Shown: positions 1 through 64,000 of the stretch, piece by piece | Layout: each line of letters begins with the position of its first letter | How positions within the stretch are numbered: position 1 is the first letter of the stretch | Origin: Candidatus Moraniibacteriota bacterium | GTDB lineage: Bacteria; Patescibacteriota; Minisyncoccia; Moranbacterales; UBA2206 | Assembly: GCA_049303795.1 (NCBI GenBank) | Contig: JBAQNM010000007.1 | Location: 13,665-77,664 of the forward strand | Direction of reading: 5' to 3' | Length of the DNA: 64,000 nt | The notes under the pieces: model-generated | What the model was told of the DNA's origin: nothing | Database searches by the model: none | What the model saw: only the letters and a program-made list of their open reading frames with translations | Position numbers and translations under genes: made by a program

Positions 1-617
1 AGCGCCATGGAGTATATATTTTAATTTCTTCCGTAATAATAATTATCACAATCTATTTGACCTATTCTTATGCTGCTTGGCTTTCTTTATTATTAGCATT
101 TGGTATAGTTTTGGACTTAGAAAAAAAACTATTTAAAAAAATTAGCCTAATACTTCTGCTTATGATAGGCTTATTTTTTCTTCAACAAGGAAAAAGTAAA
201 TTTTTAGATTTGGTGAGCTTAGATTCTAGGTCATCTTTTTCTTCAAGAATAATGATCTGGCAATCAGCAGAAAAAATATTAGCCGATAATTGGTTTTGGG
301 GTATTGGCGCGGGTAATTTTCAGACAAAATATCTTGAATATCAAAAATATTTTTCACCATATCTAGAGTGGGCAGTGCCACATCCGCATAATTTATTTCT
401 GACCTGGTGGCTTTATTCTGGAATTATTGGGTTGATTGGATTTATTTTGCTAATTTTTGTTTGGTTTAGGGATATCCTAGTAGGCCAAAAAAAATCCAGC
501 CTAGGACTTATGGGGCTGGGAATAATGTTTTATTTTCTATTGCATGGTCTTTTCGACACAACCTATTTTAAAAACGATTTAGCGATTATTTTTTGGTTGT
601 TATTCAGCTTAATCTAG
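1..617 (+). CDS. O-antigen ligase family (Wzy_C/WaaL-like) membrane protein, C-terminal part. The frame is open to the window edge, so the gene is 5'-truncated by the window.
   Basis: Multi-TM ORF with a GIGAGNF motif and an HPHN motif typical of the Wzy_C domain. No in-frame stop between position 1 and the first Met at 57. Paralogous to the C-terminus of ORF 43778..45565. Confidence 0.55.
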   Translation, partial: RHGVYILISSVIIIITIYLTYSYAAWLSLLLAFGIVLDLEKKLFKKISLILLLMIGLFFLQQGKSKFLDLVSLDSRSSFSSRIMIWQSAEKILADNWFWGIGAGNFQTKYLEYQKYFSPYLEWAVPHPHNLFLTWWLYSGIIGLIGFILLIFVWFRDILVGQKKSSLGLMGLGIMFYFLLHGLFDTTYFKNDLAIIFWLLFSLI

Positions 618-1753
618 AGATTGGCGCGATAAAGCTTTCCGTCTGTGCGATTGATGAAAAATAAAAGACTTTCATCTGTATTAAGAAACAATTTTGTAGC
701 ATCATAACTGCCATTTATCTTGTCTATTTCGAGACTGCGAGATTTTTCTCCTGTTGCTGTGTTGATTTTCCAAAAAGTATCAATCGTATTGATTTTACCT
801 TGATCATAGTCATTAGGTATGACAGCATTATCCGGAATTCCTCCTGGCAGAGCGCAGATGATATTTTTGTTGTCACTGAGCCAAACGCATTTAGAAACGA
901 GTGTTGGAACGTTCAGGCGTTTCAATTCTCCTCCAATGGAGTTTATAATAGAAAGTTGTATTTTTGATCCACCACTAGTTTCCACGCTACTAACTAAAGC
1001 TTTTGTTCCATTATTATTCCAAAGATAATCGGCGCCAAAAACTCCTTTAAACAATTCTCTTTCACCTCCACCAACGATCGAAACTGATTTAAGGCTGGTC
1101 TCTGAAAAAGAATCGGCTTTATTCCAAAAAGAAACTAAGCTACTTTGAGGGATTTGAGTAATAGAAATATCACGAACATTAATATCGGCTAGTTTTATCC
1201 ATTCAGTGCCATCCGGGTTAGAAATAGAGAGAGTCCTTTGTTTTGTTGTAGTATCATAGTATTTATAGAAAATACGATTGCTGGTATTCTGCCAGGCAAC
1301 TTCATCAACATTTTGTTTAAGAGGCGTTTCCTGTTGATTGGGATCATAATAATAGAAGTTTGTACTTTCTCCACTAACAGTTTTTGTGATCACCTTGGTT
1401 TTGTCCGGTGACCAGGTAGCAGAAACAATACCCGCGGCTGTTTTATTAGGAAGGGACTTTTTTCCGTTGCCATTAAAATCAATTTGATAGGCACGTCCGG
1501 TAGTTTTGGAATAATAATCAATCATGCTAGGATCTTTACTGATTGTTGCTGCAACAACAGCTTCATCTGTGATGGCAATAATTGATTCTGGGTTTGTTTT
1601 TTTTGTATCTTTCGGCGTGTTATTTTCTACGACTATATGTGATTTATCTCCAGAGCTTGGAGTTTCAAATGCAAATTTATAGATGCCAAAAAAAAGCAAA
1701 GAAATGCAAAACAAAGTCAAGGATATGTAAAAAAATATTTTATTTTTAGGCAT
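614..1753 (-). CDS. Membrane-anchored hypothetical protein with a beta-propeller-like (TolB/PD40-like) repeat region
   Basis: 379-aa ORF with an N-terminal TM helix and repeated W/Y-rich strands (WSPDKTKV, LWNNNGTKALV). Its end overlaps the upstream ORF by 4 nt. Confidence 0.45.
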   Translation of the reverse strand: MPKNKIFFYISLTLFCISLLFFGIYKFAFETPSSGDKSHIVVENNTPKDTKKTNPESIIAITDEAVVAATISKDPSMIDYYSKTTGRAYQIDFNGNGKKSLPNKTAAGIVSATWSPDKTKVITKTVSGESTNFYYYDPNQQETPLKQNVDEVAWQNTSNRIFYKYYDTTTKQRTLSISNPDGTEWIKLADINVRDISITQIPQSSLVSFWNKADSFSETSLKSVSIVGGGERELFKGVFGADYLWNNNGTKALVSSVETSGGSKIQLSIINSIGGELKRLNVPTLVSKCVWLSDNKNIICALPGGIPDNAVIPNDYDQGKINTIDTFWKINTATGEKSRSLEIDKINGSYDATKLFLNTDESLLFFINRTDGKLYRANL

Positions 1754-1774
1754 AATTTTTTTAAACAGTTTTCT

Positions 1775-2698
1775 TTATAAGCCACTATCACACATACAAC
1801 CAGAAGGAGCGATGCTAATATGAACATGAGTTCCTTCAACAAGACTTTTCGCACCACAAGTAGTGGCAATTGCAGTTATTTCAGAGGATGTTCCTTCGTC
1901 ACCAATATAGTCTGATTTTGCAATATCCGCTGCATAAGATTTTCCATGACATTTTCCTCCATAGTGACAAGAGCCTGGTCTATGAAAACAACAGTTAGTT
2001 TGAGCTTGAGCTGTACATTGTTTCCAAGCTGGATGATCAGCATAGCAATTAACGCCACCATTGCCATCGGAAATAGAAGTTATTGTAATAAATGCTCTAT
2101 CTTCTCCTTGTGGAATATGATTGTACATGCAAGATAGTAGGGTTTGTAGTTCTGATGAGGCGTCTGCATATTGAGCAGCTATTCCAGCTTGGAACACCAT
2201 ATCACTAGGTGCGACAGGATTTGCTGGTAAGCCGCCTTGTCCAGCTTCTGTTATGGATGTTGAAGAGCTAACGGTGGAGCATTCAAAGGTATTCCAGGCG
2301 CTTTTTCCGATGCCCATATCTGCTTTAACAGATAGCATCGTTAATGCAGTATAAACAAGAAGCCATGCCCCAAGCATTAAAGCAAAGCCAATAACAACAT
2401 TTGTGGTAAGAGCTTTTGCTTTAGTCATCATCGTTGATGTTCCAGCTGAAACGACATACATAACTCCAGCAATAACAATTCCAAGAATCGAAACAACAAT
2501 AAGAATACCCATGCCAAAATCAATGATGTTTTTAATAAGCACAAATAAATGACAAAGAGTGCAGGGATCTGATGCTCCAAGTCCACAAGGAACAAGTCCA
2601 GCGGCGAGTAATTTTTTAGTTGGAAAAAATAAAGAAAAAATTAAAAGAATTGTGAATAATAATTTATTAAAACTAATAATTTTTGCAATTTTTTTCAT
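1775..2698 (-). CDS. T4SS pilin-like (TrbC/VirB2-like, Cys-motif) membrane protein with a C-terminal Cys-rich putative LAS-type (peptidase M15-like) zinc hydrolase domain
   Basis: Signal/TM segment followed by LVPCG...DPCTLCHLF and then two hydrophobic helices carrying a SAG..KAK motif, the pattern of Patescibacteria/Gram-positive T4SS pilins. The C-terminal half contains H-x6-D (HGKSYAAD) and EGTHVH (ExxH / HxH), compatible with a LAS zinc peptidase. The domain call is inference. Confidence 0.5.
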   Translation of the reverse strand: MKKIAKIISFNKLLFTILLIFSLFFPTKKLLAAGLVPCGLGASDPCTLCHLFVLIKNIIDFGMGILIVVSILGIVIAGVMYVVSAGTSTMMTKAKALTTNVVIGFALMLGAWLLVYTALTMLSVKADMGIGKSAWNTFECSTVSSSTSITEAGQGGLPANPVAPSDMVFQAGIAAQYADASSELQTLLSCMYNHIPQGEDRAFITITSISDGNGGVNCYADHPAWKQCTAQAQTNCCFHRPGSCHYGGKCHGKSYAADIAKSDYIGDEGTSSEITAIATTCGAKSLVEGTHVHISIAPSGCMCDSGL

Positions 2699-2702
2699 AT
2701 AT

Positions 2703-3659
2703 TTATTCTAGGTTTGTGCCAGCACATTTATTATAAAAATTTAAAACGACTGATGTTCTGGCGGGAACAACACAATATCCCCCACAATCCTTTGGGCAGT
2801 CCCATTTTTCATATGGATGTCCGTAACTATTAGTCATTCCAGTGCAGCTACTACTGACTGTTAGGGCGCCTTTTCCACCATTATAGCCAGCATAGCGATC
2901 TCTAATTACCTGAGCGGGAGGGTTCGATCTTCCTGCATTTACAACGTAGTTATTTGCAAGATAATATGCTCCACATTCTATGGCTTTTTGTGGATTTTGT
3001 TCTAATTCGTCACAAGTTGGACTTCCTGGGCAACCACTTGCTCTTGTTTGCATTGCGCCACAATCTTGACCACCATTAGTGCGTGAAGGTTGTTGCTTGC
3101 AACTTGATTCAATAGCTGCAGCGGCTTCTATCAAGCATTTATCAAGGCCAGATGTTCCAGCCACAGTGGTGAAGATTGTTTGCCACTCCGCACTTGAACA
3201 ATCGCTGGGTAATGGCGAATCTATTTTTGGATAGGTTCCATCATAACTTCTAGCAGCATCGGAGATCAGTTTGTCAACGCTCTTAATATCAAGCAGGGCT
3301 GGATTTATGGTGTAGATTAAGATATAGGAAATCATAGCAAGAATCACTCCAGCAATGGCATCCGTAATAATTCCCTTGGCTTTTCCGGCCGTGCTGGTGT
3401 TGCCGGCACTTCCAATATACATAAAAGCACCAATAGAAATCATTAAGACAGCTGATATTCCAATTGTCCAAATGCCGAAGTTATAAATAGCTGCCACGTA
3501 TTGCTGATAATTTTCAGGCCTGCCAAATCCAGGAATTTCTTCCATGGGAGTGTATACCAATTTACTTAGATCTGCGGCAAAAGAAAGCGAGGGTAGAAAA
3601 ATCGAAAAAAACAAAAAGAAAAAAAGTGTTTTTTTGAGGTTTAATTTAAAATTCATCAT
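2703..3659 (-). CDS. Pilin-like membrane protein fused to a family-1 lytic transglycosylase (SLT/VirB1-like) domain
   Basis: Signal peptide and two hydrophobic helices with a SAGN..AGKAKG..INP motif resembling the neighbouring pilin-like ORF. The C-terminal region carries all four SLT motifs in order: AIESS (ES), GAMQ (GLMQ), AIECGAYYLANNY (xxGxxYL) and RYAGYNGG (AYNAG). Confidence 0.6.
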   Translation of the reverse strand: MMNFKLNLKKTLFFFLFFSIFLPSLSFAADLSKLVYTPMEEIPGFGRPENYQQYVAAIYNFGIWTIGISAVLMISIGAFMYIGSAGNTSTAGKAKGIITDAIAGVILAMISYILIYTINPALLDIKSVDKLISDAARSYDGTYPKIDSPLPSDCSSAEWQTIFTTVAGTSGLDKCLIEAAAAIESSCKQQPSRTNGGQDCGAMQTRASGCPGSPTCDELEQNPQKAIECGAYYLANNYVVNAGRSNPPAQVIRDRYAGYNGGKGALTVSSSCTGMTNSYGHPYEKWDCPKDCGGYCVVPARTSVVLNFYNKCAGTNLE

Positions 3660-6606
3660 AATGATAAGTTTTTGTTTTAGGTATTAAAAATGTAAGTATT
3701 TTTAATAGAAATAAAATTACAAAACCGGAAAGGACAATGCGAAAAAGAAAGACTATATAACTAGGAATCCCTGCTGAAATAGTGGCCAATATTTTTTGTG
3801 AGTTAGTTTTAGCCTTAACAAGAGCGCTATCTGCCATAGTGATTTTGATAGCATGAGTGAGTCTTTTTTCATAAAAATCATCATAGCCGACCTTCCAATA
3901 TTTATTAAGCACTTTGTTTACTTTTATATCTTGAGAATAAAGAGCTGAGAAATCGATTTGATAGGCTTCACCATAATCTTTTGCTGGTAGGGTTAATGCT
4001 CCGTCTGTAATCCCATAGCCATATTCTACAACATTTTCTTCTGTGATCACGTCGCCATTTATTACCCATTTGTATTCTTTTCGATTATCTGGATTAGTTA
4101 AGTCAATTCCTGATCCCTTAGGGGTTAGGACTATTTCAAAGCCTGTTAGTGCGTTGAAGTCTATTTTACTTCGAACTTCAACAGGATTTCCGGTGAGAGG
4201 GTCTGTGCTACTTTCTGTTAATTTTGCACGACAAGTATATTGAGCAGGATCAGCCGGATTATTAAATTCTTTCGGGATAATTTCAACAGAAGGGGTGACG
4301 ATCTTAAATGTTCTCGTTAAGTTTATTTTTTCCCCAGTATCTTTTTTTACAGCAATAAGGTTTACTGTGAATTCATCACCAATTGATTTTAAAACTGGAA
4401 AATAATTAATATTTGTCTGGGTTTGGTCGGCATTTATGCAATCTTTAAAATCAGTAGCATTGGGACAGAATAAATTCGCCCCATCAAGAGACCATTTGAA
4501 ATTATCATAATCGCTAGGACCGTCAATTTTTACTCCTAAGAGTGTATTTTTTGATACATTACAAACAGCATCTGGAGTGATTATCCCCCCAATATTTTGA
4601 ACACACAACTCTTTTGTCGAAGAACTGTCGTCGATATCTACTGAAAGGGGCGTGTCGGTTATTACTGTTGGATAAACCATAATTCTTTTTTCTGTAGAAT
4701 AGATTGGTATAATGACATCTGTGCGACCCTCTCTTTCATCTCCTCCAGTGAGGCTGTCTTTAACAACCAGTTTTACTTTTAAATATTTTGGGATGCTAGG
4801 CATTGAAGCGGAGGTTTCAAAGTTCAGTTTAAAACTAAAATTATCAACACCCAATCCAACTGTCTGAGTTGCTTCAGGAAGCTCATCTTTTGTTAGGAGT
4901 GTCCAAGTGTCTGAATCTGAAGTGGAAGCATAGGAAACCTGCCATTCATAATTTAGATATTCCAAATTTTGTGCATTATTTATGAATGAACTAAGAGAAA
5001 GCTCACTGCCATTTTTTAGACCACTGGAGTCATTAGTTGGATTTTTAGGGCTGTATGCAATAGTAACCTCCATTTTTTCTTTTGATCCGCCGCCTTCTGC
5101 TGGCGTTAGCAGGTTTTCATAAAGACACTTATTTAGATCTTTAACTTTAAGATTGGTTCGAGAAATATCTTGATTTGTGAGGTCAAAGGCGTTACAAGTG
5201 TAGGTTGTGTCAGCGGTAGTATCGCTTGAGTCATTTTCATATTCATAATCAAGAATAGTAACATTTTCATCATCAGGACAGGATGATTCTCGAAGTATTG
5301 TATACGCTTGAAGTGGTGACCTAGGTGTTGCTGGTAATCCAGTCGAATCATCCGTGCAAGTAACAGTCGTTTCAGTTATTACATGCGTTCTGACATCTCC
5401 TGAGTCGTTGATTTGTGTTCCAGCTATAATAAAAGGGTAAGTTGTTTTTTTCACAACTATTGTGCAGGTTAGATCTGGTATTGGAGGAATAGCAAGCGGG
5501 TCGCCTATTTGAGATTGCGTCGTGGTTGTTGTCGTGACTGTCGGAGAATAGCCTCCATCATTTTCTCCAAAACCATCTGCATCTAGTAATTCATCGCAGG
5601 TATTTTTTGAAAAAGCCCACATAGTTTTATAGCTAGAGTCTTTTTCCTGTGTTGGCTCAATGGAAACACCCTCAATTGCAACACCGATCTTATCACCGGC
5701 ACTATAGTTGAATTTAAAGGTAGCTCTTCCAAGCCCAGCAACAGTGGCTTCATCAAACTGACCAGCTTGAGAGGTATCCCGGGAATTAGGATTGGTACGC
5801 CAAAAACCTTCTTCCCTTTTGCCAAAATTAAAATCCTTTGCAGCTGTTAATTCGCTAATGCCTTTTGAGCCATTTATTATTATGTCGTTATCAACTGCAT
5901 TTGGAAAAAGATGTCCGCACTCACAGTTTTCACTGTCATTGCAATCCGCTAGCTCATATTCATCTCCAGATTCTACATCGTGGATAAAGCAGTGAGCGTT
6001 TTTTCCTTTTTGATCTTCACCTCCACTAGATGCATCATAACTATCTTGATCGTCAATGTAGCTAGGAGGATCATAGACGTTAGTATCTGCCCTACCGTTT
6101 CCATCGGGATCCCAATTAAAGTCATCACTAGCAATAATGCGCATAGCTTTAATTTTGTAATCTTCAATATCAACCTCTTCATCATGATTAAGGTCGCATT
6201 TTTCGAAATCGCCAGGCAAAAACTTATCCTTATAATCTTCTCCATCAATCATTTCATCATAACAACGAGCATTTTTTAGATACCAAGTGAAATATAGATT
6301 GTTGGTAGTGTTGAGGAAAAAATTCGGCATTGCTGTTACGTTTAACTCATCCCCTGGTGCGGGATTTGTTGGAGTAAAAACAAGCATAACTTGTGGTTGA
6401 TTTTTCTTTTGCCTGGATACGTTGGCTGTTTTAATGGTGTTTTTTAATTCAGCCTTATCAACTCCAAGATCTTTCATAACCTTGTTTGTCATGCTGACTG
6501 GATTGATGCTAAGACCACCAAAGGCATAAAGAAAATTTACATTTAACGAAAAAGCTATTAGGACAATAAAAACAGAAAGAAATATTTTTTTTAATTTAGT
6601 TTTCAT
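3646..6606 (-). CDS. Giant (986 aa) secreted surface protein with a C-terminal membrane anchor. Candidate adhesin of the T4SS-like module.
   Basis: N-terminal signal peptide and a long Thr/Asp/Asn-rich extracellular region with TTTTTTQ and DxDxDG-like stretches. A hydrophobic anchor lies near the C-terminus (IVFLFRIVLSGFVILFLLKILTF). Overlaps the downstream ORF start by 14 nt. Confidence 0.55.
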   Translation of the reverse strand: MKTKLKKIFLSVFIVLIAFSLNVNFLYAFGGLSINPVSMTNKVMKDLGVDKAELKNTIKTANVSRQKKNQPQVMLVFTPTNPAPGDELNVTAMPNFFLNTTNNLYFTWYLKNARCYDEMIDGEDYKDKFLPGDFEKCDLNHDEEVDIEDYKIKAMRIIASDDFNWDPDGNGRADTNVYDPPSYIDDQDSYDASSGGEDQKGKNAHCFIHDVESGDEYELADCNDSENCECGHLFPNAVDNDIIINGSKGISELTAAKDFNFGKREEGFWRTNPNSRDTSQAGQFDEATVAGLGRATFKFNYSAGDKIGVAIEGVSIEPTQEKDSSYKTMWAFSKNTCDELLDADGFGENDGGYSPTVTTTTTTQSQIGDPLAIPPIPDLTCTIVVKKTTYPFIIAGTQINDSGDVRTHVITETTVTCTDDSTGLPATPRSPLQAYTILRESSCPDDENVTILDYEYENDSSDTTADTTYTCNAFDLTNQDISRTNLKVKDLNKCLYENLLTPAEGGGSKEKMEVTIAYSPKNPTNDSSGLKNGSELSLSSFINNAQNLEYLNYEWQVSYASTSDSDTWTLLTKDELPEATQTVGLGVDNFSFKLNFETSASMPSIPKYLKVKLVVKDSLTGGDEREGRTDVIIPIYSTEKRIMVYPTVITDTPLSVDIDDSSSTKELCVQNIGGIITPDAVCNVSKNTLLGVKIDGPSDYDNFKWSLDGANLFCPNATDFKDCINADQTQTNINYFPVLKSIGDEFTVNLIAVKKDTGEKINLTRTFKIVTPSVEIIPKEFNNPADPAQYTCRAKLTESSTDPLTGNPVEVRSKIDFNALTGFEIVLTPKGSGIDLTNPDNRKEYKWVINGDVITEENVVEYGYGITDGALTLPAKDYGEAYQIDFSALYSQDIKVNKVLNKYWKVGYDDFYEKRLTHAIKITMADSALVKAKTNSQKILATISAGIPSYIVFLFRIVLSGFVILFLLKILTFLIPKTKTYHYDEF

Positions 6607-7274
6607 TTTGATAAATAAATAATATATGCATCTAGAATTATTATAGCAAAAATATTCATAAAATACGAATATAAAAAAGATTTTGTTTTATAAGCCAAAA
6701 TTCCGCCCGTAATTGAAAATAAAATCATCGGTAATATTTCCCAAGAAAAGGATTTAGTCACAAGTATTATAAAAAAATAGCTTCCAGCTTGAATAATAAT
6801 AGACCAATAGTGAAATTTTTTTTGAAAAAAAGAAATTATAACACCACGAAAGAAAAAATCATGAATGAAAAATATAAAATTAACAATAATTAGTTCATAG
6901 ATTAGATAGCTCCAAAAACTGGAAAGGACATTAGGAGGGAGTTTGTAGCCTGATTGAAATCCCGAATAATTTAGGAGTAAATAAAAAAGGAGTAATGAAA
7001 ATAAAAGAAGTCCACTTCCCCAACGAAGAGCAATTCCTCGATTTTTGAGATTAAATCCAAAATCAGCCATCTTTTCTCCAAGTATTATTTTGATGTAAAT
7101 AAGGGGGAAAATAACCAGAAAAAAAATATTTTTAGTAAGTAGTTGGGCAGAGTTTTCTGCTGGAAAAGTAGTATTAAGAAAAAGACAAATGAAAAGTACA
7201 AGAGCATTTAATAGTAATGCCTGGTTATTAATAAATGAGTTTAAGTTGTATCGATTTTTTTTAAATAAGCGCAT
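6603..7274 (-). CDS. Polytopic membrane protein, possibly a degenerate CPBP (CAAX protease/Abi)-like family member
   Basis: 223-aa ORF with at least six predicted TM helices. FIHDFFFRG resembles the EExxFRG motif and ITGGILAYKTKS the C-terminal CPBP motif. The catalytic residues are not all recognisable. Confidence 0.35.
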   Translation of the reverse strand: MRLFKKNRYNLNSFINNQALLLNALVLFICLFLNTTFPAENSAQLLTKNIFFLVIFPLIYIKIILGEKMADFGFNLKNRGIALRWGSGLLLFSLLLFYLLLNYSGFQSGYKLPPNVLSSFWSYLIYELIIVNFIFFIHDFFFRGVIISFFQKKFHYWSIIIQAGSYFFIILVTKSFSWEILPMILFSITGGILAYKTKSFLYSYFMNIFAIIILDAYIIYLSK

Positions 7275-7313
7275 GGAATGTTGATGGGTTAAATTTATTT
7301 AGGAGTGAGTTTT

Positions 7314-7961
7314 TTATTTTTGGGCTTTTTTTGCTTCAGCTTCATCTTTTCTCTCCATGAGAATAAGTGTGAATGCTGTGCAAGCAGTAGCTGTTTCGAT
7401 TGGAGCGAAATTTACTCCAAAAAAGAACATTTCGACACCTGTTCCTGTGATGAGTGAAAACCATTTCATGATTTTTAACTTCATTTTTTTCTTGGATCCA
7501 AATGAGGAATGAGAGCCGCAAAAAAGCATGGCAAAAAAAATTGTAATTGAAGTCATAAGCGTGATGAGTGTTCCGATGAGGGGTAGTGAGCCGACTCCAA
7601 TAAAATCCAGATAATCTTTAGCCATTGCTACCAGTATGGCAAGAAAAAAAAAGACATCAGAAAATTTAATCAAACGAATAAGTGACAATGTGCTGGTTGG
7701 TTTTATATCTTCGGTGGGATTTGAATTTTGCGCGCCAGAACGCCTCTTGAGTCCTTCTGTTCTATTAATAGAATCTTGAAAATCACGACGCCATTTTTCC
7801 GATTGAGCTTTATTTCCATCGCTTCCTGAAGACATCCCAGGAGGCATATTTGGTCGATTGTCGATAGCCTTACCACCTTCCTTTATTCTTTGTGTATTAT
7901 TTATGGAATCTTGAAAAGCGCTATTTTGTTGGTCGTTGTATTTATTAAATGATTCTCCCAT
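7314..7961 (-). CDS. Hypothetical membrane protein with a disordered N-terminal region and two or three C-terminal TM helices
   Basis: 215-aa ORF located directly downstream of VirB4 in the same operon orientation. No recognisable catalytic motif. Confidence 0.4.
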   Translation of the reverse strand: MGESFNKYNDQQNSAFQDSINNTQRIKEGGKAIDNRPNMPPGMSSGSDGNKAQSEKWRRDFQDSINRTEGLKRRSGAQNSNPTEDIKPTSTLSLIRLIKFSDVFFFLAILVAMAKDYLDFIGVGSLPLIGTLITLMTSITIFFAMLFCGSHSSFGSKKKMKLKIMKWFSLITGTGVEMFFFGVNFAPIETATACTAFTLILMERKDEAEAKKAQK

Positions 7962-7973
7962 AGGTAGCTATTA

Positions 7974-9818
7974 TTAAAAATTCGCTTCTTCCTCTTCAAG
8001 ATCTTTTTTGGCTTGTTCTATTTCTAGAAGTTGTGATGGATCTGTTGTGATGATTTGATCTTCGGAATAGGAAGCAACAACCTTAATGGCAACATGTTTG
8101 GCTCCGGCAAAGAAAATACCTTCCCCGATGTTGCTTTCTAGAAGCAGAAATTTTTCCTGATCAGTGAGATAAAATGTGTCGCAAATGATATCAATTGCGG
8201 CTGGTGATTGCTTGAGAAGAAGTTGGAGAGAAGAGTTTGTCACAATCGCTTTGCCATAGCGGGAAGATAAAAAGTCATTAACATCCTGAGTAATTGTGGT
8301 AAGTCCGGTGAAATATTTTCTGCAACGCTTAGCAATTCCAAATAAAAATGAAGCAGCGTCCTCTGATCTCATCATAACCCAAGCTTCATCAACTAAAACT
8401 AGGCGTTTCTTGATGTCAGTACGCATTTCATTCCAAATGAATTGTAGAATTGTATACATAGCAATCGGTCGTAACTCTTCTTCCATATCACGAATATTAA
8501 AAACAACCAATTGATTATCAATATTGATAGTTGTCGTGTTATTTAAAAAGCCACCAAAAATACCATCAGTATATTTTTCTAGTCGAATAGCGAGCATTTC
8601 TCCTCCGTCCATACTGCGGAGAACTTGATGCAGATCGGCCATAGTAGGAAAAGATTTTTTTGAGAGCATATTGAAGTCTGTTTCGATGGTAATATCTCTG
8701 ATGCTGTAAGTTTCATGAATAGCACGATCCAAAATAGAGTCTTCCTCAGGAGTGATTGAGCCAAGCATGATATGTAAAAGTCCGAGAAGATTAGCAATAT
8801 TATTACGTAAAACATCTTCTGGATCATCATCTTTACCAACTTTTGGTAGGTCGAAGGGGTTGAGATGATTAGTTGAATTGAGGGAGATTTTAATAAAAGA
8901 ACCATCAACAGTGTCACAAAGATGGCGATATTCGTTTTCTGGATCAATAATAATGACATTTGTACCAATCATCATAGAACGCAAAACTTCCAATTTAATC
9001 GTGTAACTTTTTCCAGCTCCAGATTTAGCGAAAACAACCATATTGGCATTTTCCATTTGAAAACGATCAAAAATAATCAAACTGTTGTTGTGGCGATTAA
9101 TACCATAAAGAATTCCGGCATTTGATGAAAGTGTGGATGAGACAAAAGGAAAAGTTGTAGAGAGAGGCGAACTATTCATATTAGTTCCTATGTCTAATTC
9201 GTCATTTGCCAGTGGTAATGAAGAGTTGAATCCCTGCTCTGCTTTAAAAATAGCTGGCTTAACATAAACTAACTGAGCTTCCATGATGGACTCGATGCTT
9301 TTGATGATCTCTGTTACGGATTTTTCGCTATCACCATAGGCAGTTATATAGAGAGCAAAACGAAAGAATTTTTCTGTGCCTTGTTGGAGTTTGTCACGTA
9401 ATTCGTCGATATCTCTTTGGGCGGTTTCCAATGCAGGATCACGGATAATGCCTTTTTCCTGTTCGATCATGAGTTGTGATTCTACTCGTGTGGCACTAGT
9501 GCGCAAGTTTTTTAGAATATCGCTGGTATCAACAGGATGAATGAACATTGAAATATCGATTGGCATATCAATATTTATAATGGGAGAAAACCAATTACTG
9601 TGAAGAAATCTTGGATAAGCAATGACAGAAATTGTTTGAGCAATTGTTTCTCCAATGCGAATAGATTTTGGCATGATTTGAATTGCAGCCGGAGCAATCA
9701 AGTCATTGAGCTTGGCTAATCCCTCTTGGTAGTATTTTTCTGACTCCAAAACCTCGTCTGTTGGCTGGACATTTTTTTGAGCATTAGCTGTGTCTTTTTT
9801 TGAAAAAAAGTTTAACAT
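7974..9818 (-). CDS. virB4: VirB4/TrbE/PrgJ-family conjugative ATPase, C-terminal ATPase portion
   Basis: Walker A VFAKSGAGKSYT and Walker B LVLVDEAW are present. The size and motif order are typical of VirB4-family ATPases. Confidence 0.85.
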   Translation of the reverse strand: MLNFFSKKDTANAQKNVQPTDEVLESEKYYQEGLAKLNDLIAPAAIQIMPKSIRIGETIAQTISVIAYPRFLHSNWFSPIINIDMPIDISMFIHPVDTSDILKNLRTSATRVESQLMIEQEKGIIRDPALETAQRDIDELRDKLQQGTEKFFRFALYITAYGDSEKSVTEIIKSIESIMEAQLVYVKPAIFKAEQGFNSSLPLANDELDIGTNMNSSPLSTTFPFVSSTLSSNAGILYGINRHNNSLIIFDRFQMENANMVVFAKSGAGKSYTIKLEVLRSMMIGTNVIIIDPENEYRHLCDTVDGSFIKISLNSTNHLNPFDLPKVGKDDDPEDVLRNNIANLLGLLHIMLGSITPEEDSILDRAIHETYSIRDITIETDFNMLSKKSFPTMADLHQVLRSMDGGEMLAIRLEKYTDGIFGGFLNNTTTINIDNQLVVFNIRDMEEELRPIAMYTILQFIWNEMRTDIKKRLVLVDEAWVMMRSEDAASFLFGIAKRCRKYFTGLTTITQDVNDFLSSRYGKAIVTNSSLQLLLKQSPAAIDIICDTFYLTDQEKFLLLESNIGEGIFFAGAKHVAIKVVASYSEDQIITTDPSQLLEIEQAKKDLEEEEANF

Positions 9819-10504
9819 TATTTTAGTTCCATTTTGGTCGTATCAACATAACCCATCGTATCGAAAATGGTCGGGTTGTACGAGTTAAATAGTAATTCAA
9901 TTAATTCGTTAGTCTTAAGAGGTGCAATTTTTAATCCGATACCTGAAAGTCCGGCGATAATATGATCAACTCTTTGATAAAGTGGAGCTTTGTATGTTTC
10001 AAATGTTTCTCTTTTTTCCAGAATATTTTCTTTAGGATTAATCATGTTCTTGATGTTGCTAAAAAACCCTTTTTCAGTGCTTTCAACGGGAGAAAACGGC
10101 ACAACCATATAGAAAGTTTTTTCCATGATATCAGAGAGTGAAACAAGTTGCTTAATAAAATCTTTGTATTCTGAAATTTGCAGTCGCATTAGCTCTGTTT
10201 TTTGAGTTTTCTCTTTTTCGGTTATATATTCCATGTAGGTATCAATATTCAATCGGCGTGAATTTATGAGAATTTGCAGTGGAAAGTCAACAGAGTTGAG
10301 AAAATTTTGATATTGCATGATAATTGCTTCTTGTTCATCAGAGGCCTTGAGATCGAAGTTGATAGAAGACACCTCTAAAACAGCTCGCAGTGAGCCATTT
10401 TTAAGAACAATAACATCTTCTTTAACTTCTTCTACCACGAGATATTTTTGAGTAGGAGAGGCGACTGGTTGCTTGGCTAATTTTGAAGAAAATAGAGTTT
10501 CCAT
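9818..10504 (-). CDS. VirB4 N-terminal domain encoded as a separate ORF (split virB4)
   Basis: 228-aa ORF whose TAA stop overlaps the ATG of the ATPase ORF (TAATG on the coding strand). NGSLRAVLEVSSINFDLKASDEQEAI...FLNSVDFPLQI resembles the N-terminal domain of Gram-positive VirB4 homologs. Confidence 0.5.
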   Translation of the reverse strand: METLFSSKLAKQPVASPTQKYLVVEEVKEDVIVLKNGSLRAVLEVSSINFDLKASDEQEAIIMQYQNFLNSVDFPLQILINSRRLNIDTYMEYITEKEKTQKTELMRLQISEYKDFIKQLVSLSDIMEKTFYMVVPFSPVESTEKGFFSNIKNMINPKENILEKRETFETYKAPLYQRVDHIIAGLSGIGLKIAPLKTNELIELLFNSYNPTIFDTMGYVDTTKMELK

Positions 10505-10531
10505 TGTGATTTTATATTGATATTTTAAATT

Positions 10532-10936
10532 TTATCTTTTTTGTGTATCTAATATGCGTGATAGATCTTTTGCTCTTTCAGAATCAAATACTTTTTTTGC
10601 AGGACTTTTAGTCTGTATTTTTTGAGTAGCAACTGTTGGGTGGTATTCTTTTCTTTCAGCTACTCTGTGCCATACATATAATTTTGGTCGTTTAATGAAA
10701 AGAATCGATGAGCTGACAAGTTTTATTAGGGGTTGGTTGTAGGGTCGATAGAAAGCTAGGGCTCCAAAAATAACAGCGATTATAGCGGCAGAAAGAAAAA
10801 AAGTGGCCTTATCAAGTGTGCTATAAGCAATGAGAAGTATGACGCCACCAATTGCCAGCCAGCCAAGCTGTTTAGCGGTTAGTGGGCCAACGAGCTTATC
10901 TTCAATATCAATAAATTGAGGAATGTTAAAAATCAT
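10532..10936 (-). CDS. PrgI/VirB3-like small membrane protein
   Basis: 134 aa. IPQFIDIEDKLVGPLTAKQLGWLAIGGVILLIAY is followed by two TM helices. It sits immediately upstream of VirB4, as PrgI/VirB3 does in Gram-positive T4SS. Confidence 0.55.
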   Translation of the reverse strand: MIFNIPQFIDIEDKLVGPLTAKQLGWLAIGGVILLIAYSTLDKATFFLSAAIIAVIFGALAFYRPYNQPLIKLVSSSILFIKRPKLYVWHRVAERKEYHPTVATQKIQTKSPAKKVFDSERAKDLSRILDTQKR

Positions 10937-10949
10937 TTCTTTGTTTTTT

Positions 10950-12047
10950 TTATTTCTCTTTCAAGTTTATCACATTCTTTAAAATTTGTCTTGGTGTTGT
11001 GATGTTTGTGTTAGTTTGTTTCTGTGTGGTGGGAAGATTTTGATTAATATTTCGCGCCGAGGAAAGGATATTTTTTTCAGTTGAGAATGTTTGCGGTGAA
11101 GAAAAATGAATTCTACTTAGAGTAGGCTCTGTTGGTGTGCTTTCCAGTTTTTCTTTTTGTGGTAGGTCCTTGCGCCAAGCGCTGAGGCGATCGCTGTCAG
11201 ATTGAAAAGTGGCTGAATCATTTTTTGACACTTGAGCAGCTTCCAAATTAGTGTTGTATATGGTATTTGGGGTGGCTAGCGGTCTAGTTGCTCGTGGACG
11301 TTCCATTTGTTTTTCTAATACTGGTGGAAAGATGATCTGATAAATTTTATTGTTTATTGTGAGTAGGGTTTTTTCTTCGAAGGATTTTAGGATAAGAGCT
11401 AGTTTTTCCCGATCTTGGCTAGAAAGTTGTCGAGCATTCGCATTTTTGAATAAATAATTTCCCCGAACAATTGAATCGCGATTAGAAACACCAATATTAA
11501 AAGTGTAATCAGAGAGCCAATTTTTAATGGATGGTCGGACTAAATTAGGTGTGGTTGCAAGTTTAATTTGGTCAGAAGTGATTAATTGTTCAGCAATCTC
11601 AGGATATTTTTCCAGGGCATCTTCCAGTGACAATTTTTCTGTTTGAGCTTGGTAGGCTTTTTCTTGCGAGTCATCCCTGATTATTCTATTGAGAATTATT
11701 TGTGAAATTTCTTGGGCAATATCGGTGCTAATATTTATTTCTTTAGAGAAAATCAAAGGAAATTGTTCAAATTTAACTTCTCCAAAATAATAACCGCGAA
11801 TAGCTCTAGCGATAGTGGCTAGTTGGATGTAAGTTAGTCCGTATTTTTTTCCAATTTCTTGAATTTTTTCAGAAGACAGAAGTTTATCTTTAATTGGTTC
11901 TGGCAATAATAAAAACTTTCCTTGCCTTTCTTTTATATTTTCAACAGTTTCATCATCAGGATTTAGGGTTGTAAAAACAGCATAAGGGGTTACGCAGATA
12001 TATTTTTGCGCATCCGGTTTTAGTTTGGAAAATGGTATTTCTAACAT
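10950..12047 (-). CDS. Hypothetical protein, paralog A of a tandem pair
   Basis: 365-aa soluble ORF. It shares an N-terminal region (DPDDET..IKE+Q.KFL.LPE) and an internal block (NWLSDYTFNIG.SN..S..RG.YLFKN) with the adjacent ORF 12080..13435. Confidence 0.5.
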   Translation of the reverse strand: MLEIPFSKLKPDAQKYICVTPYAVFTTLNPDDETVENIKERQGKFLLLPEPIKDKLLSSEKIQEIGKKYGLTYIQLATIARAIRGYYFGEVKFEQFPLIFSKEINISTDIAQEISQIILNRIIRDDSQEKAYQAQTEKLSLEDALEKYPEIAEQLITSDQIKLATTPNLVRPSIKNWLSDYTFNIGVSNRDSIVRGNYLFKNANARQLSSQDREKLALILKSFEEKTLLTINNKIYQIIFPPVLEKQMERPRATRPLATPNTIYNTNLEAAQVSKNDSATFQSDSDRLSAWRKDLPQKEKLESTPTEPTLSRIHFSSPQTFSTEKNILSSARNINQNLPTTQKQTNTNITTPRQILKNVINLKEK

Positions 12048-12079
12048 AGTATAAATAATATTAGTTAATTTCGAGTGCT

Positions 12080-13435
12080 TTATAGGATCGCAGCAGCTCT
12101 CAGAGCCACAATGTTATCTCCATTAAGATTTTTTTTAATTTCAGTTCTTTCTTCAGGGGCAAAACTATAAAACCGTTTTTCGATAGCGTCACGAATTATT
12201 TTCTGTTTTTCATTTACTGGCGCTTCTTCTCTGCAATAAGAAGAGAGCGTATCGTGCCAATCTTGCTTGGTCCAATGAGCTGTGTCAAGATGGGTATAGG
12301 CATTTTCAACAATATATCTTTCTGTATCACTTAGTGTTGATAAGTTTTGCTCTTCTTTGATTTTTGCAATTTCTTCTGGAGTATTGAATTTGTGATAGAT
12401 AAGGATATCTGTTCGATTTTTTTGAATAATATTATTAATTGCCTTTTGTGAATTGATGTCTTTATTATGCATTAAAAAGGCAGTGTATATTTCCAGGGTT
12501 ATCTCATTTTTTTCAGCTAGAATATAGGCAGCAGCAGCATCTCCCTTTTCTGCTTTATCAATAAGTTCACTAGTTGGAAGATTTCTTTCTTTATATTCAT
12601 TAGCGATCTTTTTCAATGCATTGGCATCTTTCAAAAAATTATGCAGAATAATTTCAGAAACAGTTGATTGGGAAAGTTTTTTTTGCGAAATATCAAGTGG
12701 ATTTGCGAAGATGATTTGTTTTTTTTCTGTGTCTATTGTGAGCAAGGTTTTTTCTTCAAAGGATTTTAGGATAGAAGAAAGCCTTTCGCGATCTTGATTG
12801 GAAAGTTGATGACAGTTTTTATTTTTAAAAAGATAATCTCCCCGAATGGCAGAATTATGATTGGAAATGCCAATATTGAAAGTATAATCAGAGAGCCAAT
12901 TTTTGATAGTTGGTTTGGCGAGACTGGAATTCAGAGAGAGTGTTATAGGGGAGGCTGTTATTTGTTGTTTTTCAATTTCAGGATATTTTTCTAGTGCTTC
13001 AATAATATTTAATTCTTCTTTTTGTTTTAGAATTGCTTTTTCTTGAGAGTTGTCATTAATTATTTTGGTAATAATTATTTGTGAAATTTCTTCGGCTAAT
13101 TCCAGATCAATATTCATCTCCTCAGAAAGAATTGAGGATATTTCCTCTAGTTTGATTTTGTCAAAATAATAAAAAAGGATAGCGCGGGATATGTCAGCTA
13201 GTTGCAAAAGTTCCAGGTGGTATTTTTTTCCAATTTCTTGAATTATTTCAGCTGTTTGCGGAGAAACAAGTTTGTTTTTTGCTGATTCTGGTAATTTCAG
13301 GAATTTTTCTTGTTTTTCTTTTATTTGGTCAAAAGTTTCATCATCAGGATCTTTTGTCATTGAAACATCAAAAGGAGAAGTGCATCTCGCCATTAATAAA
13401 TCTCTATTTAACTGAGAAGATAATATTTTCAACAT
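12080..13435 (-). CDS. Hypothetical protein, paralog B of a tandem pair, with a C-terminal GDAAAAY-motif extension
   Basis: 451-aa ORF paralogous to 10950..12047. Its C-terminal extension contains KGDAAAAYILAEKNEITLEIYTAF, which recurs in the cytoplasmic tail of the VirB6-like ORF. Confidence 0.5.
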   Translation of the reverse strand: MLKILSSQLNRDLLMARCTSPFDVSMTKDPDDETFDQIKEKQEKFLKLPESAKNKLVSPQTAEIIQEIGKKYHLELLQLADISRAILFYYFDKIKLEEISSILSEEMNIDLELAEEISQIIITKIINDNSQEKAILKQKEELNIIEALEKYPEIEKQQITASPITLSLNSSLAKPTIKNWLSDYTFNIGISNHNSAIRGDYLFKNKNCHQLSNQDRERLSSILKSFEEKTLLTIDTEKKQIIFANPLDISQKKLSQSTVSEIILHNFLKDANALKKIANEYKERNLPTSELIDKAEKGDAAAAYILAEKNEITLEIYTAFLMHNKDINSQKAINNIIQKNRTDILIYHKFNTPEEIAKIKEEQNLSTLSDTERYIVENAYTHLDTAHWTKQDWHDTLSSYCREEAPVNEKQKIIRDAIEKRFYSFAPEERTEIKKNLNGDNIVALRAAAIL

Positions 13436-13450
13436 GACTTTTTTGACTTG

Positions 13451-15304
13451 TTACACAACTACACCCCCAGTGTTAGATCTTAAAGCGGCGGCATTGTTAG
13501 GGGTTAGTCTCTTTCGAACTTCATCTTTAGCTTGTCTTGGCATGCCATTCCAAGCGGTAATTGTGGCATTTATAATTCTAGCCCTTTCTGTGGTTTTCTT
13601 GTTGAATTCAGCTGTTTGTGCAGGTGTTGCACCTACTGGTAGTCCTGGTATGGGTTGTGTTATTGATGTCCAATCTTGATCATTCCATTTTTCAGCTGCA
13701 ATACTACCCATTTGTTGATTTGCAATGTATTGAGCTGTATCAATTGGTGCGTTGCCTGCAGCAACGGCTGCAGCACTAGCAGCGCTTGCGTTGGCTTGTG
13801 TTTGACGATTTCCAAGCTCATCTGGATCATTTGATTTATCAATTGCAACTAAATCATTTCTGCTTTGCTTAACCTTACTATTAATAGCTTTTCTAAGTTT
13901 TCCATCTTTATCTTCACCTTTAGCTTTAATTTTAGCTGTGAATGCAGAATAAGTAGCTTGATCCATGCTTTTATCTTCAGACAATCGATAAGCAGCAGCA
14001 GCATCTCCATTTGCAGCTCTTGATTTGAGTTCAACCTCTTCAAGTCCTTGCTTTTTATATTCCTCAGATTGTTTTTTCATGGCAGCCTCTTCAGCTCCCT
14101 TAACACCAAATTGTGCAGCCCTCCTCGCCGCTCTTGCATCAACATTTCTCTTTGAAATAGGACTATTATCACGCATTTGTTGCAACCTAGCTTGCACTCC
14201 ACCTGTAATTCCAGTTTGCTTTGAAACAAAACCAGCAGCGCCACCTAGTGGATTCTTTGCTAACCATTTTCCAGCTTTTATTCCACCATTCACAACCGCA
14301 TTGGCTCCAGCCAGACCAGATTTTTGCGCTTCAATAATTCCCAACCAAAGGACGATGACTGGCATTGAGAAAAAAGCTGCCTTCACAAGAAGATCTTGAA
14401 GAGGATTAGCAATTGTTGTTCCAGTTACTTGTGTTCCAGCTACGGTTTTTAATGTTCCAGATTGAAGGCTTATAACAGCAATCATTAATGAGTTAGCGAC
14501 AAAAAGCATAAATACCATAATTGGTCCGGAAAAACAATGCTTCATGAAGGTTGTCCACCATTCACTGCCGGAGCTGGCCAATTTTGTGCCAGGCAGAATT
14601 GAGCCAACAAAAGCAATCGGGGAAAACATAATATAGATTGCCAAAGTGACAGTTCTAATAACAAGCAGAACGGCTATAATAAGCAGTGTCATGCCAAAAA
14701 TGAAAGTAAAAATGATGGCAAAAAATAAAAAAACAAGTGATGGATCTTGGGTTGTTGAAAAGCTTGTTACCCCACTTCTATCAATAATAGAAACAAAGGA
14801 CGTGTTGCCTCCTAAGCCTTGCAAAAGACTGTACATGATAACATTAGAAACATCAACAATAAATCGCGCAATTGGGTAGCTGAAATTGACCAAGAGTGCC
14901 ATTATGATCAGATTTTGTAAAACTGCTTTATAGTTATATTTACTTACCTGGAAAACAGTGGCAAAAGCGGAAAAAAGCAAAACCATTATAAAAGCAATAT
15001 TAAAAACATCCCGAACTGCACGCCATGTTTCATAGACTGCGGCATTATTAATAATAGCTGTCATAACTTGAGGATCAACAATCCATTGAAAAATTACTTC
15101 AGCCATAGAAAGAAGGATTAAGACAGCATCTAGTATGAGCTGAAGAATTCCTTGTACAAGACCTTGTCCCCAAAAAGCGTTTGCTCCGTTAGAATAAAAA
15201 AAGACAAAAAATAAAACCAAAAAACCGACTGCCAGTAAGCTTTTTTTAGGATTATTTTTTTTGGTTAAGGCGACTTTTTGTTTTAATTTTGATAAAATTG
15301 ACAT
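13451..15304 (-). CDS. VirB6/TrbL-like polytopic membrane protein with a hydrophilic C-terminal tail
   Basis: 617 aa. It has an N-terminal signal/TM segment, multiple TM helices over about 350 aa, and then a charged C-terminal tail. Its position upstream of the PrgI-like and VirB4 ORFs matches Gram-positive T4SS organisation. Confidence 0.5.
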   Translation of the reverse strand: MSILSKLKQKVALTKKNNPKKSLLAVGFLVLFFVFFYSNGANAFWGQGLVQGILQLILDAVLILLSMAEVIFQWIVDPQVMTAIINNAAVYETWRAVRDVFNIAFIMVLLFSAFATVFQVSKYNYKAVLQNLIIMALLVNFSYPIARFIVDVSNVIMYSLLQGLGGNTSFVSIIDRSGVTSFSTTQDPSLVFLFFAIIFTFIFGMTLLIIAVLLVIRTVTLAIYIMFSPIAFVGSILPGTKLASSGSEWWTTFMKHCFSGPIMVFMLFVANSLMIAVISLQSGTLKTVAGTQVTGTTIANPLQDLLVKAAFFSMPVIVLWLGIIEAQKSGLAGANAVVNGGIKAGKWLAKNPLGGAAGFVSKQTGITGGVQARLQQMRDNSPISKRNVDARAARRAAQFGVKGAEEAAMKKQSEEYKKQGLEEVELKSRAANGDAAAAYRLSEDKSMDQATYSAFTAKIKAKGEDKDGKLRKAINSKVKQSRNDLVAIDKSNDPDELGNRQTQANASAASAAAVAAGNAPIDTAQYIANQQMGSIAAEKWNDQDWTSITQPIPGLPVGATPAQTAEFNKKTTERARIINATITAWNGMPRQAKDEVRKRLTPNNAAALRSNTGGVVV

Positions 15305-15410
15305 AATACTTTTTTAGGACCTAGATAAAATATAACTTGATAGAGTTGCCTCGTGTGATTATGCGTAGTAATTTTTAATTTGAAAATTTTTCCAGTAATG
15401 AATCTGATTT

Positions 15411-16226
15411 TTAATTAGTGATTTTTGTTAATACTTTTTCACTAGCTTTTCTGAGGGCTCTTGTTACAGCCATATTGACAACGGCAGCAGTCAACTCAAC
15501 TACGTTTGCAGCATTGATGATTGAATCGGTGTTGATATTTTCAAGACGAGACTGGCTTTCTTTATATAGGATTCCAGGTCTTCCATCTTTGCTATCATAT
15601 CCTTGATTAGCAATGGCCATTGCGGTTGAAGAATCCTTTTTGTTTTGGTAGTATTGTTCGCGTGCTTCACTGGCGCGCATTTTTACAGCTGCAGCATTAT
15701 TACCATCCAATACGAAACGATTCAATTCAGAAAGATTCCCCGCTGCTAGGATTTCATCAGGATTACCAGAATAGGTTGATTTCCATTGTGGAATACCGCT
15801 ATTATCAACATCCTTATCATCAATAGCAACTTCGTTACTGATAATTTCTTGCATCGCCTTTGCATAGTCGGTGTTTATTCCTCTGTAGGCGGTTTTAATG
15901 TAGGAATTGATAAATTTATCAGCTCTTTTTTCGGGGCCTTTGATGATGTAATCTTGCCAATCAGTGATTATTCTTGCTGAATTTTCAACCATACCCAACT
16001 GAGTTAATAATAAGATGGGAAGTTGTTTTTGCAGGCCCTGAACAATTCCTTTGACTGTATAGGAAAGCTCTTCCATGGCTTGTTTTTCTATTTCAGCAGC
16101 TAGTGCGTCCCATGCCTTGGCGGAGTTTGTTTTTATTGGTGAAAATGAAATTAGGCAAACAGCAAAAAAAACAAAAAATAATTTTTGAAGAGAAAAAAAG
16201 TTAGTTGATTTTTTTTTATTATTCAT
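15411..16226 (-). CDS. Secreted hypothetical protein
   Basis: 271-aa ORF with an N-terminal signal-like hydrophobic segment and no recognisable motif. Confidence 0.4.
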   Translation of the reverse strand: MNNKKKSTNFFSLQKLFFVFFAVCLISFSPIKTNSAKAWDALAAEIEKQAMEELSYTVKGIVQGLQKQLPILLLTQLGMVENSARIITDWQDYIIKGPEKRADKFINSYIKTAYRGINTDYAKAMQEIISNEVAIDDKDVDNSGIPQWKSTYSGNPDEILAAGNLSELNRFVLDGNNAAAVKMRASEAREQYYQNKKDSSTAMAIANQGYDSKDGRPGILYKESQSRLENINTDSIINAANVVELTAAVVNMAVTRALRKASEKVLTKITN

Positions 16227-17307
16227 TTGTTTGATCTTCTGTTGTTAGTAGTGGCTCCAAAGGTAACTCATCAAGACTGTCTGGCGCTTCAATCCCGTAA
16301 CTTTCTATACCTTTTTCAAGATTTTCATCATAAATTAGACCATATTCAGAAATTTTTATTTGGGCTTCTGCAGCAAAACTATCAGCAGCTGAAATTATAT
16401 TTTGTATTTTTGATAAATTAACGAGATTTCCCATCGGATCATCTTCTTTTTGTTGGAAGGAGTTTAGTACTTGCTGAGAATATAGATTAAGAGAAAGTCC
16501 TTTACTGTGAACGTCAACCAAATCTTCTGGTACCTCAAGCTCATTGATTTGTTCAGTAATCTTTTTTTGACTGGCTTGCAAGCCTGCTAATTTTGATGTA
16601 TCACCAGTAGAGATTGCTGAGGTGACGGTGCCTAATGTGCTGGAAATTACACCGGTGCCTTCAGTCATGGATGTGACTGGTGTTGGAGAATTGCTGGAAC
16701 AGATATAGGCAAGGGATAATAGATATTTAGTAAAATCCTCTTTTTTCTTTTCTTTAGCCTCTTTTTCACTTAATTTTGAATAGTCTTGTTTTTTAATTTT
16801 AAGATCTTCTTTTTTTACAACCGGCATGAGATCTTCTTCGGCTGTATCGCTATCCATCGTTTGATTTATTAATTCTTGCATATCAGTAATGGAAACAGTT
16901 TTTTCAGCATCTCCAGAATTTGTTAGTTCCGAAATTTTTTCAGCTATGGATTTGGTGAGATTTTCTTCTCCTGATGACACTCCAAGCACACTAACAGCTT
17001 TCAGGCCGGATGCGCTTAGTGCTTCAGCTGTATCAGTTATAATTTTATCACCCGGAGCGGGTTTTTTAGGATCATAACCACTACGCACTTCAGTGCCATC
17101 AGAATAGCTATCTCCATCCGTATCTTGATTTTTTGGATCAGTTCCATACATTTTTTCTTCTTCATCAGTGAGGCCATCCTGATCAATATCGAGAAAGACA
17201 TTACTTGTGTTTCCGGTTTTATTTTCAGCGCCAACATAAAAACTAAAACTTAGAAAAATTAAGCAAAATAAAATCAGAAAAGAATGATTGATATTTTTTA
17301 TTTTCAT
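16219..17307 (-). CDS. Secreted protein with thrombospondin type-3-like calcium-binding Asp repeats
   Basis: Signal peptide followed by DIDQDGLTDEEE...DPKNQDTDGDSYSDGTE (DxDxDG repeats). There is a second Asp-rich block at the C-terminus. Confidence 0.5.
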   Translation of the reverse strand: MKIKNINHSFLILFCLIFLSFSFYVGAENKTGNTSNVFLDIDQDGLTDEEEKMYGTDPKNQDTDGDSYSDGTEVRSGYDPKKPAPGDKIITDTAEALSASGLKAVSVLGVSSGEENLTKSIAEKISELTNSGDAEKTVSITDMQELINQTMDSDTAEEDLMPVVKKEDLKIKKQDYSKLSEKEAKEKKKEDFTKYLLSLAYICSSNSPTPVTSMTEGTGVISSTLGTVTSAISTGDTSKLAGLQASQKKITEQINELEVPEDLVDVHSKGLSLNLYSQQVLNSFQQKEDDPMGNLVNLSKIQNIISAADSFAAEAQIKISEYGLIYDENLEKGIESYGIEAPDSLDELPLEPLLTTEDQTNE

Positions 17308-17394
17308 ATAGTCAGATTATAGCACAAATGTTGTTAGGTTGTGAAGGGGAAAAATGAAATTGCCTAAAAATAAAAATAATGCTAATTTGAGTTC

Positions 17395-19047
17395 ATGATT
17401 ATAGAAAAAATAATAGGAAAAATTGAAGATAAAATAACGATACTTCTAGAGGGTAAAATTAGCATCATAGAAGGACTTTTGGCCTTTTCTCTGATTATTT
17501 CTTTGCGCGTATTTATTGAATTTTTTTTAGCCTCAAAAGCTTTGTCAGCCGAGTTGATTATTATCGAGTATTTACACAATTTTCTTTTTTTTGCATTAGC
17601 GACAATTTTACTTTGGTTTAATCTTAGTTTTTTTCTTAAAATTAATCCAAAAAAAATTGCTCGATTTTTTTTATGGATTTCATGGGGAATTCTTTTTTCT
17701 CCACTTCTGGATATGATTAAAACCGGTGGTGAAGTATATTGGAGTTTTTATGTTATTGGTGGTCCAAAGTTTCTTTTTTCTCAATACATATCATTTTTCG
17801 CCGGTCTTCCATCCGGGATTGTTTATTTTGGAACTAAAATAGTTTTTCTTTCCAGTATTATCCTTTCCGGATTGGTAGTGCTAATAAAAACAAAAAATAT
17901 AGTTAAGTCAATTTTTAGCGCATTACTAGCTTATACAGTTTTATTTATAATTGGTTCTGCGCCATCGGTGGCTGCAATATTATATTATTTTTTTGTAAAA
18001 GGAAAGGATTTTTTGATTGATATGCAATCAGTGCATGTTATTCAGGTTTTAGCTGTGCCCGTGCCGATTTTTGGAGTTAAGTTGGGAAATTTAGCTTATG
18101 CATTACCCTATAATCTGGAATTTATTTTATATCCATTATTTCTAGGTCTGTTGTTTGTATTATTTTTAATTATTGATAAGAAAAAAGTCTTATTTCTATT
18201 GAAAAATTCTCGGCTTCCTCAGCTAATTTATCATAGTGGGTTGTTTTTTATTGGCCTAGGTCTTGGCGCTTGGTTTTATCGAGAAAATTTTAGTATGAAC
18301 GTCTTTGCTATATTTGCTGCTTTGGATTTATTGATATGCATTTGGTTGGCATGGCTGGCCTCAGTTGTGGTTAATGATATTTATGATTTTTCACTTGACT
18401 TAGTTTCTAATCCAGAAAGACCTTTACAATGTCAAGAAATCAGCAAAAAGGAATATTGCGAAATTGGCTGGCTCTTGTTTTATTTTTCATTATTTGGTGG
18501 TTTATTAGTGAGTTTTAAATTTTTTGGATTGTTATTGGTTTATCAATTAATAGCTTGGGCATATTCTGCTTCTCCATATAGATTAAAGCGTTTTCCAATA
18601 GTAGCTTCTTTTGTAAGTGCCATGGCTTCACTCGTAGTGTTTTTCATGGGTTTTGTTCTAATTTCTGGTGATCAAAATATTCAAGGTTTGCCTTGGAGAG
18701 TTATTTTGCTTTTAATTATTTCCTATACGCTTTCTTTGCCGATAAAAGATTTTAAGGATATCGCTGGAGATGAAAAAGATGGAATTAGAACGATTCCTGT
18801 AATTTTTGGAGAAGAAAAGGGAAGAATAGTTGTTGGTTCTGGCATTTTTATTTCTTTTGTGTTGAGCGTGTTTCTCCTTAACGAAAGAACTCTTTTTTTC
18901 TGGGCGCTTCTTTTTGGTGGACTTTCCTATTTTGTTGTTTCCAATAAAAAAATCCACCCAAGAAAAATCTTTTGGTGGCTTTTACCGATTATTATCGCTT
19001 ACGGGTTGATTTTAGTTAAAACTATATTTGGTAGGGTTATTTTTTAA
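17395..19047 (+). CDS. UbiA-family prenyltransferase with an additional N-terminal membrane domain
   Basis: 550 aa. The C-terminal half carries the two Asp-rich UbiA motifs VNDIYDFSLD and KDFKDIAGDEKDG. There are about 8 extra TM helices N-terminally. Confidence 0.65.
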   Translation: MIIEKIIGKIEDKITILLEGKISIIEGLLAFSLIISLRVFIEFFLASKALSAELIIIEYLHNFLFFALATILLWFNLSFFLKINPKKIARFFLWISWGILFSPLLDMIKTGGEVYWSFYVIGGPKFLFSQYISFFAGLPSGIVYFGTKIVFLSSIILSGLVVLIKTKNIVKSIFSALLAYTVLFIIGSAPSVAAILYYFFVKGKDFLIDMQSVHVIQVLAVPVPIFGVKLGNLAYALPYNLEFILYPLFLGLLFVLFLIIDKKKVLFLLKNSRLPQLIYHSGLFFIGLGLGAWFYRENFSMNVFAIFAALDLLICIWLAWLASVVVNDIYDFSLDLVSNPERPLQCQEISKKEYCEIGWLLFYFSLFGGLLVSFKFFGLLLVYQLIAWAYSASPYRLKRFPIVASFVSAMASLVVFFMGFVLISGDQNIQGLPWRVILLLIISYTLSLPIKDFKDIAGDEKDGIRTIPVIFGEEKGRIVVGSGIFISFVLSVFLLNERTLFFWALLFGGLSYFVVSNKKIHPRKIFWWLLPIIIAYGLILVKTIFGRVIF

Positions 19048-19841
19048 AAAAGTTCAGCTATTTTTTTCCATTCAGCCAGACTTAATTCTTGCGCTCTTAT
19101 ATTAGCGCTTAATCCTAGGCTTGTGATTTTTGTGGTTGCTTCCATTTTTGTGATTTTCAGGCTGGCACTTAGGTTATTGGAAAGTGTTTTGCGTTTAGCG
19201 GAAAAACCTGCCTTGACTACACGAAAAAATCTTTTACTATTTTCCGATTTTAATCCAGTGTTTTTATTAAGGCTTATTTTTATTATGGCGCTATCCACTT
19301 CTGGAATGGGAAAGAAGGCTTTTCTGGGGACAATAAAAAGCAATTCTGGAGTGGCGTAGTATTGGACAGAAAGGGCGAGAATGCTTAGTTGCCCCGGCTT
19401 TGCGATTATTCTTTCAGCGACCTCTTTTTGCACCATTAAAAGCATCTCAGTTGGAGGATAGGCTGTTTCTAGAAATAAACGAATAATTTTTGAGGTGATG
19501 TAATAAGGAATGTTAGCGATTAGTTTATATTTCTGGCTAGGAATGTTTTTCTGTATTATTTCTGGTAAGTTTATTGTTAAGATATCAGCTTGAATAATCT
19601 CAATCTTTTCTTTTGCGGAAAATCTTTTTTTCAAATTGCCAATCAATGCTCGATCAATTTCAATGGCTAAAACTTGTTTAGCTGATTTTGCCATTTCTGC
19701 GGTTAGAACTCCTTCTCCGGGGCCTATTTCCAAAATAAAGTCATCAGCATTGATATTTGCAACCGAAATAATTTTTTTGAGAATTTCTTCATCACGCAGG
19801 AAATTTTGCCCGAGAGATTTTTTTGGTTTAATTTTGTCCAT
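19044..19841 (-). CDS. rsmA: 16S rRNA (adenine1518/1519-N6)-dimethyltransferase RsmA/KsgA
   Basis: LGQNFLRDEEILKKI and the SAM-binding ILEIGPGEGVLT motif. The length of 265 aa is typical. Confidence 0.9.
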   Translation of the reverse strand: MDKIKPKKSLGQNFLRDEEILKKIISVANINADDFILEIGPGEGVLTAEMAKSAKQVLAIEIDRALIGNLKKRFSAKEKIEIIQADILTINLPEIIQKNIPSQKYKLIANIPYYITSKIIRLFLETAYPPTEMLLMVQKEVAERIIAKPGQLSILALSVQYYATPELLFIVPRKAFFPIPEVDSAIIKISLNKNTGLKSENSKRFFRVVKAGFSAKRKTLSNNLSASLKITKMEATTKITSLGLSANIRAQELSLAEWKKIAELF

Positions 19842-19849
19842 AAAATTTG

Positions 19850-20797
19850 TTAGTTTAAAACTTCTTCTACTCTCACTCCAATTACTCCAGCGCCTAGGGA
19901 AGCGATTTTCTGGAAAGCCACCTTGTCAAGATCAATTATGCGTCCCTTTCCTTGTGGTCCATAATCATTGATTTGTACTATGATTGATTTTCCATTGGCA
20001 GTATTTGTCACTTTGGCATAGTTACCCTTAGGAATTGTTGTGCTAGCGGCAAATAATCCACCTTTATAAGCATACCACGTTCCTTGACCCTTAGCGGCTG
20101 ATCCTAGTTTCATGTAAGTTCCTTGCGTAATAATTTCTGTAGTAGGTTCTTTTGTAATATTTTTTTCCAAAATAACACGCGAGGTCTCTTTGCCGTCTTT
20201 GTATGTTATTTTGTATTTTACTTCAATTATCCCATTTTCACCAGCTTGTTCGGTTTTCTTTTCTCGCCAGCCTAATTTTGAAGCTGTTTTCGTGGTTGTT
20301 TTGAAGGGGATTTTTTCAGGAATAATTTTTTCTTCAATATTTATTCTTGTGACAATAATTTCCATGTCATTTTCTAGGAGTCCATATTTATCTGGTATGG
20401 TTTTATCTAGCCGGCCAAGAGTTATATTGTTTTCTTGAAGTACTAGGTCGAGATTATTTGTCAGGGTATGATTTTTAATATTTTTTCCATCAACGGCTAT
20501 ATTGATTTTTATAGCCCTTTTTATTTCAACGGTGGAATTGGTTAAGAGTGAGGAATTTCTGTTAGGAGTTATCTGATCATGCTCTGCTAAGGTTATTTTT
20601 TGTTCAGTTAAAAAGTTATCCACAGTTTTTCCTGTCGTTTTTAGCTTGAATTCAAGCCCATTATCACGCAGAAGGAGCGTTTTTGGTTGATTTTCAAAAT
20701 TAAGAATTGGAGAGGGAGAATAAAAAGACAAGCCCAGTTTTACGAGGAAGAATAGGAGTAATACAAAAATTGTAAACTTAAATAATTTCTTGAACAT
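19850..20797 (-). CDS. YabE-like protein (DUF348/G5-like region plus a C-terminal RlpA-like/3D double-psi beta-barrel domain)
   Basis: N-terminal TM segment. The C-terminal TIPKGNYAKVTNTANGKSIIVQINDYGPQGKGRIIDLDKVAFQKI matches the RlpA/3D DPBB signature. It is adjacent to ksgA, as yabE is in Firmicutes. Confidence 0.7.
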   Translation of the reverse strand: MFKKLFKFTIFVLLLFFLVKLGLSFYSPSPILNFENQPKTLLLRDNGLEFKLKTTGKTVDNFLTEQKITLAEHDQITPNRNSSLLTNSTVEIKRAIKINIAVDGKNIKNHTLTNNLDLVLQENNITLGRLDKTIPDKYGLLENDMEIIVTRINIEEKIIPEKIPFKTTTKTASKLGWREKKTEQAGENGIIEVKYKITYKDGKETSRVILEKNITKEPTTEIITQGTYMKLGSAAKGQGTWYAYKGGLFAASTTIPKGNYAKVTNTANGKSIIVQINDYGPQGKGRIIDLDKVAFQKIASLGAGVIGVRVEEVLN

Positions 20798-20810
20798 AAA
20801 ATATTAAGAG

Positions 20811-22337
20811 CTATTCTGTCTTAAAACGATATTGAATTGCTTCAGCAATATGAATTGGTTTAATTTCCAATGATTCTTCCAAGTCAGCAATGGTTCTGGC
20901 AACTTTAATAATACGAAAATAAGAACGAGCACTAAGGTAGAATTTAGCTAGCGCGGTTTTCATGAGTTCTGATCCGGCTAGATCAAGTTGGCAGTATTTT
21001 TTAATTTGCTCATTTTCCATTTCACTGTTTGTGATTATTTTTGAATTTAGAAATCGACTAGCTTGAATTTGGCGGGCTTTTTCGACACGTTTTTGAATAG
21101 ATTTAGAATTTTCAGGCTGAACTTCTTCAGCCAATTTTTCGAATTGTAGCCGAGGCACTTCGATGTGTAAATCAATGCGATCTAATATTGGCCCAGAAAT
21201 TTTTGATTGATAGCGGATAATATTGGCAGGACTACAGGAGCAATTTTTTTCCGGATCTGTTGCGTTTCCGCAAGGGCATGGATTCATAGCGGCAACAAGT
21301 GTGAAGCGAGCAGGAAATTCGAGTGTGCCACGAGAACGTGAAACTGTAATTGACCCATTTTCCAAGGGTTGTCTAAGATTTTCCAAGACAGCACGGGAAA
21401 ATTCAGAGAATTCATCTAAAAATAAAATTCCGCGATGTGCCAAACTTATTTCTCCTGGCTTTGGAATGGTTCCTCCGCCAACAAGAGAGGCGGCGCTAGC
21501 ACTATGATGTGGGGCGCGAAATTGTCTTTTTGTAATCAGACTGGTTTCTTTTGGTAGATATCCGGCAACAGAAAATATTTTGGTTATTTCGAGGGCTTCA
21601 GAAACGCTGAGGCGTGGAAGAATCGATGGTAATGTTTTAGCGAGCAGGGTTTTTCCTGATCCGGGCGGTCCATTCAAAAGAATATTATGTCCCCCAGCAG
21701 AAGCAATTTCCAGTGCTCTTTTGGCATGTTCTTGACCTTTAATGAATTTCATATCAAAAATATGCTCTTCTTTTTCAAATAAACTTTCTAAATCAGTGTT
21801 GGGAAAGTAATCCAAAAGCACCCTTTTTTCTAGGTGATCAATTAATTCTCGCAGTGTTGAGACTGCAATAATTTTAATTCCAGAAATAATTGATGCTTCC
21901 CTAGCGTTTTCCTTAGGAATAAAAATAGTTTCAATACCCATTTCCTTAGCAAGCAATGCCACAAGTAGGACTCCTTTGACTGGGCGAATTCTTCCATCTA
22001 ATGAAAGTTCACCGAGAAAGAGTTTATCCTCATGATCGAAGCGGAGTTGATTTGTAGCAAGAAGAAAACCTAAGGCGATTGGAAGGTCGTAGATTGGCCC
22101 AACCTTAGGCAAATCAGCCGGAGCAAGATTAACCGTTATGCGTCCGCAGCGATATGGAGGAATGAACCCACTATTTTTAACGGCGGAACTAACTCGATCC
22201 TGAGATTCTTTAATGGCTGTATCAGGCAGACCAACAATATTAAAATGGTGCATTCCAGCCGAAACTGTGTCCACTTCAACTTCTACTAATTCGCTTTTAA
22301 GGCCGATAATGGCCACTGAAATTACTTTTGATGACAT
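20811..22337 (-). CDS. YifB/ComM-family Mg-chelatase-like AAA+ ATPase
   Basis: N-terminal Lon-like domain. Walker A is LLNGPPGSGKTLLAK, and a ChlI-like C-terminal domain has a zinc-ribbon-like CPCGN...CSC. Confidence 0.88.
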   Translation of the reverse strand: MSSKVISVAIIGLKSELVEVEVDTVSAGMHHFNIVGLPDTAIKESQDRVSSAVKNSGFIPPYRCGRITVNLAPADLPKVGPIYDLPIALGFLLATNQLRFDHEDKLFLGELSLDGRIRPVKGVLLVALLAKEMGIETIFIPKENAREASIISGIKIIAVSTLRELIDHLEKRVLLDYFPNTDLESLFEKEEHIFDMKFIKGQEHAKRALEIASAGGHNILLNGPPGSGKTLLAKTLPSILPRLSVSEALEITKIFSVAGYLPKETSLITKRQFRAPHHSASAASLVGGGTIPKPGEISLAHRGILFLDEFSEFSRAVLENLRQPLENGSITVSRSRGTLEFPARFTLVAAMNPCPCGNATDPEKNCSCSPANIIRYQSKISGPILDRIDLHIEVPRLQFEKLAEEVQPENSKSIQKRVEKARQIQASRFLNSKIITNSEMENEQIKKYCQLDLAGSELMKTALAKFYLSARSYFRIIKVARTIADLEESLEIKPIHIAEAIQYRFKTE

Positions 22338-22373
22338 ATGATACTGTTTTATTATTTTTTTAGAACGTTTATT

Positions 22374-22769
22374 TTATTTGCGGTTAGTTTGGATTATTAG
22401 TAATAACACCCCTAAGCAAATAAAAATATCTGCAAAATTAAATATGGGCCAAATTTGTATATTAATAAAATCAACTACACATCCAAAATATATTCTATCT
22501 AATAAATTTGAAATTGATCCGGATAGTATAAATAGTATAGCATAGGAATAGCGGGGATATTTTTTAAAAAGAAAGTAGATTAAAGTGGAAAAAATAGCTA
22601 GCCAGGCCGGTAAAAGAAAAAAAATTGATGGTTTAAGACCGAAAGAGATTCCTGAGTTGCAAATATAAAACCCGCCTTGAGAGCGGATAATATATTTACT
22701 AAGCTGGTCTATTAGAATAGTAACTAATAAAACGCAACATGATAAAAAAATATTTTGATACTTTTTCAT
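22374..22769 (-). CDS. lspA: Lipoprotein signal peptidase II (LspA). The start is chosen at the internal MKKYQN Met, because the longer ORF (to 22892) would overlap the upstream gene by 110 nt.
   Basis: NSGISFGL and FNFADIFICLGVLLLI motifs and four TM helices. Confidence 0.7.
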   Translation of the reverse strand: MKKYQNIFLSCCVLLVTILIDQLSKYIIRSQGGFYICNSGISFGLKPSIFFLLPAWLAIFSTLIYFLFKKYPRYSYAILFILSGSISNLLDRIYFGCVVDFINIQIWPIFNFADIFICLGVLLLIIQTNRK

Positions 22770-22782
22770 TTTGAAAATAGCT

Positions 22783-23130
22783 CTAACACTTAATACATGT
22801 TTTAGCGCTGGGATTAGCTCTGAGTCGCTCAATGTCAATTTCCTTTTGACAATTATCGCAAAAACCATAAGTACCTTTTTCCATTCGATCAAGTGCGGAG
22901 ATTATTTCTTGTAAGTTTTTTTCCAAGGTAATTTCAACTGGAAGATTTTCGGTATACTCTTCAACCTCTGTCGCGTTATCTTCACGATCAGAGCCAATGT
23001 TTTCAAAATTAGTTTCATAGTCGCCTCTTTCCTTATCGATCGGTCTGGCAATTCTACCTAGGCTTTTTTCAAGCTCAGCTTTTTCTTTAGTTAGGAGTTC
23101 TTTGAGTTCATCTAAAATATTTTTTTCCAT
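22783..23130 (-). CDS. TraR/DksA-family C4 zinc-finger protein
   Basis: 115 aa with a coiled-coil N-terminus and a C-terminal CDNCQKEI...17 residues...CIKC zinc finger. Confidence 0.6.
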   Translation of the reverse strand: MEKNILDELKELLTKEKAELEKSLGRIARPIDKERGDYETNFENIGSDREDNATEVEEYTENLPVEITLEKNLQEIISALDRMEKGTYGFCDNCQKEIDIERLRANPSAKTCIKC

Positions 23131-23203
23131 ATAATATTGATTTAACTATTATTTTTCTTAACTAATTCAGTTTAGCAAAAAAACAAAAAGTTGTCTATTA
23201 ACT

Positions 23204-23590
23204 TTAGATTGACTTTATATGCTTTACCTTGGCGTTTCTTTTGAAATGATCAATCCAGATTGCAATTATATCAAAACGATATGCTTGGTTAAACAGCTTA
23301 TTTTTTTGTAAATAAAAATTAGCAATTTTTTCTAATTTGCGCCTTTTTTGATAGTTGACATTTTCTTCGGGTAGACTGTCTTTGTATTTATGAAATTCTC
23401 GTGCTTTCACTTCGACAAAAACTAATTCATTCCTGGTCTTATCTTTAGCAATAATGTCAATTTCTCCTAATTTTATACCCAACTTGTTCGTATAGTTTAA
23501 TTCAATAATTTGATATCCCTTAGTTTTTAGGTAATTTGCAGCAATTTTCTCTCCCAAATTGCCCAGTGCTTTTTTACTTGTAATTGGCAT
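23204..23590 (-). CDS. yraN: YraN-family (UPF0102) endonuclease-fold protein
   Basis: GEKIAANYLKTKGYQIIELNY...GEIDIIAKDKT..LVFVEVKAR is the typical YraN signature. Confidence 0.8.
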   Translation of the reverse strand: MPITSKKALGNLGEKIAANYLKTKGYQIIELNYTNKLGIKLGEIDIIAKDKTRNELVFVEVKAREFHKYKDSLPEENVNYQKRRKLEKIANFYLQKNKLFNQAYRFDIIAIWIDHFKRNAKVKHIKSI

Positions 23591-24322
23591 GTGAATATTT
23601 TAAAAATTTAGAAAATAAAAAACACCCTTTCTTTGGTGCTTCCTTTGTATATATAAATCACTAACTCTTTTCCGGTTTTAAAAGTAGGTTGGAAAACCGG
23701 TGCGCTCAGCACCCAATAAAAAATAAATTTGGCGAGAACGCACCAGCTGTTTGTCATATACTAACATGTTATGCGGAAACATTTTCGCCGGGTGAGTGGC
23801 AAATTTGTTATAACAAACATGTGTTTTATGTATATAACGAAGATTATCTCTATTCTGACTGTAGAAATTTTGTTTTACCATTCTCTGGCATGATAGCCTT
23901 TGAATTTTTGAAAGAACTAGTTTTTATTATTTATTTTTATATTTTTGATAAATAATTTTTGTTTTTATTTTGGGTCTCCGATGTCAGAAATCGAAGCGAC
24001 TTTGACGCGTTGGTCAAAGTACTTGAACAGTAAAACAATTTTCAATCACAAATAGGGGGAAATTGTGATTGAAAGTTGTGTTACCGTTCCGTTACTGCGA
24101 ATTTTTAATGTTCAATATACTTATTATATCAAAAAAAACAGCATACGTCAACGAATAAATATTTTCTGGCTGTATTAGCGGAATAATAATAAAAAAATAA
24201 AATGTTTATTTTGGTATTTTTATTTTAACACTTGAGTTTTTTAAAAAGTAGTTTACTTTTTAATGGCTAATATAAGCACAAAAATTAAACACGATCCAGT
24301 TATCCACAGGTTTTTCTTGTCG

Positions 24323-25591
24323 TTATTGTGGGAATCCCATGTCTGTTACAGCAAATTCATTTAGATGATCAATAATTGCTCTAATGGTTAGTTTGGTTGT
24401 TCCAATAACTAGTTTGTTTTTAAATACCGTGTAGTCAACAGAAAGATTTTCCGGAGATATGATATTTTGGTAGCGTATTTTTGCACCGCCATACTCGCTA
24501 CTGTTAAATAGTTTGTCTTTTTTGTAGTCAGTTGTGAAAAAAAGTGAATTAATCCCATCTGCCAAATTTTTTTCTTCTTGAAGCATCGCTGCGCTTAGCG
24601 CAGTGTCGTTTTTAGAATCAATAACCAGTCCAATCCTTGACACTAGGTCATCATTATAAATAAAAAGGCTAAAATTATCTGCCAAATTATCCAGAATCTG
24701 ATTAGAAAATGTCAACCCGATTCTATTTGAAAAGCTTTTGAATGTGAGCGGTGTATTTTTTTCGTCTGTGATGATGAATTCGACGGGATTTTCATATCCC
24801 TCTTGAGCTACTTTTTGAATGCGTTGTTTTAGAGCACTTTTTATCTTTTCAGCGTCAGTTATTTCTGGACCTAGAATGAAGTAATTAGGATTTTCTTGAG
24901 AATAAGAAAGGCTTGGAGTTGCTTCTGGTGTTTGAGTTGCAACTGGCGTTGGAGTTGAAATTGGAGTCGCTGTTGCAATTGGTGTTGGCGTTTCCTCTAT
25001 TATGGCAGGGGTGTTTTTTTTGTTTTTTAAATAAGAATAGCCAGTCCAAATTAAAGCAACAAGAAGAATTATGGAAGATATGATTGACAACAATAACTTC
25101 CAATTAAATTCGTTTGGTGATTCGGTTGCTATTTCTATGGGGTTAGCAGGATTATTTTCTGAGATTGGATTTTTTTCTACTATTGGCTGTCTTGGTGTTA
25201 TTTTTTCGTCAATATTAGTTGAAAAAGCATCTTTATTTGGTGTTTGCGGGGTTGTTTGAATTGTGGATTTTGGTAATTCCTTGTTTGGCAAAATGGGGTC
25301 TTGTATTTTTTCATTTAAAATAGAGCGATCATTCCAGGTATTTGTTTCATTAAGAAAAGGACTGGACTGTTGTTTTTGGCTTAGTTTGTTTCGATTAATC
25401 GGACTGACTTTTTTTTCTGATTCTAGTTGATTTTTAAAGGCGTTAGGATTTTTTATGCGCTCAAGATCTTCTGCCATTGTATGTATTGGAAGATTTTCGA
25501 TATCAATATTGTTGTTTTGATTATTATTCGGGTTGGCGAAAGAAGATGGATTATTTTTTGTAGGAGAAGTGTTAGTATTTTGACCAAACAT
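24323..25591 (-). CDS. Hypothetical single-pass membrane protein with a low-complexity N-terminal region
   Basis: 422 aa. Asn/Pro-rich N-terminal region, one TM helix (LLLSIISSIILLVALIWTGY), a TPTP-repeat linker, and a C-terminal globular region. Confidence 0.45.
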   Translation of the reverse strand: MFGQNTNTSPTKNNPSSFANPNNNQNNNIDIENLPIHTMAEDLERIKNPNAFKNQLESEKKVSPINRNKLSQKQQSSPFLNETNTWNDRSILNEKIQDPILPNKELPKSTIQTTPQTPNKDAFSTNIDEKITPRQPIVEKNPISENNPANPIEIATESPNEFNWKLLLSIISSIILLVALIWTGYSYLKNKKNTPAIIEETPTPIATATPISTPTPVATQTPEATPSLSYSQENPNYFILGPEITDAEKIKSALKQRIQKVAQEGYENPVEFIITDEKNTPLTFKSFSNRIGLTFSNQILDNLADNFSLFIYNDDLVSRIGLVIDSKNDTALSAAMLQEEKNLADGINSLFFTTDYKKDKLFNSSEYGGAKIRYQNIISPENLSVDYTVFKNKLVIGTTKLTIRAIIDHLNEFAVTDMGFPQ

Positions 25592-25682
25592 TTTTTTATT
25601 TTTTAGTTTTTATTAAAAATAATAGAAGTAGACAATTGTCTACTTCTATTATACAACAGAGTTTAAATTTTGGCTAATTTTT

Positions 25683-27800
25683 TTATTCCGTTTTTTGGGC
25701 AGCAGCTTTAGCGGAAAGATTAATTCTTCCTTGGGAATCAATCTCCTTAACTTTAACAGGAAGAATATCTCCAACTTTTAAAACATCTTCCACTTTTTCA
25801 ATTCTGCGGTCGGCAATTTCTGAAATATGAATCAAGCCTTCTTGTCCTGGAAGAATTTCAGCAAAAGCACCGAAAGCCATGATTTTTATAATCTTAGCTT
25901 GGAAAATTTCACCGGCTTTGACTTCACGAGTGAGATTATTAATCCATTCTTGAGCTTTTTCAGCTGATTGTTTATCAGCGGAAGTTATGAAAACTGATCC
26001 ATCATCTTCAATGTCGATTTCTACCCCAGTTTCATCGATAATTTCATTAATAACTTTTCCACCTGTACCAATAACATTCCTGATTTTGTCAGGATTGATA
26101 TGCATAACGATAATGCGTGGAGCATATTGTGACATTTCTGGATTCGGAACGGAGATAGTGGCTGTAATTTTTTCCAAGATTTCCATGCGATTCTTTTGAG
26201 ATTGGATGAGAACTGCCCCAAGCATTGGAATGGTTACTCCGTCAAGTTTCACATCCATTTGTAAGGCTGTGATTCCTTCTGAAGTTCCAGCAGCTTTAAA
26301 GTCCATATCTCCATAGTGATCTTCAAGTCCTTGAATGTCAGTGAGAACTTTGAATTTTTGGCTATCAGATTTTTGATCAACGATTATTCCCATAGCAATT
26401 CCACTAACTGGGCGTTTAATTGGCACACCGGCGTTCATAAGAGAAAGAGTAGAGCCACAAGTGGAAGCCATTGAAGAAGATCCATTAGATGAAAGTGTTT
26501 CACTCATAAGAAGGATTGTGTAGGGAAATTCTTCCTTGGAAGGTAAAACTGGCACTAGAGCTTTTTCTGCGAGAGCGCCATGGCCAATTTCTCGTCGTCC
26601 CGGTCCTCGCATTGGACGCACTTCTCCAACTGAATATGGTGGGAAGTTATAATAGTGAATGTATCTTTTTTTAGTGTCTACTTCCATGGTATCAATTATT
26701 TGTTCTGCTCCCGGGGCGCCAAGAGTTGTCACTGTGAGCGCTTGAGTTTCTCCACGAGTGAAAAGCCCGGTGCCATGAGTTCTTGGTAAAATTCCCACCT
26801 TGCATTCAATATGGCGAATTTCATCTAATTTTCTGCCGTCCGGTCGCATTTCTTTTTCTAGAATATTTTGATGCACAATTTCATCAGACACTTCTTCAGA
26901 TACAATTTCCGCTATTTCTTTGAGCTTATCAGCCTCGTTGGGATAGGTTTCTTTGATGAAAGTAGAAATCTTTTCATTGATAGCTTTGGTTTTTTCTTCG
27001 ATAACTTTTTTATCCTTGTCATAAAGCGCTTCTGCTAGGCCTTCTGAAAGAAGCATCTCTTTAATCTTGCTTTCAAATTCTTCTGTTCCCCTGACAAGTG
27101 CCGGCTCGGATTTTTCTTTCCCAATCTCTTTTTGAATTTCACCAACAAATTCTGCTATTTTTCCAATAGCTTCATGGGCAAATTTAATAGCCTCGAGCAT
27201 CTCCATTTCGGGCACTTCTTTGGAGGCGCATTCAATCATATTTATTTTGTCTTGTGTTCCGCTGACTAGTAGATCAAGTGATCCATCAGTCAACTCTCCG
27301 TTAATTGGATTTAAAATTAATTCTCCATTTAATTTTCCAACACGAACAGCGCTGACTGGTCCGTTCCAGGGAATATTTGAAATGGAAAGAGCGGCCGAGG
27401 CAGCAATAATAGCAATCACATCTGGATCATTTTCTCCGTCATAGGAAAGAACGGTGCAAACTACTTGCACATCATTTCGCATTCGAGAATTGAAAAGCGG
27501 TCGAACAGTTCTGTCGACTGCGCGCCCAGACAAAATTGCATCGTCTGATGGGCGACCTTCGCGTTTGATGAAACGTGAGCCTTTTATTTTTCCAGCCGCA
27601 TAGTAGCGCTCTTCAAAGTCAACCATCAATGGAAAATAGCCAGAAATGCGTGAAGCACTTTTGCTCATAACAGCTGTTGCGAGCACAACAGTGTCGCCAT
27701 AACGAACTGTTACTGCGCCATTAGCCTGTCCGGCTAGAAGGCCAGTTTCAACTTCTAAAATTCGTCCTCCAATTTGGAGAGACCATTTTTTTTGTTGCAT
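25683..27800 (-). CDS. pnp: Polyribonucleotide nucleotidyltransferase (PNPase)
   Basis: Two RNase PH domains, a KH domain and a C-terminal S1 domain. Many conserved blocks are present (GGRILEVETG, FTRGETQAL, DHYGDMDFKAAGT). Confidence 0.95.
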   Translation of the reverse strand: MQQKKWSLQIGGRILEVETGLLAGQANGAVTVRYGDTVVLATAVMSKSASRISGYFPLMVDFEERYYAAGKIKGSRFIKREGRPSDDAILSGRAVDRTVRPLFNSRMRNDVQVVCTVLSYDGENDPDVIAIIAASAALSISNIPWNGPVSAVRVGKLNGELILNPINGELTDGSLDLLVSGTQDKINMIECASKEVPEMEMLEAIKFAHEAIGKIAEFVGEIQKEIGKEKSEPALVRGTEEFESKIKEMLLSEGLAEALYDKDKKVIEEKTKAINEKISTFIKETYPNEADKLKEIAEIVSEEVSDEIVHQNILEKEMRPDGRKLDEIRHIECKVGILPRTHGTGLFTRGETQALTVTTLGAPGAEQIIDTMEVDTKKRYIHYYNFPPYSVGEVRPMRGPGRREIGHGALAEKALVPVLPSKEEFPYTILLMSETLSSNGSSSMASTCGSTLSLMNAGVPIKRPVSGIAMGIIVDQKSDSQKFKVLTDIQGLEDHYGDMDFKAAGTSEGITALQMDVKLDGVTIPMLGAVLIQSQKNRMEILEKITATISVPNPEMSQYAPRIIVMHINPDKIRNVIGTGGKVINEIIDETGVEIDIEDDGSVFITSADKQSAEKAQEWINNLTREVKAGEIFQAKIIKIMAFGAFAEILPGQEGLIHISEIADRRIEKVEDVLKVGDILPVKVKEIDSQGRINLSAKAAAQKTE

Positions 27801-28013
27801 ATCATTTTATGAAGTCTTGACTGGGATAATGATTGCTTTAGGTTAAGACAAGGCGTTGATTTACGAATTAGGACCTACAATTGGTTATAAACCTTAATTC
27901 ATAAATCGCTTGCTTACTAGCACGCACTTATTCCAATAATCAAAAGACTTTTTATAATTAATTAACAATCGAAGTGTAGCTTGTTTTAGCTATTTTGTCA
28001 AAGTTTGTTAGTG

Positions 28014-28493
28014 CTAAATTGATGCAATTACAGTAGGGCCTTGGCTACTTGTTTTGTTTTGGGAAAAAGCTAGATAGCCAGGAATGATTAAATTAATTGG
28101 CGTGATAATTATTAAAACTCCTAACCATTCCGGCCTGCCTAGCGCTCGGAAAATGCCCATCCAAACTAGAATACTAATAATAATGTTTATTATTGGTATG
28201 AAAAAGAGAAAAACCCACCATTCCGGTTTTCTTGAAACGTGTAGCGCTAGAAGAAAATTAAAAATTGGAATCCATGCAAACCAAGCATTTGGTGTGTTTG
28301 TTTTTCTGGCAATCTTTGAGAGGCAAATAGCTATGTATATATAGTAAATAATTACTAAAAACAGGCAAAAAAATAAAATACGAATTAAAAAATATTCACT
28401 TGAAGTCTCAAAAAAATTAGAAAAAGAAATATCTGAAAATGCACGCCTCGTAAGATCAAGAAAATTTTGAATTAAATTGTTGCCTTGATTCAT
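28014..28493 (-). CDS. Hypothetical polytopic membrane protein
   Basis: 159 aa with about four TM helices and no motif recognised. Confidence 0.4.
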   Translation of the reverse strand: MNQGNNLIQNFLDLTRRAFSDISFSNFFETSSEYFLIRILFFCLFLVIIYYIYIAICLSKIARKTNTPNAWFAWIPIFNFLLALHVSRKPEWWVFLFFIPIINIIISILVWMGIFRALGRPEWLGVLIIITPINLIIPGYLAFSQNKTSSQGPTVIASI

Positions 28494-28653
28494 AATTTTA
28501 TTTTTTTTAATTAGGCTTAAACAAAAAATAGTCTAACATTGTGATTGAAAAGTAGTTTAGAGTAAAAAGATGAACTGGTCGTAAAAAAATTCAGGTTTGT
28601 TTTTCTGAATCTAAATCACAAAAAGGTTAGAAATTTTTGTGTAAGCGTTATTT

Positions 28654-29151
28654 TTAGATTAAATACTTTTTTTTATTTTCACTCAAATTAATGAAGTTAT
28701 CAAGTTCCTCAACTAATTTGTTGCTGGTTGATTCAGAGAAGGCCGCTCCTTCTACGCGACAACCAGTTGTTGATTGAATATATTTGACGAGTGGGATATA
28801 ATCCCCGTCACCGGAAACGATCACAATCGCATCAAGATTTTTGGACATTTTGATAGCGTCAACTGCAATTCCAACATCCCAATCGCCTTTTTTGGCTCCA
28901 CCAGGAAAGATTTGCAAGTCTTTGGTTTTAACCTCATAGCCAACTTTTCCCAAAGCTTCAAAGAATTTCTCCTCTTGTCCTTCAAGAGTCTTTATTCCAT
29001 AAGCAATAGCCCGAATCAATTTTCGATCGCCTACCACGGATTTTAGGACCTGATCAAAATTAACTTTTTTTTGATGAAGCACTTTGGCGCTATAATAGAG
29101 ATTTTGGATATCAACTAAAACTCCAATGCGTTGTTCTTTAAATATGCTCAT
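28654..29151 (-). CDS. NYN/LabA-like domain protein (putative RNase)
   Basis: GVLVDIQNLYY...IVIVSGDGDYIPLV is the typical NYN/LabA pattern. Confidence 0.65.
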   Translation of the reverse strand: MSIFKEQRIGVLVDIQNLYYSAKVLHQKKVNFDQVLKSVVGDRKLIRAIAYGIKTLEGQEEKFFEALGKVGYEVKTKDLQIFPGGAKKGDWDVGIAVDAIKMSKNLDAIVIVSGDGDYIPLVKYIQSTTGCRVEGAAFSESTSNKLVEELDNFINLSENKKKYLI

Positions 29152-29216
29152 AATTTTTTCTTAGGATTTATGCGCTTACTTCTCAAATCTCTTAAGCGCG
29201 CAATCGCGTTTTGTTT

Positions 29217-29253
29217 AAAATAAACTAAAATGCAAGACTGGTTGGTCTTGCAT
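29217..29253 (-). terminator. Rho-independent terminator downstream of rpsO
   Basis: Perfect 9-bp stem (atgcaagac / gtcttgcat) with a 6-nt loop, followed on the coding strand by a U-run (the plus strand shows aaaataaactaaaa before the hairpin). Confidence 0.55.
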
Positions 29254-29262
29254 GGATAGTAA

Positions 29263-29532
29263 CTAGCTTTTAAGGCCTAATTTTTTAATTAAAGCTTTGT
29301 ATTCTTTTTCGTTAGTTTTTTTCAAATAGTCCAGAAGTCTTCTTCTTTTGGAAACCATCTTTAGTAGTCCTCGGCGAGAATGAAAATCTTTCGGATTTTT
29401 CTTAAGATGAGCAGTTAATTTTTTGATTGTTTCTGTGAAAAGAGCGACTTGATATTCTGGAGAACCAGTATCTTTGTCATGTCTTTTAATCTCCTTGGTG
29501 ACTTTCTCTTTTTGCTTTCCTGTGAGAGCCAT
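29263..29532 (-). CDS. rpsO: 30S ribosomal protein S15. The start is chosen at MALTGKQ; the ORF track extends 14 codons further upstream.
   Basis: [50 protein letters not shown] matches the S15 consensus. It lies near pnp. Confidence 0.85.
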
Positions 29533-29642
29533 ATGCTTTTTGAGGCGAAACAGAAGTTGCGACGAACGCGTCAACTGATGTTTGCTAATGAATAATTATG
29601 AATTAACTGTATAACAGAATTGCTATTTTGGCAAGGAGACTT

Positions 29643-30494
29643 TTATGAAGGAAATATTTCTTCTTTGTTATGCACCTCCCCAACCTCGCTCAGGAATTCT
29701 TTGATTATTTTTGGATCATTTTGAATTGGAGTGGAAATGTTCCAAAGTATATTAAATTGGTTTTTTAGTAGTTGACGAAGCTCTTTGCTTTCAACGATAA
29801 AACCAAAATTCTCGGCCTTGGAAGACATAAACATCACTTTATTGCCATAAGCCCAATATCCCATAGAAAATTCAACCCCAGCAGGGGCGATTCGCACTTC
29901 GCGTTTCACTTCCTTGCCCGGTGCCAAAAATATGTTTTTTTCTATATTTTCTGATTTATCCAGTGGCCAGACTACTTTTATATAGATATTGCTACGAATT
30001 CTTTTCTTATTTAGTTCATGTAAAAATTCTTCTCCAACCACTTTCATCACGTCTTTTACCGGCCAGCACAGTTCTGTTTCTAGATCATTATATAAAAGCA
30101 CATCTTTTAGCATTGTCTTTAATTCTTCTATTCCTTCAAAATAATGAAATTTTGGGCTAATAAAGTCTGTCTTTTGGGATGACTTTAGGCTTTCTAGGAC
30201 TGATTCAAAATCAGTTCGTGTGCTTTCCAGAGTGTTAATTTTTTCATTTATGATGGTCTTTATCGTTTCTGGGGCAACTGCTTGCCACATTTTCACTTTG
30301 TTTTTCTCGCTTTGTGATACTAGGCCGTGTTGGGCAAGGTTTTCGAGTAGTCCATAAAGGGTTGATCTGGGCATATTTAGACGTTTGGCGAGATTTCCCG
30401 TTGGTGAAATTCCGCTATCTAGCAGGGCTAGATATATATCAGAATGTTCTTTTTTTAAGCCAAATTTATCAAATATTCTGTATAACATAAGCAA
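29643..30494 (-). CDS. TrmB-like HTH transcriptional regulator, paralog 1 of 4
   Basis: N-terminal wHTH (EHSDIYLALLDSGISPTGNLAKRLNMPRSTLYGLLENLAQHGLV) plus a C-terminal domain of about 190 aa. It shares this architecture with ORFs 47261, 57953 and 61465. Confidence 0.6.
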   Translation of the reverse strand: MLMLYRIFDKFGLKKEHSDIYLALLDSGISPTGNLAKRLNMPRSTLYGLLENLAQHGLVSQSEKNKVKMWQAVAPETIKTIINEKINTLESTRTDFESVLESLKSSQKTDFISPKFHYFEGIEELKTMLKDVLLYNDLETELCWPVKDVMKVVGEEFLHELNKKRIRSNIYIKVVWPLDKSENIEKNIFLAPGKEVKREVRIAPAGVEFSMGYWAYGNKVMFMSSKAENFGFIVESKELRQLLKNQFNILWNISTPIQNDPKIIKEFLSEVGEVHNKEEIFPS

Positions 30495-30625
30495 ATATTA
30501 ATATTTATTTGTCGCACTCCGCCGACACTATTTACTATACTATGTTTTTGGTGTATAGTCAAGCGTTAGGATAGAAATGAGAGATGTTTGAAAACTTAAT
30601 AGTTTATTGAAAAAGGAGAAAAATC

Positions 30626-31180
30626 ATGTTAAACAATCCGTTGATTTGGTGGAATTTCGTTCTTATTCTCGGAGCTTTGGATAGGCTCATCGTGGACAGT
30701 CAATTTTCTGAAGATTTTGATTTTAATGATAAATCGATTCACGCCAAGATTGTTAGAATTAATTGGCGTTGTAGTCACCTTGTTGTGTTCTTCGCGGTAG
30801 CTTTTGCGTTAATAGTTAGTGTCTTATGGATTTTTAACGATCCAATTTTTCCAGAAACTTCATTTAATATCTATGGTTATTCAATTATTTTAGCAGGTTA
30901 TCTGTCCGCAATTCATATGGGAAGGGGGTATGCTGTTGCGAGTGTGGCGAAAGGATTAGGAAAATATCTAGATGAAAAAGTTTTGCGTGACATAGAAGAA
31001 GTCATGAGAAAGGAAAGACTTGATGCATGGCGCTCGATTCAAAGCAATAACAGTGCCGGATTTCCCGGTGATAATGGTAAACATTATGAAAAAATCAAGG
31101 GTATTGAAAAAATAACAAGACTCATAATAGAAATAAAAAAAAGAAAAGAAGAGGAGGAAAATTATGCATTTCTTTTATGA
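30626..31180 (+). CDS. Hypothetical membrane protein
   Basis: 184 aa with 3 TM helices. Divergent from the TrmB-like gene. Confidence 0.4.
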   Translation: MLNNPLIWWNFVLILGALDRLIVDSQFSEDFDFNDKSIHAKIVRINWRCSHLVVFFAVAFALIVSVLWIFNDPIFPETSFNIYGYSIILAGYLSAIHMGRGYAVASVAKGLGKYLDEKVLRDIEEVMRKERLDAWRSIQSNNSAGFPGDNGKHYEKIKGIEKITRLIIEIKKRKEEEENYAFLL

Positions 31181-31712
31181 TTACATTTATCCATTAAGTA
31201 TTTTTATTGCCGTTGTTTCGATTCTGGGAGCTCCATTTGCTAGTTTATCTATGTTTTCTGCTTTTGTATGGATTCCGGATGGAATAGATGAAATAAAATA
31301 CTACTATAAAAAATGGAGATATGATAAAGAAATAAATTATTTCGGTAAATTACTGGTAGAAATATCAAAAACATTGGTTGGATCAATACCAGTAATTGCC
31401 ACTGTAATCACAATATTTTTCGCATTTGGAGCAAATAGTTATAAGATTGACCATACACCTAGAATTCAAGGCGCTTATGCAGTAATAGTAGATGTGAAAA
31501 AATCCATCAATACTGATGAGCAAAATAAAAAAATTATTTATGAAGTTATAATCGATATCAAGAATGCTGGGAGAAAAGAAGCAACATTAATAAGAGAGTC
31601 TTGGGAAAATCCATCTATTGGTGACGAAATTCTTGTTGGGACAAAAGACGGAAATTACTACTATGAATATTTTGAAGATTGTATCATTGCCGATCCCAAT
31701 CGAAAAGAATAA
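31164..31712 (+). CDS. Hypothetical membrane-anchored protein
   Basis: 182 aa with two N-terminal TM helices. Overlaps the preceding ORF by 17 nt. Confidence 0.4.
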   Translation: MHFFYDYIYPLSIFIAVVSILGAPFASLSMFSAFVWIPDGIDEIKYYYKKWRYDKEINYFGKLLVEISKTLVGSIPVIATVITIFFAFGANSYKIDHTPRIQGAYAVIVDVKKSINTDEQNKKIIYEVIIDIKNAGRKEATLIRESWENPSIGDEILVGTKDGNYYYEYFEDCIIADPNRKE

Positions 31713-31738
31713 TTAAAAATTGTAAATGTTCGAGTTTA

Positions 31739-31779
31739 AGCCCTATGGAAATTAAATATTTCCGCGGGGCTTTTTTTAT
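31739..31779 (+). terminator. Rho-independent terminator
   Basis: Hairpin gccctatggaaat...atttccgcggggc followed by ttttttt. Confidence 0.55.
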
Positions 31780-31827
31780 AATTATTTTTAGTTTCGCGCA
31801 TTAAGGTAGGTATGCTAGAATAAACTT

Positions 31828-33993
31828 ATGTCCAATCTTTTAGAAAATTTAAATCCAGCCCAAAGAGAAGCCGTGGAAACAACAGAGGGCGCGGTGCTTG
31901 TGATTGCCGGTGCCGGTTCGGGTAAAACGCGAGCGTTGACTTTTCGCACGGCGTATTTGATTTGCGAAAAAAATGTTCGTCCAGGACAGATTTTAGCGGT
32001 GACTTTCACTAATAAGGCGGCGAAAGAAATGAAAGAGCGAATTTCTCAATTACTTTTTGAAAATAATTTCAAAGGCAGTCTCCCGCTGGTCGGCACTTTT
32101 CACTCTATTTGCGCTAAGATTTTACGCGTGGAAATTGGAAAAATTGGCTATAAGAGTAATTTTAATATTTTCGACACGCAAGATCAGCAGGCGTTAATCA
32201 AGAAAACTATGAAAGAATTGAGTATTGATACAACTCAATTCCGTCCTCAAGCTATTTTGGGGGCAATTTCAAAAGCTAAAAATGAATTAATCACAGCAGA
32301 ATTGTTTAAAAAATCAGCTGGAGGTTATTGGGAAGATGTCGTTTCAAAGATATACACAAGTTATGAACAAAGGTTAAAGGCTAATAATGCACTTGATTTT
32401 GATGATATTCTGATGCTTTTGGTGGGGATTTTTCGTACCTATCCGGAAGTGCTGGAAAAATATCAAAATATGTTTCGCTATATTATGGTTGATGAATATC
32501 AAGATACTAATCATGCCCAATACGTGTTAATCAAAATGCTTTCAGACAAATATAAAAATATCTGCGTTGTGGGTGATGATTGGCAAGGTATTTATTCTTG
32601 GCGAGGGGCTAATATTCAGAATATTTTGGATTTTGAAAAAGACTATCCTAATGCCAAGGTGATTAAGTTGGAACAAAATTATCGTTCAACTCAGCAAATT
32701 CTCGATGCGGCTTATGGCGTTATCTCTAAAAATGTTAATCGCAAAGATAAAAATATTTGGACGGAAAATAAAGTTGGTCATCTTTTGGCTTCATATGAAG
32801 CGGAAGATGAAAGTGATGAAGCGCAATTTATTGCTTCAGAGGTGATTTCTTTGAAAATCAAGGGAATAAAGTTAAATGATATTGTGGTGCTTTATCGGAC
32901 TAACGCTCAGTCGCGAATTATTGAAGAGGCGATGCTTTCAAACTCAATTCCCTATCGGATTATCGGTGGGCTGAAATTTTATCAAAGAAAGGAAATAAAA
33001 GATATTATTGCTTATTTGCGGTTGATTGAAAATTATAACGATGAAATTTCCCTTGAGCGAATTATTAATGAGCCGAAACGTGGCATTGGTGATAAGACGC
33101 TGGAAAAGTGGATGCGAGTTTCCAAGGAAAACGGCATGGATCCAATTAGTTGCGGAATGGAAATCTTTGGCGGGGAAAATGAATTGAGTTGTAAGATAGT
33201 GGATAGTAAGAAAAATAGTATTCTTAGGTTTTGTGAGTTTGTAGAAAAAATAAATAAAATCAAAAATGAATTGACGCTAGCGAAGTTTATCCAGAAGGTC
33301 TTTATTGAGAGCGGTTATGAAAAATATTTGCTTGATGGAACGGATGAGGGTCAGACGCGAGCGGAAAATGTGCGAGAATTACTCACGGTGGCAAAAAAAT
33401 ATGATGATTTTTCCGATGGTGAAGGCTTGCGCTTATTTTTAGAAGAGGTCGCTTTAGTGGCCGATACAGATGACATTGATCAATCAAAAGAAGCGTTGCA
33501 TTTGATGACACTTCACAGTGCTAAGGGATTGGAGTTTCAATACGTTTTTATTGTTGGCTTGGAAGAAGGGATTTTGCCACATTCGCGAAGTATGCTTTCT
33601 GAAATTGAAATGGAAGAAGAAAGACGCTTAATGTATGTTGGAATTACTCGTGCCAAGCAAAAAGTTTATTTGCTTTTTACCAAAATGCGCACAATTTTTG
33701 GTTCAACGCAAATTAATGCGCCATCAAGATTTTTAGAAGATATTCCCGAGGAGCTTATAGAGAATGCTTTATTATCACAATCTTCTATAAAAGCTGATGA
33801 ATTTATGTCTTCACGAAATAAGCCAATCTTAACTAAACAAAAAGAAAGCTTTAAGGGCGGTGAGAGAGTGATACATGAAAAATTTGGAGAGGGAATTGTG
33901 ATTTCTTCTCAAGGTGATATAGTTACAGTGGCTTTCAAGAAAGCAGGTCTAAAGAAGCTTTCATCTTCAATTGCACCGCTCGTAAGGATTTAG
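31828..33993 (+). CDS. pcrA: UvrD/PcrA-family ATP-dependent DNA helicase
   Basis: Walker A GAGSGKT and helicase motifs TFTNKAA, VDEYQDTN, YRS and VGITRAK, plus the C-terminal UvrD tail. 721 aa. Confidence 0.92.
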   Translation: MSNLLENLNPAQREAVETTEGAVLVIAGAGSGKTRALTFRTAYLICEKNVRPGQILAVTFTNKAAKEMKERISQLLFENNFKGSLPLVGTFHSICAKILRVEIGKIGYKSNFNIFDTQDQQALIKKTMKELSIDTTQFRPQAILGAISKAKNELITAELFKKSAGGYWEDVVSKIYTSYEQRLKANNALDFDDILMLLVGIFRTYPEVLEKYQNMFRYIMVDEYQDTNHAQYVLIKMLSDKYKNICVVGDDWQGIYSWRGANIQNILDFEKDYPNAKVIKLEQNYRSTQQILDAAYGVISKNVNRKDKNIWTENKVGHLLASYEAEDESDEAQFIASEVISLKIKGIKLNDIVVLYRTNAQSRIIEEAMLSNSIPYRIIGGLKFYQRKEIKDIIAYLRLIENYNDEISLERIINEPKRGIGDKTLEKWMRVSKENGMDPISCGMEIFGGENELSCKIVDSKKNSILRFCEFVEKINKIKNELTLAKFIQKVFIESGYEKYLLDGTDEGQTRAENVRELLTVAKKYDDFSDGEGLRLFLEEVALVADTDDIDQSKEALHLMTLHSAKGLEFQYVFIVGLEEGILPHSRSMLSEIEMEEERRLMYVGITRAKQKVYLLFTKMRTIFGSTQINAPSRFLEDIPEELIENALLSQSSIKADEFMSSRNKPILTKQKESFKGGERVIHEKFGEGIVISSQGDIVTVAFKKAGLKKLSSSIAPLVRI

Positions 33994-34018
33994 GCTGAAG
34001 ACTCAGCAGTCAAAAATA

Positions 34019-34058
34019 AAAACCGCTAGATTATCAATAATCGAGCGGTTTTTATTTT
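34019..34058. terminator. Bidirectional rho-independent terminator between convergent pcrA and the LysM-CHAP gene
   Basis: Stem aaccgct(aga) / (tcg)agcggtt flanked by an A-run upstream and a T-run downstream. Confidence 0.5.
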
Positions 34059-34073
34059 TATGAGAGCGAGGAT

Positions 34074-35168
34074 TTATTTGTAGTAAATAAAACCTTTAAT
34101 CACTCTAGATTTAGAGCTTAGTTTACGTGTGCTTTTTTTAGCAAAACCTTTGTAATTCATTTCAGAAACAGTAACGGTATCTCCAGAAACTGCTTCGACA
34201 ATAGCCACATGACCCCACCATGATTCCGATGTCACCATGATAGCACCAACCTTTGGCGTTCTTCCAGTGGCATATCCGGCTGATTTTGCATTATATAACC
34301 AAGCTCCAGCATTGCCACTCCAAGGAATATATCTTCTTTGAGCAACATACCAAGTACAATAGCCATAAGGGAAGCTGTGTCCTGATCCCGCCTTTCCTTC
34401 CAATACTTTTCCGGTTGAAAATGGCTCATAGGGTCTCTGGGCAATTCCAATTGAGTTTGTGCTTGGTGTTGGTGTTGGGCGAGGAATTTCTTTTTGACCG
34501 CCAGGAATGATAATTATTTGCCCTTCTTTAATCTCTCCATCTGCATGAAGGCTGTTAAAAGCGATAATCTCGCCTTTTTCAGCTTTAAAGTCTTTAGCAA
34601 TGCTATCAATGTCGTCTCCTTTTTTGACAGTGTAGGATAAACCAGAAAGAGGTAGGATAAATATTTTATCCCCAGGCATAATTGAATTAACATCATCTAG
34701 TTCATTAGCCCAAAGAATTGTATTGACGGTAATATGATTGGCTTCAGCAATACTTCCAATTGTATCGCCTTCTTTGACTTCATAGATGGTTAGTCCGCCA
34801 TCTTCTTCTGGGTCTTTAAGTACAGGACTATTTTCAGACACCAAAGAGTTGCCTTCCATAAGAAGAGGATCTGAAGATGAGTTATCATTATTGATAAGAG
34901 TTGGATCTGGTACAGTACTTGCTTCAGCTAATGGCGCCAGTGCAAGGGATGTTTTACAATCAGCATTTAGAAATATCTTATTCTCTAAGGGATTTGAATA
35001 GTTGTCAGTGCTTTCGAAATAGCCAAATAAAAAACCACTAGACTCTCTTCCAGAGGCGAGATTAGTAGCTGATACGAGAAGTGCACAAGAAACAACAACA
35101 ATAAAGGAAGCATAATTCCTAAAAAGATGAAGAATTTTGATCGTACGATGTTCCTTTACAAGGCGCAC
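34074..35168 (-). CDS. Peptidoglycan hydrolase with two LysM domains and a C-terminal CHAP domain
   Basis: Two LysM repeats (YEVKEGDTIGSIA.., YTVKKGDDIDSIA..). The C-terminal part carries the CHAP Cys...His pattern (GYCTWYV...WGHVAIV). It has an N-terminal TM/signal segment. Confidence 0.8.
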   Translation of the reverse strand: MRLVKEHRTIKILHLFRNYASFIVVVSCALLVSATNLASGRESSGFLFGYFESTDNYSNPLENKIFLNADCKTSLALAPLAEASTVPDPTLINNDNSSSDPLLMEGNSLVSENSPVLKDPEEDGGLTIYEVKEGDTIGSIAEANHITVNTILWANELDDVNSIMPGDKIFILPLSGLSYTVKKGDDIDSIAKDFKAEKGEIIAFNSLHADGEIKEGQIIIIPGGQKEIPRPTPTPSTNSIGIAQRPYEPFSTGKVLEGKAGSGHSFPYGYCTWYVAQRRYIPWSGNAGAWLYNAKSAGYATGRTPKVGAIMVTSESWWGHVAIVEAVSGDTVTVSEMNYKGFAKKSTRKLSSKSRVIKGFIYYK

Positions 35169-35420
35169 TAAGTTTGCTTGTGCCCTATGAATTGCGGTGA
35201 TTATATTTTTTAGATTTTTCTGACAAAAAAAAGTTTTTGGTATTGGTTGAATTAGATTACTAATACAATTAACCTTTCAGGTGGTTTTAGTAAGAATTAA
35301 GCCTTCCTTTTAATGGATGATTAGCCAAACCTTAAATCTAAAACCTTAATTTTTATCTACAAAATAGTATAGGCTATTTAGGGATTTTTGTCAATTGCGT
35401 TTTTAGTATAGAATAGAGAT

Positions 35421-36362
35421 ATGCAAATCAAGGAATTGAAGACACAATTTTTGGAATATATGGAGATTGAGAAGGGGCGTTCTCAAAAGACCATTGAAAA
35501 TTATGATCACTATTTGAATCGTTTTTTGGACTGGTCAAAAATAACAAAACCTTCAGAAATTACAGTCGAACTGGTTCGGAATTTTCGTGTCTATTTAAAT
35601 CGGTTTGAAAATGAAAAAGGTGAAAGATTGAAAAAGGTAACGCAAGGGTTTTATGTTATCGCTTTGCGTAGTTTTTTGAAATTTCTAGCAAAACGGGATA
35701 TTTCAGCTCTACAAGCGGAAAAAATTGAAATTGGCAAATCAAGTTCTCGTGAGGTGGAATTCCTAGAGGTTGATGAAGTGGAGAGAATCTTAAATGAAGC
35801 AAATGGAAAGGATATAAAAGCATTGCGTGACAGGGCTATTTTGGAGTTACTTTTCTCTGCTGGCCTGCGTGTTTCAGAACTTACTAATATTAATCGAGAG
35901 AAAATTGACTTGAAAACTCAAGAATTGAGTGTGCGAGGCAAGGGTGATAAGGTTCGCGTAGTGTTTATTTCTAATGAAGCATCTTTGGCGATTAAAGAAT
36001 ATCTAGATAAAAGAATGGATGTTGATCCGGCCCTTTTTGTGCGGGATGTTGCTGGTTTGGCTAAATTCGAAAAAAAAGGCTCCAATAAAGCTGTGGATAA
36101 CCTGAGGTTAACACCAAGATCAGTACAAAGAATCGTCAAATATTATGCAACTAAAGCGGGAATTGTGAAAGATGTCCATCCACATACTTTGCGTCATTCT
36201 TTTGCTACAGATTTGCTTATTAATGGAGCGGATATTCGCTCAGTACAAGCCATGCTTGGGCATTCTTCAATCACAACAACACAGGTTTATACACACGTAA
36301 CAAATAAACAACTCAGAGAGGTGCATCAAGCTTTTCATTCAAGGAGAAAAAAGACTAAATAA
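35421..36362 (+). CDS. Tyrosine site-specific recombinase, XerC/XerD family
   Basis: N-terminal SAM-like domain. The C-terminal catalytic motifs are LRHSFATDLLINGADIRSVQAMLGHSSITTTQVYTHV (R..H..R..Y). Confidence 0.88.
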   Translation: MQIKELKTQFLEYMEIEKGRSQKTIENYDHYLNRFLDWSKITKPSEITVELVRNFRVYLNRFENEKGERLKKVTQGFYVIALRSFLKFLAKRDISALQAEKIEIGKSSSREVEFLEVDEVERILNEANGKDIKALRDRAILELLFSAGLRVSELTNINREKIDLKTQELSVRGKGDKVRVVFISNEASLAIKEYLDKRMDVDPALFVRDVAGLAKFEKKGSNKAVDNLRLTPRSVQRIVKYYATKAGIVKDVHPHTLRHSFATDLLINGADIRSVQAMLGHSSITTTQVYTHVTNKQLREVHQAFHSRRKKTK

Positions 36363-36407
36363 ATTTAGTCAGTTTTAAGCGAAATTTTTTATAATTGCTG
36401 TTTAGGG

Positions 36408-37064
36408 CTATTTTTCATCAACAATTTTCAAAAAGCTCTCTATTTTCTTTTTATATCTTTTCAAAAAATATTTCAAATCATAAGTGAAAAGTTCCGGCGA
36501 AACTTTCATTTCTTTTTGAAGTGCATTCCATTTGTAATATAGAACACCGCTGGCTTCTTTATCTGCAGGTTTAATCGGTCCATTATAAAAACCAAAATAA
36601 AAATCAAACTTATTGGCTATTTTAACTACTTTCTTTTGCATAATTTTCTCAAAAACATCCACATCGGTTTCAATAAATTGGATAAGAGCTGAACGATCTA
36701 AGTAGTTTTTTAACAAATGAAAAGTCTTCTTGAAATCTTCTTTGGAATCCAATACGAATGATGGTACATGTAATTCCTGAAGGGTTTCTGACATGGTTGT
36801 GTAGGTAGGAGTAAATCCAAAGACTACATGCCCGCCAATTGTTTTGTCGATCAATCCTGGATTATGATTTTTTTCCAAAGATCTTTTTTGTAAAATAAGC
36901 TCTTTATCAGGAGTGAAAAGTAAAATTTGAACAATTTCACAAGCCTTGGTTGGTTTACCAGTTTTATTGAAAATTCTTTTTTGTTCACGATAAAACTCCT
37001 CTCGCTTCATAGGAGTTGGCTTGGTTGAGAACGGTAGTTTATATGTTGTGATTGTTTCGGACAT
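36408..37064 (-). CDS. Hypothetical protein
   Basis: 218-aa ORF with no confident motif. There is a weak Nudix-like GGHVVFGF stretch, but the Nudix box is not complete. Confidence 0.4.
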   Translation of the reverse strand: MSETITTYKLPFSTKPTPMKREEFYREQKRIFNKTGKPTKACEIVQILLFTPDKELILQKRSLEKNHNPGLIDKTIGGHVVFGFTPTYTTMSETLQELHVPSFVLDSKEDFKKTFHLLKNYLDRSALIQFIETDVDVFEKIMQKKVVKIANKFDFYFGFYNGPIKPADKEASGVLYYKWNALQKEMKVSPELFTYDLKYFLKRYKKKIESFLKIVDEK

Positions 37065-37080
37065 AAAATGGGTAAAATGT

Positions 37081-37152
37081 TGTGGGACCAGCTGGATTCG
37101 AACCAGCGACCAAGAGATTATGAGTCCCCTGCTCTACCACTGAGCTATGGTC
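37081..37152 (-). tRNA. tRNA-Met (anticodon CAT). It cannot be distinguished by eye from initiator or tRNA-Ile2; tilS is present nearby.
   Basis: The reverse complement folds as a cloverleaf: GGGACCA acceptor, D-arm GCTCAGTGGTAGAGC, anticodon loop CTCATAA, T-arm GGTTCGAATCC. Confidence 0.8.
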
Positions 37153-37162
37153 CCTATTTTTT

Positions 37163-37238
37163 TGTGGGTATATCCCGACTCGAACGGGAGACCTCTACAA
37201 TGTCAATGTAGCGCTCTAACCAACTGAGCTATACACCC
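37163..37238 (-). tRNA. tRNA-Val (anticodon GAC)
   Basis: The reverse complement has GGGTGTA acceptor, D-arm GCTCAGTTGGTTAGAGC, anticodon stem-loop CTACA-TTGACAT-TGTAG, and T-arm TCCCGTTCGAGTCGGGA. Confidence 0.8.
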
Positions 37239-37282
37239 CCGTAATAGTCTTATCTTACTTGTGATTTTCCTTCTCGTCAAAA

Positions 37283-38293
37283 TTATTTTTTTGTATCAAT
37301 AGTTTTTATTACATCTGTTGCATTTGAATTTTCTATTATTTCTTCCGATGCCAGTTTTTTGATTGTTTCCACAACAACTTTTTTTATCTTTGGGGTAGCA
37401 ATTCGATAGAAAAAAAGGATCCAAGCAACTTGTGAGAAAACAATAAAAACTGAAAATAACAATATTATGGCTATAATAGACATGACAAAGATTATTATTG
37501 CTATAAATAGAGCACTTTCCTTAAAAACAAATAAAATAATTAATCCAATTATTACAGAAATAAACATAAGTAGTAATAATAGTGCCATGGCAACTAGTAA
37601 ATAAAGCAGGCTGATGGGGATAAAAATTAAAGACATGATTAGGCTGGATAATATGTTTTTTTTAAAAAGGGCGTAGGCATTTTCAATAGCTAGCCAGGGT
37701 TTTAAATCAGCCAGTGTTGCATAAAAACAGGCATATGTTTGAATGAATTTATATAACATAATTAGTGAAGCACAAATCAGAAAAGCAAGGATAGCGAGTG
37801 GAATAGCTGATGAATAAGCTTTTACAGAAAATAAGGTCATAACAGGCGCAATTAATACGAACATACAGAAAAACAGCGCTAAAGAGGAAAATAGAATTAT
37901 ATAAGCATTATTCTTGAAATATTTTCTCCCATCTTTCCAAGCAGATAAAAATGAGGCCGGTTCTTTTTTTAGTATTCTCTGAGTAGATTTAATAATTGCA
38001 CCCTTACTTAAAAATAGTAGTAGTGTGGAGAGAAGAAAGGTTATAATTAGAGTTATTCCTAAAAAAATAAGGAGTTTACTGTGGTTTTCTATAAATTCTT
38101 GAAGATGGATTTGTTCTGAAAAATCGCGCCATTCTTTTGTTGGTTCGCTATTAATTTGAGGAGAATAGCCCGGACTAGTTATGATAAACAATAAAATAAA
38201 GAAGCCAAACCACCATAAAAAACGATTCTTCCAGACAATTTTCCAGGCATCACGAAGTATTTGTATGTATTTAATGTTAGACATAAAATTCAA
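37283..38293 (-). CDS. Hypothetical polytopic membrane protein
   Basis: 336 aa with about 7 TM helices. No motif recognised. Confidence 0.45.
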   Translation of the reverse strand: MNFMSNIKYIQILRDAWKIVWKNRFLWWFGFFILLFIITSPGYSPQINSEPTKEWRDFSEQIHLQEFIENHSKLLIFLGITLIITFLLSTLLLFLSKGAIIKSTQRILKKEPASFLSAWKDGRKYFKNNAYIILFSSLALFFCMFVLIAPVMTLFSVKAYSSAIPLAILAFLICASLIMLYKFIQTYACFYATLADLKPWLAIENAYALFKKNILSSLIMSLIFIPISLLYLLVAMALLLLLMFISVIIGLIILFVFKESALFIAIIIFVMSIIAIILLFSVFIVFSQVAWILFFYRIATPKIKKVVVETIKKLASEEIIENSNATDVIKTIDTKK

Positions 38294-38322
38294 AAATCTT
38301 ACAAACTAAGCTATTTTATTAG

Positions 38323-40206
38323 CTACTTTTTTTCTTCAAAATTTTCCGTGTTTAATTCTTCGTCTGATTGATCTTCTTTTTTATTTGGTAATTCAATTCC
38401 CATTATCTGGTTAAATTCGGATTGTTCAATAGTTTCTTTTTCCAGAAGCACTTCTGAAATTTTATCAAGCAGAATTTTTTTATCAAGCAGAATTTTTTCT
38501 GTAACTTGGTAGGCGTTATTAATAAATTTAGTTACTTGATTGTCAATTTCACGAGATGTTTCTTCAGAATAATTCTTTTCCTCATGCATTTCTTTGCCCA
38601 GGAAAACTAATTCTTCCTTATGACCGAAAGTTCTTGGTCCAAGCTCACTCATTCCATAGCGAGTAACGAGATTTCTAGCAATGGCTGTTGCTCTTTCGAG
38701 ATCATTAGATGCTCCAGTTGTTATGTCGCCAAACGTAATCTTTTCACTAATATATCCACCTAGAAATACTGACAGTTCATCAATAAAATAATTTCTTGAA
38801 TGTAGCATTTTATCTTTTGTCGGAGCATTTAATGTATATCCTCCAGCGTTACCTCGGGAAATAATGGAAACTTTTTGAACTGGATCCGCGTGTTTTAATG
38901 TTGCGGCAACAAGAGCATGTCCAGCTTCATGATAAGCAATAATTTTCTTCTCCTCTTCATCAATACGACGACTTTTTCTTTCTGGTCCAAGAATAACTTT
39001 TTCAATCGAATTAGTTAGTTCTGGCATACCAATAGTTTTTTTACCTTTTCTTGCTGCAAGAATAGCTGCTTCATTTAGTAGATTGGAAAGATCAGCACCG
39101 GAAAATCCAGGTGTGCGTTGCGCGATTACCCGCAAATCAACTTCTTTGATGAGCGGTTTATTTTTCGAATGAATTTCCAGGATAGCTTTTCTTTCTTCGA
39201 TATCTGGAAGATCCATAACGACACGACGATCAAAACGACCGGGACGAAGTAGCGCTGGGTCGAGAACATCTGGACGATTTGTAGCAGCAATTACAATTAC
39301 ATTAACATTTGTATCAAATCCATCCATTTCAACTAGTATTTGATTTAGTGTTTGCTCTCTTTCGTCATGTCCACCACCAAGCCCTGCACCACGATGACGA
39401 CCGACAGCATCAATTTCATCAATAAAAACAATAGCAGGTGCATTTTTTTTGGCTTGCTTGAATAGATCTCTCACGCGGCTTGCACCAACACCAACAAACA
39501 TTTCCACAAATTCTGAACCTGAAATATTAAAAAAAGGAACATTGGCTTCTCCAGCTACTGCTTTTGCAATTAGTGTTTTTCCAGTTCCCGGTGAACCTAG
39601 GAGAAGAACGCCTTTAGGAATTTTTGCTCCAAGACTAAGAAATTTTTTCGGGTTTTTTAGAAATTCAACGATCTCATACAATTCTTCTTTTGCTTCTCTT
39701 GCTCCAGCTACATTAGAAAATAAAACTCGATTCTTTTTATCTTTTGGGTCGATAACTCGTGCCTTTGACATGCCAAAAGAAAGTGCTTGATTGTTACCTC
39801 TTTGTGCTTGACGTAACATAAACCAAATAAAACCTCCGATTAGGAGAAAGGGTAATAGGATTGGTAGTATCGAGCTCATCCACATACTAGTAGCCGTTTC
39901 CCCTTTTACTGTGATGTTCACAGCTTTTAATTTTTCTTGATCAACACCATAATTTTTAAGAGTTTCTGTTATACCTGATTCTCTTTCTTTAATGGTTTTT
40001 TCAGTCTTTCCATCAAGCATTTTTATCGTTAACTCATCGTTATTAACAGAGATTTCTTTAATTTTTTGATCATTAATCTGAGAAACTAATGTGGAAAGAG
40101 AGATATCGTCTGGTTTTTTCTCTGGTGATGCAAAAAGAGTGAAAATTGATGCTACGAAGAGAAAAAACAATAGAACAAAGCCAATATTTTTGAGTAGATT
40201 CTTCAT
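38323..40206 (-). CDS. ftsH: ATP-dependent zinc metalloprotease FtsH
   Basis: N-terminal TM, periplasmic region and second TM. AAA module with GPPGTGKT and DEIDA, SRH, and the zinc motif HEAGHA. Confidence 0.95.
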
Positions 40207-40232
40207 GTAAGTTATTTTTAGTAATTAACGAG

Positions 40233-41186
40233 TTATTTTTTAAAGTCTATATTCATCTTATCACCTCTTCGTGTCATTTTCAAATCTTTTGAAATTATAA
40301 CCTGGTTTTTGCCTTTAGTGCTACGTAAAGCCTTTAATATTTCAGTTATTTGCGAAAAATTAATTGGTCTATTGTTTTGATTTTTTTCACGAATGATTTT
40401 TTCTAAAACTCTTTTTTGAATTGCGACAGGAAGCTTTAGAATATTTTTAACCTCCAATCGACTGTTTTTATTCGAAGCTTGAAGCGTAGCTTGCTCAATT
40501 ACAATATAATCTTCCGCTAAAGACGTTGCAGCATTAGCAAGCACTTGTTTTATTTGCGGATTATACTCTCTTTCAATCAAAGGGATTAGTTTATTTCTGA
40601 TTTTATTTCTTAAAAATACAGATCGGGCATTGGTTTTGTCGATGCGATATTTTAGCTTCTCAGTTTTTAGATAGAGAAGAATCTCTTTTCGAGTAATATT
40701 TAATAGTGGACGGATGATATTATTATTCTTAAATTGCATTGCGGAGAGTCCGTTCATACCTGATCCGCGAATCAGACGCATTAAAAAGGTTTCCGCTTGA
40801 TCATCGAGATTATGTCCCACTGCGATTAGATCGAATTTATTTTCACTGCGTACTTTTTCAAAAAAGGCATAGCGGATATCACGCAATTTTTCTTCTAAAT
40901 TGTTTTTTTCTTTAATTTCTAAATCAAGGACTTTTAATGGTAAATTGTATTTTTTAGCTAAGTTTTCCACAAATTCTTTATCTTTCTTGCTATCGATTAC
41001 GCGAAGATTATAGTTGACATGTGCAATAATCAATCCTAGATTATATTTTGGTTTTAATTTTGAAAAAATATCAAGTAGTGCTGAGCTATCCGGTCCGCCG
41101 GAAATTCCCAAAACAATTTTAGCTTTTCTTTCAAAGAGAGAATTTTCAAAAATAGAGTTTTGGATTTTTTTGATTAAATTTTTCAT
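40233..41186 (-). CDS. tilS: tRNA(Ile)-lysidine synthetase TilS
   Basis: PP-loop ISGGPDSSAL and the TilS substrate-binding region. Confidence 0.85.
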   Translation of the reverse strand: MKNLIKKIQNSIFENSLFERKAKIVLGISGGPDSSALLDIFSKLKPKYNLGLIIAHVNYNLRVIDSKKDKEFVENLAKKYNLPLKVLDLEIKEKNNLEEKLRDIRYAFFEKVRSENKFDLIAVGHNLDDQAETFLMRLIRGSGMNGLSAMQFKNNNIIRPLLNITRKEILLYLKTEKLKYRIDKTNARSVFLRNKIRNKLIPLIEREYNPQIKQVLANAATSLAEDYIVIEQATLQASNKNSRLEVKNILKLPVAIQKRVLEKIIREKNQNNRPINFSQITEILKALRSTKGKNQVIISKDLKMTRRGDKMNIDFKK

Positions 41187-41211
41187 TACTTAAAACTTAA
41201 AGGCGTTCAGT

Positions 41212-41769
41212 CTACTTAATTTTTGCTTCAAGATGATTCCATACCTCGTTAAAGGCTTCTTCTTGGTTTAGATTGGTTGTATCAACCATTAAATCAAAAT
41301 TACTCTTATCCGAACAATTTTTCCCGTAATATTTTTGATAGCGCAGTGCATCGCTCGCTTCTCTTTCTGTGTGGCTTTTTAAGACATCTTCTACGCTTAA
41401 CAACGCATGATCTTCGTTGCGGTTATTATCTGATTGAAGTTCTTTAAATACCCTCTTGGCTCCTTCAAGAGGATTAACTGAAATATAAATTTTCAATGAA
41501 TGAGGGATTAGAAACCAACTAGTTCGGCCTTCGATTACAAAATTATTTTCTTTTTCACCAAGATTTTTTTGATAATCATCTACTTCGATGTCTGTTTCGG
41601 GATGAGTTTCTCCGTATTTATTATATTCTGCCAGGGTCATACCCTTTTTCTTTGCGGCATCTCTGCGAATCTGACCAATATAATAGTGTTTGTAATTCAA
41701 TTTCTGAGCTAATTTTTTGCCTATAGTACTCTTTCCACTACCGGGTTCTCCAGTGATAGTAATAATCAT
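41212..41769 (-). CDS. cmk: (d)CMP kinase (cytidylate kinase, family-2 type)
   Basis: P-loop ITGEPGSGKST with an NMP kinase fold. It lies immediately upstream of rpsA, the conserved cmk-rpsA arrangement. Confidence 0.6.
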   Translation of the reverse strand: MIITITGEPGSGKSTIGKKLAQKLNYKHYYIGQIRRDAAKKKGMTLAEYNKYGETHPETDIEVDDYQKNLGEKENNFVIEGRTSWFLIPHSLKIYISVNPLEGAKRVFKELQSDNNRNEDHALLSVEDVLKSHTEREASDALRYQKYYGKNCSDKSNFDLMVDTTNLNQEEAFNEVWNHLEAKIK

Positions 41770-41858
41770 ACGTTTTTTTTATTTTAATTTAAAAATTTAA
41801 AACAAAAAACCACAAGCATCTTAAATCCTGCGGTTTTTGTTTTTCGCAAAATCTAAGT

Positions 41859-43223
41859 TTATTCCTTAGTTGATTTCTTTTCTTTTTTTACAGCTTCTTT
41901 CTTTATTGTTTTCTTCTTGGTTTCTTTCTTTTCTTTTTTCTCAGTTTTTTCAGTCTTTTCTTCTTCGATTGAAGCTTCTTTTTTATCAGCAGTCTTCTTT
42001 TCTTTTTTTTCTGTTACCTTTTCTTCAGTTAAAACTAGCCCCATGCGATGATCTCTTGGTTCAACTGAAAGAATTTTCCAACTATAGTCTTCACCAATTT
42101 TAATAAGGTCATTAATATTTTTTCCAGGATGGCTTTCAAGCATTTCGCTAATATGAGCAAGTCCATGAATATCTTGATCTAGATAAACAAAAGCTCCAAA
42201 ATGATTAATCTTATGAACTTTTCCAGTAACCACATCGTTGACTTTATATTTTTCTGCAACTTCGCTCCAAGGATCACTTTGCAAAGCGCGAATAGAAAGA
42301 GAAATCTTGTCATTATCAATGCCAATAATTTTTGCATCTACTTTATCTCCAACCTTAACAATTACACGTGGATTTTCGATTAATTGCCAAGCTAATTCAG
42401 AAATATGAACTAATCCTTCTATCTTTTCTTCACCTTCTCCATCTTTACTTTTTTGTGAAAATTTAACAAAAGCACCGAAATCAACAACACCACTAATTTC
42501 TCCTGATATGACGTCACCAACTTTAAAGTTTGAGATTGCTTCTTTTTCTTTTTCACTTTGAGCAGCTTTTTCACTAGCAATTAATTTCTCAGCTTCTCTG
42601 TTAATATCTAAAATGCAAACTTCCAATTCTTTTCCAACCAACTTTTTGAGTAAATTGAGAATTTTATTCTTATCACCATCTTCTACTCGTGGGTAGTTTT
42701 GACTAGAAAGTTGAGAAACAGGAAGGAATCCAGCGATTCCATTAATTTCAATAAGAAGACCTCCTTTATTTGCGCTGATAACTTTGGTTTTAACCTTGTC
42801 TCCCGCATTTTTTTTGTTCTCAATATCTTCCCAGGCTTTTTCATATGAAGCTTCACGAATAGAAAGTTCAATATAACCATCTTCATTTTCTAATTCTGTT
42901 ACAGTAGCTGAAACCTTATCACCAATTTTCATTTTCTGAGTTCCCATACCATCCTTAATTTCTTTTCCCATAACAAGGCCAGTTCCAAATGGTCCTAAAT
43001 CAAGATATAATTCTCCAGAAGAAACCTCAATTACTTTTCCAATTAGCGTATCCCCTATTGTTGGAAATCCAATTGAATTTTCTGCTATTAATTTCTCCAT
43101 GGCAGACATAGGTTCTTCTTCTTTTGTTTCAGGTTGTGTGGTTTTTTTGGATTGTGTTGGACGGGTTTGTTTGTCAGTTAATTTGTCCACTTCAGTAGCT
43201 AATTTTGTCAATATATCACTCAT
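41859..43223 (-). CDS. rpsA: 30S ribosomal protein S1 (four S1 domains plus a Lys/Glu-rich C-terminal tail)
   Basis: Repeated S1-domain blocks (G.V.G.V..I..FGAFV..). cmk is upstream. Confidence 0.75.
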   Translation of the reverse strand: MSDILTKLATEVDKLTDKQTRPTQSKKTTQPETKEEEPMSAMEKLIAENSIGFPTIGDTLIGKVIEVSSGELYLDLGPFGTGLVMGKEIKDGMGTQKMKIGDKVSATVTELENEDGYIELSIREASYEKAWEDIENKKNAGDKVKTKVISANKGGLLIEINGIAGFLPVSQLSSQNYPRVEDGDKNKILNLLKKLVGKELEVCILDINREAEKLIASEKAAQSEKEKEAISNFKVGDVISGEISGVVDFGAFVKFSQKSKDGEGEEKIEGLVHISELAWQLIENPRVIVKVGDKVDAKIIGIDNDKISLSIRALQSDPWSEVAEKYKVNDVVTGKVHKINHFGAFVYLDQDIHGLAHISEMLESHPGKNINDLIKIGEDYSWKILSVEPRDHRMGLVLTEEKVTEKKEKKTADKKEASIEEEKTEKTEKKEKKETKKKTIKKEAVKKEKKSTKE

Positions 43224-43572
43224 TTAATTAATTTTTGCAGTGGGCATATCACTACTTAATAATTATTATGCCAAGTCTATTATAAAAATAAAAAACTTCT
43301 TAAAAAGAAGTAAATATTAAGCTATGCCATTACGGCAAATTAAAAGGAAATTAAAGCATTTCCCTATTCAATTTTCTTAATAATTAATTCTTATATCAAT
43401 CTAGCAGATTAATTTGATTTTGGCAAGTTCTCTGGCTTAATAAATATCTTTATGCCAGTAGCCGAGCTCATATCCCATTTCCTAGTGATAAGCCGACTTT
43501 GTTTATTTATCCAAGGGATTTTAGCTGGTTAGTCCTTTATAATGGCTTATGCATTGGTTTATAATCAGAATT

Positions 43573-43648
43573 TGGTGGACCTGAGGAGACTCGAACTCCT
43601 TACCTCTTCCATGCCATGGAAGCGCTCTACCAGATGAGCTACAGGCCC
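43573..43648 (-). tRNA. tRNA-Ala (anticodon GGC) with encoded CCA
   Basis: The reverse complement is GGGCCTGTAGCTCATCTGGTAGAGCGCTTCCATGGCATGGAAGAGGTAAGGAGTTCGAGTCTCCTCAGGTCCACCA, with a G3:U70 pair. Confidence 0.85.
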
Positions 43649-43777
43649 GAATAAGCTAAATAAAAATTAAGCAACGAATTAATAATAACAGTTAGAAAAA
43701 TATAGTCAATTTGTGATTTGCGAGTAAAAGCAAAAAATATTACACTATAAGTAGTTGATTAGTCGAATTATATTCTT

Positions 43778-45565
43778 ATGATTAAATCGATATTAAGGAA
43801 TATCTGGAATTCAATTCAAAAACAGCCATTAGATATCTGGTTTTTTTGTTTATTTTTATTGACTTTTACGCTTAGTGTGAGAAAAGTAGTGTTATACTTT
43901 CCCATAAAAGGAACTCTGAATGAATATGCCGGCATATATGTTTATATGTCCGATGTATTTCTTTTTTTGGCGATCTTCGCTTGGTCGCTGATTATATTAT
44001 GCAATAAAAGAAGACAGCTGTCAATAGACAGTACTAGTATCTATAGACTTATCCACAGGATGTTCAAGAAAAATAGCATGGAAGAATTAGATAATCAGGG
44101 GTTATCCACAGAAGAAAAAGGCTATTTTAAAGTATTAATTTGTAATTTTAATAAAATGTTCCACGTGGAACATTTTCGAAGAAGGTTTAATTTAAAATGT
44201 TCCACGTGGAACAATAGACAGGACATTGTAATATTTGCTATTCCCCTTTTCTTTCTTTTTTGGTCTTTTTTCTCTATGTATTGGTCTGAAAATAAAGTCA
44301 TTAGTCTTTATCGCTCGTTTAAATTTTTAGAGGCATATCTTTTATTTTTGTATGTAGCATTTAGAATTGTTCCACGTGGAACATTTTTAGATGATAACGA
44401 TGGTAATAAGGATATAGTTAAAAAAGTAATTCCTTATTTTAAAGCTATTTTATTTGGTCTTATATTTATCACGTTGTTTGATCATTATTTGTGGGATATT
44501 TGGCAAGGTCAGGTTTTATTTTGGATTGCTTGTGGTTTATTGGTCGGTTTTGAGTTTTGTACCAGGAATGGTAGTAATTTTTTAGTTTGTAAGGGATATA
44601 AGCAATCAAATGAAGATCAGGTTAGTGTGAAAACTAATAATGTTCCACGTGGAACATCTACTATTATGAAGTCTTTTTTTGTTATAATCATAGGGGTTGG
44701 TTTTATTCAAGCACTAATTGGTATTTTGCAATTTATTTTAACACATTCTATTGGACTTTTCTGGCTAAAAGAGAGTCAAATTAGTCCGCATATTGCTGGT
44801 GTTGCTAAGATAATTTTTAATGATGATGTTTTTATTCGTGCCTATGGCTTATTTCCACATCCAAACATATTAGGTGGATTTCTTGTTTTCTCAATAATAA
44901 TTACTACTTTATATTTAAAAATGTTCCACGTGGAACATTTGAACAATAAATTACTTAAAAAATGTTCCACGTGGAACATTTTAAACAAAAAAGAATTTAA
45001 TAATGTTCCACGTGGAACATTTAGTATTTTTATTGATCTGATAAAATTTAATTATTTAAATGTTATTTTAGTAGCTCAATTCGTTGCTATTTTATTGAGT
45101 TTTTCTAAGTCAGCCATACTAGCTTTGATTATTGCATTTTTATATATCTATGTTCCACGTGGAACATCTTCCGTGGGTATGTTAAGAAAAATGTTCCACG
45201 TGGAACATTTTAAATTAAAAATTTCAATCCTAGCCGTGTTTATTTCTGGTGTTGTTTTCTTGAGTCTTAATTATGAAGCATATTTAATTAAATCAACAAA
45301 GGAAAGGATGGATTACATCGCTATTTCTTGGCAAATAATATCAAGCAATCCAATTATAGGTGTTGGCACTGGACAATATATAATAAACGCTGAAATAATA
45401 AATCCAAATTTAGCTTATTGGCAATATCAGCCTGTGCATAATGTTTTTCTTTTTATTTGGAGTGAATTGGGGATTGTTGGATTGGTTTTGTTTATTTTAT
45501 TTTTGTGGAAACTATTTCATCTCAATGAGGTTGAGAATGTTCCACGTGGAACATTTAAGGAATAG
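43778..45565 (+). CDS. O-antigen ligase family (Wzy_C-like) polytopic membrane protein carrying ten in-frame palindromic-repeat insertions
   Basis: 595-aa continuous ORF. The C-terminal region (NPIIGVGTGQYIINAEI..QPVHNVFLFIWSELGIVGLVLFILF) is paralogous to the Wzy_C ORF at 1..617. The interspersed peptides MFHVEH, NVPRGT and CSTWN are the same DNA palindrome read in three frames. Confidence 0.55.
   Translation: MIKSILRNIWNSIQKQPLDIWFFCLFLLTFTLSVRKVVLYFPIKGTLNEYAGIYVYMSDVFLFLAIFAWSLIILCNKRRQLSIDSTSIYRLIHRMFKKNSMEELDNQGLSTEEKGYFKVLICNFNKMFHVEHFRRRFNLKCSTWNNRQDIVIFAIPLFFLFWSFFSMYWSENKVISLYRSFKFLEAYLLFLYVAFRIVPRGTFLDDNDGNKDIVKKVIPYFKAILFGLIFITLFDHYLWDIWQGQVLFWIACGLLVGFEFCTRNGSNFLVCKGYKQSNEDQVSVKTNNVPRGTSTIMKSFFVIIIGVGFIQALIGILQFILTHSIGLFWLKESQISPHIAGVAKIIFNDDVFIRAYGLFPHPNILGGFLVFSIIITTLYLKMFHVEHLNNKLLKKCSTWNILNKKEFNNVPRGTFSIFIDLIKFNYLNVILVAQFVAILLSFSKSAILALIIAFLYIYVPRGTSSVGMLRKMFHVEHFKLKISILAVFISGVVFLSLNYEAYLIKSTKERMDYIAISWQIISSNPIIGVGTGQYIINAEIINPNLAYWQYQPVHNVFLFIWSELGIVGLVLFILFLWKLFHLNEVENVPRGTFKE
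44166..45554. repeat. Cluster of 10 copies of the perfect palindrome (A)TGTTCCACGTGGAACA(T). Copies are at 44166, 44207, 44368, 44640, 44921, 44962, 45003, 45150, 45191 and 45537. Sub-arrays have an exact 41-bp period and unique 23-bp spacers.
   Basis: Read directly from the sequence. The core is a 16-bp perfect palindrome, extended to 22-24 bp (AAAATGTTCCACGTGGAACATTTT) in several copies. It contains no stop codon in any of six frames. It was not seen elsewhere in the window. Confidence 0.9.
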
Positions 45566-45695
45566 TAGCATTATATTAAACAATAATTATGTATTTTTGT
45601 CAAATAGAACGCATTGAATTCTATTCTGAAGTGCAATTTTTTGTTGAAAAGATTAAAAACTGCTATTATTGAAATAATAAATAAATTATAATATC

Positions 45696-46100
45696 GTGGA
45701 AAAAGAACTATTTACAAAATCAATAATTAAAGAAAGAGAGCCTAATGAAAAAAGAATCTCAGTAATGTCAAGGCACACAAAAGAAGATGGCGTAACTCCC
45801 GATGAAAGAATAATAGAAAGAGTTACTTTTGATGAATGGCAAAAAGATTTCGCCCCTCCTGAAAAATTAGTCGGGGCTTATTATAGAAAGGAAATATTAT
45901 GGGAAGAATTTGAAAGAAAATATTTTGAATTTTTACGAAGTGACAAAATAAAACCAAAAGTTGAAGATTTTGCCAAGAGGTGTATTGAAGAAGTTATCAC
46001 ACTGATGTGTATTGAAGACACTGCTGATAAATGCCATCGTCGTCTGTTGGCCGAAGAATTACAAAGATACCAACCGCATTTAAAGATTATTCATAAATAA
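45696..46100 (+). CDS. DUF488 (YeaO-like) family protein
   Basis: 134 aa with the C-terminal DKCHRRLLAEEL motif characteristic of DUF488. Confidence 0.55.
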   Translation: MEKELFTKSIIKEREPNEKRISVMSRHTKEDGVTPDERIIERVTFDEWQKDFAPPEKLVGAYYRKEILWEEFERKYFEFLRSDKIKPKVEDFAKRCIEEVITLMCIEDTADKCHRRLLAEELQRYQPHLKIIHK

Positions 46101-46111
46101 ACACTAATACT

Positions 46112-46423
46112 ATGGAATTTAGAGAATTGCAAGAAAAAGTGGTTGCCAACGCTATGAGCTATGGCAAAAAATGTAACATTGAAATTGATGAGGATTTTGC
46201 ATTACTAAAATTATATGAAGAAGTGGGGGAGTTTGCTCAGGCAGTTTTAATTCATAGGAAAAAAAGTCGACCGGAAAAGCATATCTCAGAGGAACTTTCC
46301 AGAATAGAGCTAGGAAAAGAATTAGCAGATGTTGTTGGTATGGCAATTGTTAATGCGCATCTTTTTGGAATTGATTTGGAGGAGGCGATTGACAGGAAAT
46401 GGATTAATAGGTTGAAAAAATAA
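46112..46423 (+). CDS. MazG-like nucleoside triphosphate pyrophosphohydrolase (small all-alpha NTP-PPase)
   Basis: LYEEVGEFAQAVL plus ELADVVGMAIVNAHLFGIDLEEAIDRKW is the typical EExxE...D metal-binding pattern of the MazG/HisE fold. Confidence 0.65.
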   Translation: MEFRELQEKVVANAMSYGKKCNIEIDEDFALLKLYEEVGEFAQAVLIHRKKSRPEKHISEELSRIELGKELADVVGMAIVNAHLFGIDLEEAIDRKWINRLKK

Positions 46424-46507
46424 TTTTAAAATTATTAAAAAAATAGCCCGCAAGGTTTTTATTCCTAGGCGGGCATGGGGTTATTTTACTGTTTTTTTGA
46501 AATTTTC

Positions 46508-46792
46508 TTATGGAACTATATTCTCGAAAGAGGGGAAACCCTTTTCGCGCCACCATTCTTGAGATAATATTTCAATTCCATTTTCGGGCGGATTATTCTT
46601 AGTTGCCGCCCTTGCCCTTTCTTTAAGTTTTTCCAGTTTTTGATTTACCCGGAAAAACAAAGCGCTATTCCCTGGTGTTCCACAAAGATCCATTAATTCT
46701 CTTGAAAAAAAGAGATGATCCAGGAAGTCTGCATAAATCTTTGCCAATTCTACACTAATTTTTTTTTCCATAACCCCCCCTGAAAAGAACAA
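46508..46792 (-). CDS. Hypothetical protein
   Basis: 94-aa ORF with no motif. It is not AT-skewed like spurious ORFs. Weak call. Confidence 0.3.
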   Translation of the reverse strand: MFFSGGVMEKKISVELAKIYADFLDHLFFSRELMDLCGTPGNSALFFRVNQKLEKLKERARAATKNNPPENGIEILSQEWWREKGFPSFENIVP

Positions 46793-46898
46793 TTTAAGGT
46801 TAATAAGTCCCTGATGTATTAAATGTGAATATTGGTTAGTTTAAAACAGGCTAGCAAATAATTATGGTTTTGTCTAGTTTTTGTTTAGAAAAATTTTC

Positions 46899-47005
46899 TT
46901 ATAAAACGGTAGTAGAAGCCACCTTATCTCCGGCTTGTGGTTTCATCACGCGAACACCTTGATTTGCGCGACTGAGAGAGGTCTTTTTAGTGGAATGCAA
47001 ATGAT
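46899..47005 (-). repeat. Decayed duplicate of the gyrA 3' end (last ~35 codons plus the stop). It is the direct repeat partner of 51568..51675.
   Basis: About 80% nucleotide identity to the 3' end of gyrA, beginning exactly at the TAA stop. It would translate to ..[26 protein letters not shown], versus ..[26 protein letters not shown] for genuine GyrA. Confidence 0.8.
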
Positions 47006-47260
47006 TTAGAGGTGAAAAATAAATTGATCTCAGTATTATTAATAATATTAGTATTAACTATTTTTTTGGCTTTTAGGGGGTTAATAATTTTTAAAAATAA
47101 TTATACTATTTGACTAAGATATTAAAATAATCTAAAATGACGGCATAAGTCGTCGTTTTTTATTTGGCATAATTTTGCTTAATATAAAGTATTTTTAAGT
47201 TAGTCAATATAATAAATGACGAACTGTATTGATAAATTTAATTATTAAGAGTATAGTGCT

Positions 47261-48046
47261 ATGTTAAACGAAAACCAAAGAGCTAAAATAAAATCTGCTC
47301 TTTTACAATTAAATATGACAGAAAAAGAGATTGCTGTTTATATTTCAGTCCTGCAATTAGGGGAGTCTAGTATTCCAACTCTGTCCAAGGAAACCGGTTT
47401 TAGCCGGGGGACTGTCTACGATTTGGTAGAAAAGCTAAAAAACGGAGGATTTTTAGCGGAGATTAAAAAAGGCAAAAAAAGACGTTTCGTGCCGGAAAGT
47501 CCAACTAATAAATTATATAAAATTTTGGACGGAAAGCATGATCAACTTAAGAAAATGCAACACGAAGTCGATGAAGTTTTGCCAATTTTGCGTTCGATTA
47601 ATGCCAAAGAGGATTTCAAACCGCAAATACGAACCTATTTTGGAGAAAAAGGCTTTCGCCAAGTTTGGGATGAAATTTTTTCCTATGAAGGTAAAAATTT
47701 TTTGAGCATCGCGCGGATAGAAACATTCATTGCTTTTGCCGGAGAAGAATTTTTAGATGAAATTCTTTCTAGAAAAAAGAAGCTTGGATTTGTTAGTCGC
47801 GCAATCAACGAAGATTCACTTTTGGCTCAGAATATGCAAAACAAAGATACACAAGAAAACCGAGAGACACGACTCGTGCCAAAAGATTTTACATTCCCCT
47901 CAACAGAGATAATTTTCGGCGATAAAATTGCAATGTTCTCAACTGACAAAGAAAATATAATTCTTCTTGTTGAAAGCAAGGATTTCGCCGAAACTCATAG
48001 GGCATATTTTGAAATGATGTGGAAGTTTTTGGAAAAGTCCGTTTAA
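47261..48046 (+). CDS. TrmB-like HTH transcriptional regulator, paralog 2 of 4
   Basis: wHTH MTEKEIAVYISVLQLGESSIPTLSKETGFSRGTVYDLVEKLKNGGF plus a C-terminal domain of about 170 aa. Confidence 0.6.
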   Translation: MLNENQRAKIKSALLQLNMTEKEIAVYISVLQLGESSIPTLSKETGFSRGTVYDLVEKLKNGGFLAEIKKGKKRRFVPESPTNKLYKILDGKHDQLKKMQHEVDEVLPILRSINAKEDFKPQIRTYFGEKGFRQVWDEIFSYEGKNFLSIARIETFIAFAGEEFLDEILSRKKKLGFVSRAINEDSLLAQNMQNKDTQENRETRLVPKDFTFPSTEIIFGDKIAMFSTDKENIILLVESKDFAETHRAYFEMMWKFLEKSV

Positions 48047-48110
48047 TAGATTGTAGAGTTGCAAATCTGGGGAGCTATAAAAAAATTAAAAACACAAATA
48101 GGAGACTAAA

Positions 48111-48431
48111 ATGAGAAGATATAAAATAGCAGAAAGACCAGATAGGCTTTTGTTATCAAGTGCTCTCTTGCTAGATACTTTTGAAAAAAGAATTACTGCT
48201 ATCGTGAGAGTGGAATATGGTTGGTTTGATATCACAGTGTCTTTAATCAGGAGAAGTAATAAAAAATTAATTATTGAAGGATATCTGGTAGGTGGGTATG
48301 TCTATGGTAGTTATGATATAGACAGGGAAAAAGAATCCACCTACATCATAACAATTGAACCTTATCCCTGGGATGAATCTTCCGGCGAGCTTAAAGAGAA
48401 AAACAAATCTTATATCGAAATCGAAGACTAA
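48111..48431 (+). CDS. Hypothetical small protein
   Basis: 106-aa ORF inside the island. No motif. Confidence 0.35.
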   Translation: MRRYKIAERPDRLLLSSALLLDTFEKRITAIVRVEYGWFDITVSLIRRSNKKLIIEGYLVGGYVYGSYDIDREKESTYIITIEPYPWDESSGELKEKNKSYIEIED

Positions 48432-48452
48432 ATTAATAAAAAGGAGATAGAA

Positions 48453-48875
48453 ATGAAAAAACTAATTAAAGTCTTGATTATTGATGAAGATCAGCGTCAA
48501 CTCGATAATTTATCTTTATTTCCTGGTTTGGAAATAAAAATAAATAGTTCTATGGAATATGGAATTAAAGAAAATTTTTCGAAATTTGATTTCATATTGA
48601 TAGGGCTGTCAAATAATTCTCTTAGTGGGTTAACGCTACTAAGAAGATTAAAAAAATTTAATTGGAGGTTTGCGCAAAAAAGACGAACTAAAAAGATAGT
48701 AATTATGAGTGAATTCGAAAAAATTGATTTCAACCTTGAGGAGTTTTATTGTCTGGTGGAAAGTTCGCTTTTTTGTTGGATGGAAAACTTTAAGTTTAAA
48801 GAAAACTACTATTTTTCTAAAGGCGACTTGAGAAAACCCTATAATGGAGTCTTGAGCTCCTTGCTTAAGTTATAA
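48453..48875 (+). CDS. Hypothetical protein, weakly receiver-domain-like
   Basis: 140 aa. KVLIIDEDQ...FDFILIGL resembles the start of a CheY-like receiver, but the motifs are incomplete. Confidence 0.3.
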   Translation: MKKLIKVLIIDEDQRQLDNLSLFPGLEIKINSSMEYGIKENFSKFDFILIGLSNNSLSGLTLLRRLKKFNWRFAQKRRTKKIVIMSEFEKIDFNLEEFYCLVESSLFCWMENFKFKENYYFSKGDLRKPYNGVLSSLLKL

Positions 48876-48885
48876 AGGAGAAAAA

Positions 48886-49101
48886 ATGAGCCAGAAAAAG
48901 ACAGAAGATTATCTTGAACTTTTAGAATTTCTTCTTCTGAAAATGGCTCATATTTCTATTGAGCCCGAAGAAGGAAGCCTCAGTCAAATTGTTGAAAGAT
49001 GTAAGAAATGTTCAGAGAAACTTAATCAAATCATTAATGCTCTTGAAGCATTAAATGGTTTTTCTTTTTTGCTTAACAAAAATATGGAGGTAGAAAAATG
49101 A
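48886..49101 (+). CDS. Small ORF (71 aa) translationally coupled (ATGA overlap) to the radical SAM gene. It is a candidate precursor or partner peptide.
   Basis: AT-rich ORF ending in ..NKNMEVEK. Its stop overlaps the ATG of ORF 49098. Confidence 0.3.
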   Translation: MSQKKTEDYLELLEFLLLKMAHISIEPEEGSLSQIVERCKKCSEKLNQIINALEALNGFSFLLNKNMEVEK

Positions 49102-50486
49102 AGGTATTAATTCTTGATCCGAGCTGGCCAGGAAAAAACGCAGTGTCTAGCGAAAAGATTGTCACTGCCTCAACGGGCGGTGCTCCCCAGCAAAATGAGG
49201 GCGCGATGTGCGTGGCTCAGGCAGCCCGCATGGCTGGTCATGAGGTGGAATATTTTCAGGCGCCGTATCACGGGTCGCCTGAAGATGTGCTGGCTAAAAT
49301 CGAAAACATTGCTGTGCTGGCATTATCACTGATGCAGTGGAACACACCTGTGGGGTTGCGATTTGCCCAAAAGGCGAAAGAGATCAATCCTATGGTAAAA
49401 GTGGCGGTGGGCGGCGTTTCACCTACATGCGTGCCCGAGCATTACTACAAAAATCCTTCAATCGATGCGGTGTTTGTCAGAGAGGGAGAAGAAATTTTTG
49501 TCAAATGGTTGAATGCGGGCATGCCCAGTGGAATTTTCAAAGCTAGTCGCGTAATCGACTGGGCAAAATATCAAGCGCCAGTTGATCAAACCATCCTCAA
49601 AAATCTGTATTTCCGAGGCCTGGCACCGGCTGGCAATGCGTGGGGATTCTATTTTACTCGAGGTTGTGCCGGTCGGTGTAAATTCTGTTGCACCCCGCAT
49701 GTTTTTCCAGGCGGAGAAATTGCAGATGATGTTTTAGGTGCTATTCGTCGGTTAATTCATCTTCGCGAACAGGGAGTTATGGGTGTGGACATCGCCAATG
49801 CCACTTTCAATGATAACCCTACTCTTGTAAGATATTTCTGCGAAAGCCTCATTTCGTCTGGGCTGAAGATGCCATGGACAGCTATGTGTGGCACGCACGG
49901 TGTCGACTTTGATATTTATTCATTAATGGCCAAGGCTGGCTGTTTCAAAGTTGGCTTCGGCATTGAAAATGCGACCCAACAAGGTCGCAAAAAGCTCGGT
50001 AAAAGAGGTTTTGCATCAGATAAATGTCATGACAGTGTTTATGCAGCACATGACGCCGGGTTACTTATCAGAGGATTTTTAATGATAGGTTCACTGGAGG
50101 ATGACGAGCAAACAATTGATTCTGTCAAAGAGTTATTAACAATGTTACCCATTGATGATCCGCGATTGGCGTTTATCACACCATTCGCCGGAACTACGTT
50201 CCACAAGCAGATGGTATATAGTGGACAAATCATCGACGATGATTGGAGTCATTATACTACCAATCGACCCGTCATTGGCACCGAAGATCGAGTCATGGAA
50301 CTTATAACTATGCAGCGGGAGATTATTCACTGGTTTTGGGCAGAGGGGCCTGGGCGATCGCAGATGATCAAACGTCTTTATAATGACCCTACAGCTTGGG
50401 TTTCGCGTTATCATCGATTTCTCACCAGAGACATAATTCCAAATGGATTTTTACGACCGGAAGAAGTTCCAAGTGAAATTTTGTAA
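49098..50486 (+). CDS. B12-binding-domain radical SAM enzyme
   Basis: N-terminal Rossmann-like cobalamin-binding-type region (KVLILDPSWPG...VAVGGVSPT). It is followed by the rSAM cluster motif GCAGRCKFCC (Cx3Cx2C) and a TIM-barrel-like core. The GC content is visibly higher than the surrounding genes. Confidence 0.8.
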   Translation: MKVLILDPSWPGKNAVSSEKIVTASTGGAPQQNEGAMCVAQAARMAGHEVEYFQAPYHGSPEDVLAKIENIAVLALSLMQWNTPVGLRFAQKAKEINPMVKVAVGGVSPTCVPEHYYKNPSIDAVFVREGEEIFVKWLNAGMPSGIFKASRVIDWAKYQAPVDQTILKNLYFRGLAPAGNAWGFYFTRGCAGRCKFCCTPHVFPGGEIADDVLGAIRRLIHLREQGVMGVDIANATFNDNPTLVRYFCESLISSGLKMPWTAMCGTHGVDFDIYSLMAKAGCFKVGFGIENATQQGRKKLGKRGFASDKCHDSVYAAHDAGLLIRGFLMIGSLEDDEQTIDSVKELLTMLPIDDPRLAFITPFAGTTFHKQMVYSGQIIDDDWSHYTTNRPVIGTEDRVMELITMQREIIHWFWAEGPGRSQMIKRLYNDPTAWVSRYHRFLTRDIIPNGFLRPEEVPSEIL

Positions 50487-50538
50487 GATTATTTTGAGAA
50501 AAATATAGTAGGCTATATATTTTAAAAGGAGACACGTC

Positions 50539-51480
50539 ATGAATGAAATTATCAGGCTTCATATTTTTCCTAGAGTAAGTTGGACATGGGACGAGTTTGT
50601 TGCAAAAACTCCTAAAAATTCAATTGCTTTGGACGGCATGGTCAAAGGAGGACCACGTTTTGACGAAGAAACAAGGCATATAAATTTTGACCATCACGAT
50701 GGAGTTATTCGTGAAGCCACTATGAGTACTGCTATGCAAGTTTTCATGGCAATAAAAGGCGGCTTAATGCAATCCTTTCGAGAAAACGGGCATCCTTCTG
50801 CTAATGTTTATATCAATGATACCGATCAAGATACAACATTAGCTGTTTGGCTATTAGGCAAATATCATCTTTTTGAAGGAACGCAAAGCTATCCATTAAT
50901 AAGCCGTTTGCTTTTTTTGGAAGACAAATGGGATATTACTGGAGGCGCCTTTCCAATTAGCCTAAGCGATAACCTTGTTTGCCAGCATGCCTGGATTTTC
51001 TATCCATATACATGCTTAAGAAAATCTGGGAAGTTAGCCAGTGCGGATGAAAATGTTCTCCGAGATAATATCGAAGCAAGCATAAAAAGGCTTGATGATT
51101 ATTTTATTGGAAAGGCAGGAGAAGAAGAAATAGATATACGGCACGAAATACTTTATGATTCTGCTAATTTTAAAATCATAAAAGAAATCGGCGGCGATGC
51201 CAGGCAATTTCTTTTTGGAAAAGGGCTGAATGCTTTTATAAGTCTTGTAACTGTTAGAGAAGATGGCCGATTCGTATGGAGCATTGGCAGGCGTTCAAAA
51301 TTCATACCTTTTCCTGTTCCACAACTATATATTGATTTTAATGAAGCGGAAGGTCTAACTGCTTTAAATGGCTGGGGCGGATCAGATATAGTGGGTGGTT
51401 CATCTCGGGAATTCGGCAGTAAGCTGATGTGGGAAAAACTTGCAGAAATTACCGAGAAGAGATTGAAAATAATTATGTAA
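50539..51480 (+). CDS. Hypothetical protein of intermediate GC content
   Basis: 313-aa ORF with no recognised motif. Last gene of the gyrA-flanked island. Confidence 0.45.
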   Translation: MNEIIRLHIFPRVSWTWDEFVAKTPKNSIALDGMVKGGPRFDEETRHINFDHHDGVIREATMSTAMQVFMAIKGGLMQSFRENGHPSANVYINDTDQDTTLAVWLLGKYHLFEGTQSYPLISRLLFLEDKWDITGGAFPISLSDNLVCQHAWIFYPYTCLRKSGKLASADENVLRDNIEASIKRLDDYFIGKAGEEEIDIRHEILYDSANFKIIKEIGGDARQFLFGKGLNAFISLVTVREDGRFVWSIGRRSKFIPFPVPQLYIDFNEAEGLTALNGWGGSDIVGGSSREFGSKLMWEKLAEITEKRLKIIM

Positions 51481-51520
51481 CAACACAACAAAACAAATCC
51501 TGCACTTTGAAAAAATAAAA

Positions 51521-51552
51521 AACCCGACGTTTATTATAGCGCCGGGTTTTAT
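51521..51552. terminator. Bidirectional rho-independent terminator between the island and gyrA
   Basis: Stem aacccgacg / cgccgggtt with an A-run before and a T-run after. Confidence 0.5.
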
Positions 51553-51567
51553 ATTTATTTAAGATTT

Positions 51568-54012
51568 TTATAAAACCGCAGTAGCAGCCACTTTATCTCC
51601 GGCTTGTGGCTTCATTACACGAACACCTTGAGTAGCGCGACCGAGAGAAGATATACTTTTCAAAGGAATGCGAATAATTTGACCTTTTTCAGAAGTAAGA
51701 ATCAGGTCAGCTTCCAGATTATCGATATTGATAATATTAGCACCAACTAATTTACCGGTTTTTGTAGTGATGGAAGCGGTTTTTATTCCGGAACCACCTC
51801 GCTTTTGGATTTTGTAATATTTAATATCAGATCTTTTTCCATAACCATTCTCAGTAATAACTAATAGTTGATTGCCTTTTTGTCCCTTAAAAAGGACATC
51901 CATTCCAACAACCAGGTCGTCTTTTTTTAGTTTTATACCGCGAACACCAGTAGCAGCGCGTCCCATTGAGCGAACATCGCTTTCCTTGAAGTGGATTGCT
52001 TGACCTTGTGAGGTCGATACAACTACTTCGTCTGTTCCAGTTGTTGCGCTAACCCAGCGGAGAGCATCACCCTTATCAAGTTTAATTGCAATAAGTCCGG
52101 AGCGTCTGACATTTTCAAATTCTTCCAGAGTAGTTTTTTTGACAGTTCCCATTTCAGTTGCCATGAAAAGATATTTATAACTATCATCTTTATTGAAGGC
52201 AATAATAGCAGTGACTTTTTCTTCTTGTGAAAGTTGTAGGAAGTTTACAATTGATTGTCCTTTGGAAATACGGGATGATTCAGGCAATTCGAAAGCTTTA
52301 GTTTGGAAAACTTTTCCGTTGTTAGTAAAGAATAAGAGATTATCATGGGTCATAACGCCGAGTAGTTTTTCAATTTCATCACCTTCTTTAGTTGATGCTC
52401 CAATTACACCTTTTCCTCCACGCTTCTGAACTTTATAAACAGTTGGGTTCATTCTTTTAATATAACCTTCTTTGGAAATAGTGATGATGGCTTCTTCGTC
52501 AGGAATCAAATCTTCTTGACGAAATTCTGTTAGGCCTGATTTAATGATTTTTGTGCGACGTTCATCACCAAACTTTTCTTTAACACGATTTAATTCGTCC
52601 TTGACGATAGCTAGAATTTTCTTTACGCTTTTTAGGATAGCTTCAAGTTCAGCGATTAATTTTAATTTTTCCGCTAGTTCGTCTTCAATTTTCTTTTGTT
52701 CGAGTCCGGCAAGGGTTTGCAATTTCATTTCCAAAATAGCGGTTGTTTGACGATCCGAGAGTTTGAATTTTTTCATCAAATTAACATGCGCTTCTTCTTT
52801 TGTTTTGGATTTTTTGATGGTTTCAATTACGGCGTCAATATAATCCAGCGCTTTTTTTAGACCTTCTAGGATATGAGCGCGATCCTGAGCTTTTTCAAGA
52901 TCAAAACGTGTTTTACGAGTGATCACTTCTTTTCTGTGAGCGATATAATATTCAAAAATTGCTTTTAAATTAAGCACGGTTGGCTCAATTCCATCAACCA
53001 ATGCTAGCATATTAACACCAAAATTCTTTTGAAGATCAGTTAATTCATATAGTTTATTGAGGACTTTTTGTGGATAAGCGTCTTTTTTAAGATCGATTAC
53101 AAGGCGAACTCCATCTTTATCAGATTCATCACGAATATCACGAATACCAACAATTTTTCCTTCTTTCACAAGGTCAGCCATTCTTTCAATCATGGTAGAT
53201 TTGTTGGTGGCATAGGTCATTTCAGTGACAATAATTTGAAAAGCGCCAGCTTTATTTTCATGAATGTCGGCTTTGGCGCGAGTTAGGATTTTTCCACGAC
53301 CAGTTTTATAGGCTTCAACAATATCTTTTTTATTATAAATAATTCCTCCAGTAGGAAAGTCTGGACCTTTTACGAATTCACATAGATCGTCAACTGTAGC
53401 ATCAGGATTGTCAATAAGATGACTAATACCTTCAATTAATTCAAATAAATTGTGTGGAGGAATATTAGTCGCCATACCAACGGCGATTCCCATTGATCCG
53501 TTGAGAAGTAGCTGAGGAAGATTAGATGGGAGAACAGTTGGTTCTTTATGCTGTCCATCAAAGTTGGGTACAAAATCGACAGTATTTTTTTCAATATCAG
53601 TGAGCATTTCTTCAGCAATACTAGAAAGTTTTGCTTCAGTATAACGATAAGCAGCTGCGCTGTCTCCGTCCATCGATCCAAAGTTTCCTTGACCTTTAAC
53701 TAGGGGATAGCGTAAGGAAAAGTCTTGAGCCATACGTACCATAGAGTCATAAACAGCTACATCTCCGTGGGGGTGATATTTTCCCAAAACCTCTCCAACT
53801 ACTGTGGCAGATTTTCGAAATTTGGCATTAGCACGCAGTCCTGTGTTCCACATCGAATAAAGAATACGGCGATGAACTGGTTTCATGCCATCACGCACAT
53901 CAGGAAGAGCACGCGCAACAATCACGCTCATGGCATAATCCAAATAGGATTGTTGAATTTCTTCAGTTATTTCACGGGGCTGAATATTTTCCAGCTCAAT
54001 TTTCATTTCCAT
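51568..54012 (-). CDS. gyrA: DNA gyrase subunit A
   Basis: The QRDR-region block [26 protein letters not shown], the active-site Tyr region AAAYRYTE, and C-terminal beta-pinwheel repeats. 814 aa. Confidence 0.95.
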
Positions 54013-54114
54013 TTTGATATTGTTCTAGATTAAAAGAATTATTATAACTATACAAAAAAGCTTAATAAAAGCCTTATTTTTTATTATTAAATAAATAAGA
54101 TTTTTAAAATCAAT

Positions 54115-54504
54115 TTATTTAGGAGGTAATATTTCGTTTGGAGTCTGACTTTCTTGAGGTCTTATTTCTGATGAACTTTGATCATTTTGAGGGGATATTT
54201 CATTTGAAAAACTCTCTTCCAATTGGTTACTTTCTGGTGGAATAGTGTTGTTTAGGTTATCAATAGCATCTTTGGTATTTTTTGTTACATCTTCTAGTGA
54301 TTTTTTTTGAGCTTGAAAATCACGCATTATTTGTTCATTTTTTAATTTAGTAGCGGGATCTTCATAAATATTGGCGGAAAAAAAAGAAAAAAACCAAAGT
54401 AATAAAATGAAAAACATTGAAATTGCAATAAGTCCGTAAATATAACGAATACGTATATGTTCGGGTTTTTTTCTAATTTCTTCTATTTTTCTTTCAATAT
54501 TCAT
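54115..54504 (-). CDS. Hypothetical small membrane-anchored protein
   Basis: 129 aa with one TM helix and a Gln/Ser-rich C-terminal tail. Confidence 0.4.
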   Translation of the reverse strand: MNIERKIEEIRKKPEHIRIRYIYGLIAISMFFILLLWFFSFFSANIYEDPATKLKNEQIMRDFQAQKKSLEDVTKNTKDAIDNLNNTIPPESNQLEESFSNEISPQNDQSSSEIRPQESQTPNEILPPK

Positions 54505-54509
54505 TATTT

Positions 54510-55169
54510 TTATTCTATACCCATCACAATTACCTCCATATTTTTACTTTCAAAATCCTTACTTTTTAGATTTAATTTTGATGGTCTTTCTGTTGAACAA
54601 TTTCCCATTTCTAAACAAAAACTCTTTTCATCAGCGACATCGATAGTGGAATTTTTTATTTTAAAATGAATCGGAATTATTATATTTGGTTCAATTTTTT
54701 TAATATTTTCGATTGCCTTTTTATAATCCAGTGTATATTTCCCACCAATCGGTATCATTAAAACATTAACTCCACCAATTTTTTCTAGTTGCTTTTCATT
54801 TAAATCACAACCTAAATCACCAAGATGACAAATTTTTATATCCTCACTGTCAATTAGATAAATGGTATTATCGCCTTTTTCCTTGCCATTATTAGCATCA
54901 TGATAAGAGGGTATTCCAATAATATTGATTCCTCTAACTGAATATTCTCCTGGCAGGTCGATGATACGAGGCTCACCTTTGAGTGCTTCTACATTATTAT
55001 GATCAGAATGATTATGAGTTACTAAGACAACATCAGCTTGCCCTTGTGGTGGTCGAAGACCGATTGATTTGTCAAAGGGATCGATAAATAAATTTACTTC
55101 TTCCTGACCTCTGCCTGCTGGTTTGATAGATATTTTAAAGCAAGAATGGCCATAATATTGAATATTCAT
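54510..55169 (-). CDS. MBL-fold metallo-hydrolase
   Basis: VLVTHNHSDHNN (HxHxDH) and downstream His/Asp ligands. 219 aa. Confidence 0.78.
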   Translation of the reverse strand: MNIQYYGHSCFKISIKPAGRGQEEVNLFIDPFDKSIGLRPPQGQADVVLVTHNHSDHNNVEALKGEPRIIDLPGEYSVRGINIIGIPSYHDANNGKEKGDNTIYLIDSEDIKICHLGDLGCDLNEKQLEKIGGVNVLMIPIGGKYTLDYKKAIENIKKIEPNIIIPIHFKIKNSTIDVADEKSFCLEMGNCSTERPSKLNLKSKDFESKNMEVIVMGIE

Positions 55170-55326
55170 AGTGTTTGTTGTTTTTTAATTAAAAATCTAA
55201 ACAGATTTAGGGCTGTTACTAAGAGTATAATAACACATTAAAAAAGGGCTGTCGAGATTTTAGCAAAAAGCGTGTAGTCTTTTAAATTTTTTGGAAGTGT
55301 GTTAGATTTTAGTAGATCTTAATATT

Positions 55327-55398
55327 GTCCCTATAGTTCAACGGATAGAACAAGAGACTCCTAAGCTCTAGATCCAAGTTCAATTCTTGGTGGGGACA
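55327..55398 (+). tRNA. tRNA-Arg (anticodon CCT, read by eye). The 3' CCA is not encoded.
   Basis: Cloverleaf: acceptor GTCCCTA / TGGGGAC with discriminator A, D-arm GTTC-AACGGATA-GAAC, anticodon loop CTCCTAA, and T-arm CCAAG-TTCAATT-CTTGG. There is one non-Watson-Crick pair at 31:39. Confidence 0.65.
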
Positions 55399-55406
55399 CA
55401 AATAAA

Positions 55407-56909
55407 ATGCTTTCTAAAATCCCAAAATATATAATAGGCACAATTCAAAGTCTTAATGAGGCTGGCTTTGAAGCGTTTGTGGTGGGTGGTTGCGTGCGAG
55501 ATTTGATGATGAAAAATCCCGAGTACTCGGGACCAAAGGACTGGGACATTGCAACAAATGCGAAACCGGAAGATCTTTTGAAAATCTTTCCGGACGGGAA
55601 ATATGAAAATAATTTTGGAACAGTGATGTTGCCATTAAAATATACCAATGGCGTTTCTGAGGAAGATTGGAATGGGCCGAATGTGGAAATCACAACATAT
55701 CGCATTGAATCTAAATATTCTGATAAGCGTCATCCGGATGAGGTGAAATTTGCGAAAACTTTGAAAGAGGATTTGAGTCGAAGAGATTTTACGGTGAATG
55801 CGATGGCGATAAAAATCAATAAACAGGAGTCAGAAAATAAATTTGAAATAATTGATCTTTTTGGTGGACAAGAAGATTTAAAGAATAAAAAAATTAGAGC
55901 GGTGGGGGAAGCGGAGGAAAGATTTGATGAGGATGCACTTCGCATGATGCGAGCAATTCGTTTCTCAGTGCAACTTGGTTTTGAGATTGAAGAAAAAACT
56001 TTTCTGGCAATTAAGAAAAATTCCAAAAACTTAAAATTTATTTCGGGGGAAAGAATTCGCGATGAGTTTAATAAGATTATACTTTCAAATAATCCGAGCA
56101 AAGGAGCGGAGCTTTTAGTAGAAAGCAAATTAATGGATGAATTTATTCCCGAGATAATTGCGACTATCGGTGTGAAACAAAATCGTCATCATTATTTTGG
56201 GCCATATAATACCGTCTATGCTCATTTATTGGCAAGTCTGGAAAAATGTCCATCTGAAAAATTGGAAGTGCGTTTGGCATCATTTCTGCATGACCTGGGA
56301 AAACCAAAATCAAAAAGAGGAGAAGGGGAGATGTCAACTTTCTATAGTCATGAATATATCGGCGCAAAAATGGTGGAGAACATTTTGGAGCGAATGAAAT
56401 ACCCACGAAAAGTTATTGATAAAACTGTGATGCTCGTCAAGAATCACATGTTCTATTATAACGTCGATGAAGTGGGCGAATCAGGAGTGCGTCGCGTGGT
56501 GCAAAAAGTGGGAGTGGAAAATATTAACGATTTAATTGACGTGCGAGTTGCTGATCGACTTGGATCTGGCGTTGCCAAAGCGGTGCCATATAAACTTCGC
56601 CATTTCAAATTCATGGTGGAAAAAGTATCAAGCGATGCTATTTCAGTCAAACAGCTAAGAATTAATGGCAATGATTTAATAGCCGAACTCAAAATCCAAC
56701 CCGGACCAAAAATCGGGGCGATTTTGGATGTGCTTCTGGCAGAGGTGATTGACGACCAAACTCTAAACGAAAAAGAAAAACTTTTGAAACTAGCCAAAGA
56801 CTTAGACAAAAAAGATCTCGCCGAACTCCGTGCGTTTGCTAAGCAAAAAATTGAGAAAGAAAAAAAGGAAGAGGAGGAATTGATGAAGAAGAAATATTGG
56901 GTGGAATAG
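55407..56909 (+). CDS. cca: CCA-adding tRNA nucleotidyltransferase (class II, with HD domain)
   Basis: FVVGGCVRDLMM...DWDIAT NTase head, then RDFTVNAMA, followed by the HD phosphohydrolase region (HHYF...FLHDLGK). Confidence 0.88.
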   Translation: MLSKIPKYIIGTIQSLNEAGFEAFVVGGCVRDLMMKNPEYSGPKDWDIATNAKPEDLLKIFPDGKYENNFGTVMLPLKYTNGVSEEDWNGPNVEITTYRIESKYSDKRHPDEVKFAKTLKEDLSRRDFTVNAMAIKINKQESENKFEIIDLFGGQEDLKNKKIRAVGEAEERFDEDALRMMRAIRFSVQLGFEIEEKTFLAIKKNSKNLKFISGERIRDEFNKIILSNNPSKGAELLVESKLMDEFIPEIIATIGVKQNRHHYFGPYNTVYAHLLASLEKCPSEKLEVRLASFLHDLGKPKSKRGEGEMSTFYSHEYIGAKMVENILERMKYPRKVIDKTVMLVKNHMFYYNVDEVGESGVRRVVQKVGVENINDLIDVRVADRLGSGVAKAVPYKLRHFKFMVEKVSSDAISVKQLRINGNDLIAELKIQPGPKIGAILDVLLAEVIDDQTLNEKEKLLKLAKDLDKKDLAELRAFAKQKIEKEKKEEEELMKKKYWVE

Positions 56910-56930
56910 GAACCTAAAAAACAAAAAAAA

Positions 56931-56963
56931 GAGGCGACCCGTGGTTGTGCGGGTCGCCTTTTG
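56931..56963. terminator. Strong bidirectional rho-independent terminator after cca
   Basis: GC-rich stem gaggcgacccg / cgggtcgcc with an 8-nt loop, an A-run before and a T-run after. Confidence 0.65.
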
Positions 56964-56977
56964 TAGATTATTTTAGA

Positions 56978-57766
56978 TTATTTGCGTGCAATTAACACTG
57001 CGTAGGGAAAATAAAAAGTTATTCCCCTGTTGCTTTTTTCAATTTTCCATTTTTCTTTAACTTTTCCTGGAAGTCGTTGATAGAAATTATTAATTTCTGC
57101 GCTTCCCTCGGCATTAATTTCGGTTGTTGCGGAATAAGTAATCCAACCATCATAATCAAAAGGATTTTGAATATCCTTAAAGCCAGATTCTTCAAGTAAG
57201 TTCAAGTGGTCATTTTTAGTTGGAAAATGCCGTTTCATTTTTCCCGCATTTCCAGCAAGCCTATCTTTCAAATTTACAAGTTCATCGAAATATTTAGTCG
57301 TATCTTTTTCAGAGCAAGCAGCAATTAAAACGAACAAGCCATCATTTTTTAGCAATCGATAAACTTCTTTGATAGCGTCTGGCTGGGCTTTTTTTGGTAG
57401 ATCATGTAGCGCTCCACGCAAGAAAATTCTGTCAAAAGTATTTTCAGGCAGGCCAGTTTTTCTAATATCAGATAAAATTTTTGAGCCAGGCGTCTTGATT
57501 TGATTTAACATGGCTTGAGAAAAATCCGTGAATGATATTTTTGATATTTTCCCAAGTGTTTTTAACTCCTTATTAAGAGTTTCGCCGATTTTGCCTGTGC
57601 CACACATTGCATCTAATATCTCAGATTTTGGTGGCAATGATTTAAGGTTTGAGTATTTTAGAATTTTTGGTATTAAATCATCACGACGCAAACCAGCATA
57701 CTCCTTACAATTCCAACGATGAGAAATTTTATCATATCTCCTAAGTAGACCCTCGTTTGTTTTCAT
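56978..57766 (-). CDS. Class I SAM-dependent methyltransferase
   Basis: The SAM-binding motif I is ILDAMCGTGKIG, with acidic motif II and motif III following. Confidence 0.7.
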   Translation of the reverse strand: MKTNEGLLRRYDKISHRWNCKEYAGLRRDDLIPKILKYSNLKSLPPKSEILDAMCGTGKIGETLNKELKTLGKISKISFTDFSQAMLNQIKTPGSKILSDIRKTGLPENTFDRIFLRGALHDLPKKAQPDAIKEVYRLLKNDGLFVLIAACSEKDTTKYFDELVNLKDRLAGNAGKMKRHFPTKNDHLNLLEESGFKDIQNPFDYDGWITYSATTEINAEGSAEINNFYQRLPGKVKEKWKIEKSNRGITFYFPYAVLIARK

Positions 57767-57952
57767 AGCTAGTCATCCTTTTTTAAATTTTTAAGAAGCA
57801 CTCATTTTGATCATAACTAATAAGTATAAATGTTTTTTTAATAACGTCAATAAATAAGGATAATAATTTTATTTATTAATAAGGATTGACTTAATTTAAG
57901 CCATATAGTATGCTATTTTTGACGACCAAAATTATCGACATAATATAAAACA

Positions 57953-58696
57953 ATGGAAATATTAGAGGAAAAATTAAAGCTTTTAGGGTTAAATGAAAAA
58001 GAAGCCATAATATATCGGGCGATATTACAAGGGAAAAAAGCAACAATCATAGATCTTGCCAAAGCGACAGGGACAAAGAGAACGACAGTTTATCATTGTT
58101 TAGATGCTTTAGTGGAAAAAAGTTTGGTGAATAGGGTCATGAAAGATGGGCATAAATATTATTATGCTGAAGATCCAGAGGAGAGTTTAAAATTAATACT
58201 CAAGGAAAAAGAGGATGTGATTAAGAAATTAATTCCTGATTTGAAATCTATATTCGGCACAAATCTTTATCAGCCGGAAATTGAGATATATAGAAATATA
58301 AATGGAATCCGAAAAATCTTAGAAGACATACTTAGTGTTAAAGAGTCAGTAGTTAGATATTACTTATCTGAATATAATGTGGAAGACATGGCTGGAGCGG
58401 ATTTTGTAGATGAATTTGTAAAAAAAAGAATTGCCTCAGGAGTGAAAAGCTTGGCGCTTCGATCATTTAAGTATAAGCCTGAAAGGGAGAAGATTTCAAC
58501 GCATGCTAAGCAGCTTCGAGAGGTGCGCTTCGTTCCGGAAAATATAATTATCAAACCATATATTTGTATTTATGATGATAAGGTGACAATGATTTCCACA
58601 AAAGAAGAAAAGCTGGGCTTTATAATTAAGTCGCATGAATTTGCCGAAGCACAAAAAGCGATTTTTGATATGATTTGGAATGGGGTGGCTATATAA
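57953..58696 (+). CDS. TrmB-like HTH transcriptional regulator, paralog 3 of 4
   Basis: wHTH LNEKEAIIYRAILQGKKATIIDLAKATGTKRTTVYHCLDALVEKSLV plus a C-terminal domain. Confidence 0.6.
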   Translation: MEILEEKLKLLGLNEKEAIIYRAILQGKKATIIDLAKATGTKRTTVYHCLDALVEKSLVNRVMKDGHKYYYAEDPEESLKLILKEKEDVIKKLIPDLKSIFGTNLYQPEIEIYRNINGIRKILEDILSVKESVVRYYLSEYNVEDMAGADFVDEFVKKRIASGVKSLALRSFKYKPEREKISTHAKQLREVRFVPENIIIKPYICIYDDKVTMISTKEEKLGFIIKSHEFAEAQKAIFDMIWNGVAI

Positions 58697-58719
58697 TAAA
58701 ATTAAGTACATTTTTATTA

Positions 58720-58778
58720 TTGCTAAGCAAAAAATTGAGAAAGAGGAGTTGATGAAGAAAAAGTATTAGGTGGAGTAG
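58720..58778 (+). repeat. Decayed duplicate of the cca 3' end (copy 2 of 3)
   Basis: ttgctaagcaaaaaattgagaaagaggagttgatgaagaaaaagtattaggtggagtag aligns to the last ~60 nt of cca, with a premature in-frame stop. Confidence 0.7.
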
Positions 58779-58789
58779 CCTAGAAATAC

Positions 58790-58818
58790 TTGACAAATAT
58801 CAAAATTTGTTATAATAT
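58790..58818 (+). promoter_or_regulatory. Sigma70-like promoter candidate upstream of the DUF4143 ATPase gene
   Basis: TTGACA at 58790-58795, then TATAAT after a 15-nt spacer (or TAATAT after a 17-nt spacer), about 35 nt upstream of the start codon. Confidence 0.45.
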
Positions 58819-58851
58819 TGAGAATATAATACTATAATTTATACTAATTTT

Positions 58852-59985
58852 ATGAATTACATCCCAAGATTAATAGAAAAACAAATAAAAGAGCGCTTAT
58901 TTAAGGGTAAACTGGTTATTTTGTATGGAGCCAGGCAAGTTGGGAAAACCACATTAGCCAAAAAAATATTGGCAGATTATGGCGAAGATGGCACATATTT
59001 TAATTGCGAGCTGTTGTCTGTTCAAAAAGGTCTAGCTGAGCCGGAAGCGGAAAAACTGAAAAAATTTCTGGGAAATTATAAAATTATTCTGTTGGATGAG
59101 GCACAAAACATTCCTAATATTGGAAAAATTTTGAAAATTATTGTTGACACCTATCCTGAAATACAAATTATTGCCACGGGCTCGTCTAGCTTTGACTTGG
59201 CGCAAAAAATTTCCGAACCAATGACGGGTAGGACTTTTACTTTTATGCTTTATCCTATTTCACTTCAAGAAATTAATCAAAAAGAAGACTTACTTTCCAT
59301 AGAAGCTAAGTTGGAAAATTTTTTAAGATTTGGAAATTATCCGGAAATTCTTTTTTTGGGAGAAGCTGAATCCATTGAGAGGCTGCAGGAGATTTCTTCT
59401 AAATATTTATATAAAGACATTTTGAGTTTTGAGGGCTTGAAAAAATCAAGTCTCGTCAAAAATTTGTTAGAGCTGCTAGCTCTCCAACTAGGCAATGAAG
59501 TTTCTTATAATGAATTGGCGGTTAATTTAGGAGTTGATCGACTCACGGTGCAAAAATATATTGATATATTAGAGCAGGCTTTTGTGATTTTCAAACTGAA
59601 TGCTTTTTCGCGAAATTTGCGCAAAGAAATTTCTAAATCAATCAAAGTATATTTTTATGATCTGGGGATTAGAAATAGTCTGATTGAAAATTATAACCCG
59701 CTAGACATCCGAAATGATGTCGGGGCGCTTTGGGAAAACTTTTGTATTCTAGAAAGAAAAAAGAATAATGATGCGGAGTTTAATTTTGTCAACTCATATT
59801 TTTGGCGGACTTATGATCAAAAAGAAATTGATTATATTGAAGAAAGCGGAGGGAAAATTCGCGGATTTGAATTCAAATGGAATGAAAAAAAGAAATTTAA
59901 GGTTCCAAAAGAGTTTATTGAGAAATATGGTGCTACGGTGGAAAAAATTGATAGGAGCAACTATTGGAAGTTTTTGAATCTATAA
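58852..59985 (+). CDS. AAA-family ATPase with C-terminal DUF4143 domain (AAA_14/DUF4143 architecture)
   Basis: Walker A LYGARQVGKTTLAK and Walker B ILLDEAQ, then the long C-terminal domain typical of the DUF4143 family. Confidence 0.78.
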   Translation: MNYIPRLIEKQIKERLFKGKLVILYGARQVGKTTLAKKILADYGEDGTYFNCELLSVQKGLAEPEAEKLKKFLGNYKIILLDEAQNIPNIGKILKIIVDTYPEIQIIATGSSSFDLAQKISEPMTGRTFTFMLYPISLQEINQKEDLLSIEAKLENFLRFGNYPEILFLGEAESIERLQEISSKYLYKDILSFEGLKKSSLVKNLLELLALQLGNEVSYNELAVNLGVDRLTVQKYIDILEQAFVIFKLNAFSRNLRKEISKSIKVYFYDLGIRNSLIENYNPLDIRNDVGALWENFCILERKKNNDAEFNFVNSYFWRTYDQKEIDYIEESGGKIRGFEFKWNEKKKFKVPKEFIEKYGATVEKIDRSNYWKFLNL

Positions 59986-60079
59986 AAGATCTCGCCGAAC
60001 TTTGCGCTTTTTCTAAGCAAAAAATTGAGGAATAAAAGAGAAGGAAGAGTTGATGAAGAAAAAGTATTGGGTGGAATAA
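59984..60079 (+). repeat. Decayed duplicate of the cca 3' end (copy 3 of 3), followed by a terminator-like hairpin
   Basis: aaaagatctcgccgaactttgcgctttttctaagcaaaaaattgagg...gatgaagaaaaagtattgggtggaataa aligns to the last ~100 nt of cca. It is followed by the hairpin aaaaggcagtgatcagg/gatcgactgcctttt. Confidence 0.75.
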
Positions 60080-60156
60080 AATATTTTTTGGACAAATAAA
60101 AAAGGCAGTGATCAGGTTTGATCGACTGCCTTTTACGATTTAGAGGCATAATGGTT

Positions 60157-60561
60157 TTAAGGAGCAGGGAAATGTGGGCTGTATAATGGTCCCACGAAAG
60201 AACCGTTTGCTTTAAGAATATAATCGACAGCATCGTCTTCATTTATAAATCTTTCACAAAACCATACATGAGCAGTATTGGGTATTCTTGGGTCAGTGTT
60301 TTCGGCGCAGATTTGGCAGGCTGCTACGTTCACCCCATTCTCCTTAAAACCAACAACAAGAGGTGTTGTGCCAATAAGAAATTTTGATAAACTTTCCCCT
60401 CTAAATTTAATATAAATCTCTTCTCCCAAATTCTTTGGATCTAAAACCCAGTCAGGACAATAAAGCATAGAATTATCTTCTGTTTTATCCCTAATCTCTT
60501 GTTTGGGATTCTTAGTTTTAGAAAAACACAATTTTTCTAAAAGATTACGTACGTTTTCCAT
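60157..60561 (-). CDS. Hypothetical protein
   Basis: 134-aa Cys-containing ORF (CPDW..CQIC..WFCE). It shares a near-identical 5' leader with the next gene. Confidence 0.4.
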   Translation of the reverse strand: MENVRNLLEKLCFSKTKNPKQEIRDKTEDNSMLYCPDWVLDPKNLGEEIYIKFRGESLSKFLIGTTPLVVGFKENGVNVAACQICAENTDPRIPNTAHVWFCERFINEDDAVDYILKANGSFVGPLYSPHFPAP

Positions 60562-60630
60562 TTTTCTACTCCTTTACTTAATTTTCACTAGGCTCGTTAT
60601 TTATTCTCGCGAGCCTTTTGCGAGGCTTGA

Positions 60631-61137
60631 TTATTTATCGGCAAGATAAATGTAGTGGCCTAATCTTTTTAGGTCATCATCATGATTTACATCTACGAAG
60701 CCACTTTTCATTAAATCTGATTGTAGCTTGGCAAGAAGTTTGAATTCTTCTTTGGAGGGATGAGAAATGATTTCCTCAATTTCCTTGGGTTTCATTATGG
60801 TTCCTGCCCAAAAAAATCCTTGGTCATGTCTTGTCTTAAACTGACCGCCACAAATATTTTTCTCCCCAAAAATTTTCCCACTTTCAAGTAAAGCTAATAC
60901 CTGCCTTGCGCAACGAAGTTTGTAGATATTATATAAAGCCCCATCTTTTTCAATTCCAGCATTTCCGAGGGCTTCTCTTACCCTATACCAATCGCCTTCC
61001 TCCAGCCTCCATTCAGCAACGAATAAATATGCGGAAGAGTCCATACCCTCTTCATCGACCATTTTTAGCAGAGCAATAATTCCTTCCACTGTTTTTTTCC
61101 AATCCATGGTTTCTACCAGTTTTTTAATTTTTTCCAT
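60631..61137 (-). CDS. Hypothetical protein
   Basis: 168-aa ORF. It is preceded by a palindromic leader and is divergent from the TrmB-like paralog 4. Confidence 0.4.
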   Translation of the reverse strand: MEKIKKLVETMDWKKTVEGIIALLKMVDEEGMDSSAYLFVAEWRLEEGDWYRVREALGNAGIEKDGALYNIYKLRCARQVLALLESGKIFGEKNICGGQFKTRHDQGFFWAGTIMKPKEIEEIISHPSKEEFKLLAKLQSDLMKSGFVDVNHDDDLKRLGHYIYLADK

Positions 61138-61218
61138 TTTTCTCTCCTTTGCCTAATTTTCATTAGGCTAAAATTTTTTCGCCAGTGTAGCTCTCGATCA
61201 ATTCGCCTAATTGCGAAC
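61138..61218 (-). promoter_or_regulatory. Operator-like palindromes in the leader/divergent control region
   Basis: gcctaatTTTCattaggc (61151-61168) and ttcgcctaattgcgaa (61203-61218). The first, together with the RBS, is duplicated upstream of ORF 60157..60561 at 60562-60597. Confidence 0.4.
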
Positions 61219-61464
61219 CCGTGCCTTTGTGATTTATTTAGTTTTTAATGAACCTGCTAAGTTTCCAATTGGACTATCCAAATTTTCAGCTTAACAAAAT
61301 AGTATACATCAAAAATAGTAAAATGTCAAAACTTATGGTCAAAAAAATATATAGCATTTTTATCTAAAGATAATAATGCTTTAAAAATAGGCTATATTGA
61401 CAAATTAAGCTAGTTTGATATAATGTAAATGTTGACGATAATGGTGGTCATATAATAAAATATC

Positions 61465-62247
61465 ATGGAAATTAAGGAAGTTTTGGAAAAATTTGGGCTA
61501 AAGGGGAGAAAAGCGGATGTTTATCTGGCGACTTTGGAATTGGGAAGTGCCAGCGTGATTGAAATAGCTAAAAAAGCCCAGATTAAAAGAACTACTTGCT
61601 ATAATGTGCTGTTGGATCTTATCGACGAAGGCTTGATTTCGCAGATAACCAAAGGGAAAAGAAAATTATTTATTGGTGAAGACCCAAAAAAAATAATGGA
61701 GGAAATAAAGAATAAAGAGAGACTATTTTCTGAAATTTTGCCTCAACTCCAGTCCATTCACAATATCAAGACGGGTAAGCCAAAAATGCGCTATTTTGAA
61801 GGAAAAGAAGGGATAAGAGAAGTGCGCGAAGACACATTAATGCATGGTGGAAAAGAAATATTAGCCATATATTCATATGATATTATAGATATTCTCGGCA
61901 AAGAATTTACGGATAATTATATTAAAAAAAGAATCCAAAAAGGATTTCATGTTAGAACAATTGCTCCGGATGATGATGAGATGATAAAAAATTACACAAC
62001 CAAGGATCAAGAACAATTGAGGAGCACAAAACTTATCAGTGCCAAGGATTTTCCTTTTTCAATCGAAATCCTTATTTATGGCAATAATTATGTGGCGCTA
62101 ATTTCCGCCAAGGAAGAAATAGGACTGATTATAGAAGGCTCAGAAATTCACAAAACCATGAAACTTATTTTCGAGCTGATTTGGAAGTTGTTACCGGAAA
62201 TAAAAGTGAAAGAAAGATATTTGTCAGTGAGCAAGGAGGAAAAATAG
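61465..62247 (+). CDS. TrmB-like HTH transcriptional regulator, paralog 4 of 4
   Basis: wHTH KGRKADVYLATLELGSASVIEIAKKAQIKRTTCYNVLLDLIDEGLI plus a C-terminal domain. Confidence 0.6.
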   Translation: MEIKEVLEKFGLKGRKADVYLATLELGSASVIEIAKKAQIKRTTCYNVLLDLIDEGLISQITKGKRKLFIGEDPKKIMEEIKNKERLFSEILPQLQSIHNIKTGKPKMRYFEGKEGIREVREDTLMHGGKEILAIYSYDIIDILGKEFTDNYIKKRIQKGFHVRTIAPDDDEMIKNYTTKDQEQLRSTKLISAKDFPFSIEILIYGNNYVALISAKEEIGLIIEGSEIHKTMKLIFELIWKLLPEIKVKERYLSVSKEEK

Positions 62248-62334
62248 TTCAAAATATTTGATTGGTCAGATATTTTCAAAAAATGCTATAATTATAATAA
62301 GTAAACGGTTTAAAAAATTAAATAGCATAAATAT

Positions 62335-63960
62335 ATGGAAAAGTTTAATCCTGTAAATAAAGCAATAGAAGAGGCGTATAGAAAAATTCATACCAATCCT
62401 GATTTTTATGCAAAGAATGAAGGAAGCTTTGAGGAGAAGCCGGACCTCACTCCCTTGGATACTTTTGCTATACCGGCTGAAATACTTGAAAGTAAAGAAA
62501 CGTTCCTAGAGTGGTTTGAACCAAGATTTTTCAAATTTAGCGATGAAAAAGGTGGCATCGACAAGAATGCTTTGGCGGAATTTTCCAAAGATTTGCAGGA
62601 GGCGGTTGATTTTTTGAAAAGCAATCCCTATATTCTTTCTCCACGTGTCGATAAGGGATTTGCACTTTCAAAAAAGCCTGGAGATAAAGTTGAAGCTGGA
62701 TTTGATAATTTAGAGGAGGTAATGGCATTTTTCAAGAAAGTTGCCGTTGCAAATACTTCTGAAAATACTAAAGATTATTTCTCTCCAGATAGAAAGTCTC
62801 TTACCGGAGGGGAAAAAATAACGCATTGTCGGATTTTAAGTGTGGCCTATGTGATTGAGCGGATAAAGAAAAGCCATGCTTTTCGAGATTTTCTCGAACA
62901 TTCGCGATTTGTTTTAGGACGAGATAAGGAAAAAGGACCAGAATCGGGAATTCTTTCTAATCTTGTTATTCCGAAAGAACTGGATATTTTGTTAGATAGG
63001 GAATCAGAGGCACTGAAAATTTTCGAGTGGGTAGAAAGAAACCAAAAGGTTGCCGGGTGTAATTTTAATAATATTGGCGAAGAAGAAAGAAAGCATTCAT
63101 ATCATATTCCAGAAGTGCAAATTGGAATCAAAGAGGGTTTACGAACTTTTTTGAAATATTTAAGAAGTCCAAAAGAAGCTTTCAAAATTGCAGATGATTT
63201 TTTGCGTTTCCGTTTTATTTTTAACGATAATATGGAAACGGAAAAAATGCTTGAGCTGATGCATGATATTCAAGCGGAAGCGAAAAGGAAAAAAGATCCA
63301 AGAGTAGAGATTGAATTCCGGGAAAAGAATTATCTTTCCGAAGAGGATCTAGAAGCATATTTTCCGGAAAAAAGTAAAAAGGGGAATAAGCGAAAGGGAA
63401 TCTTAGATAATATTAAAATTGACAAGAATCCGGCTTCAGGGAAAGGATATAAGAATATGTCAGCCAAGGTGAAGCTGTATAATCCTGGCGGAAGGAGATA
63501 TTATTTTGCTTTTGAAATTGTGTTTGTTCGAAAAAGTGAACATAGAGAAAATGAAAGACTGGAAAGGCCAGCTAATCATTTTTTGATGGAGATGAGACAA
63601 TCAACTGAGTTGACTTCTCGTATGACAGGAAAAATGAAAAAAGAAGAGATGATTCTAGCTTTGAAAAATTATTTAGAAATAAACATAAAAACAGAGGAAA
63701 TTCCCAGTGTGCTTATTGGTGATGCCAAAGATTCTGAACGTTATGGATCCTCAGTTATGGAAGTTGATTTTGCAGGTTCGATTGACAAAAAGGCGCAGAT
63801 TCTTTTTGACTTTTTGTTGAATGAAGGAACGATAAAAAAAGTATCGGCTGATTTTCCTTCTCAAAAAAAACCTACTCAGAAAAAAAGAGATCAATCAGTT
63901 TGGTATATTTGGGGGGCTAATAGGGACAGAATCCTGGATGCTTCTGGTGCAGAAAAATAA
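62335..63960 (+). CDS. Hypothetical 541-aa soluble protein downstream of TrmB-like paralog 4
   Basis: Long ORF with charged, mixed composition and no motif recognised by eye. Confidence 0.45.
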   Translation: MEKFNPVNKAIEEAYRKIHTNPDFYAKNEGSFEEKPDLTPLDTFAIPAEILESKETFLEWFEPRFFKFSDEKGGIDKNALAEFSKDLQEAVDFLKSNPYILSPRVDKGFALSKKPGDKVEAGFDNLEEVMAFFKKVAVANTSENTKDYFSPDRKSLTGGEKITHCRILSVAYVIERIKKSHAFRDFLEHSRFVLGRDKEKGPESGILSNLVIPKELDILLDRESEALKIFEWVERNQKVAGCNFNNIGEEERKHSYHIPEVQIGIKEGLRTFLKYLRSPKEAFKIADDFLRFRFIFNDNMETEKMLELMHDIQAEAKRKKDPRVEIEFREKNYLSEEDLEAYFPEKSKKGNKRKGILDNIKIDKNPASGKGYKNMSAKVKLYNPGGRRYYFAFEIVFVRKSEHRENERLERPANHFLMEMRQSTELTSRMTGKMKKEEMILALKNYLEINIKTEEIPSVLIGDAKDSERYGSSVMEVDFAGSIDKKAQILFDFLLNEGTIKKVSADFPSQKKPTQKKRDQSVWYIWGANRDRILDASGAEK

Positions 63961-64000
63961 TTTTTTATAATAGTATGGAAAAATTGAGAAACGCTACGCT

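Follow-up and report, generated by a model that had tools for sequence, protein, structure and literature searches.

The block at positions 614-17307 of the window (the whole 64,000-nucleotide stretch of DNA analyzed here) is very probably a Moranbacteria representative of the non-conjugative T4SS that Patescibacteria carry on the chromosome and inherit vertically, a system derived from monoderm MPF_FATA conjugation machinery. Systems of this kind were described in 2023-2025 (Wang 2023; Quinonero-Coronel 2025), and the locus is therefore a typical member rather than a discovery; the sequence-only interpretation restates published findings (PMC10633639, PMC12102498, PMC12857230). A large part of bacterial diversity belongs to Patescibacteria, which apparently live on other cells; no T4SS before their relaxase-less one had been shown to be indispensable to the organism that carries it. 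The VirB4 proteins of this group form a monophyletic clade within MPF_FATA, occur in 2,407 of 3,035 genomes, and have TrsD, PrgI, VirB6, and pilin genes as neighbors, relaxases being rare (PMC12102498). S. epibionticum cannot grow as an epibiont without its T4SS and the T4SS pilins, and neither a coupling protein nor a relaxase was recognized in this species (PMC10633639). The present locus leaves the current picture unchanged and provides a clean example from Moranbacteria, with strong conservation and a parts list of 13-14 genes.

Organization and conservation of the operon

The source is a Candidatus Moraniibacteriota MAG (Moranbacteria, ultrasmall CPR), and the J protein corresponds to NCBI entry WAV31_04935 [Candidatus Moraniibacteriota bacterium]. 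The sequence-only reading had proposed a Gram-positive-type T4SS-like module at 614-17307 in a CPR/Patescibacteria setting. Both points held: the block is a 14-gene T4SS operon on the minus strand with a monoderm-type VirB4 and a PrgI homolog, and the J entry and nearly all related loci belong to Moraniibacteriota/Parcubacteria. All 14 ORFs are intact, as follows in the order of the operon, preceded by its candidate promoter:

17316..17345, minus strand: candidate operon promoter, putative in function (TTCACA-18-TG-TATAAT; 11/12 consensus, best sigma70-like match in 1-19500)
16219..17307, minus strand: N, first gene; secreted/anchored protein with bacterial TSP3 (Ca-binding) repeats (TSP3_bac PF18884, E=3.5e-9; N-terminal hydrophobic segment)
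15411..16226, minus strand: M, signal-anchored extracytoplasmic protein of a fast-evolving family (38 syntenic homologs)
13451..15304, minus strand: L, VirB6-like polytopic membrane protein with ~7 TM and a ~290-aa cytoplasmic tail (TrbL_3 weak, precomputed; hydropathy)
12080..13435, minus strand: K, lineage-specific chimera of a J-type core (1-248) and a VirB6-tail copy (273-447)
10950..12047, minus strand: J, typical member of a cytoplasmic family (helical core, P/Q-rich linker, FSSPQ motif, C-terminal KNV(I)NLK motif)
10532..10936, minus strand: I, PrgI/VirB3-like two-TM protein (PF12666, E=2.5e-9; two hydrophobic segments)
9818..10504, minus strand: H, TrsD/TraC-like, counterpart of the VirB4 N-terminal domain (precomputed PF26593; Pontibacillus homolog, E=2e-28)
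7974..9818, minus strand: G, VirB4 ATPase of monoderm (MPF_FATA-like) type (Pfam P-loop_TraG, E=5e-30; PDB 4AG5, E=1.6e-48)
7314..7961, minus strand: F, membrane protein whose N-terminal ~95 aa are cytoplasmic and whose TM segments lie C-terminally (hydropathy; 38 syntenic homologs)
6603..7274, minus strand: E, polytopic CPBP/Rce1-like membrane protein (PF02517, E=5e-4, below cut-off)
3646..6606, minus strand: D, 986-aa surface protein with signal peptide, ~910-aa ectodomain, and C-terminal TM anchor (hydropathy)
2703..3659, minus strand: C, VirB2-like pilin hairpin and lytic transglycosylase (VirB1-like) ectodomain (SLT, E=1e-3; hairpin common to B)
1775..2698, minus strand: B, VirB2-like pilin hairpin and conserved Cys/His-rich ectodomain (T4SS_pilin, E=4e-3, weak)
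614..1753, minus strand: A, last gene; signal-anchored, probable beta-propeller ectodomain (weak beta-propeller Pfam matches, all below cut-off; hydropathy)

The junctions between these genes measure -14 to +39 nt, apart from a single 106-nt gap that is the largest intergenic space inside the operon, and the promoter-like -10 element stops 9 nt ahead of the ATG of N. Near the N end lies RsmA/KsgA (19044-19841); ComM is located 3.5 kb from the operon, with YabE, RsmA, and a divergent UbiA gene in between. Beyond position 1 are two Wzy ligases, two GT2 glycosyltransferases, a flippase, Jag, YidC, RnpA, L34, dnaA, and dnaN. The dnaA gene begins 7.5 kb past gene A, with L34, RnpA, and YidC between them, which places the operon in the neighborhood of the replication origin. 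Paceibacteria T4SS loci likewise lie close to dnaA/dnaN/rnpA/rpmH/ksgA (PMC12102498).

The order ComM-YabE-RsmA-UbiA-[N M L J I H G F E D C B A] was identical in ~42 related species-level genomes, and the related loci came nearly all from Moranbacteria/Parcubacteria MAGs. Because this gene order is the same across species, the locus is taken to be vertically inherited and no ICE. GC content was uniform across the locus, and neither flanking repeats nor an adjacent tRNA were found, which likewise argues against a mobile element; the ICE/mobile-element reading was thus ruled out on synteny, composition, and missing borders. The two tandem paralogs (J and K) and the giant surface protein, suspected beforehand to be lineage-specific components, were supported as such, their position being kept in ~40 species-level genomes.

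Membrane core and surface components

The operon encodes a cytoplasmic-membrane core composed of VirB6-like L, VirB3/PrgI-like I, TrsD-like H, and the VirB4 ATPase G. Among the operon proteins, a Walker-A motif was found in G only. In searches against PDB, G matched the Gram-positive VirB4 4AG5 far better than TrwK (1e-5). Its best plasmid matches were from Firmicutes/Actinobacteria (28-36% identity, "CD1110 family"), and its identity to non-CPR VirB4 proteins did not exceed 36%. Residues 41-573 of G aligned with residues 228-773 of PrgJ (E=1e-47), and the N-terminal ~200 aa of PrgJ had no counterpart in G. H, whose stop overlaps the start of G (TAATG), occupies that place, and the description of H and G as a split VirB4, made before this analysis, is therefore defensible from sequence. 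We had initially dismissed it on the grounds that G spans 93-97% of short Gram-positive VirB4s, a dismissal overturned by the PrgJ alignment. The H/G split is kept in ~42 loci and thus is not a frameshift; mean column identity of H was 70% over 37 species. PF26593 was present for H in the precomputed annotation and absent from the hmmscan listing of this analysis.

The VirB6-like assignment of L, which also agrees with the sequence-only reading, is weak for the window protein itself: TrbL/VirB6 was matched by 4 of 42 L-family members (best 3e-5), and Tn916 Orf15 gave a weak match to one member. PDB-sequence profile searches with the H and L families returned no real match. A VirB8-like component was not recognized, and a PrgL query gave no match.

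Two further products, B and C, carry VirB2 pilin domains with ectodomains that include a lytic transglycosylase. T4SS_pilin was matched by 41 of the 45 B/C family members. Window C itself had no T4SS_pilin match in Pfam, its hairpin being deduced from likeness to B, and its SLT score (19.1 bits) fell just below the Pfam cut-off of 21.3; within the C family, SLT was found in 12 members and SLT_3 in seven (19 together; best E=2e-16). These family results bear out the pilin-like and peptidoglycan (PG)-hydrolase domains noted earlier. Since each of B and C bears a ~200-aa ectodomain, they may be membrane-anchored enzymes instead of polymerizing pilins. The B ectodomain keeps SCHYGG...A.D...H.H motifs across the family; it gave no PDB match, and a LAS/M15 zinc peptidase suspected from these motifs received no support from single-sequence or profile searches.

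The remaining products are the extracytoplasmic or membrane proteins N, M, D, A, E, and F and the cytoplasmic, VirB6-linked J with its chimeric copy K. The 986-aa anchored surface protein, the TSP3 protein, and the tandem paralogs were all seen as first described. D has 39 syntenic homologs with many invariant Cys/Trp/Gly residues; it gave no Pfam or PDB match, profile search included, apart from a weak PKD_3 in 5 of 35 homologs. N holds the same position in 35 related loci. M had no match in Pfam or PDB (family profile included), and M used as a single-sequence query retrieved no homologs outside its own cluster. F had no significant Pfam match. PF02517 was matched by 16 of 36 E-family members (best 5e-8), and motif inspection showed the canonical EExxxR motif to be broken in window E. 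A was found in 23 related loci and was often cut off by the locus end.

Relation to known systems and rival explanations

The locus shares several features with the Patescibacteria-clade T4SS (S. epibionticum SEML1_0006-0019; Quinonero-Coronel et al. 2025 survey): VirB4 with an adjacent TrsD-like gene, PrgI/VirB3, and VirB6; a cluster that includes VirB2-like pilin genes, has PG hydrolases beside the core, and is free of relaxase and T4CP genes; and a chromosomal site near dnaA/dnaN/rnpA/rpmH/ksgA. In contrast to those systems, it has only two pilin-domain genes, both with ~200-aa ectodomains, instead of small pilins in an array; accessory genes specific to Moranbacteria (J/K, M, N, D, E, F, and A); and a tandem J/K pair whose chimeric K is confined to the present lineage. 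With monoderm MPF_FATA systems (pCF10 Prg/Pcf, pGO1 Trs, and Tn916) it shares the core order VirB6 - VirB3 - (TrsD) - VirB4 - PG hydrolase, and with the pGO1 subclass the two-gene layout of TrsD and VirB4. Unlike them, it includes VirB2-like pilin domains, lies outside any plasmid or ICE, and lacks PcfC/VirD4, an FtsK-like T4CP, a relaxase, oriT, an LPXTG adhesin, and a recognizable PrgL/VirB8. The closest VirB4 in the plasmid collection (36% identity) belonged to the 898-kb replicon of Pontibacillus sp. ALD_SL1 (NZ_CP062975.1), which carries a comparably compact pilin-PrgI-TrsD-VirB4 module with the TrsD-like homolog, PrgI, two pilin-like genes, a large PG hydrolase, and no annotated T4CP or relaxase within ±15 kb. 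That module differs in coming from a Firmicute, adjoining flagellar genes, and having no homologs of the J family, D, M, or N.

We searched for conjugation functions at several scales. Pfam, profile, and repeat scans of the 17-kb block gave no VirD4, relaxase, or oriT-like feature, as had been claimed, and no relaxase Pfam match occurred anywhere in the window. Across ~82 kb of genome (the window, 13 kb upstream to dnaA/dnaN, and 5 kb downstream), no VirD4-type coupling protein or relaxase was detected. Iterative (jackhmmer) queries with pCF10 PcfC and PcfG and with the Tn916 FtsK-like T4CP and MobT returned 0 matches in 1.26 Mb of related loci, compared with 49 for VirB4 queries. A relaxase and coupling protein immediately outside the window would have made this an ordinary conjugative element; the 13 kb upstream of position 1 holds neither, so it is not one.

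A true conjugation or mobilization system could still keep its coupling protein and relaxase elsewhere in the genome, or in a form too divergent to recognize, perhaps as J or K. The ~82 kb inspected, the lack of an assignable fold in J and K, and the distance of VirD4-like genes from virB4 in 2,918 of 3,035 Patescibacteria genomes (PMC12102498) leave some room for this. However, relaxases occur in just 103 of those 3,035 genomes and the distant T4CP homologue of S. epibionticum is not essential (PMC12102498); no P-loop or relaxase family was detected in J or K, and the operon occupies a fixed chromosomal site by the origin in ~42 species without mobile-element borders. We consider this explanation very unlikely. 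Harder still to believe is that the block is what remains of a conjugative element that integrated long ago and is now decaying, devoid of present function: the canonical T4CP and relaxase and a recognizable VirB8 are missing and the CPBP motif in E is degenerate, but 14 of 14 ORFs are intact and tightly packed, order and content (including the well-conserved H) are kept in ~42 species, and the homologous Saccharibacteria system is essential (PMC10633639).

A DNA-uptake (competence-type) T4SS, like Helicobacter ComB or archaeal Ced, which would bring in nucleic acids, DNA or others, from the surroundings or the host, has more in its favor and yet seems unlikely to us. H. pylori ComB is also a chromosomal T4SS without coupling protein or relaxase, although its VirB2-4/6-10 set is of the diderm type. 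ComM, a competence helicase, lies nearby in a neighborhood kept in 30 of 57 loci, T4SS loci of class ABY1 are found near comF/recG/radA (PMC12102498), and a cultured relative is reported to feed on host RNA and to form tubular structures, possibly T4SS pili (2026 preprint, bioRxiv 10.64898/2026.06.21.733656). Nevertheless, three genes separate ComM from the operon, and no DNA-binding component was identified in it. Competence in S. epibionticum needs T4P and ComEC, and this species survives deletion of comEC, whereas its T4SS is essential (PMC12857230, PMC10633639); the essential role there is therefore not transformation, evidence from Saccharibacteria that sets the system apart from ComB.

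We return to the favored reading, a non-conjugative Patescibacteria T4SS. In such a system, VirB4 and TrsD would power assembly of the channel and of a pilin-based surface structure, the hydrolase domains would open peptidoglycan (its own or the host's), and the large surface proteins would contact the host cell; the machine may carry macromolecules, not plasmid DNA, between epibiont and host. We infer function throughout and assume an epibiotic lifestyle from relatives, there being no cultured Moranbacterium.

The J family and the chimeric paralog K

J had neither a Pfam match nor a fold match, and its family comprised 1,422 cluster representatives at E<=1e-3. In all 51 loci with a VirB6 ORF, J lay directly downstream of VirB6. 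J and K were 56% identical over 248 aa, and K matched residues 408-610 of L with 29% identity (E=2e-10). No K-type chimera occurred in the other 57 loci. Structure-based annotation had been suggested for 10950..13435 and 15411..17307. The N-domain of K was modeled with AF2 at pLDDT >90, the fold search gave no match for J or K, and for M an AF2 model built on 20 aligned sequences (pLDDT 48) was unusable for comparison with VirB8.

The probable target of J is the cytoplasmic tail of VirB6. A bolder proposal, which we regard as doubtful, is that J is an unrecognized core subunit of the Moranbacteria T4SS that docks on the VirB6 tail and replaces the missing VirD4 in recruiting substrates, K being a snapshot of this partnership. 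Behind the subunit reading stand the cytoplasmic nature of J, its constant position after VirB6, and its disordered linker with the conserved C-terminal KNVVNLK peptide. We searched VirB6 tails and J for a common C-terminal peptide and found none. The J family, the VirB2-SLT fusion, the 986-aa D, M, and N are candidates for structural and interaction studies. The location of the J family beside VirB6 and the lineage-specific K chimera are the small additions made here.

Operon structure and core secretion proteins

Fourteen ORFs, all on the minus strand, fill window 614-17307; they are lettered N (first) to A (last). Their junctions range from -14 to +39 nt, with a single larger gap of 106 nt, and a sigma70-like site (TTCACA-18-TG-TATAAT, 11/12 match) lies directly upstream of gene N at 17345-17316, the top match in the first 19.5 kb. 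From the sequence, the ORFs are read as one operon with the order N-M-L-K-J-I-H-G-F-E-D-C-B-A. Just 9 nt separate the -10 element of this minus-strand promoter-like site from the start codon (ATG) of N, suggesting that the transcript is leaderless or nearly so. No obvious Shine-Dalgarno sequence was found upstream of any of the 14 genes. The core secretion proteins were as follows:

7974-9818, minus strand: G, VirB4 ATPase (Pfam P-loop_TraG, 5e-30)
9818-10504, minus strand: H, TraC-like (precomputed family PF26593)
10532-10936, minus strand: I, PrgI/VirB3 (2.5e-9)
13451-15304, minus strand: L, VirB6-like, with about seven hydrophobic segments and a tail of about 290 aa

Within the operon, G alone carries a Walker A motif. 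It matched the Gram-positive VirB4 structure 4AG5 at 1.6e-48 and R388 TrwK at 1e-5, and its nearest plasmid-borne relatives, labelled 'CD1110 family', come from Firmicutes and Actinobacteria (28-36% identity). Residues 41-573 of G align with residues 228-773 of PrgJ, so that about 200 N-terminal residues of the pCF10 VirB4 are absent. H, a homolog of which adjoins the Pontibacillus VirB4 (E=2e-28), fills this place, and its stop overlaps the start of G (TAATG); the term 'split VirB4' used in the sequence-only reading is therefore a fair description. A frameshift as the cause was ruled out, since the arrangement is the conserved TrsD plus VirB4 layout. For L, the precomputed TrbL_3 match is weak, and TrbL was detected in 4 of 42 family members (best 3e-5). 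No VirB8 analogue was found among the operon proteins.

B and C have in common a VirB2-like two-helix hairpin, and T4SS_pilin matches 41 of the 45 members of their family. The ectodomain of C is a predicted lytic transglycosylase: the SLT score of the window copy falls just below the cut-off, and SLT or SLT_3 was detected in 19 relatives (best 2e-16). That of B is Cys/His-rich, and searches yielded no family assignment for it. N contains bacterial TSP3 repeats, and D consists of a signal peptide, an ectodomain of about 910 aa, without a match in family and PDB searches, and a C-terminal anchor. A looks like an anchored beta-propeller, judging from weak hits only; M and F gave no matches. E (6603-7274, minus strand) is CPBP/Rce1-like at the family level with a non-canonical first motif. 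It has H-D-F-F-F-R-G at the place of the canonical catalytic EExxxR, where its family keeps 'YEL..N' and 'FF.GF', and it may lack catalytic activity or be a variant of its family.

The J family and the K chimera

J and K are paralogs that share 56% identity across residues 1-248. The last 175 residues of K, unlike those of J, are related to the cytoplasmic tail of the adjoining VirB6-like L (29% identity, E=2e-10). Pfam contains no model for the J family; in a profile search over 1.84 billion cluster representatives, 1,422 members passed E<=1e-3 and 663 passed E<=1e-30. Members share a helical core that is conserved, a linker rich in P and Q, the motif FSSPQ and, at the C terminus, the peptide KN[VI]V[ND]L[KR]. 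This peptide occurs in strict form in 43 of 58 loci and as variants in most others. The N-domain in the AF2 model of K is confident (pLDDT >90), and PDB and BFVD hold no structural neighbour of the model. In many more distant VirB6 homologs (loci L027-L050), a 'D(P)x(L)xN(I/M)' peptide recurs within the last 15 or so residues, for instance as SDPRLMNMR, NDPYLRNIV or GDPDLRHRT; it differs from the tail domain common to L and K.

The alignment scan of the family, with one genome per GTDB species, gave 57 loci, nearly all from Moranbacteria/Parcubacteria MAGs. Mapping with phmmer and jackhmmer, using the window proteins as queries, showed that about 42 of these loci share the gene order ComM-YabE-RsmA-UbiA(-)-N-M-L-J-I-H-G-F-E-D-C-(B)-A. 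About 11 loci have a second layout, in which VirB6-J is followed by a pilin array of small genes and then by NusA, trigger factor and ClpP:

Second-layout loci: L026, L034, L036, L038, L045, L051, L054, L056, L059, L060, L062

No VirB4, and no PrgI-TrsD, was found within 10 kb of these, indicating that J travels with VirB6 and pilins, not with VirB4. A J-family gene immediately follows VirB6 in all 51 loci with a VirB6 ORF; the K-type chimera occurs only in this lineage among the loci compared.

Chromosomal setting and published counterparts

Identical copies of window proteins are present on MAG contigs of GCA_049296135.1, GCA_049286985.1 and GCA_049305975.1 and in Logan assemblies. NCBI annotates J, on a 103.5-kb contig, as a protein of Candidatus Moraniibacteriota, within the Parcubacteria/Patescibacteria group. 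Upstream of position 1, a search for VirD4 or relaxase genes met only two Wzy ligases, two GT2 transferases, a flippase, Jag/R3H, YidC, RnpA, L34, dnaA and dnaN, which places dnaA about 7.5 kb from the operon end. UbiA, RsmA/KsgA, a YabE-like 3D-domain protein and ComM lie on the other side, followed by housekeeping genes (PNPase, PcrA/UvrD, FtsH, TilS-like, S1, GyrA, CCA enzyme and several TrmB regulators); the 5 kb past the window end hold only NUDIX, TrmB and unknown genes. No VirD4/TraG, FtsK-type T4CP or relaxase was found in about 82 kb of this genome (window plus flanks), bearing out the earlier observation that neither relaxase nor coupling protein is in sight over the 17-kb block. Four queries, PcfC and PcfG of pCF10 and the FtsK-like T4CP and MobT of Tn916, gave 0 matches when searched iteratively against 1.26 Mb of related loci, and two VirB4 queries run as a sensitivity control gave 49 each. 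For the flank ORFs left without a match, 20 cluster representatives were scanned, which account for the majority of these ORFs; those scanned were housekeeping genes. GC is uniform, the J/K duplication is the only notable repeat, and no tRNA adjoins the locus. Given these features and the conserved gene order, an ICE was rejected; the operon is chromosomal and vertically inherited.

A survey of 3,035 Patescibacteria genomes (Quinonero-Coronel et al. 2025, PMC12102498) found that VirB4 forms a monophyletic clade inside MPF_FATA (2,407 assemblies), with TrsD, PrgI/VirB3, VirB6 and VirB2-like pilins near virB4, a VirB1 association mainly in Paceibacteria, and, in Paceibacteria and Microgenomatia, a T4SS locus close to dnaA, dnaN, rnpA, rpmH and ksgA. 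The features flagged from the sequence are real and each belongs to this published description; the locus was correctly interpreted, and systems of its class have been described before. What it adds is a Moranbacteria module that is conserved, together with the J family linked to VirB6 and the chimeric K.

Possible function and neighbouring genes

The analysis shows which parts are present, how the operon is built, that it is chromosomal and vertically inherited, and that genes for DNA processing are lacking in its vicinity. Most likely, the system is a host-interaction translocon, which may act as an exporter or an importer. VirB4/TrsD would energise a VirB6-VirB3 membrane channel, J would work with the VirB6 tail, the pilin-domain proteins, with their hydrolase ectodomains, would construct or open a passage across peptidoglycan, and D, N, M and A would form the cell-surface, host-contact part, so that macromolecules could be moved between epibiont and host. 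The T4SS of S. epibionticum (SEML1_0006-0019), in which neither relaxase nor coupling protein was recognised, includes pilin genes and is essential for epibiotic growth (Wang et al. 2023, PMC10633639).

The main rival is a dedicated role in nucleic-acid import. A 2026 preprint describes tubular structures, maybe T4SS pili, in a cultured relative feeding on host RNA (10.64898/2026.06.21.733656). A ComM-like Mg-chelatase/helicase gene (20811-22337, minus strand) lies 3.5 kb from the operon, a neighbourhood kept in 30 of 57 loci; this bears on DNA uptake and may simply be origin-proximal synteny. Conjugation with remotely encoded partners is unlikely. In the survey, relaxases occur in just 103 of the 3,035 genomes; VirD4-like genes are common, usually distant from virB4 (PMC12102498). 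Decay of the system, with gene order kept in most loci, is likewise unlikely.

Among the VirB4 proteins of the plasmid collection, the nearest is that of Pontibacillus sp. ALD_SL1 (L068, NZ_CP062975.1 351-361 kb). In its compact module, PrgI, VirB4 and a TrsD-like protein are accompanied by a protein of 779 aa, a PG endopeptidase of 1,050 aa and two pilin-like genes. The module adjoins flagellar genes, and the replicon that carries it is typed non-mobilizable; neither T4CP nor relaxase is annotated within 15 kb. It looks like the equivalent, in a Firmicute, of systems that bear pilins and have no relaxase.

Other features of the window and of the stretch just past its end are:

29643-30494, minus strand: TrmB paralog
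47261-48046, plus strand: TrmB paralog
57953-58696, plus strand: TrmB paralog
61465-62247, plus strand: TrmB paralog
just past 64000: two TrmB paralogs (loci L070 and L072)
24323-25591, minus strand: 422-aa ORF
62335-63960, plus strand: 541-aa ORF
34074-35168, minus strand: LysM-LysM-CHAP peptidoglycan hydrolase
35421-36362, plus strand: XerC/D-type tyrosine recombinase, beside the hydrolase

TrmB-family HTH regulators are unusually many: four are inside the window and another two in the 5 kb past its end. The 541-aa and 422-aa ORFs are conserved on sister contigs and have neither a Pfam match nor a Walker motif. The LysM-LysM-CHAP family also occurs directly upstream of VirB6 in at least four second-layout loci (L034, L036, L051 and L060).

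Follow-up and report, generated by a model that had tools for sequence, protein, structure and literature searches.

Adjacent T4SS-pilin-like proteins with predicted murein hydrolase heads in a patescibacterial VirB3/VirB4 operon

PrgK (pCF10), TraG (pIP501), and TcpG are encoded in monoderm-type T4SS operons with PrgI and a CD1110/PrgJ-type VirB4. As characterized in PMC12102498, they are membrane-anchored proteins whose extracellular domains pair glycan cutting (SLT or lysozyme-like) with peptide cutting. One polypeptide with a single N-terminal membrane segment carries both activities, and the peptidase is of the CHAP, NlpC/P60, or LytM type. VirB1 of the Agrobacterium type is a family-1 lytic transglycosylase as well, which acts as a separate, soluble periplasmic protein and whose gene adjoins virB2 according to Ti-plasmid annotation. 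Within the Patescibacteria, the T4SS cluster of Southlakia epibionticum encodes PrgI, a small protein, and VirB4, followed by hydrolases that are essential in Tn-seq (Wang et al. 2023, PMC10633639). These are SEML1_0006 (643 aa), with two lysozyme-like domains and a cysteine proteinase domain, and SEML1_0007 (1113 aa), which ends in an ECOD Hedgehog/DD-peptidase domain (PMC10633639, Table S2; PMC12102498). Table S2 assigns a pilin module to neither of them, and the pilins of this organism (SEML1_0014-0019) are separate, short proteins (PMC10633639). Described patescibacterial VirB2-like pilins, which may be encoded in arrays (PF18895), comprise a signal peptide and a hydrophobic hairpin, are associated with virB4, and measure approximately 90-190 aa (PMC12102498). 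In that study (Quinonero-Coronel et al. 2025), VirB1 and VirB2 homologues are tallied separately, and the passages searched make no mention of pilin-hydrolase fusions. A fused VirB1-type function would be missed wherever the two homologues are counted as separate proteins. Furthermore, no published description of a pilin-hydrolase fusion was found in the literature searched.

Here, we describe 2 such fusions, ORF1 and ORF2, which are the final enzyme genes of a compact PrgI/VirB3-VirB4 operon from an ultrasmall member of the Patescibacteria/CPR with a Moranbacteria-like genome. Coordinates refer to the window, i.e., the whole 64-kb stretch of DNA that was analysed, and the genes of interest are, in order of transcription:

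10532..10936, (-) strand: PrgI/VirB3-like protein (PF12666, 38 bits against a cut-off of 27)
7974..9818, (-) strand: VirB4-like T4SS ATPase of the CD1110/monoderm type (NCBIfam NF045971, 364.6 bits against a cut-off of 325)
6603..7274, (-) strand: CPBP/Rce1-like intramembrane protease gene (PF02517, 20.6 bits, slightly below the cut-off)
3646..6606, (-) strand: co-operonic exported protein of 986 aa with a C-terminal membrane helix and no Pfam family
2703..3659, (-) strand: ORF2, 318 aa
1775..2698, (-) strand: ORF1, 307 aa

Both ORFs lie exactly where an earlier note on this DNA had placed them, on the minus strand, and its attribution of the pair to a T4SS locus is borne out by PF12666 and NF045971 matches above their cut-offs; the VirB4-like ATPase additionally matches Pfam P-loop_TraG (E 5e-30). 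From PrgI through VirB4 to ORF1, the genes form a gapless run on one strand. The start of ORF2 overlaps the end of the 986-aa ORF by 14 nt, and 4 nt separate ORF2 from ORF1. A consensus scan of the operon for promoters and terminators gave counts no higher than in shuffled sequence. The operon is situated in a chromosomal region that holds envelope-biogenesis genes (Wzy_C, glycosyltransferases, YidC), near dnaA.

The likeness to PrgK, TraG, and TcpG extends to the type of VirB4, to PrgI, and to the pairing of a glycan-cutting with a putative peptide-cutting activity in membrane-anchored proteins with extracellular domains, whereas the 2 activities are here split over 2 genes, the putative peptidase has a Hedgehog/DD-peptidase fold, and each enzyme is preceded by a two-helix T4SS_pilin module, which those proteins lack. 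ORF2 shares its motifs with VirB1, but its transglycosylase domain and VirB2-like module form one polypeptide. S. epibionticum has the same gene order and the same 2 enzyme classes, with the difference that its enzymes are unfused. Judged by their sequences and operon membership, both fusions are assigned to the T4SS-associated murein hydrolases (VirB1/PrgK/TraG class), a class defined by function. We consider it probable that they act as a tethered pair of co-transcribed, Sec-exported T4SS membrane proteins, each joining a VirB2-like module to an extracellular murein hydrolase, which would open the wall for the apparatus.

Both proteins are composed of a signal peptide, a pilin-like module, and a C-terminal head:

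3573..3659, (-) strand: ORF2 signal peptide, residues 1-29, based on an AF2 helix (residues 8-26) and hydropathy, with probable cleavage between SLSFAA and DLSK
3291..3572, (-) strand: ORF2 pilin-like module, residues 30-123, with a YTPMEEIPGF segment, helix 51-83, loop SAGNTSTAGKAKG, helix 88-118, and INP
2706..3290, (-) strand: ORF2 family-1 lytic transglycosylase domain with an N-terminal helical extension, residues 124-318, predicted catalytic residue E184
2600..2698, (-) strand: ORF1 signal peptide, residues 1-33, with a K-rich start, then a hydrophobic helix, and probable cleavage between KKLLAA and GLVPCG
2327..2599, (-) strand: ORF1 pilin-like module, residues 34-124, with a GLVPCG...CTLCH segment, helix 48-83, basic loop SAGTSTMMTKAKA, and helix 88-124
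2204..2326, (-) strand: ORF1 flexible linker rich in S/T/G/P, residues ~125-165, length-variable in the alignment and with a pLDDT of 42-68 over residues 121-160
1778..2203, (-) strand: ORF1 Hedgehog/DD-peptidase (LAS) zinc-peptidase domain, residues ~166-307, proposed site H239, H245, D258, E288, H291, and H293

The earlier note had proposed a pilin-like core for both proteins, and the motifs it named are present: GLVPCG (residues 34-39), C46/C49, SAG (84-86), and KAK (93-95) in ORF1, as well as SAGN (84-87), KAK (93-95), and INP (118-120) in ORF2. AF2, hydropathy, and loop charge agree on a signal peptide followed by 2 hydrophobic helices with a short basic loop in both proteins, and the hairpin is predicted in both (pLDDT 83-93 for ORF1). 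The signal helix of ORF1 spans residues 10-24 in the AF2 model, in agreement with hydropathy, and its cleavage site is suggested by an A-x-A-like LAA and by conservation that starts at G34. The hairpin loop contains 2 K and no D or E, and a loop with 2 lysines and no acidic residue fits a cytoplasmic location. Furthermore, family HMMs of the 2 modules detect each other (E 1.5e-18 and 1e-9).

Affiliation of the modules with a known family emerged at the level of relatives. On PF18895 (T4SS_pilin), ORF1 and ORF2 themselves score 17.6 and 13.6 bits, both under the cut-off of 26.6, while the family is matched by 34 of 36 ORF1 relatives (E <= 1), by 31 of 46 ORF2 relatives, and by 19 of 20 members of a further family set (both E <= 0.01), with a best E of ~1e-9 at family level. 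PF04956 (TrbC) is matched by 5/36 ORF1 relatives (best E 0.0017). We therefore assign both N-termini, from their sequence families, to the patescibacterial T4SS_pilin family. Homology with canonical VirB2 was not demonstrable in this analysis: comparing profile A3 of the module with 6 annotated VirB2/TrbC pilins from plasmid records by hhalign gave the correct helix-loop-helix register at a nonsignificant E of 0.061. Against PDB sequences, the module profile matched no solved pilin, and its sole hits, to the repeats of designed 'Pizza' proteins, were spurious. It should be noted that, at 307 and 318 aa, with an enzymatic head of 170-190 residues each, the proteins are not small hairpin-only proteins and differ in this respect from the described patescibacterial pilins.

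The pair and its gene neighbourhood are repeated, in the same order, in 3 related, independent contigs (L001-L003), where it likewise belongs to a VirB3/VirB4 operon, a setting that fits pilin-type proteins. In these contigs, the position of the 986-aa gene is taken by a gene for 955-979 aa, and that of the CPBP gene by one for 223-225 aa with no Pfam match on record; in one of them, an SLT_3 head replaces SLT on the same N-terminal module. Family HMMs of the modules matched nothing in the 64-kb window besides ORF1 and ORF2, so that no plain short pilin is encoded there, and 3 module HMMs run against six-frame ORFs of the window and L001-L003 returned only the 2 fusions per locus. An extra 146-aa gene of L001 is not pilin-like by these HMMs.

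Across relatives, the same module carries SLT, SLT_3, NlpC/P60, Ig-like, or Hedgehog-like heads. The Hedgehog-like domain forms 242 representative clusters (E <= 1e-3), and among the best 150 of these, 128 have a pilin-like N-terminus. In 2 loci from other lineages (L010 and L011), pilin::NlpC/P60 and pilin::SLT genes each stand first in an array whose other members are 4-5 short pilins matching PF18895/PF04956. For the SLT version of the fusion, Pfam already lists a precomputed architecture. Thus, the fusion, which the earlier note had called unusual, is so relative to PrgK and VirB1 systems but is frequent inside the Patescibacteria.

This modularity bears on a second reading, in which the VirB4 machine would extract the fusions and polymerise them, either by themselves or together with short pilins from other loci, into a filament whose heads, on the outside or at the tip, digest the host wall at the contact site. 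Such a filament or its tip would drill through the host wall with interchangeable heads (SLT, SLT_3, NlpC/P60, Hedgehog/DD-peptidase), opening a route for nutrient or DNA uptake or for effector delivery. In VirB2 and TraA pili, both subunit termini point to the filament exterior, and the module at hand is shared with the pilin arrays of other Patescibacteria, some of which are headed by fused versions. The exchange of heads on a conserved module, the flexible linker of ~40 residues in ORF1, and the Cys-rich heads, as expected of stable extracellular domains, point in the same direction, as does the requirement of patescibacterial T4SS and pilins for epibiotic growth (PMC10633639; PMC11665869). 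However, no observed patescibacterial T4SS pilus is reported in the literature searched, a domain of ~17 kDa per subunit would be sterically demanding, the module HMM search found no short major pilin in the window, and no immunity gene is evident beside the pair in the window or in L001-L003. Moreover, the present evidence does not distinguish the own wall from that of the host. Overall, we regard incorporation of the fusions into an enzyme-bearing pilus as rather unlikely.

In the tethered pair that we favour, the heads would act from the membrane, and their identity is well supported for ORF2. All 4 family-1 lytic transglycosylase motifs reported in the earlier note were found (E184-S185, G201-A-M-Q204, G230-A-Y-Y-L234, and A257-G-Y-N-G-G262), the last of which deviates from AYNxG by one residue. 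They are conserved in 46 relatives, with E184, S185, Q204, N260, and G262 invariant and the GYNGG positions at least 90% conserved. A PDB search with the family profile led to MltC and MltE (E ~1e-8), with E184-S185 aligned to their catalytic ES. Pfam SLT (PF01464) is matched by 45/46 relatives at E <= 0.01 (best 3e-17), while ORF2 itself falls slightly short of the cut-off (19.1 versus 21.3 bits). The head, which contains 12 Cys, has a lysozyme-like alpha-helical fold and is assigned to the family-1 lytic transglycosylases (SLT PF01464/GH23), with E184 as the predicted catalytic residue.

For ORF1, the earlier note had read H-x6-D and E-x-x-H/HxH as compatible with an M15/LAS zinc peptidase. 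The literal motifs exist (H251-x6-D258, E288-x-x-H291, and H291-V-H293). In 152 homologous domains, D258 (99%), E288 (88%), H291 (94%), and H293 (95%) are conserved, but H251 is not (0%). Instead, H245 within S-C-H-Y-G-G (97%) is the conserved His, and the ligand spacing in ORF1 therefore is H-x12-D; among relatives, it ranges from ~x9 to x12. H239 (97%) and the residues S243, Y246, and G247 of the S-x-H-Y-x-G signature are conserved as well. The ligands are thus present at a noncanonical spacing, given that the motifs of LAS/Hedgehog-DD-peptidases include H-x(6)-D zinc ligands (PMC6027127, which also reports E177 of Shh as catalytic). No Pfam or NCBIfam match was obtained for the head in the window protein, and Pfam HH_signal was matched by 1 of 36 ORF1 relatives (E 6e-4). 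A domain-only profile retrieved Hedgehog N-domains as all of its 23 best PDB matches (E 0.003-0.06). The alignment sets H239, H245, D258, E288, H291, and H293 against the catalytic and zinc residues of Shh, with H291-V-H293 facing H-V-H or H-I-H of Dhh and Shh, E288 the E of YYES, and H239 the second H of GHH. By analogy with Shh, H239 is presumably the general-acid His upstream of the first ligand. Hence, while the spacing claimed before does not hold, the compatibility with M15/LAS does, through the Hedgehog N-domain matches and 6 site residues that are 88-99% conserved, and the domain is assigned to the LAS/M15-type zinc peptidase fold in its Hedgehog/DD-peptidase form. Compared with the Streptomyces albus Zn D-Ala-D-Ala carboxypeptidase (M15A), bacterial Hedgehog-like proteins, and ShhN, all of the Hh/DD-peptidase family, its His and Asp ligands are set apart by a Cys-containing insert of ~6 residues, it has many additional cysteines, and no Pfam family was detected for it. 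Its 11 Cys, together with the 12 of ORF2, agree with the description of both C-terminal domains as cysteine-rich; conserved among them are C190, C228, C237, C244, and C281 in ORF1 and C187, C200, C216, C272, and C288 in ORF2.

The noncanonical H-x12-D spacing, the lack of a peptidase match in Foldseek, and the weak similarity to solved members (best E 0.003) could also be explained if the ORF1 head were a noncatalytic Hedgehog-like binding module, i.e., a pseudo-enzyme or a murein/glycan anchor, with ORF2 as the sole enzyme. Catalysis has been lost in some Hedgehog-family proteins, such as Drosophila Hh (PMC6027127). Nevertheless, the 6 Shh-aligned residues are those that Drosophila Hh lost (PMC6027127), their conservation in ORF1 homologs persists across 152 diverged domains, and the S-x-H-Y-x-G signature is kept too, which makes a noncatalytic head quite improbable. 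When 3 window proteins (986, 215, and 379 aa) were compared by BLASTP with large proteins that have a Hedgehog-like end, no matches were obtained, and transfer of the domain from a large neighbouring gene was therefore rejected.

Accommodating 2 enzymes, the tethered pair would function as follows. Co-transcribed within the monoderm-type T4SS operon (PrgI/VirB3, VirB4), both proteins would be exported by Sec and lose their signal peptide, leaving a basic loop flanked by 2 hydrophobic helices. In this hairpin, the loop would face the cytoplasm, while the C-terminus would emerge on the extracellular side. The ORF2 transglycosylase would cut the glycan strand via E184, and the ORF1 peptidase, with H245, D258, and H293 as putative zinc ligands and E288 and H239 in catalysis, would cut the peptide stem or cross-link; together, they would open the wall for the secretion apparatus, a role filled elsewhere by VirB1, PrgK, and TraG(pIP501). 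As the pilin module would tether the enzymes where the T4SS handles pilin subunits, lysis would be confined to that place. In S. epibionticum, the likely counterparts are SEML1_0006 and SEML1_0007, which follow virB4 as unfused proteins with lysozyme-like and Hedgehog/DD-peptidase domains, respectively.

A link to the T4SS would be dispensable if the 2 proteins were housekeeping autolysins that remodel the own wall during growth or division and whose hairpin is a mere anchor resembling a pilin. Lytic transglycosylases and M15 peptidases commonly serve housekeeping functions in membrane-anchored form, canonical VirB2 homology could not be demonstrated (hhalign, see above), and the operon region with its envelope-biogenesis genes close to dnaA would suit such a function. 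Yet, the position after VirB4 is kept across contigs with overlapping or 4-nt junctions, the same module is arrayed with TrbC/T4SS_pilin genes elsewhere and tied to most of the best-ranking Hedgehog-like domain representatives, and the same enzyme classes occur within the essential T4SS cluster of S. epibionticum (PMC10633639), so that we consider housekeeping autolysins very improbable. A chance occurrence of motifs was rejected in view of their conservation in deep alignments and their location within compact, confidently folded domains (AF2, pLDDT ~85-97), where the earlier note had expected structure prediction to place them.

The role of the T4SS in Patescibacteria has been termed 'completely unknown' (PMC11665869), though it is essential to epibiotic growth, and VirB2-like pilins set patescibacterial T4SSs apart from other monoderm T4SSs (PMC10633639; PMC12857230). 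The fusions offer a different reading, in which some members of the phylum would carry a VirB1-type function within proteins of the pilin family, and in the manner of a Rosetta stone they connect the pilin module with murein hydrolysis. Furthermore, the Hedgehog/DD-peptidase superfamily gains a sizeable, unannotated branch of 242 representative clusters, most of which are pilin-fused. Concrete targets follow from the pair: 2 small predicted extracellular domains, point mutants with predicted effects, and the question of membrane or filament. An armed pilus, if true, would account for the indispensability of the T4SS and its pilins in epibiotic life. As a tethered pair, ORF1 and ORF2 hint at how Patescibacteria pass their secretion apparatus through the cell wall.

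The two fusion genes, described in the earlier note as adjacent, lie exactly at the coordinates it named, both on the minus strand, near the end of an uninterrupted run of minus-strand genes that starts at a PrgI/VirB3-like gene:

10532..10936, minus strand: PrgI/VirB3-like protein (PF12666, 38 bits)
9818-10504, minus strand: small, conserved 228-aa protein flanking VirB4; homologues in related loci are labelled "TraC-like" (PF26593)
7974..9818, minus strand: VirB4 ATPase, CD1110 (monoderm) type (NF045971, 364.6 bits, exceeding the cut-off)
7314-7961, minus strand: small, conserved 215-aa membrane protein, also flanking VirB4, with hydrophobic C-terminal segments and no assigned family
6603..7274, minus strand: CPBP/Rce1-like intramembrane protease (PF02517, 20.6 bits, slightly below the cut-off)
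3646-6606, minus strand: exported protein of 986 aa that carries a membrane helix at its C-terminus and has no assigned family
2703..3659, minus strand: ORF2, 318 aa, pilin-like module with a lytic transglycosylase (SLT) head
1775..2698, minus strand: ORF1, 307 aa, beginning 4 nt after ORF2, pilin-like module with a Hedgehog-like head
614..1753, minus strand: protein of 379 aa with a membrane helix at its N-terminus, directly after ORF1 and last in the run

The start of ORF2 overlaps the end of the upstream 986-aa ORF by 14 nt. In three related contigs (L001-L003), the slot of the latter holds a gene for 955-979 aa, and that of the 379-aa protein, which gave weak beta-propeller-like matches, a counterpart of 381-382 aa. 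The CPBP/Rce1-like gene, located between VirB4 and the pilin fusions, could by analogy with TraF and TrbC encode a protease that matures the pilin modules; its slot in L001-L003 is occupied by an equal-sized gene (223-225 aa) without a recorded Pfam match. A Wzy_C gene (57-617) forms the window edge on the ORF1 side. The G+C content of the window is ~35%, and Candidatus Moranbacteria, along with other Patescibacteria, supply the closest relatives of ORF1 and ORF2. An RpfB-like protein with DUF348, G5 and DPBB lytic-transglycosylase-like domains adjoins KsgA/RsmA (19850-20797 and 19044-19841, both minus strand) at a distance of about 10 kb from VirB4 and is a putative third murein-active protein of the neighbourhood.

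AlphaFold2 models, built from alignments of 36 (ORF1) and 46 (ORF2) relatives, predict for both proteins a signal-peptide helix followed by a long two-helix hairpin (residues 48-83 and 88-124 in ORF1, 51-83 and 88-118 in ORF2) with the short loop S-A-G-x6-K-A-K. Since this loop carries 2 lysines and no acidic residue, and both helices are strongly hydrophobic, the hairpin would fit a topology with a cytoplasmic loop and an external C-terminus. The two modules are homologous (family HMM cross-matches of 1.5e-18 and 1e-9), while their mature N-terminal segments differ, with G-L-V-P-C-G...C-T-L-C-H in the ORF1 family and Y-T-P-M-E-E-I-P-G-F in the ORF2 family. Module HMMs found no further pilin-like module in the 64-kb window. 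Individually, ORF1 and ORF2 score 17.6 and 13.6 bits against T4SS_pilin (PF18895), both under the cut-off of 26.6. However, PF18895 is matched by 34/36 ORF1 relatives (E <= 1) and by 31/46 ORF2 relatives and 19/20 family members (E <= 0.01), with a best E of about 1e-9, and TrbC/VirB2 (PF04956) by 5 family members. Judged on families rather than on the single window proteins, the T4SS_pilin assignment is solid, in line with the pilin-like core proposed previously.

The ORF2 head is, by sequence, a family-1 lytic transglycosylase domain, as had been proposed from its motifs. ORF2 alone reaches 19.1 bits against Pfam SLT (cut-off 21.3); SLT is matched by 45/46 relatives (best E 3e-17), and the family profile retrieves MltC and MltE from the PDB at about 1e-8. 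Catalytic E184-S185, Q204 (G-A-M-Q) and N260 and G262 (A-G-Y-N-G-G) are invariant in the family alignment.

None of the curated family models (Pfam, NCBIfam) detects the ORF1 head, and a Foldseek search of it against the PDB returned no significant match. Nevertheless, profile evidence points to a Hedgehog/DD-peptidase (LAS) zinc-peptidase domain. The top PDB matches of both full-length and domain-only profiles are Hedgehog N-terminal domains, including 23/23 best matches (E 0.003-0.06) of the domain-only profile built from 30 diverse members, and one ORF1 relative matches Pfam HH_signal (6e-4). The profiles align C-x-H-x-x-x-S-C-H-Y-G-G...A-x-D of ORF1 with Hedgehog G-H-H-x-x-x-S-L-H-Y-E-G-R-A-x-D, and E-G-x-H-x-H-x-S with E-S-x-x-H-x-H-x-S-V-K. 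Family hallmarks are H-x6-D and H-x-H for zinc and a catalytic Glu (PMC6027127). We take H245, D258, H293 and E288 to be the counterparts of Shh H141, D148, H183 and E177, and H239 that of the upstream His; among 152 homologous domains, these are conserved in 97%, 99%, 95%, 88% and 97%, respectively. The LAS-type fold suggested previously is thus upheld, but the H251 chosen for its H-x6-D motif is conserved in 0/152 domains; the His-to-Asp spacing in ORF1 is x12 rather than x6, owing to a cysteine-containing insert. The conserved site residues argue for an active enzyme.

The arrangement recurs on three independent contigs: L001-L003 share the order VirB6-like, PrgI, 228-aa "TraC-like", VirB4, small protein, ~225-aa gene, ~960-aa gene, pilin::lysozyme-like, pilin::Hedgehog-like and ~380-aa gene. 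There, dnaA lies about 9 kb past the ORF1 homologue, with rnpA, yidC and rpmH also near, placing the operon close to the replication origin, in agreement with a published observation in Patescibacteria. In L001, the partner of the Hedgehog-type fusion (8677-9534) bears SLT_3 (PF18896) where ORF2 has SLT, on a module 63% identical to that of ORF2, and an additional 146-aa non-pilin gene separates the two fusions. NlpC/P60 or Ig-like heads also occur on module relatives. Searched alone against 1.84 billion representative proteins, the ORF1 head retrieved 242 clusters (E <= 1e-3), and the best 150 of these include 128 with the pilin-like module. The same domain terminates a few large proteins, to which BLASTP found no match in the 986-aa protein.

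On two contigs of other patescibacterial lineages (L010, 3742-7372; L011, 2380-6158), pilin::NlpC/P60 and pilin::SLT genes each come first in an array of 4-5 short PF18895/PF04956 pilins, immediately after an SBP_bac_1 solute-binding-protein gene; the L011 array ends with a 334-aa long pilin. No virB4 was found on the contig stretch of about 4-10 kb either side. Of the observations made here, this leading position argues most strongly for cooperation between the fusions and ordinary pilins.

We consider it likely that ORF1 and ORF2 are a T4SS-tethered pair of wall-opening hydrolases. Sec would export both proteins, their signal peptides would be cleaved off, and the hairpin would hold them in the membrane with the enzyme outside. 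ORF2 would cut glycan strands and ORF1 peptide stems or cross-links, jointly opening the wall for the T4SS, the role of VirB1, PrgK and TraG elsewhere, and the pilin module would restrict them to the place where the T4SS handles pilin subunits. The analysis itself shows which domains the two proteins contain, that their active sites are conserved, that they belong to the operon and that the architecture recurs; we infer this topology together with enzyme activity, target wall and any incorporation of the fusions into a filament. An enzyme-bearing pilus directed at a host wall seems rather unlikely. That the ORF1 head is non-catalytic is improbable, given that every proposed zinc-ligand and catalytic residue is conserved. 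Housekeeping autolysins whose anchor merely resembles a pilin are more doubtful still, as conserved synteny and membership in pilin arrays count against them. The earlier observation is real, and its proposal of two different wall-cutting activities on pilin-like scaffolds needs correcting at one residue but is otherwise essentially right.

Published work on patescibacterial T4SSs (PMC10633639, PMC12102498, PMC12857230, PMC11665869) describes similarity to monoderm conjugation systems, unusual and often arrayed VirB2-like pilins, and a T4SS that is essential in Southlakia epibionticum. The literature searched, including passages of a 2025 survey in which homologues of VirB1 and VirB2 form two distinct classes (PMC12102498), holds no mention of pilin-hydrolase fusions, although Pfam already shows the SLT fusion among its precomputed architectures (PF18895 with PF01464) and NCBI names some members "pilin" or "transglycosylase SLT domain-containing protein". 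The architecture is widespread and undescribed in that literature; it is new within a known class, T4SS-associated murein hydrolases, and built on known patescibacterial T4SS pilins. In S. epibionticum, a 1113-aa protein with a C-terminal ECOD Hedgehog/DD-peptidase assignment is encoded just downstream of virB4; next comes a 643-aa protein that combines two lysozyme-like domains with a cysteine proteinase, and both proteins are essential (Wang et al. Table S2, PMC10633639). The pilins of this species are separate short proteins, whereas ORF1 and ORF2 each join an enzyme and a pilin module in one polypeptide. Since the same two enzyme classes follow virB4 there, the lysozyme-like and Hedgehog/DD-peptidase enzymes are a conserved component of this T4SS apparatus.

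Follow-up and report, generated by a model that had tools for sequence, protein, structure and literature searches.

TrmBL2-type regulators of Patescibacteria with predicted clade-specific operators at their own promoters and variable divergent genes

The window (the whole 64,000-nt stretch of Candidatus Moraniibacteriota DNA that we analysed) encodes four paralogous regulators, A to D, which are probably self-regulating transcription factors of the TrmBL2 type with predicted clade-specific operators and, in clades A and D, variable divergent genes, B and C lying in segments that may have been inserted or rearranged as blocks. They would belong to a very large, Patescibacteria-specific expansion of such factors. 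The four genes are:

29643..30488, (-) strand: paralog A, TrmBL2-like regulator, 281 aa (Pfam TrmB, E 3.5e-11); the ORF opens at TTG 30494 (29643..30494), ATG 30488 being the probable start
47261..48046, (+) strand: paralog B (Pfam TrmB, E 5e-11)
57953..58696, (+) strand: paralog C (Pfam TrmB, E 4e-11)
61465..62247, (+) strand: paralog D (Pfam TrmB, E 2e-11), with AF2 model and TrmBL2 fold match

The initial annotation had described these ORFs as paralogs of common architecture, and this proved correct: they align end to end with 22-32% identity across ~230-250 aa (pairwise BLASTP, E 4e-17 to 9e-38), all four match TrmB (PF01978) at residues ~7-80 above the Pfam gathering score (E 2e-11 to 5e-11), and the modelled fold is TrmBL2-like. 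The C-terminal domain is indeed common to all four (E 1e-8 to 1e-22 when these parts are compared alone), but its size, given as 170-190 aa, is smaller, as the AF2 model (pLDDT 87) delimits a wHTH (1-73), a long helix (74-98) and a globular C-domain of ~140 aa (~105-245). Foldseek searches with this model returned TrmBL2 (5bpd, E 7e-14) and TrmB (E 2e-8) as best matches, the C-domain additionally matching PLD-fold proteins; a PDB profile search found TrmB (3qph, E 2e-7) and, over its full length, TrmBL2 (E 1e-4), and PF11495 was not matched by A-D in Pfam. A four-paralog profile run against all stop-to-stop ORFs revealed no fifth copy in the window (next match E 0.5). Each protein thus combines the TrmB winged helix with a helix for dimerisation and a PLD-like, non-catalytic C-domain, the last presumably sensing a ligand or mediating oligomerisation.

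TrmBL2 of Thermococcales (TK0471/PF0496; PDB 5bpd/5box/5bqt), which gave both the best fold match and a full-length profile match, is of like length (264 aa versus ~250-280 aa), has the same order of TrmB wHTH, long helix and C-terminal domain without a sugar-binding subdomain, and has the recognition-helix tyrosine in common with the paralogs (PMC4158304). However, sequence identity is only ~17%, and the paralogs are bacterial, occur many per genome and carry a conserved, specific inverted repeat at their own promoter, whereas the archaeal TrmBL2, an abundant chromatin protein, represses globally and occupies coding as well as intergenic DNA with no defined motif (PMC4158304, PMC3031468). Since TrmBL2 binds DNA without sequence specificity, a specific operator would not be expected from this nearest structural relative. 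The sugar-sensing TrmB/TrmBL1 (Tgr) of Thermococcales likewise have the PF01978 wHTH, and the first part of the TrmB effector domain is alignable with the paralogs (3qph residues 6-154). TrmBL1/Tgr repress with an inverted repeat (the TGM operator, TATCAC-N5-GTGATA) just past the core promoter and over the start site, with autoregulation proposed (PMC4158304), and the paralog boxes are predicted in a similar position. In contrast to TrmB/TrmBL1, the paralogs are 80-90 aa shorter, without the sugar-binding C-terminal subdomain and without a link to sugar metabolism genes, and their boxes differ in sequence and spacing and accompany bacterial sigma70-type promoters.

The family comprises 2,805 clusters (50% identity, E<=1e-30), with 131 full-length members within 1.29 Mb of related loci. 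Each of A, B, C and D forms its own orthologous clade, with 50-92% identity across Patescibacteria compared to 22-32% between paralogs: A orthologs are 66-92% identical (A itself being identical to P0121 from an NCBI Candidatus Moraniibacteriota MAG), B orthologs 56-92%, C orthologs in loci L090 and L091 62-65%, and ~37 D orthologs 48-67% (57-68% in one comparison). These four separate, conserved groups do not fit the idea that regulator copies had spread with cargo; the paralogs are ancient, vertically inherited regulators and not mobile-element genes.

At all four paralogs, 0-8 nt past the -10 hexamer of the gene's own sigma70-like promoter, there begins an inverted repeat, TGWCG-N8-CGWCA (N11 in C), which would therefore cover the transcription start. 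The position of this box is constant relative to the -10, the distance to the start codon varying from 19 to 302 nt, and each clade retains its own variant. The window holds six boxes versus 1.47 expected, and the promoters of A, B and D account for three of them; across related loci totalling 1.35 Mb, 36/37 exact matches are situated in front of a family gene, and a perfect box precedes 46/135 family genes (34%, single pattern) compared to 23/966 control genes. The promoters are consensus matches only, of a kind not enriched in this AT-rich DNA, and because the TTGACG/TTGACA half-site resembles a -35 hexamer, the conservation could partly reflect promoter sequence. A predicted operator of each paralog on its own promoter, specific to its clade, is newly described here, and autorepression is likely: each paralog would bind its box and repress its own promoter, and the half-site and spacing differences between clades would insulate the paralogs from one another. 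Operator palindromes before the cargo genes, which the initial annotation had suggested looking for, are present at own and divergent promoters, but a pattern search of the window found none before the radical SAM, 541-aa or ATPase genes described below.

The D locus has a box on each of two divergent promoters:

60157..61137, (-) strand: two orphan genes, 134 and 168 aa, divergent from D
61301..61341, (-) strand: divergent promoter TTGACA-17-TATACT (61329-61301) together with O2
61324-61341: second box O2, TGTCAAAACTTATGGTCA, overlying the -35 of the divergent promoter
61397..61424, (+) strand: D promoter-like site TTGACA-16-TATAAT, 12/12 consensus
61433..61450, no strand: D operator box O1, TGACGATAATGGTGGTCA
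62335..63960, (+) strand: 541-aa orphan downstream of D

At <=1 mismatch, O1 was found in 31/36 and O2 in 30/36 D-clade loci, both being present in 30/36 at a separation of mostly 109-113 nt. The divergent slot of 28 D-clade loci contained 50 genes of 44 unrelated clusters beside a conserved regulator, both promoters and both boxes. The window's divergent orphans had no match in Pfam, PADLOC or PHROGs and no homolog across the other D-clade loci, and the 541-aa orphan had no match in the same three collections. As the second box lies in the divergent region, over the -35 in clade D, the regulator would also control the divergent small genes, which appear to be swapped from genome to genome. 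This arrangement, with a second box ~90-110 bp upstream in clade D and, outside the window, in A orthologs, resembles in logic and geometry the MarR/IclR divergons, where a dimeric wHTH repressor on palindromes in a short shared intergenic region shuts its own and the divergent gene. The paralog fold differs beyond the wHTH, and whereas classical divergons conserve target and regulator together, here regulator and operators persist through the turnover of the divergent genes between genomes.

The A locus comprises:

30510..30527, no strand: A operator box TGTCG-N8-CGACA, perfect pattern match, 6 nt past the -10
30534..30562, (-) strand: A promoter-like site TTGACT-17-TATAGT, conserved among A orthologs
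30626..31712, (+) strand: two orphan membrane-like genes, 184 and 182 aa, divergent from A (hydrophobic segments in the translations)

The A box is retained as TAGTGTCGaCGannTGCGACAAAT in four loci (L083-L086), and two TGTC-N10-GACA boxes are present in 4/4 A-ortholog loci in the intergenic region towards the divergent genes; the second box is absent at the window's A locus. The membrane-like orphans had no Pfam match, and the neighbours of the A clade were different in 5/5 genomes examined. A non-housekeeping cassette had been described at each paralog, and the neighbours are mostly as claimed, but A is also followed on its own strand, after 68 nt, by rpsO (ribosomal protein S15) and thus does not lie solely at an accessory-gene edge.

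Around C, copies of a core gene end flank the segment:

56810..56909, (+) strand: cca 3' end, repeat copy 1
56978..57766, (-) strand: SAM-dependent methyltransferase divergent from C (Pfam Methyltransf_25/11)
57886..57914, (+) strand: C promoter-like site TTGACT-17-TATGCT
57920..57940, no strand: C operator box TGACG-N11-CGACA, 6 nt past the -10
58719..58778, (+) strand: cca 3'-end copy 2, shortened, beginning 23 nt past the C stop codon
58852..59985, (+) strand: AAA_14/DUF4143 ATPase, candidate defence gene (Pfam; PADLOC PDC-S01, E 3e-150)
59984..60079, (+) strand: cca 3'-end copy 3 with internal stop, beginning at the ATPase stop codon (83% identity, 99 nt)

The three cca copies, also present in the independent assembly L093, enclose the methyltransferase-C segment and the ATPase. 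The C box is retained as TGACGACCAAAATTrTCrACA in L090 and partly in L091; the methyltransferase is again the divergent partner of C in L090 and lies nearby in L091, the pair following cca in the window versus PaaX/guanylate kinase in L090.

B is flanked by gyrA ends:

46896..47007, (-) strand: gyrA 3' end relic, stop codon included, 4-nt deletion, 81-87% identical to 51565-51680
47110..47138, (+) strand: B promoter-like site TTGACT-17-TAAAAT, conserved in L087
47134..47159, no strand: B operator box, core 47138-47155 TGACGGCATAAGTCGTCG, extended palindrome AAAATGACG..CGTCGTTTT
48111..51480, (+) strand: genes between B and gyrA (106-aa orphan, 140-aa orphan, radical SAM, 313-aa orphan)
49098-50486, (+) strand: B12-binding radical SAM (Pfam)
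50539-51480, (+) strand: 313-aa orphan
51565..51680, (-) strand: functional gyrA 3' end, direct-repeat copy 2

The 116-nt relic and the real gyrA 3' end enclose B and the radical SAM islet, within which GC rises to 0.43 at 49-51 kb versus ~0.33 nearby; the syntenic locus L087 is without the radical SAM and 313-aa genes. The B box is retained in L087, L088 and L089 as AATGACG-N6-CGTCATT, and gyrA remains a neighbour of B orthologs. The anticipated 3'-end duplications therefore surround B (gyrA) and C (cca), but none flanks A or D in the window. The B- and C-containing segments may have been inserted or rearranged as blocks that left these duplicated ends. Islets integrated at tRNA or protein-gene 3' ends likewise have direct repeats of the target-gene 3' end around the inserts (attL/attR), and the three consecutive cca copies resemble tandem accretion at one site; however, the B and C segments neither contain nor adjoin an integrase, and the repeats are long and diverged (73-87%). 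Long, diverged repeats at many target genes fit single-crossover insertion-duplication better than site-specific integration.

The idea of a regulator with variable neighbours is thus partly supported: neighbours vary in the D and A clades, but core neighbours are conserved in part in clades D, C and B. Its stronger form, in which the regulator and its bidirectional promoter-operator would be a portable expression platform that moves with or recruits a variable payload and enters genomes at conserved gene ends by insertion-duplication, we regard as a tentative possibility. It would accommodate the gyrA relic and cca copies that enclose B and C, the different sites of the methyltransferase-C pair, the hypervariable slot beside conserved operators and comparable duplications beside family genes elsewhere: of a ruvA 3' end in L077, of a recQ 5' end in L027 and, in L083, of a 228-nt unit that terminates in a tRNA 3' end and lies on both sides of an orphan and an A ortholog. 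Family genes are enclosed by 32/87 repeat pairs versus 14.5 ± 3 expected at random (~2x), or 18 versus 10.2 ± 1.9 when counted per locus; however, this enrichment drops to ~1.6-fold if repeat copies simply favour gene ends, family genes are not involved in the other 55/87 pairs, and many repeats are merely similar terminator hairpins (L090, L041, L049, L058). The segments have no integrase, recombinase or transposase in or beside them, no viral homologs were found in IMG/VR, the diversity of targets (cca, gyrA, ruvA, recQ, tRNA) makes one site-specific system unlikely, the conserved core neighbours of clades D, C and B and the absence of flanking duplications at A and D in the window also speak against it, and the sequences are all metagenome assemblies.

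A little less probable still is that adjacency is coincidental, the family being the dominant transcription-factor family of small genomes, with targets elsewhere or global action as with TrmBL2, and the neighbouring orphans not being regulated. As orphan genes are ubiquitous in Patescibacteria, any family member would often lie beside non-housekeeping genes, and around any member there is ~1 extra copy per 26 kb (maximum 8 per 20 kb). That A adjoins rpsO and D orthologs lie upstream of yebC-ruvC in ~16/36 genomes, that neighbours change around highly conserved proteins, and that the nearest fold is a chromatin protein would all agree with coincidence. Against it stand the conserved second box at fixed spacing, which in clade D sits exactly on the divergent -35 and which A orthologs also have in that intergenic region, and the recurring divergent C-methyltransferase pairing; moreover, the near confinement of exact boxes to the upstream regions of family genes argues for sequence-specific local action.

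It is very improbable that the box is an RNA element (a 5' hairpin or attenuator in the regulator mRNA) instead of a protein-binding operator: every box lies within the transcribed leader and the B box, taken with its flanks, can form an 11-pair stem before a T-run and is scored as terminator-like, but the D half-sites TGACG/CGACA conserve a central A-A mismatch in a 5-pair stem, which argues against a hairpin, the sequence is conserved with compensatory changes absent, spacer length and not pairing is conserved within each clade, and the same box type lies in opposite orientation over a -35 element.

Co-variation of protein and DNA would agree with binding of the box by the regulator: among the D regulators and boxes compared, the recognition helix reads Y-N in place of Y-D only in the window and L009, and only these two have the O1 half-site GGTCA instead of CGACA. 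This co-variation may be a single event, as it is limited to two genomes of one deep subgroup; the variable position is equivalent to D51 in the Y50/D51 pair listed among the DNA-binding residues of TrmB (PMC4158304).

The four open reading frames to which the initial annotation had ascribed a common TrmB-like architecture are present where it placed them, and we refer to these paralogs as A to D:

29643-30488, minus strand: A
47261-48046, plus strand: B
57953-58696, plus strand: C
61465-62247, plus strand: D

All four carry an N-terminal TrmB winged helix (Pfam PF01978; 42.7-44.0 bits versus a cutoff of 25.6) and can be aligned end to end at 22-32% pairwise identity (E 4e-17 to 9e-38), with similarity still significant when only the C-terminal halves are compared (E 1e-8 to 1e-22), which bears out the shared architecture and indicates that A to D are true but old paralogs. 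The NCBIfam TrmB and TrmBL1 models match only their first ~100 residues (22-31 bits versus equivalog cutoffs of 500-650), and a four-paralog profile run against the window in any reading frame uncovered no fifth copy. A, B and C are identical to proteins that NCBI lists for a Candidatus Moraniibacteriota MAG, and each paralog has a large ortholog set (clade) of its own, at 66-92% identity for A (Falkow- and Pacebacteria included), 56-92% for B (Buchanan- and Berkelbacteria included), about 62-65% for C and 57-68% for D. The profile of the whole family of homologous regulators retrieves 2,805 clusters (50% identity) at E<=1e-30 and 10,688 at 1e-10, and 82 related loci from other genomes (1.29 Mb) hold 131 full-length members, with a maximum of eight in 20 kb; four copies per 33 kb are thus unremarkable for this lineage. 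Viral homologs were not found, as tblastn confirmed none of 45 pattern matches from an IMG/VR scan. The simplest supported account is that of an expanded family of autoregulated, TrmBL2-like predicted repressors arranged as divergons. A TrmB-family regulator in an autoregulated divergon is a known kind of system; the variant seen here, in which bacterial paralogs with a chromatin-type fold would be sequence-specific and their targets swappable, appears to be new.

The AlphaFold model of D (pLDDT 87) begins with a winged helix-turn-helix (wHTH, residues 1-73), followed by a long helix (74-98) and, from 105 to 245, by an alpha/beta domain. Foldseek ranked the TrmBL2 chains 5bpd, 5bqt and 5box first (E 7e-14 to 6e-12, 265-276 columns) and TrmB next, with TM-scores against the TrmBL2 chains of just 0.40-0.46, consistent with a differing domain orientation. 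A profile built from D, 38 orthologs and the other three paralogs matched TrmBL2 (5box/5bpd) over its full length (E 1e-4, covering query residues 8-241) and P. furiosus TrmB (3qph) over the first 150 residues (E 2e-7). The features of a TrmBL2-type protein, namely a wHTH, a coiled-coil helix, a single alpha/beta C-domain, a length of ~260 aa and a full-length structural match, were thus all found. By contrast, the sugar-sensing TrmB and TrmBL1 proteins are ~340 aa long and end in a sugar-binding effector domain, which A to D (247-281 aa) lack and for which they gave no Pfam match. TrmBL2 itself is very abundant and coats DNA in a sequence-independent, chromatin-like manner, whereas the conserved specific boxes, almost confined to family promoters (see below), would count indirectly against the same behaviour in A to D. 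All 42 sequences compared, A, B and C among them, have the recognition-helix tyrosine Y46 (numbered as in D), the equivalent of Y50 in P. furiosus TrmB, where Y50 and D51 are the DNA-binding residues (PMC4158304, Table 1). Directly after it, 113 of the 117 D-clade proteins have D and window D has N; A, B and C have G, D and H, respectively. The C-domain alone resembles the PLD fold of the SauUSI nuclease domain, PLD4 and Zucchini at fold level only (E 1e-4 to 2e-3), and we ruled out a catalytic PLD (HKD) nuclease or recombinase because the C-domain alignment contains no invariant or near-invariant histidine, as an HxK(x)4D motif would need. In some family members (P0386, P0473, P0387, P0394, P0439 and P0423; 514-1079 aa) the full unit is followed by 2-6 extra tandem PLD-like domains, indicating that the C-domain is an independent, repeatable module.

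Inspection of the upstream regions revealed a good match to a sigma70-type promoter in front of each paralog, with an inverted repeat, the predicted operator or box, lying 0-8 nt beyond it:

30510-30527: A box, TGTCGCACTCCGCCGACA
47138-47155: B box, TGACGGCATAAGTCGTCG
57920-57940: C box, TGACG-N11-CGACA
61433-61450: first D box (O1), TGACGATAATGGTGGTCA
61324-61341: second D box (O2), further upstream
61329-61301, minus strand: divergent promoter at O2

The window contains six matches to TGWCG-N8-CGWCA with at most one mismatch, versus 1.47 expected, and three of them are the promoter sites of A, B and D. In 1.35 Mb of related loci we counted 37 exact matches versus ~2 expected from base composition, and once four gene starts, mis-called or truncated, had been corrected, 36 of the 37 had a family gene beginning no more than 400 nt downstream. 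When spacers of 5-12 were allowed, 46 of 135 family genes had a perfect box upstream, versus 23 of 966 other genes. Each clade has its own version:

A clade: TAGTGTCGaCGannTGCGACAAAT
B clade: AATGACG-N6-CGTCATT
C clade: TGACGACCAAAATTrTCrACA
D clade: ATGTTGACGrwAAryrTCGACAT

A metagenome scan with the D-type box (ATGTTGACG-N7-TCGACA) gave mostly chance hits in high-GC contigs among the matches listed, 2 of 120 of which adjoin a family gene.

The position of the box relative to the -10 element is fixed, with leaders ranging from 19 to 302 nt, and the half-sites of the D clade share a conserved central mismatch that fits a protein-binding site over an RNA hairpin. Since this geometry is that of the repressing arrangement of TrmBL1/Tgr (PMC4158304), we infer that the paralogs are negatively autoregulated. 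Among D-clade loci, the recognition helix reads Y-N rather than Y-D only in window D and its ortholog from L009, and the same two are alone in having GGTCA for CGACA as the right half-site, their second boxes also being altered. In a wider homolog set, Y-N is limited to window D and four deep-branching homologs, including the L009 protein, and may therefore reflect a single evolutionary event, so that we treat the co-variation as suggestive.

Throughout the D clade the entire ~200-bp upstream region is conserved, comprising O1, the regulator promoter and, ~111 nt upstream, a second box (TGTCAATAATAAGCGTCA) whose left half forms the -35 element of a conserved divergent promoter; both boxes were detected with at most one mismatch each in 30 of 36 loci. 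Likewise, the divergent intergenic region holds two TGTC-N10-GACA boxes at each of the four A-ortholog loci, versus one at window A. The genes divergent from the regulator, in what we call the slot, turn over extensively: 50 slot genes from 28 D loci fell into 44 clusters (phmmer E<1e-3), a number in which homology of fast-evolving orphans could go undetected at the divergence of these loci; the slot genes nonetheless vary in number (one to four) and length (60 to 425 aa) as well. Almost none of them has a Pfam match. A small receiver-like orphan with a CheY-like N-terminus (MKILVIEDT...) recurs in the slot (L005, L008, L010, L020, L025, L031-L034 and L082), with weak Pfam support (E 0.012 for one relative, no match for the others); the 140-aa gene downstream of B (48453-48875) has a similar N-terminus. 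We also observed a motif, ttCATCGTAACA (cagcttaaca in the window, ~61284-61300), just 3' of the divergent -10 element in D- and C-clade loci (for example L002, 9670-9690), which is not a conserved start codon and persists though the genes behind it differ. A small-gene array in L001 (15491-20519) has an intergenic repeat of 70-165 nt in many copies (82-92% identity) between its genes.

To our knowledge, next to nothing has been learnt about how transcription is controlled in Patescibacteria (CPR), organisms that cannot be cultured on their own and in which very few regulators can be recognised. Full-text literature searches on TrmB in Patescibacteria or the Candidate Phyla Radiation, and on COG1378, returned nothing relevant. 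The present analysis provides a concrete regulator family, a predicted operator consensus spelled out for each of four clades, a promoter arrangement from which repression is predicted and a two-operator divergon with target-gene turnover; it also shows that the TrmBL2 fold, of the archaeal chromatin type, has radiated in bacteria into apparently sequence-specific paralogs.

The initial annotation had proposed a modular cargo system, a constant regulator with a variable payload. What stands of this is that regulator and operator region are constant beside gene turnover and that two of the four paralogs lie in blocks bounded by duplicated gene ends. The regulators do not behave as passengers of a mobile element, being vertically inherited and core-like, with partly conserved housekeeping neighbours and no recognisable mobile element; nor was there any evidence that the radical SAM, ATPase and 541-aa protein genes, the larger members of the cargo, are under their control. 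In 12-16 of 36 genomes, the genes after D are yebC, ruvC, one for a 7TM protein and one of ATP-grasp type, and bPH_2 and LTD/PKD genes stand on the far side of the variable slot; window D has lost this context. The B backbone (Wzy_C, B, then gyrA-orphan-Lactamase_B) is kept in L087, where the small genes around B differ and the radical SAM pair is absent; C retains its divergent methyltransferase in L090, with tilS-ftsH next, and in L091 has cca and a methyltransferase in its vicinity. The neighbours of A orthologs differ in all four other genomes examined. Across orthologous loci, no homology was detected among the immediate neighbours of D, A or B, and three B12-radical SAM genes near family members are related at superfamily level only or not detectably. 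PADLOC, PHROGs and lenient Pfam searches of the cargo genes gave the DUF4143 ATPase (PDC-S01) as the single match, the other neighbours staying orphans, and the PHROGs scan of neighbour genes yielded no meaningful match. In the window, the B12-binding radical SAM gene and a 313-aa orphan (49098-51480) have a GC content of 0.43 versus ~0.33 around them, and both are absent from the syntenic L087, which suggests their recent acquisition within the B-gyrA interval. Window A is directly upstream of rpsO (29263-29574) and two genes from an NYN-domain gene (28654-29151); an NYN gene also occurs near the A ortholog of L084 (3499-4011) in another arrangement, possibly by chance.

The same annotation had predicted 3'-end target duplications, which a repeat search of the window recovered as gyrA ends around the B segment and as cca ends around the segments of the methyltransferase-C pair and of the ATPase:

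46896-47007: gyrA 3' relic, frameshifted, just upstream of the B promoter
51565-51680: gyrA 3' end, real copy
56810-56909: last ~33 codons of cca
58719-58778: cca 3' copy, 23 nt past the C stop
58852-59985: AAA_14/DUF4143 ATPase (PADLOC candidate defence family PDC-S01, E 3e-150)
59984-60079: cca 3' copy, at the ATPase stop

The gyrA copies (last ~40 codons and stop codon; 116 nt, 81-87% identity) enclose B, two orphans, the B12-radical SAM gene and the 313-aa orphan. The cca repeats, which align over 99 nt (83%) and 74 nt (73%), make the methyltransferase-C pair and the ATPase separate repeat-bounded blocks; they are also present in an independent assembly (L093), and weaker cca 3' copies end two other blocks in L091. 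The ATPase stands alone between its two copies, like a single-gene insertion. Around A (28-34 kb) there are weak AT-rich direct matches only, and no boundary target duplication was found around D in the window. The 90 loci examined contain 87 direct-repeat pairs, with repeats of 45-400 nt spaced 0.6-6 kb apart, and 32 of these pairs have a complete family gene between them versus 14.5 ± 3 for random placement, or 18 versus 10.2 ± 1.9 when counted by locus, although the true enrichment is modest because repeat copies favour gene ends in general. Clear cases of a duplicated coding end are the ruvA 3' end (L077), the recQ 5' end (L027) and a regulator's own 3' end (L063). L083 adds a further clear case: 228-nt direct repeats (4635-4862 and 6860-7087, 97.8% identical) flank a 282-aa orphan and the A ortholog, each ending in a 19-nt copy of the 3' end of the adjoining tRNA (7083-7154, minus strand); their GC-rich body has no Rfam match. 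Repeats in L090, L041, L049 and L058 were rejected as target duplications, being similar terminator hairpins.

Our best guess for these structures is that circularised foreign DNA may have entered by single-crossover insertion-duplication. The long gene-end duplications around inserted blocks may reveal the means by which these genomes acquire genes with no obvious mobile-element machinery. We consider it rather doubtful that in Patescibacteria a TrmBL2-like regulator with a two-operator bidirectional promoter provides orphan genes with a conserved landing pad, new genes repeatedly entering the divergent slot or entire regulator-plus-gene blocks entering at housekeeping gene ends by recombinase-independent insertion-duplication of taken-up DNA; if true, these reduced genomes would possess a site for gene turnover that is dedicated and regulated in advance. 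A site-specific integrative island or integron-like cassette array has boundary direct repeats like those of the B, C and ATPase segments, but also a recombinase in or beside the array, which the window blocks lack, and the varied duplication targets argue against one site-specific system. No integrase or transposase domain was found in 45.7-64 kb of the window. A diversity-generating retroelement was excluded, as the gyrA-copy mismatches affect all bases and are not adenine-specific; the genes at 28-64 kb also include none with a reverse-transcriptase domain. The only recombinase at 28-64 kb is an XerC/D-like tyrosine recombinase of the Phage_integrase family (35421-36362), ~10 kb from the nearest repeat-bounded block and near a tRNA-Met/tRNA-Val pair (37082-37238) and a LysM-CHAP hydrolase. 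A further repeat of ~65 nt (44148-44213 and 44918-45019, 84% identity) lies within the Wzy_C (O-antigen ligase-like) gene.
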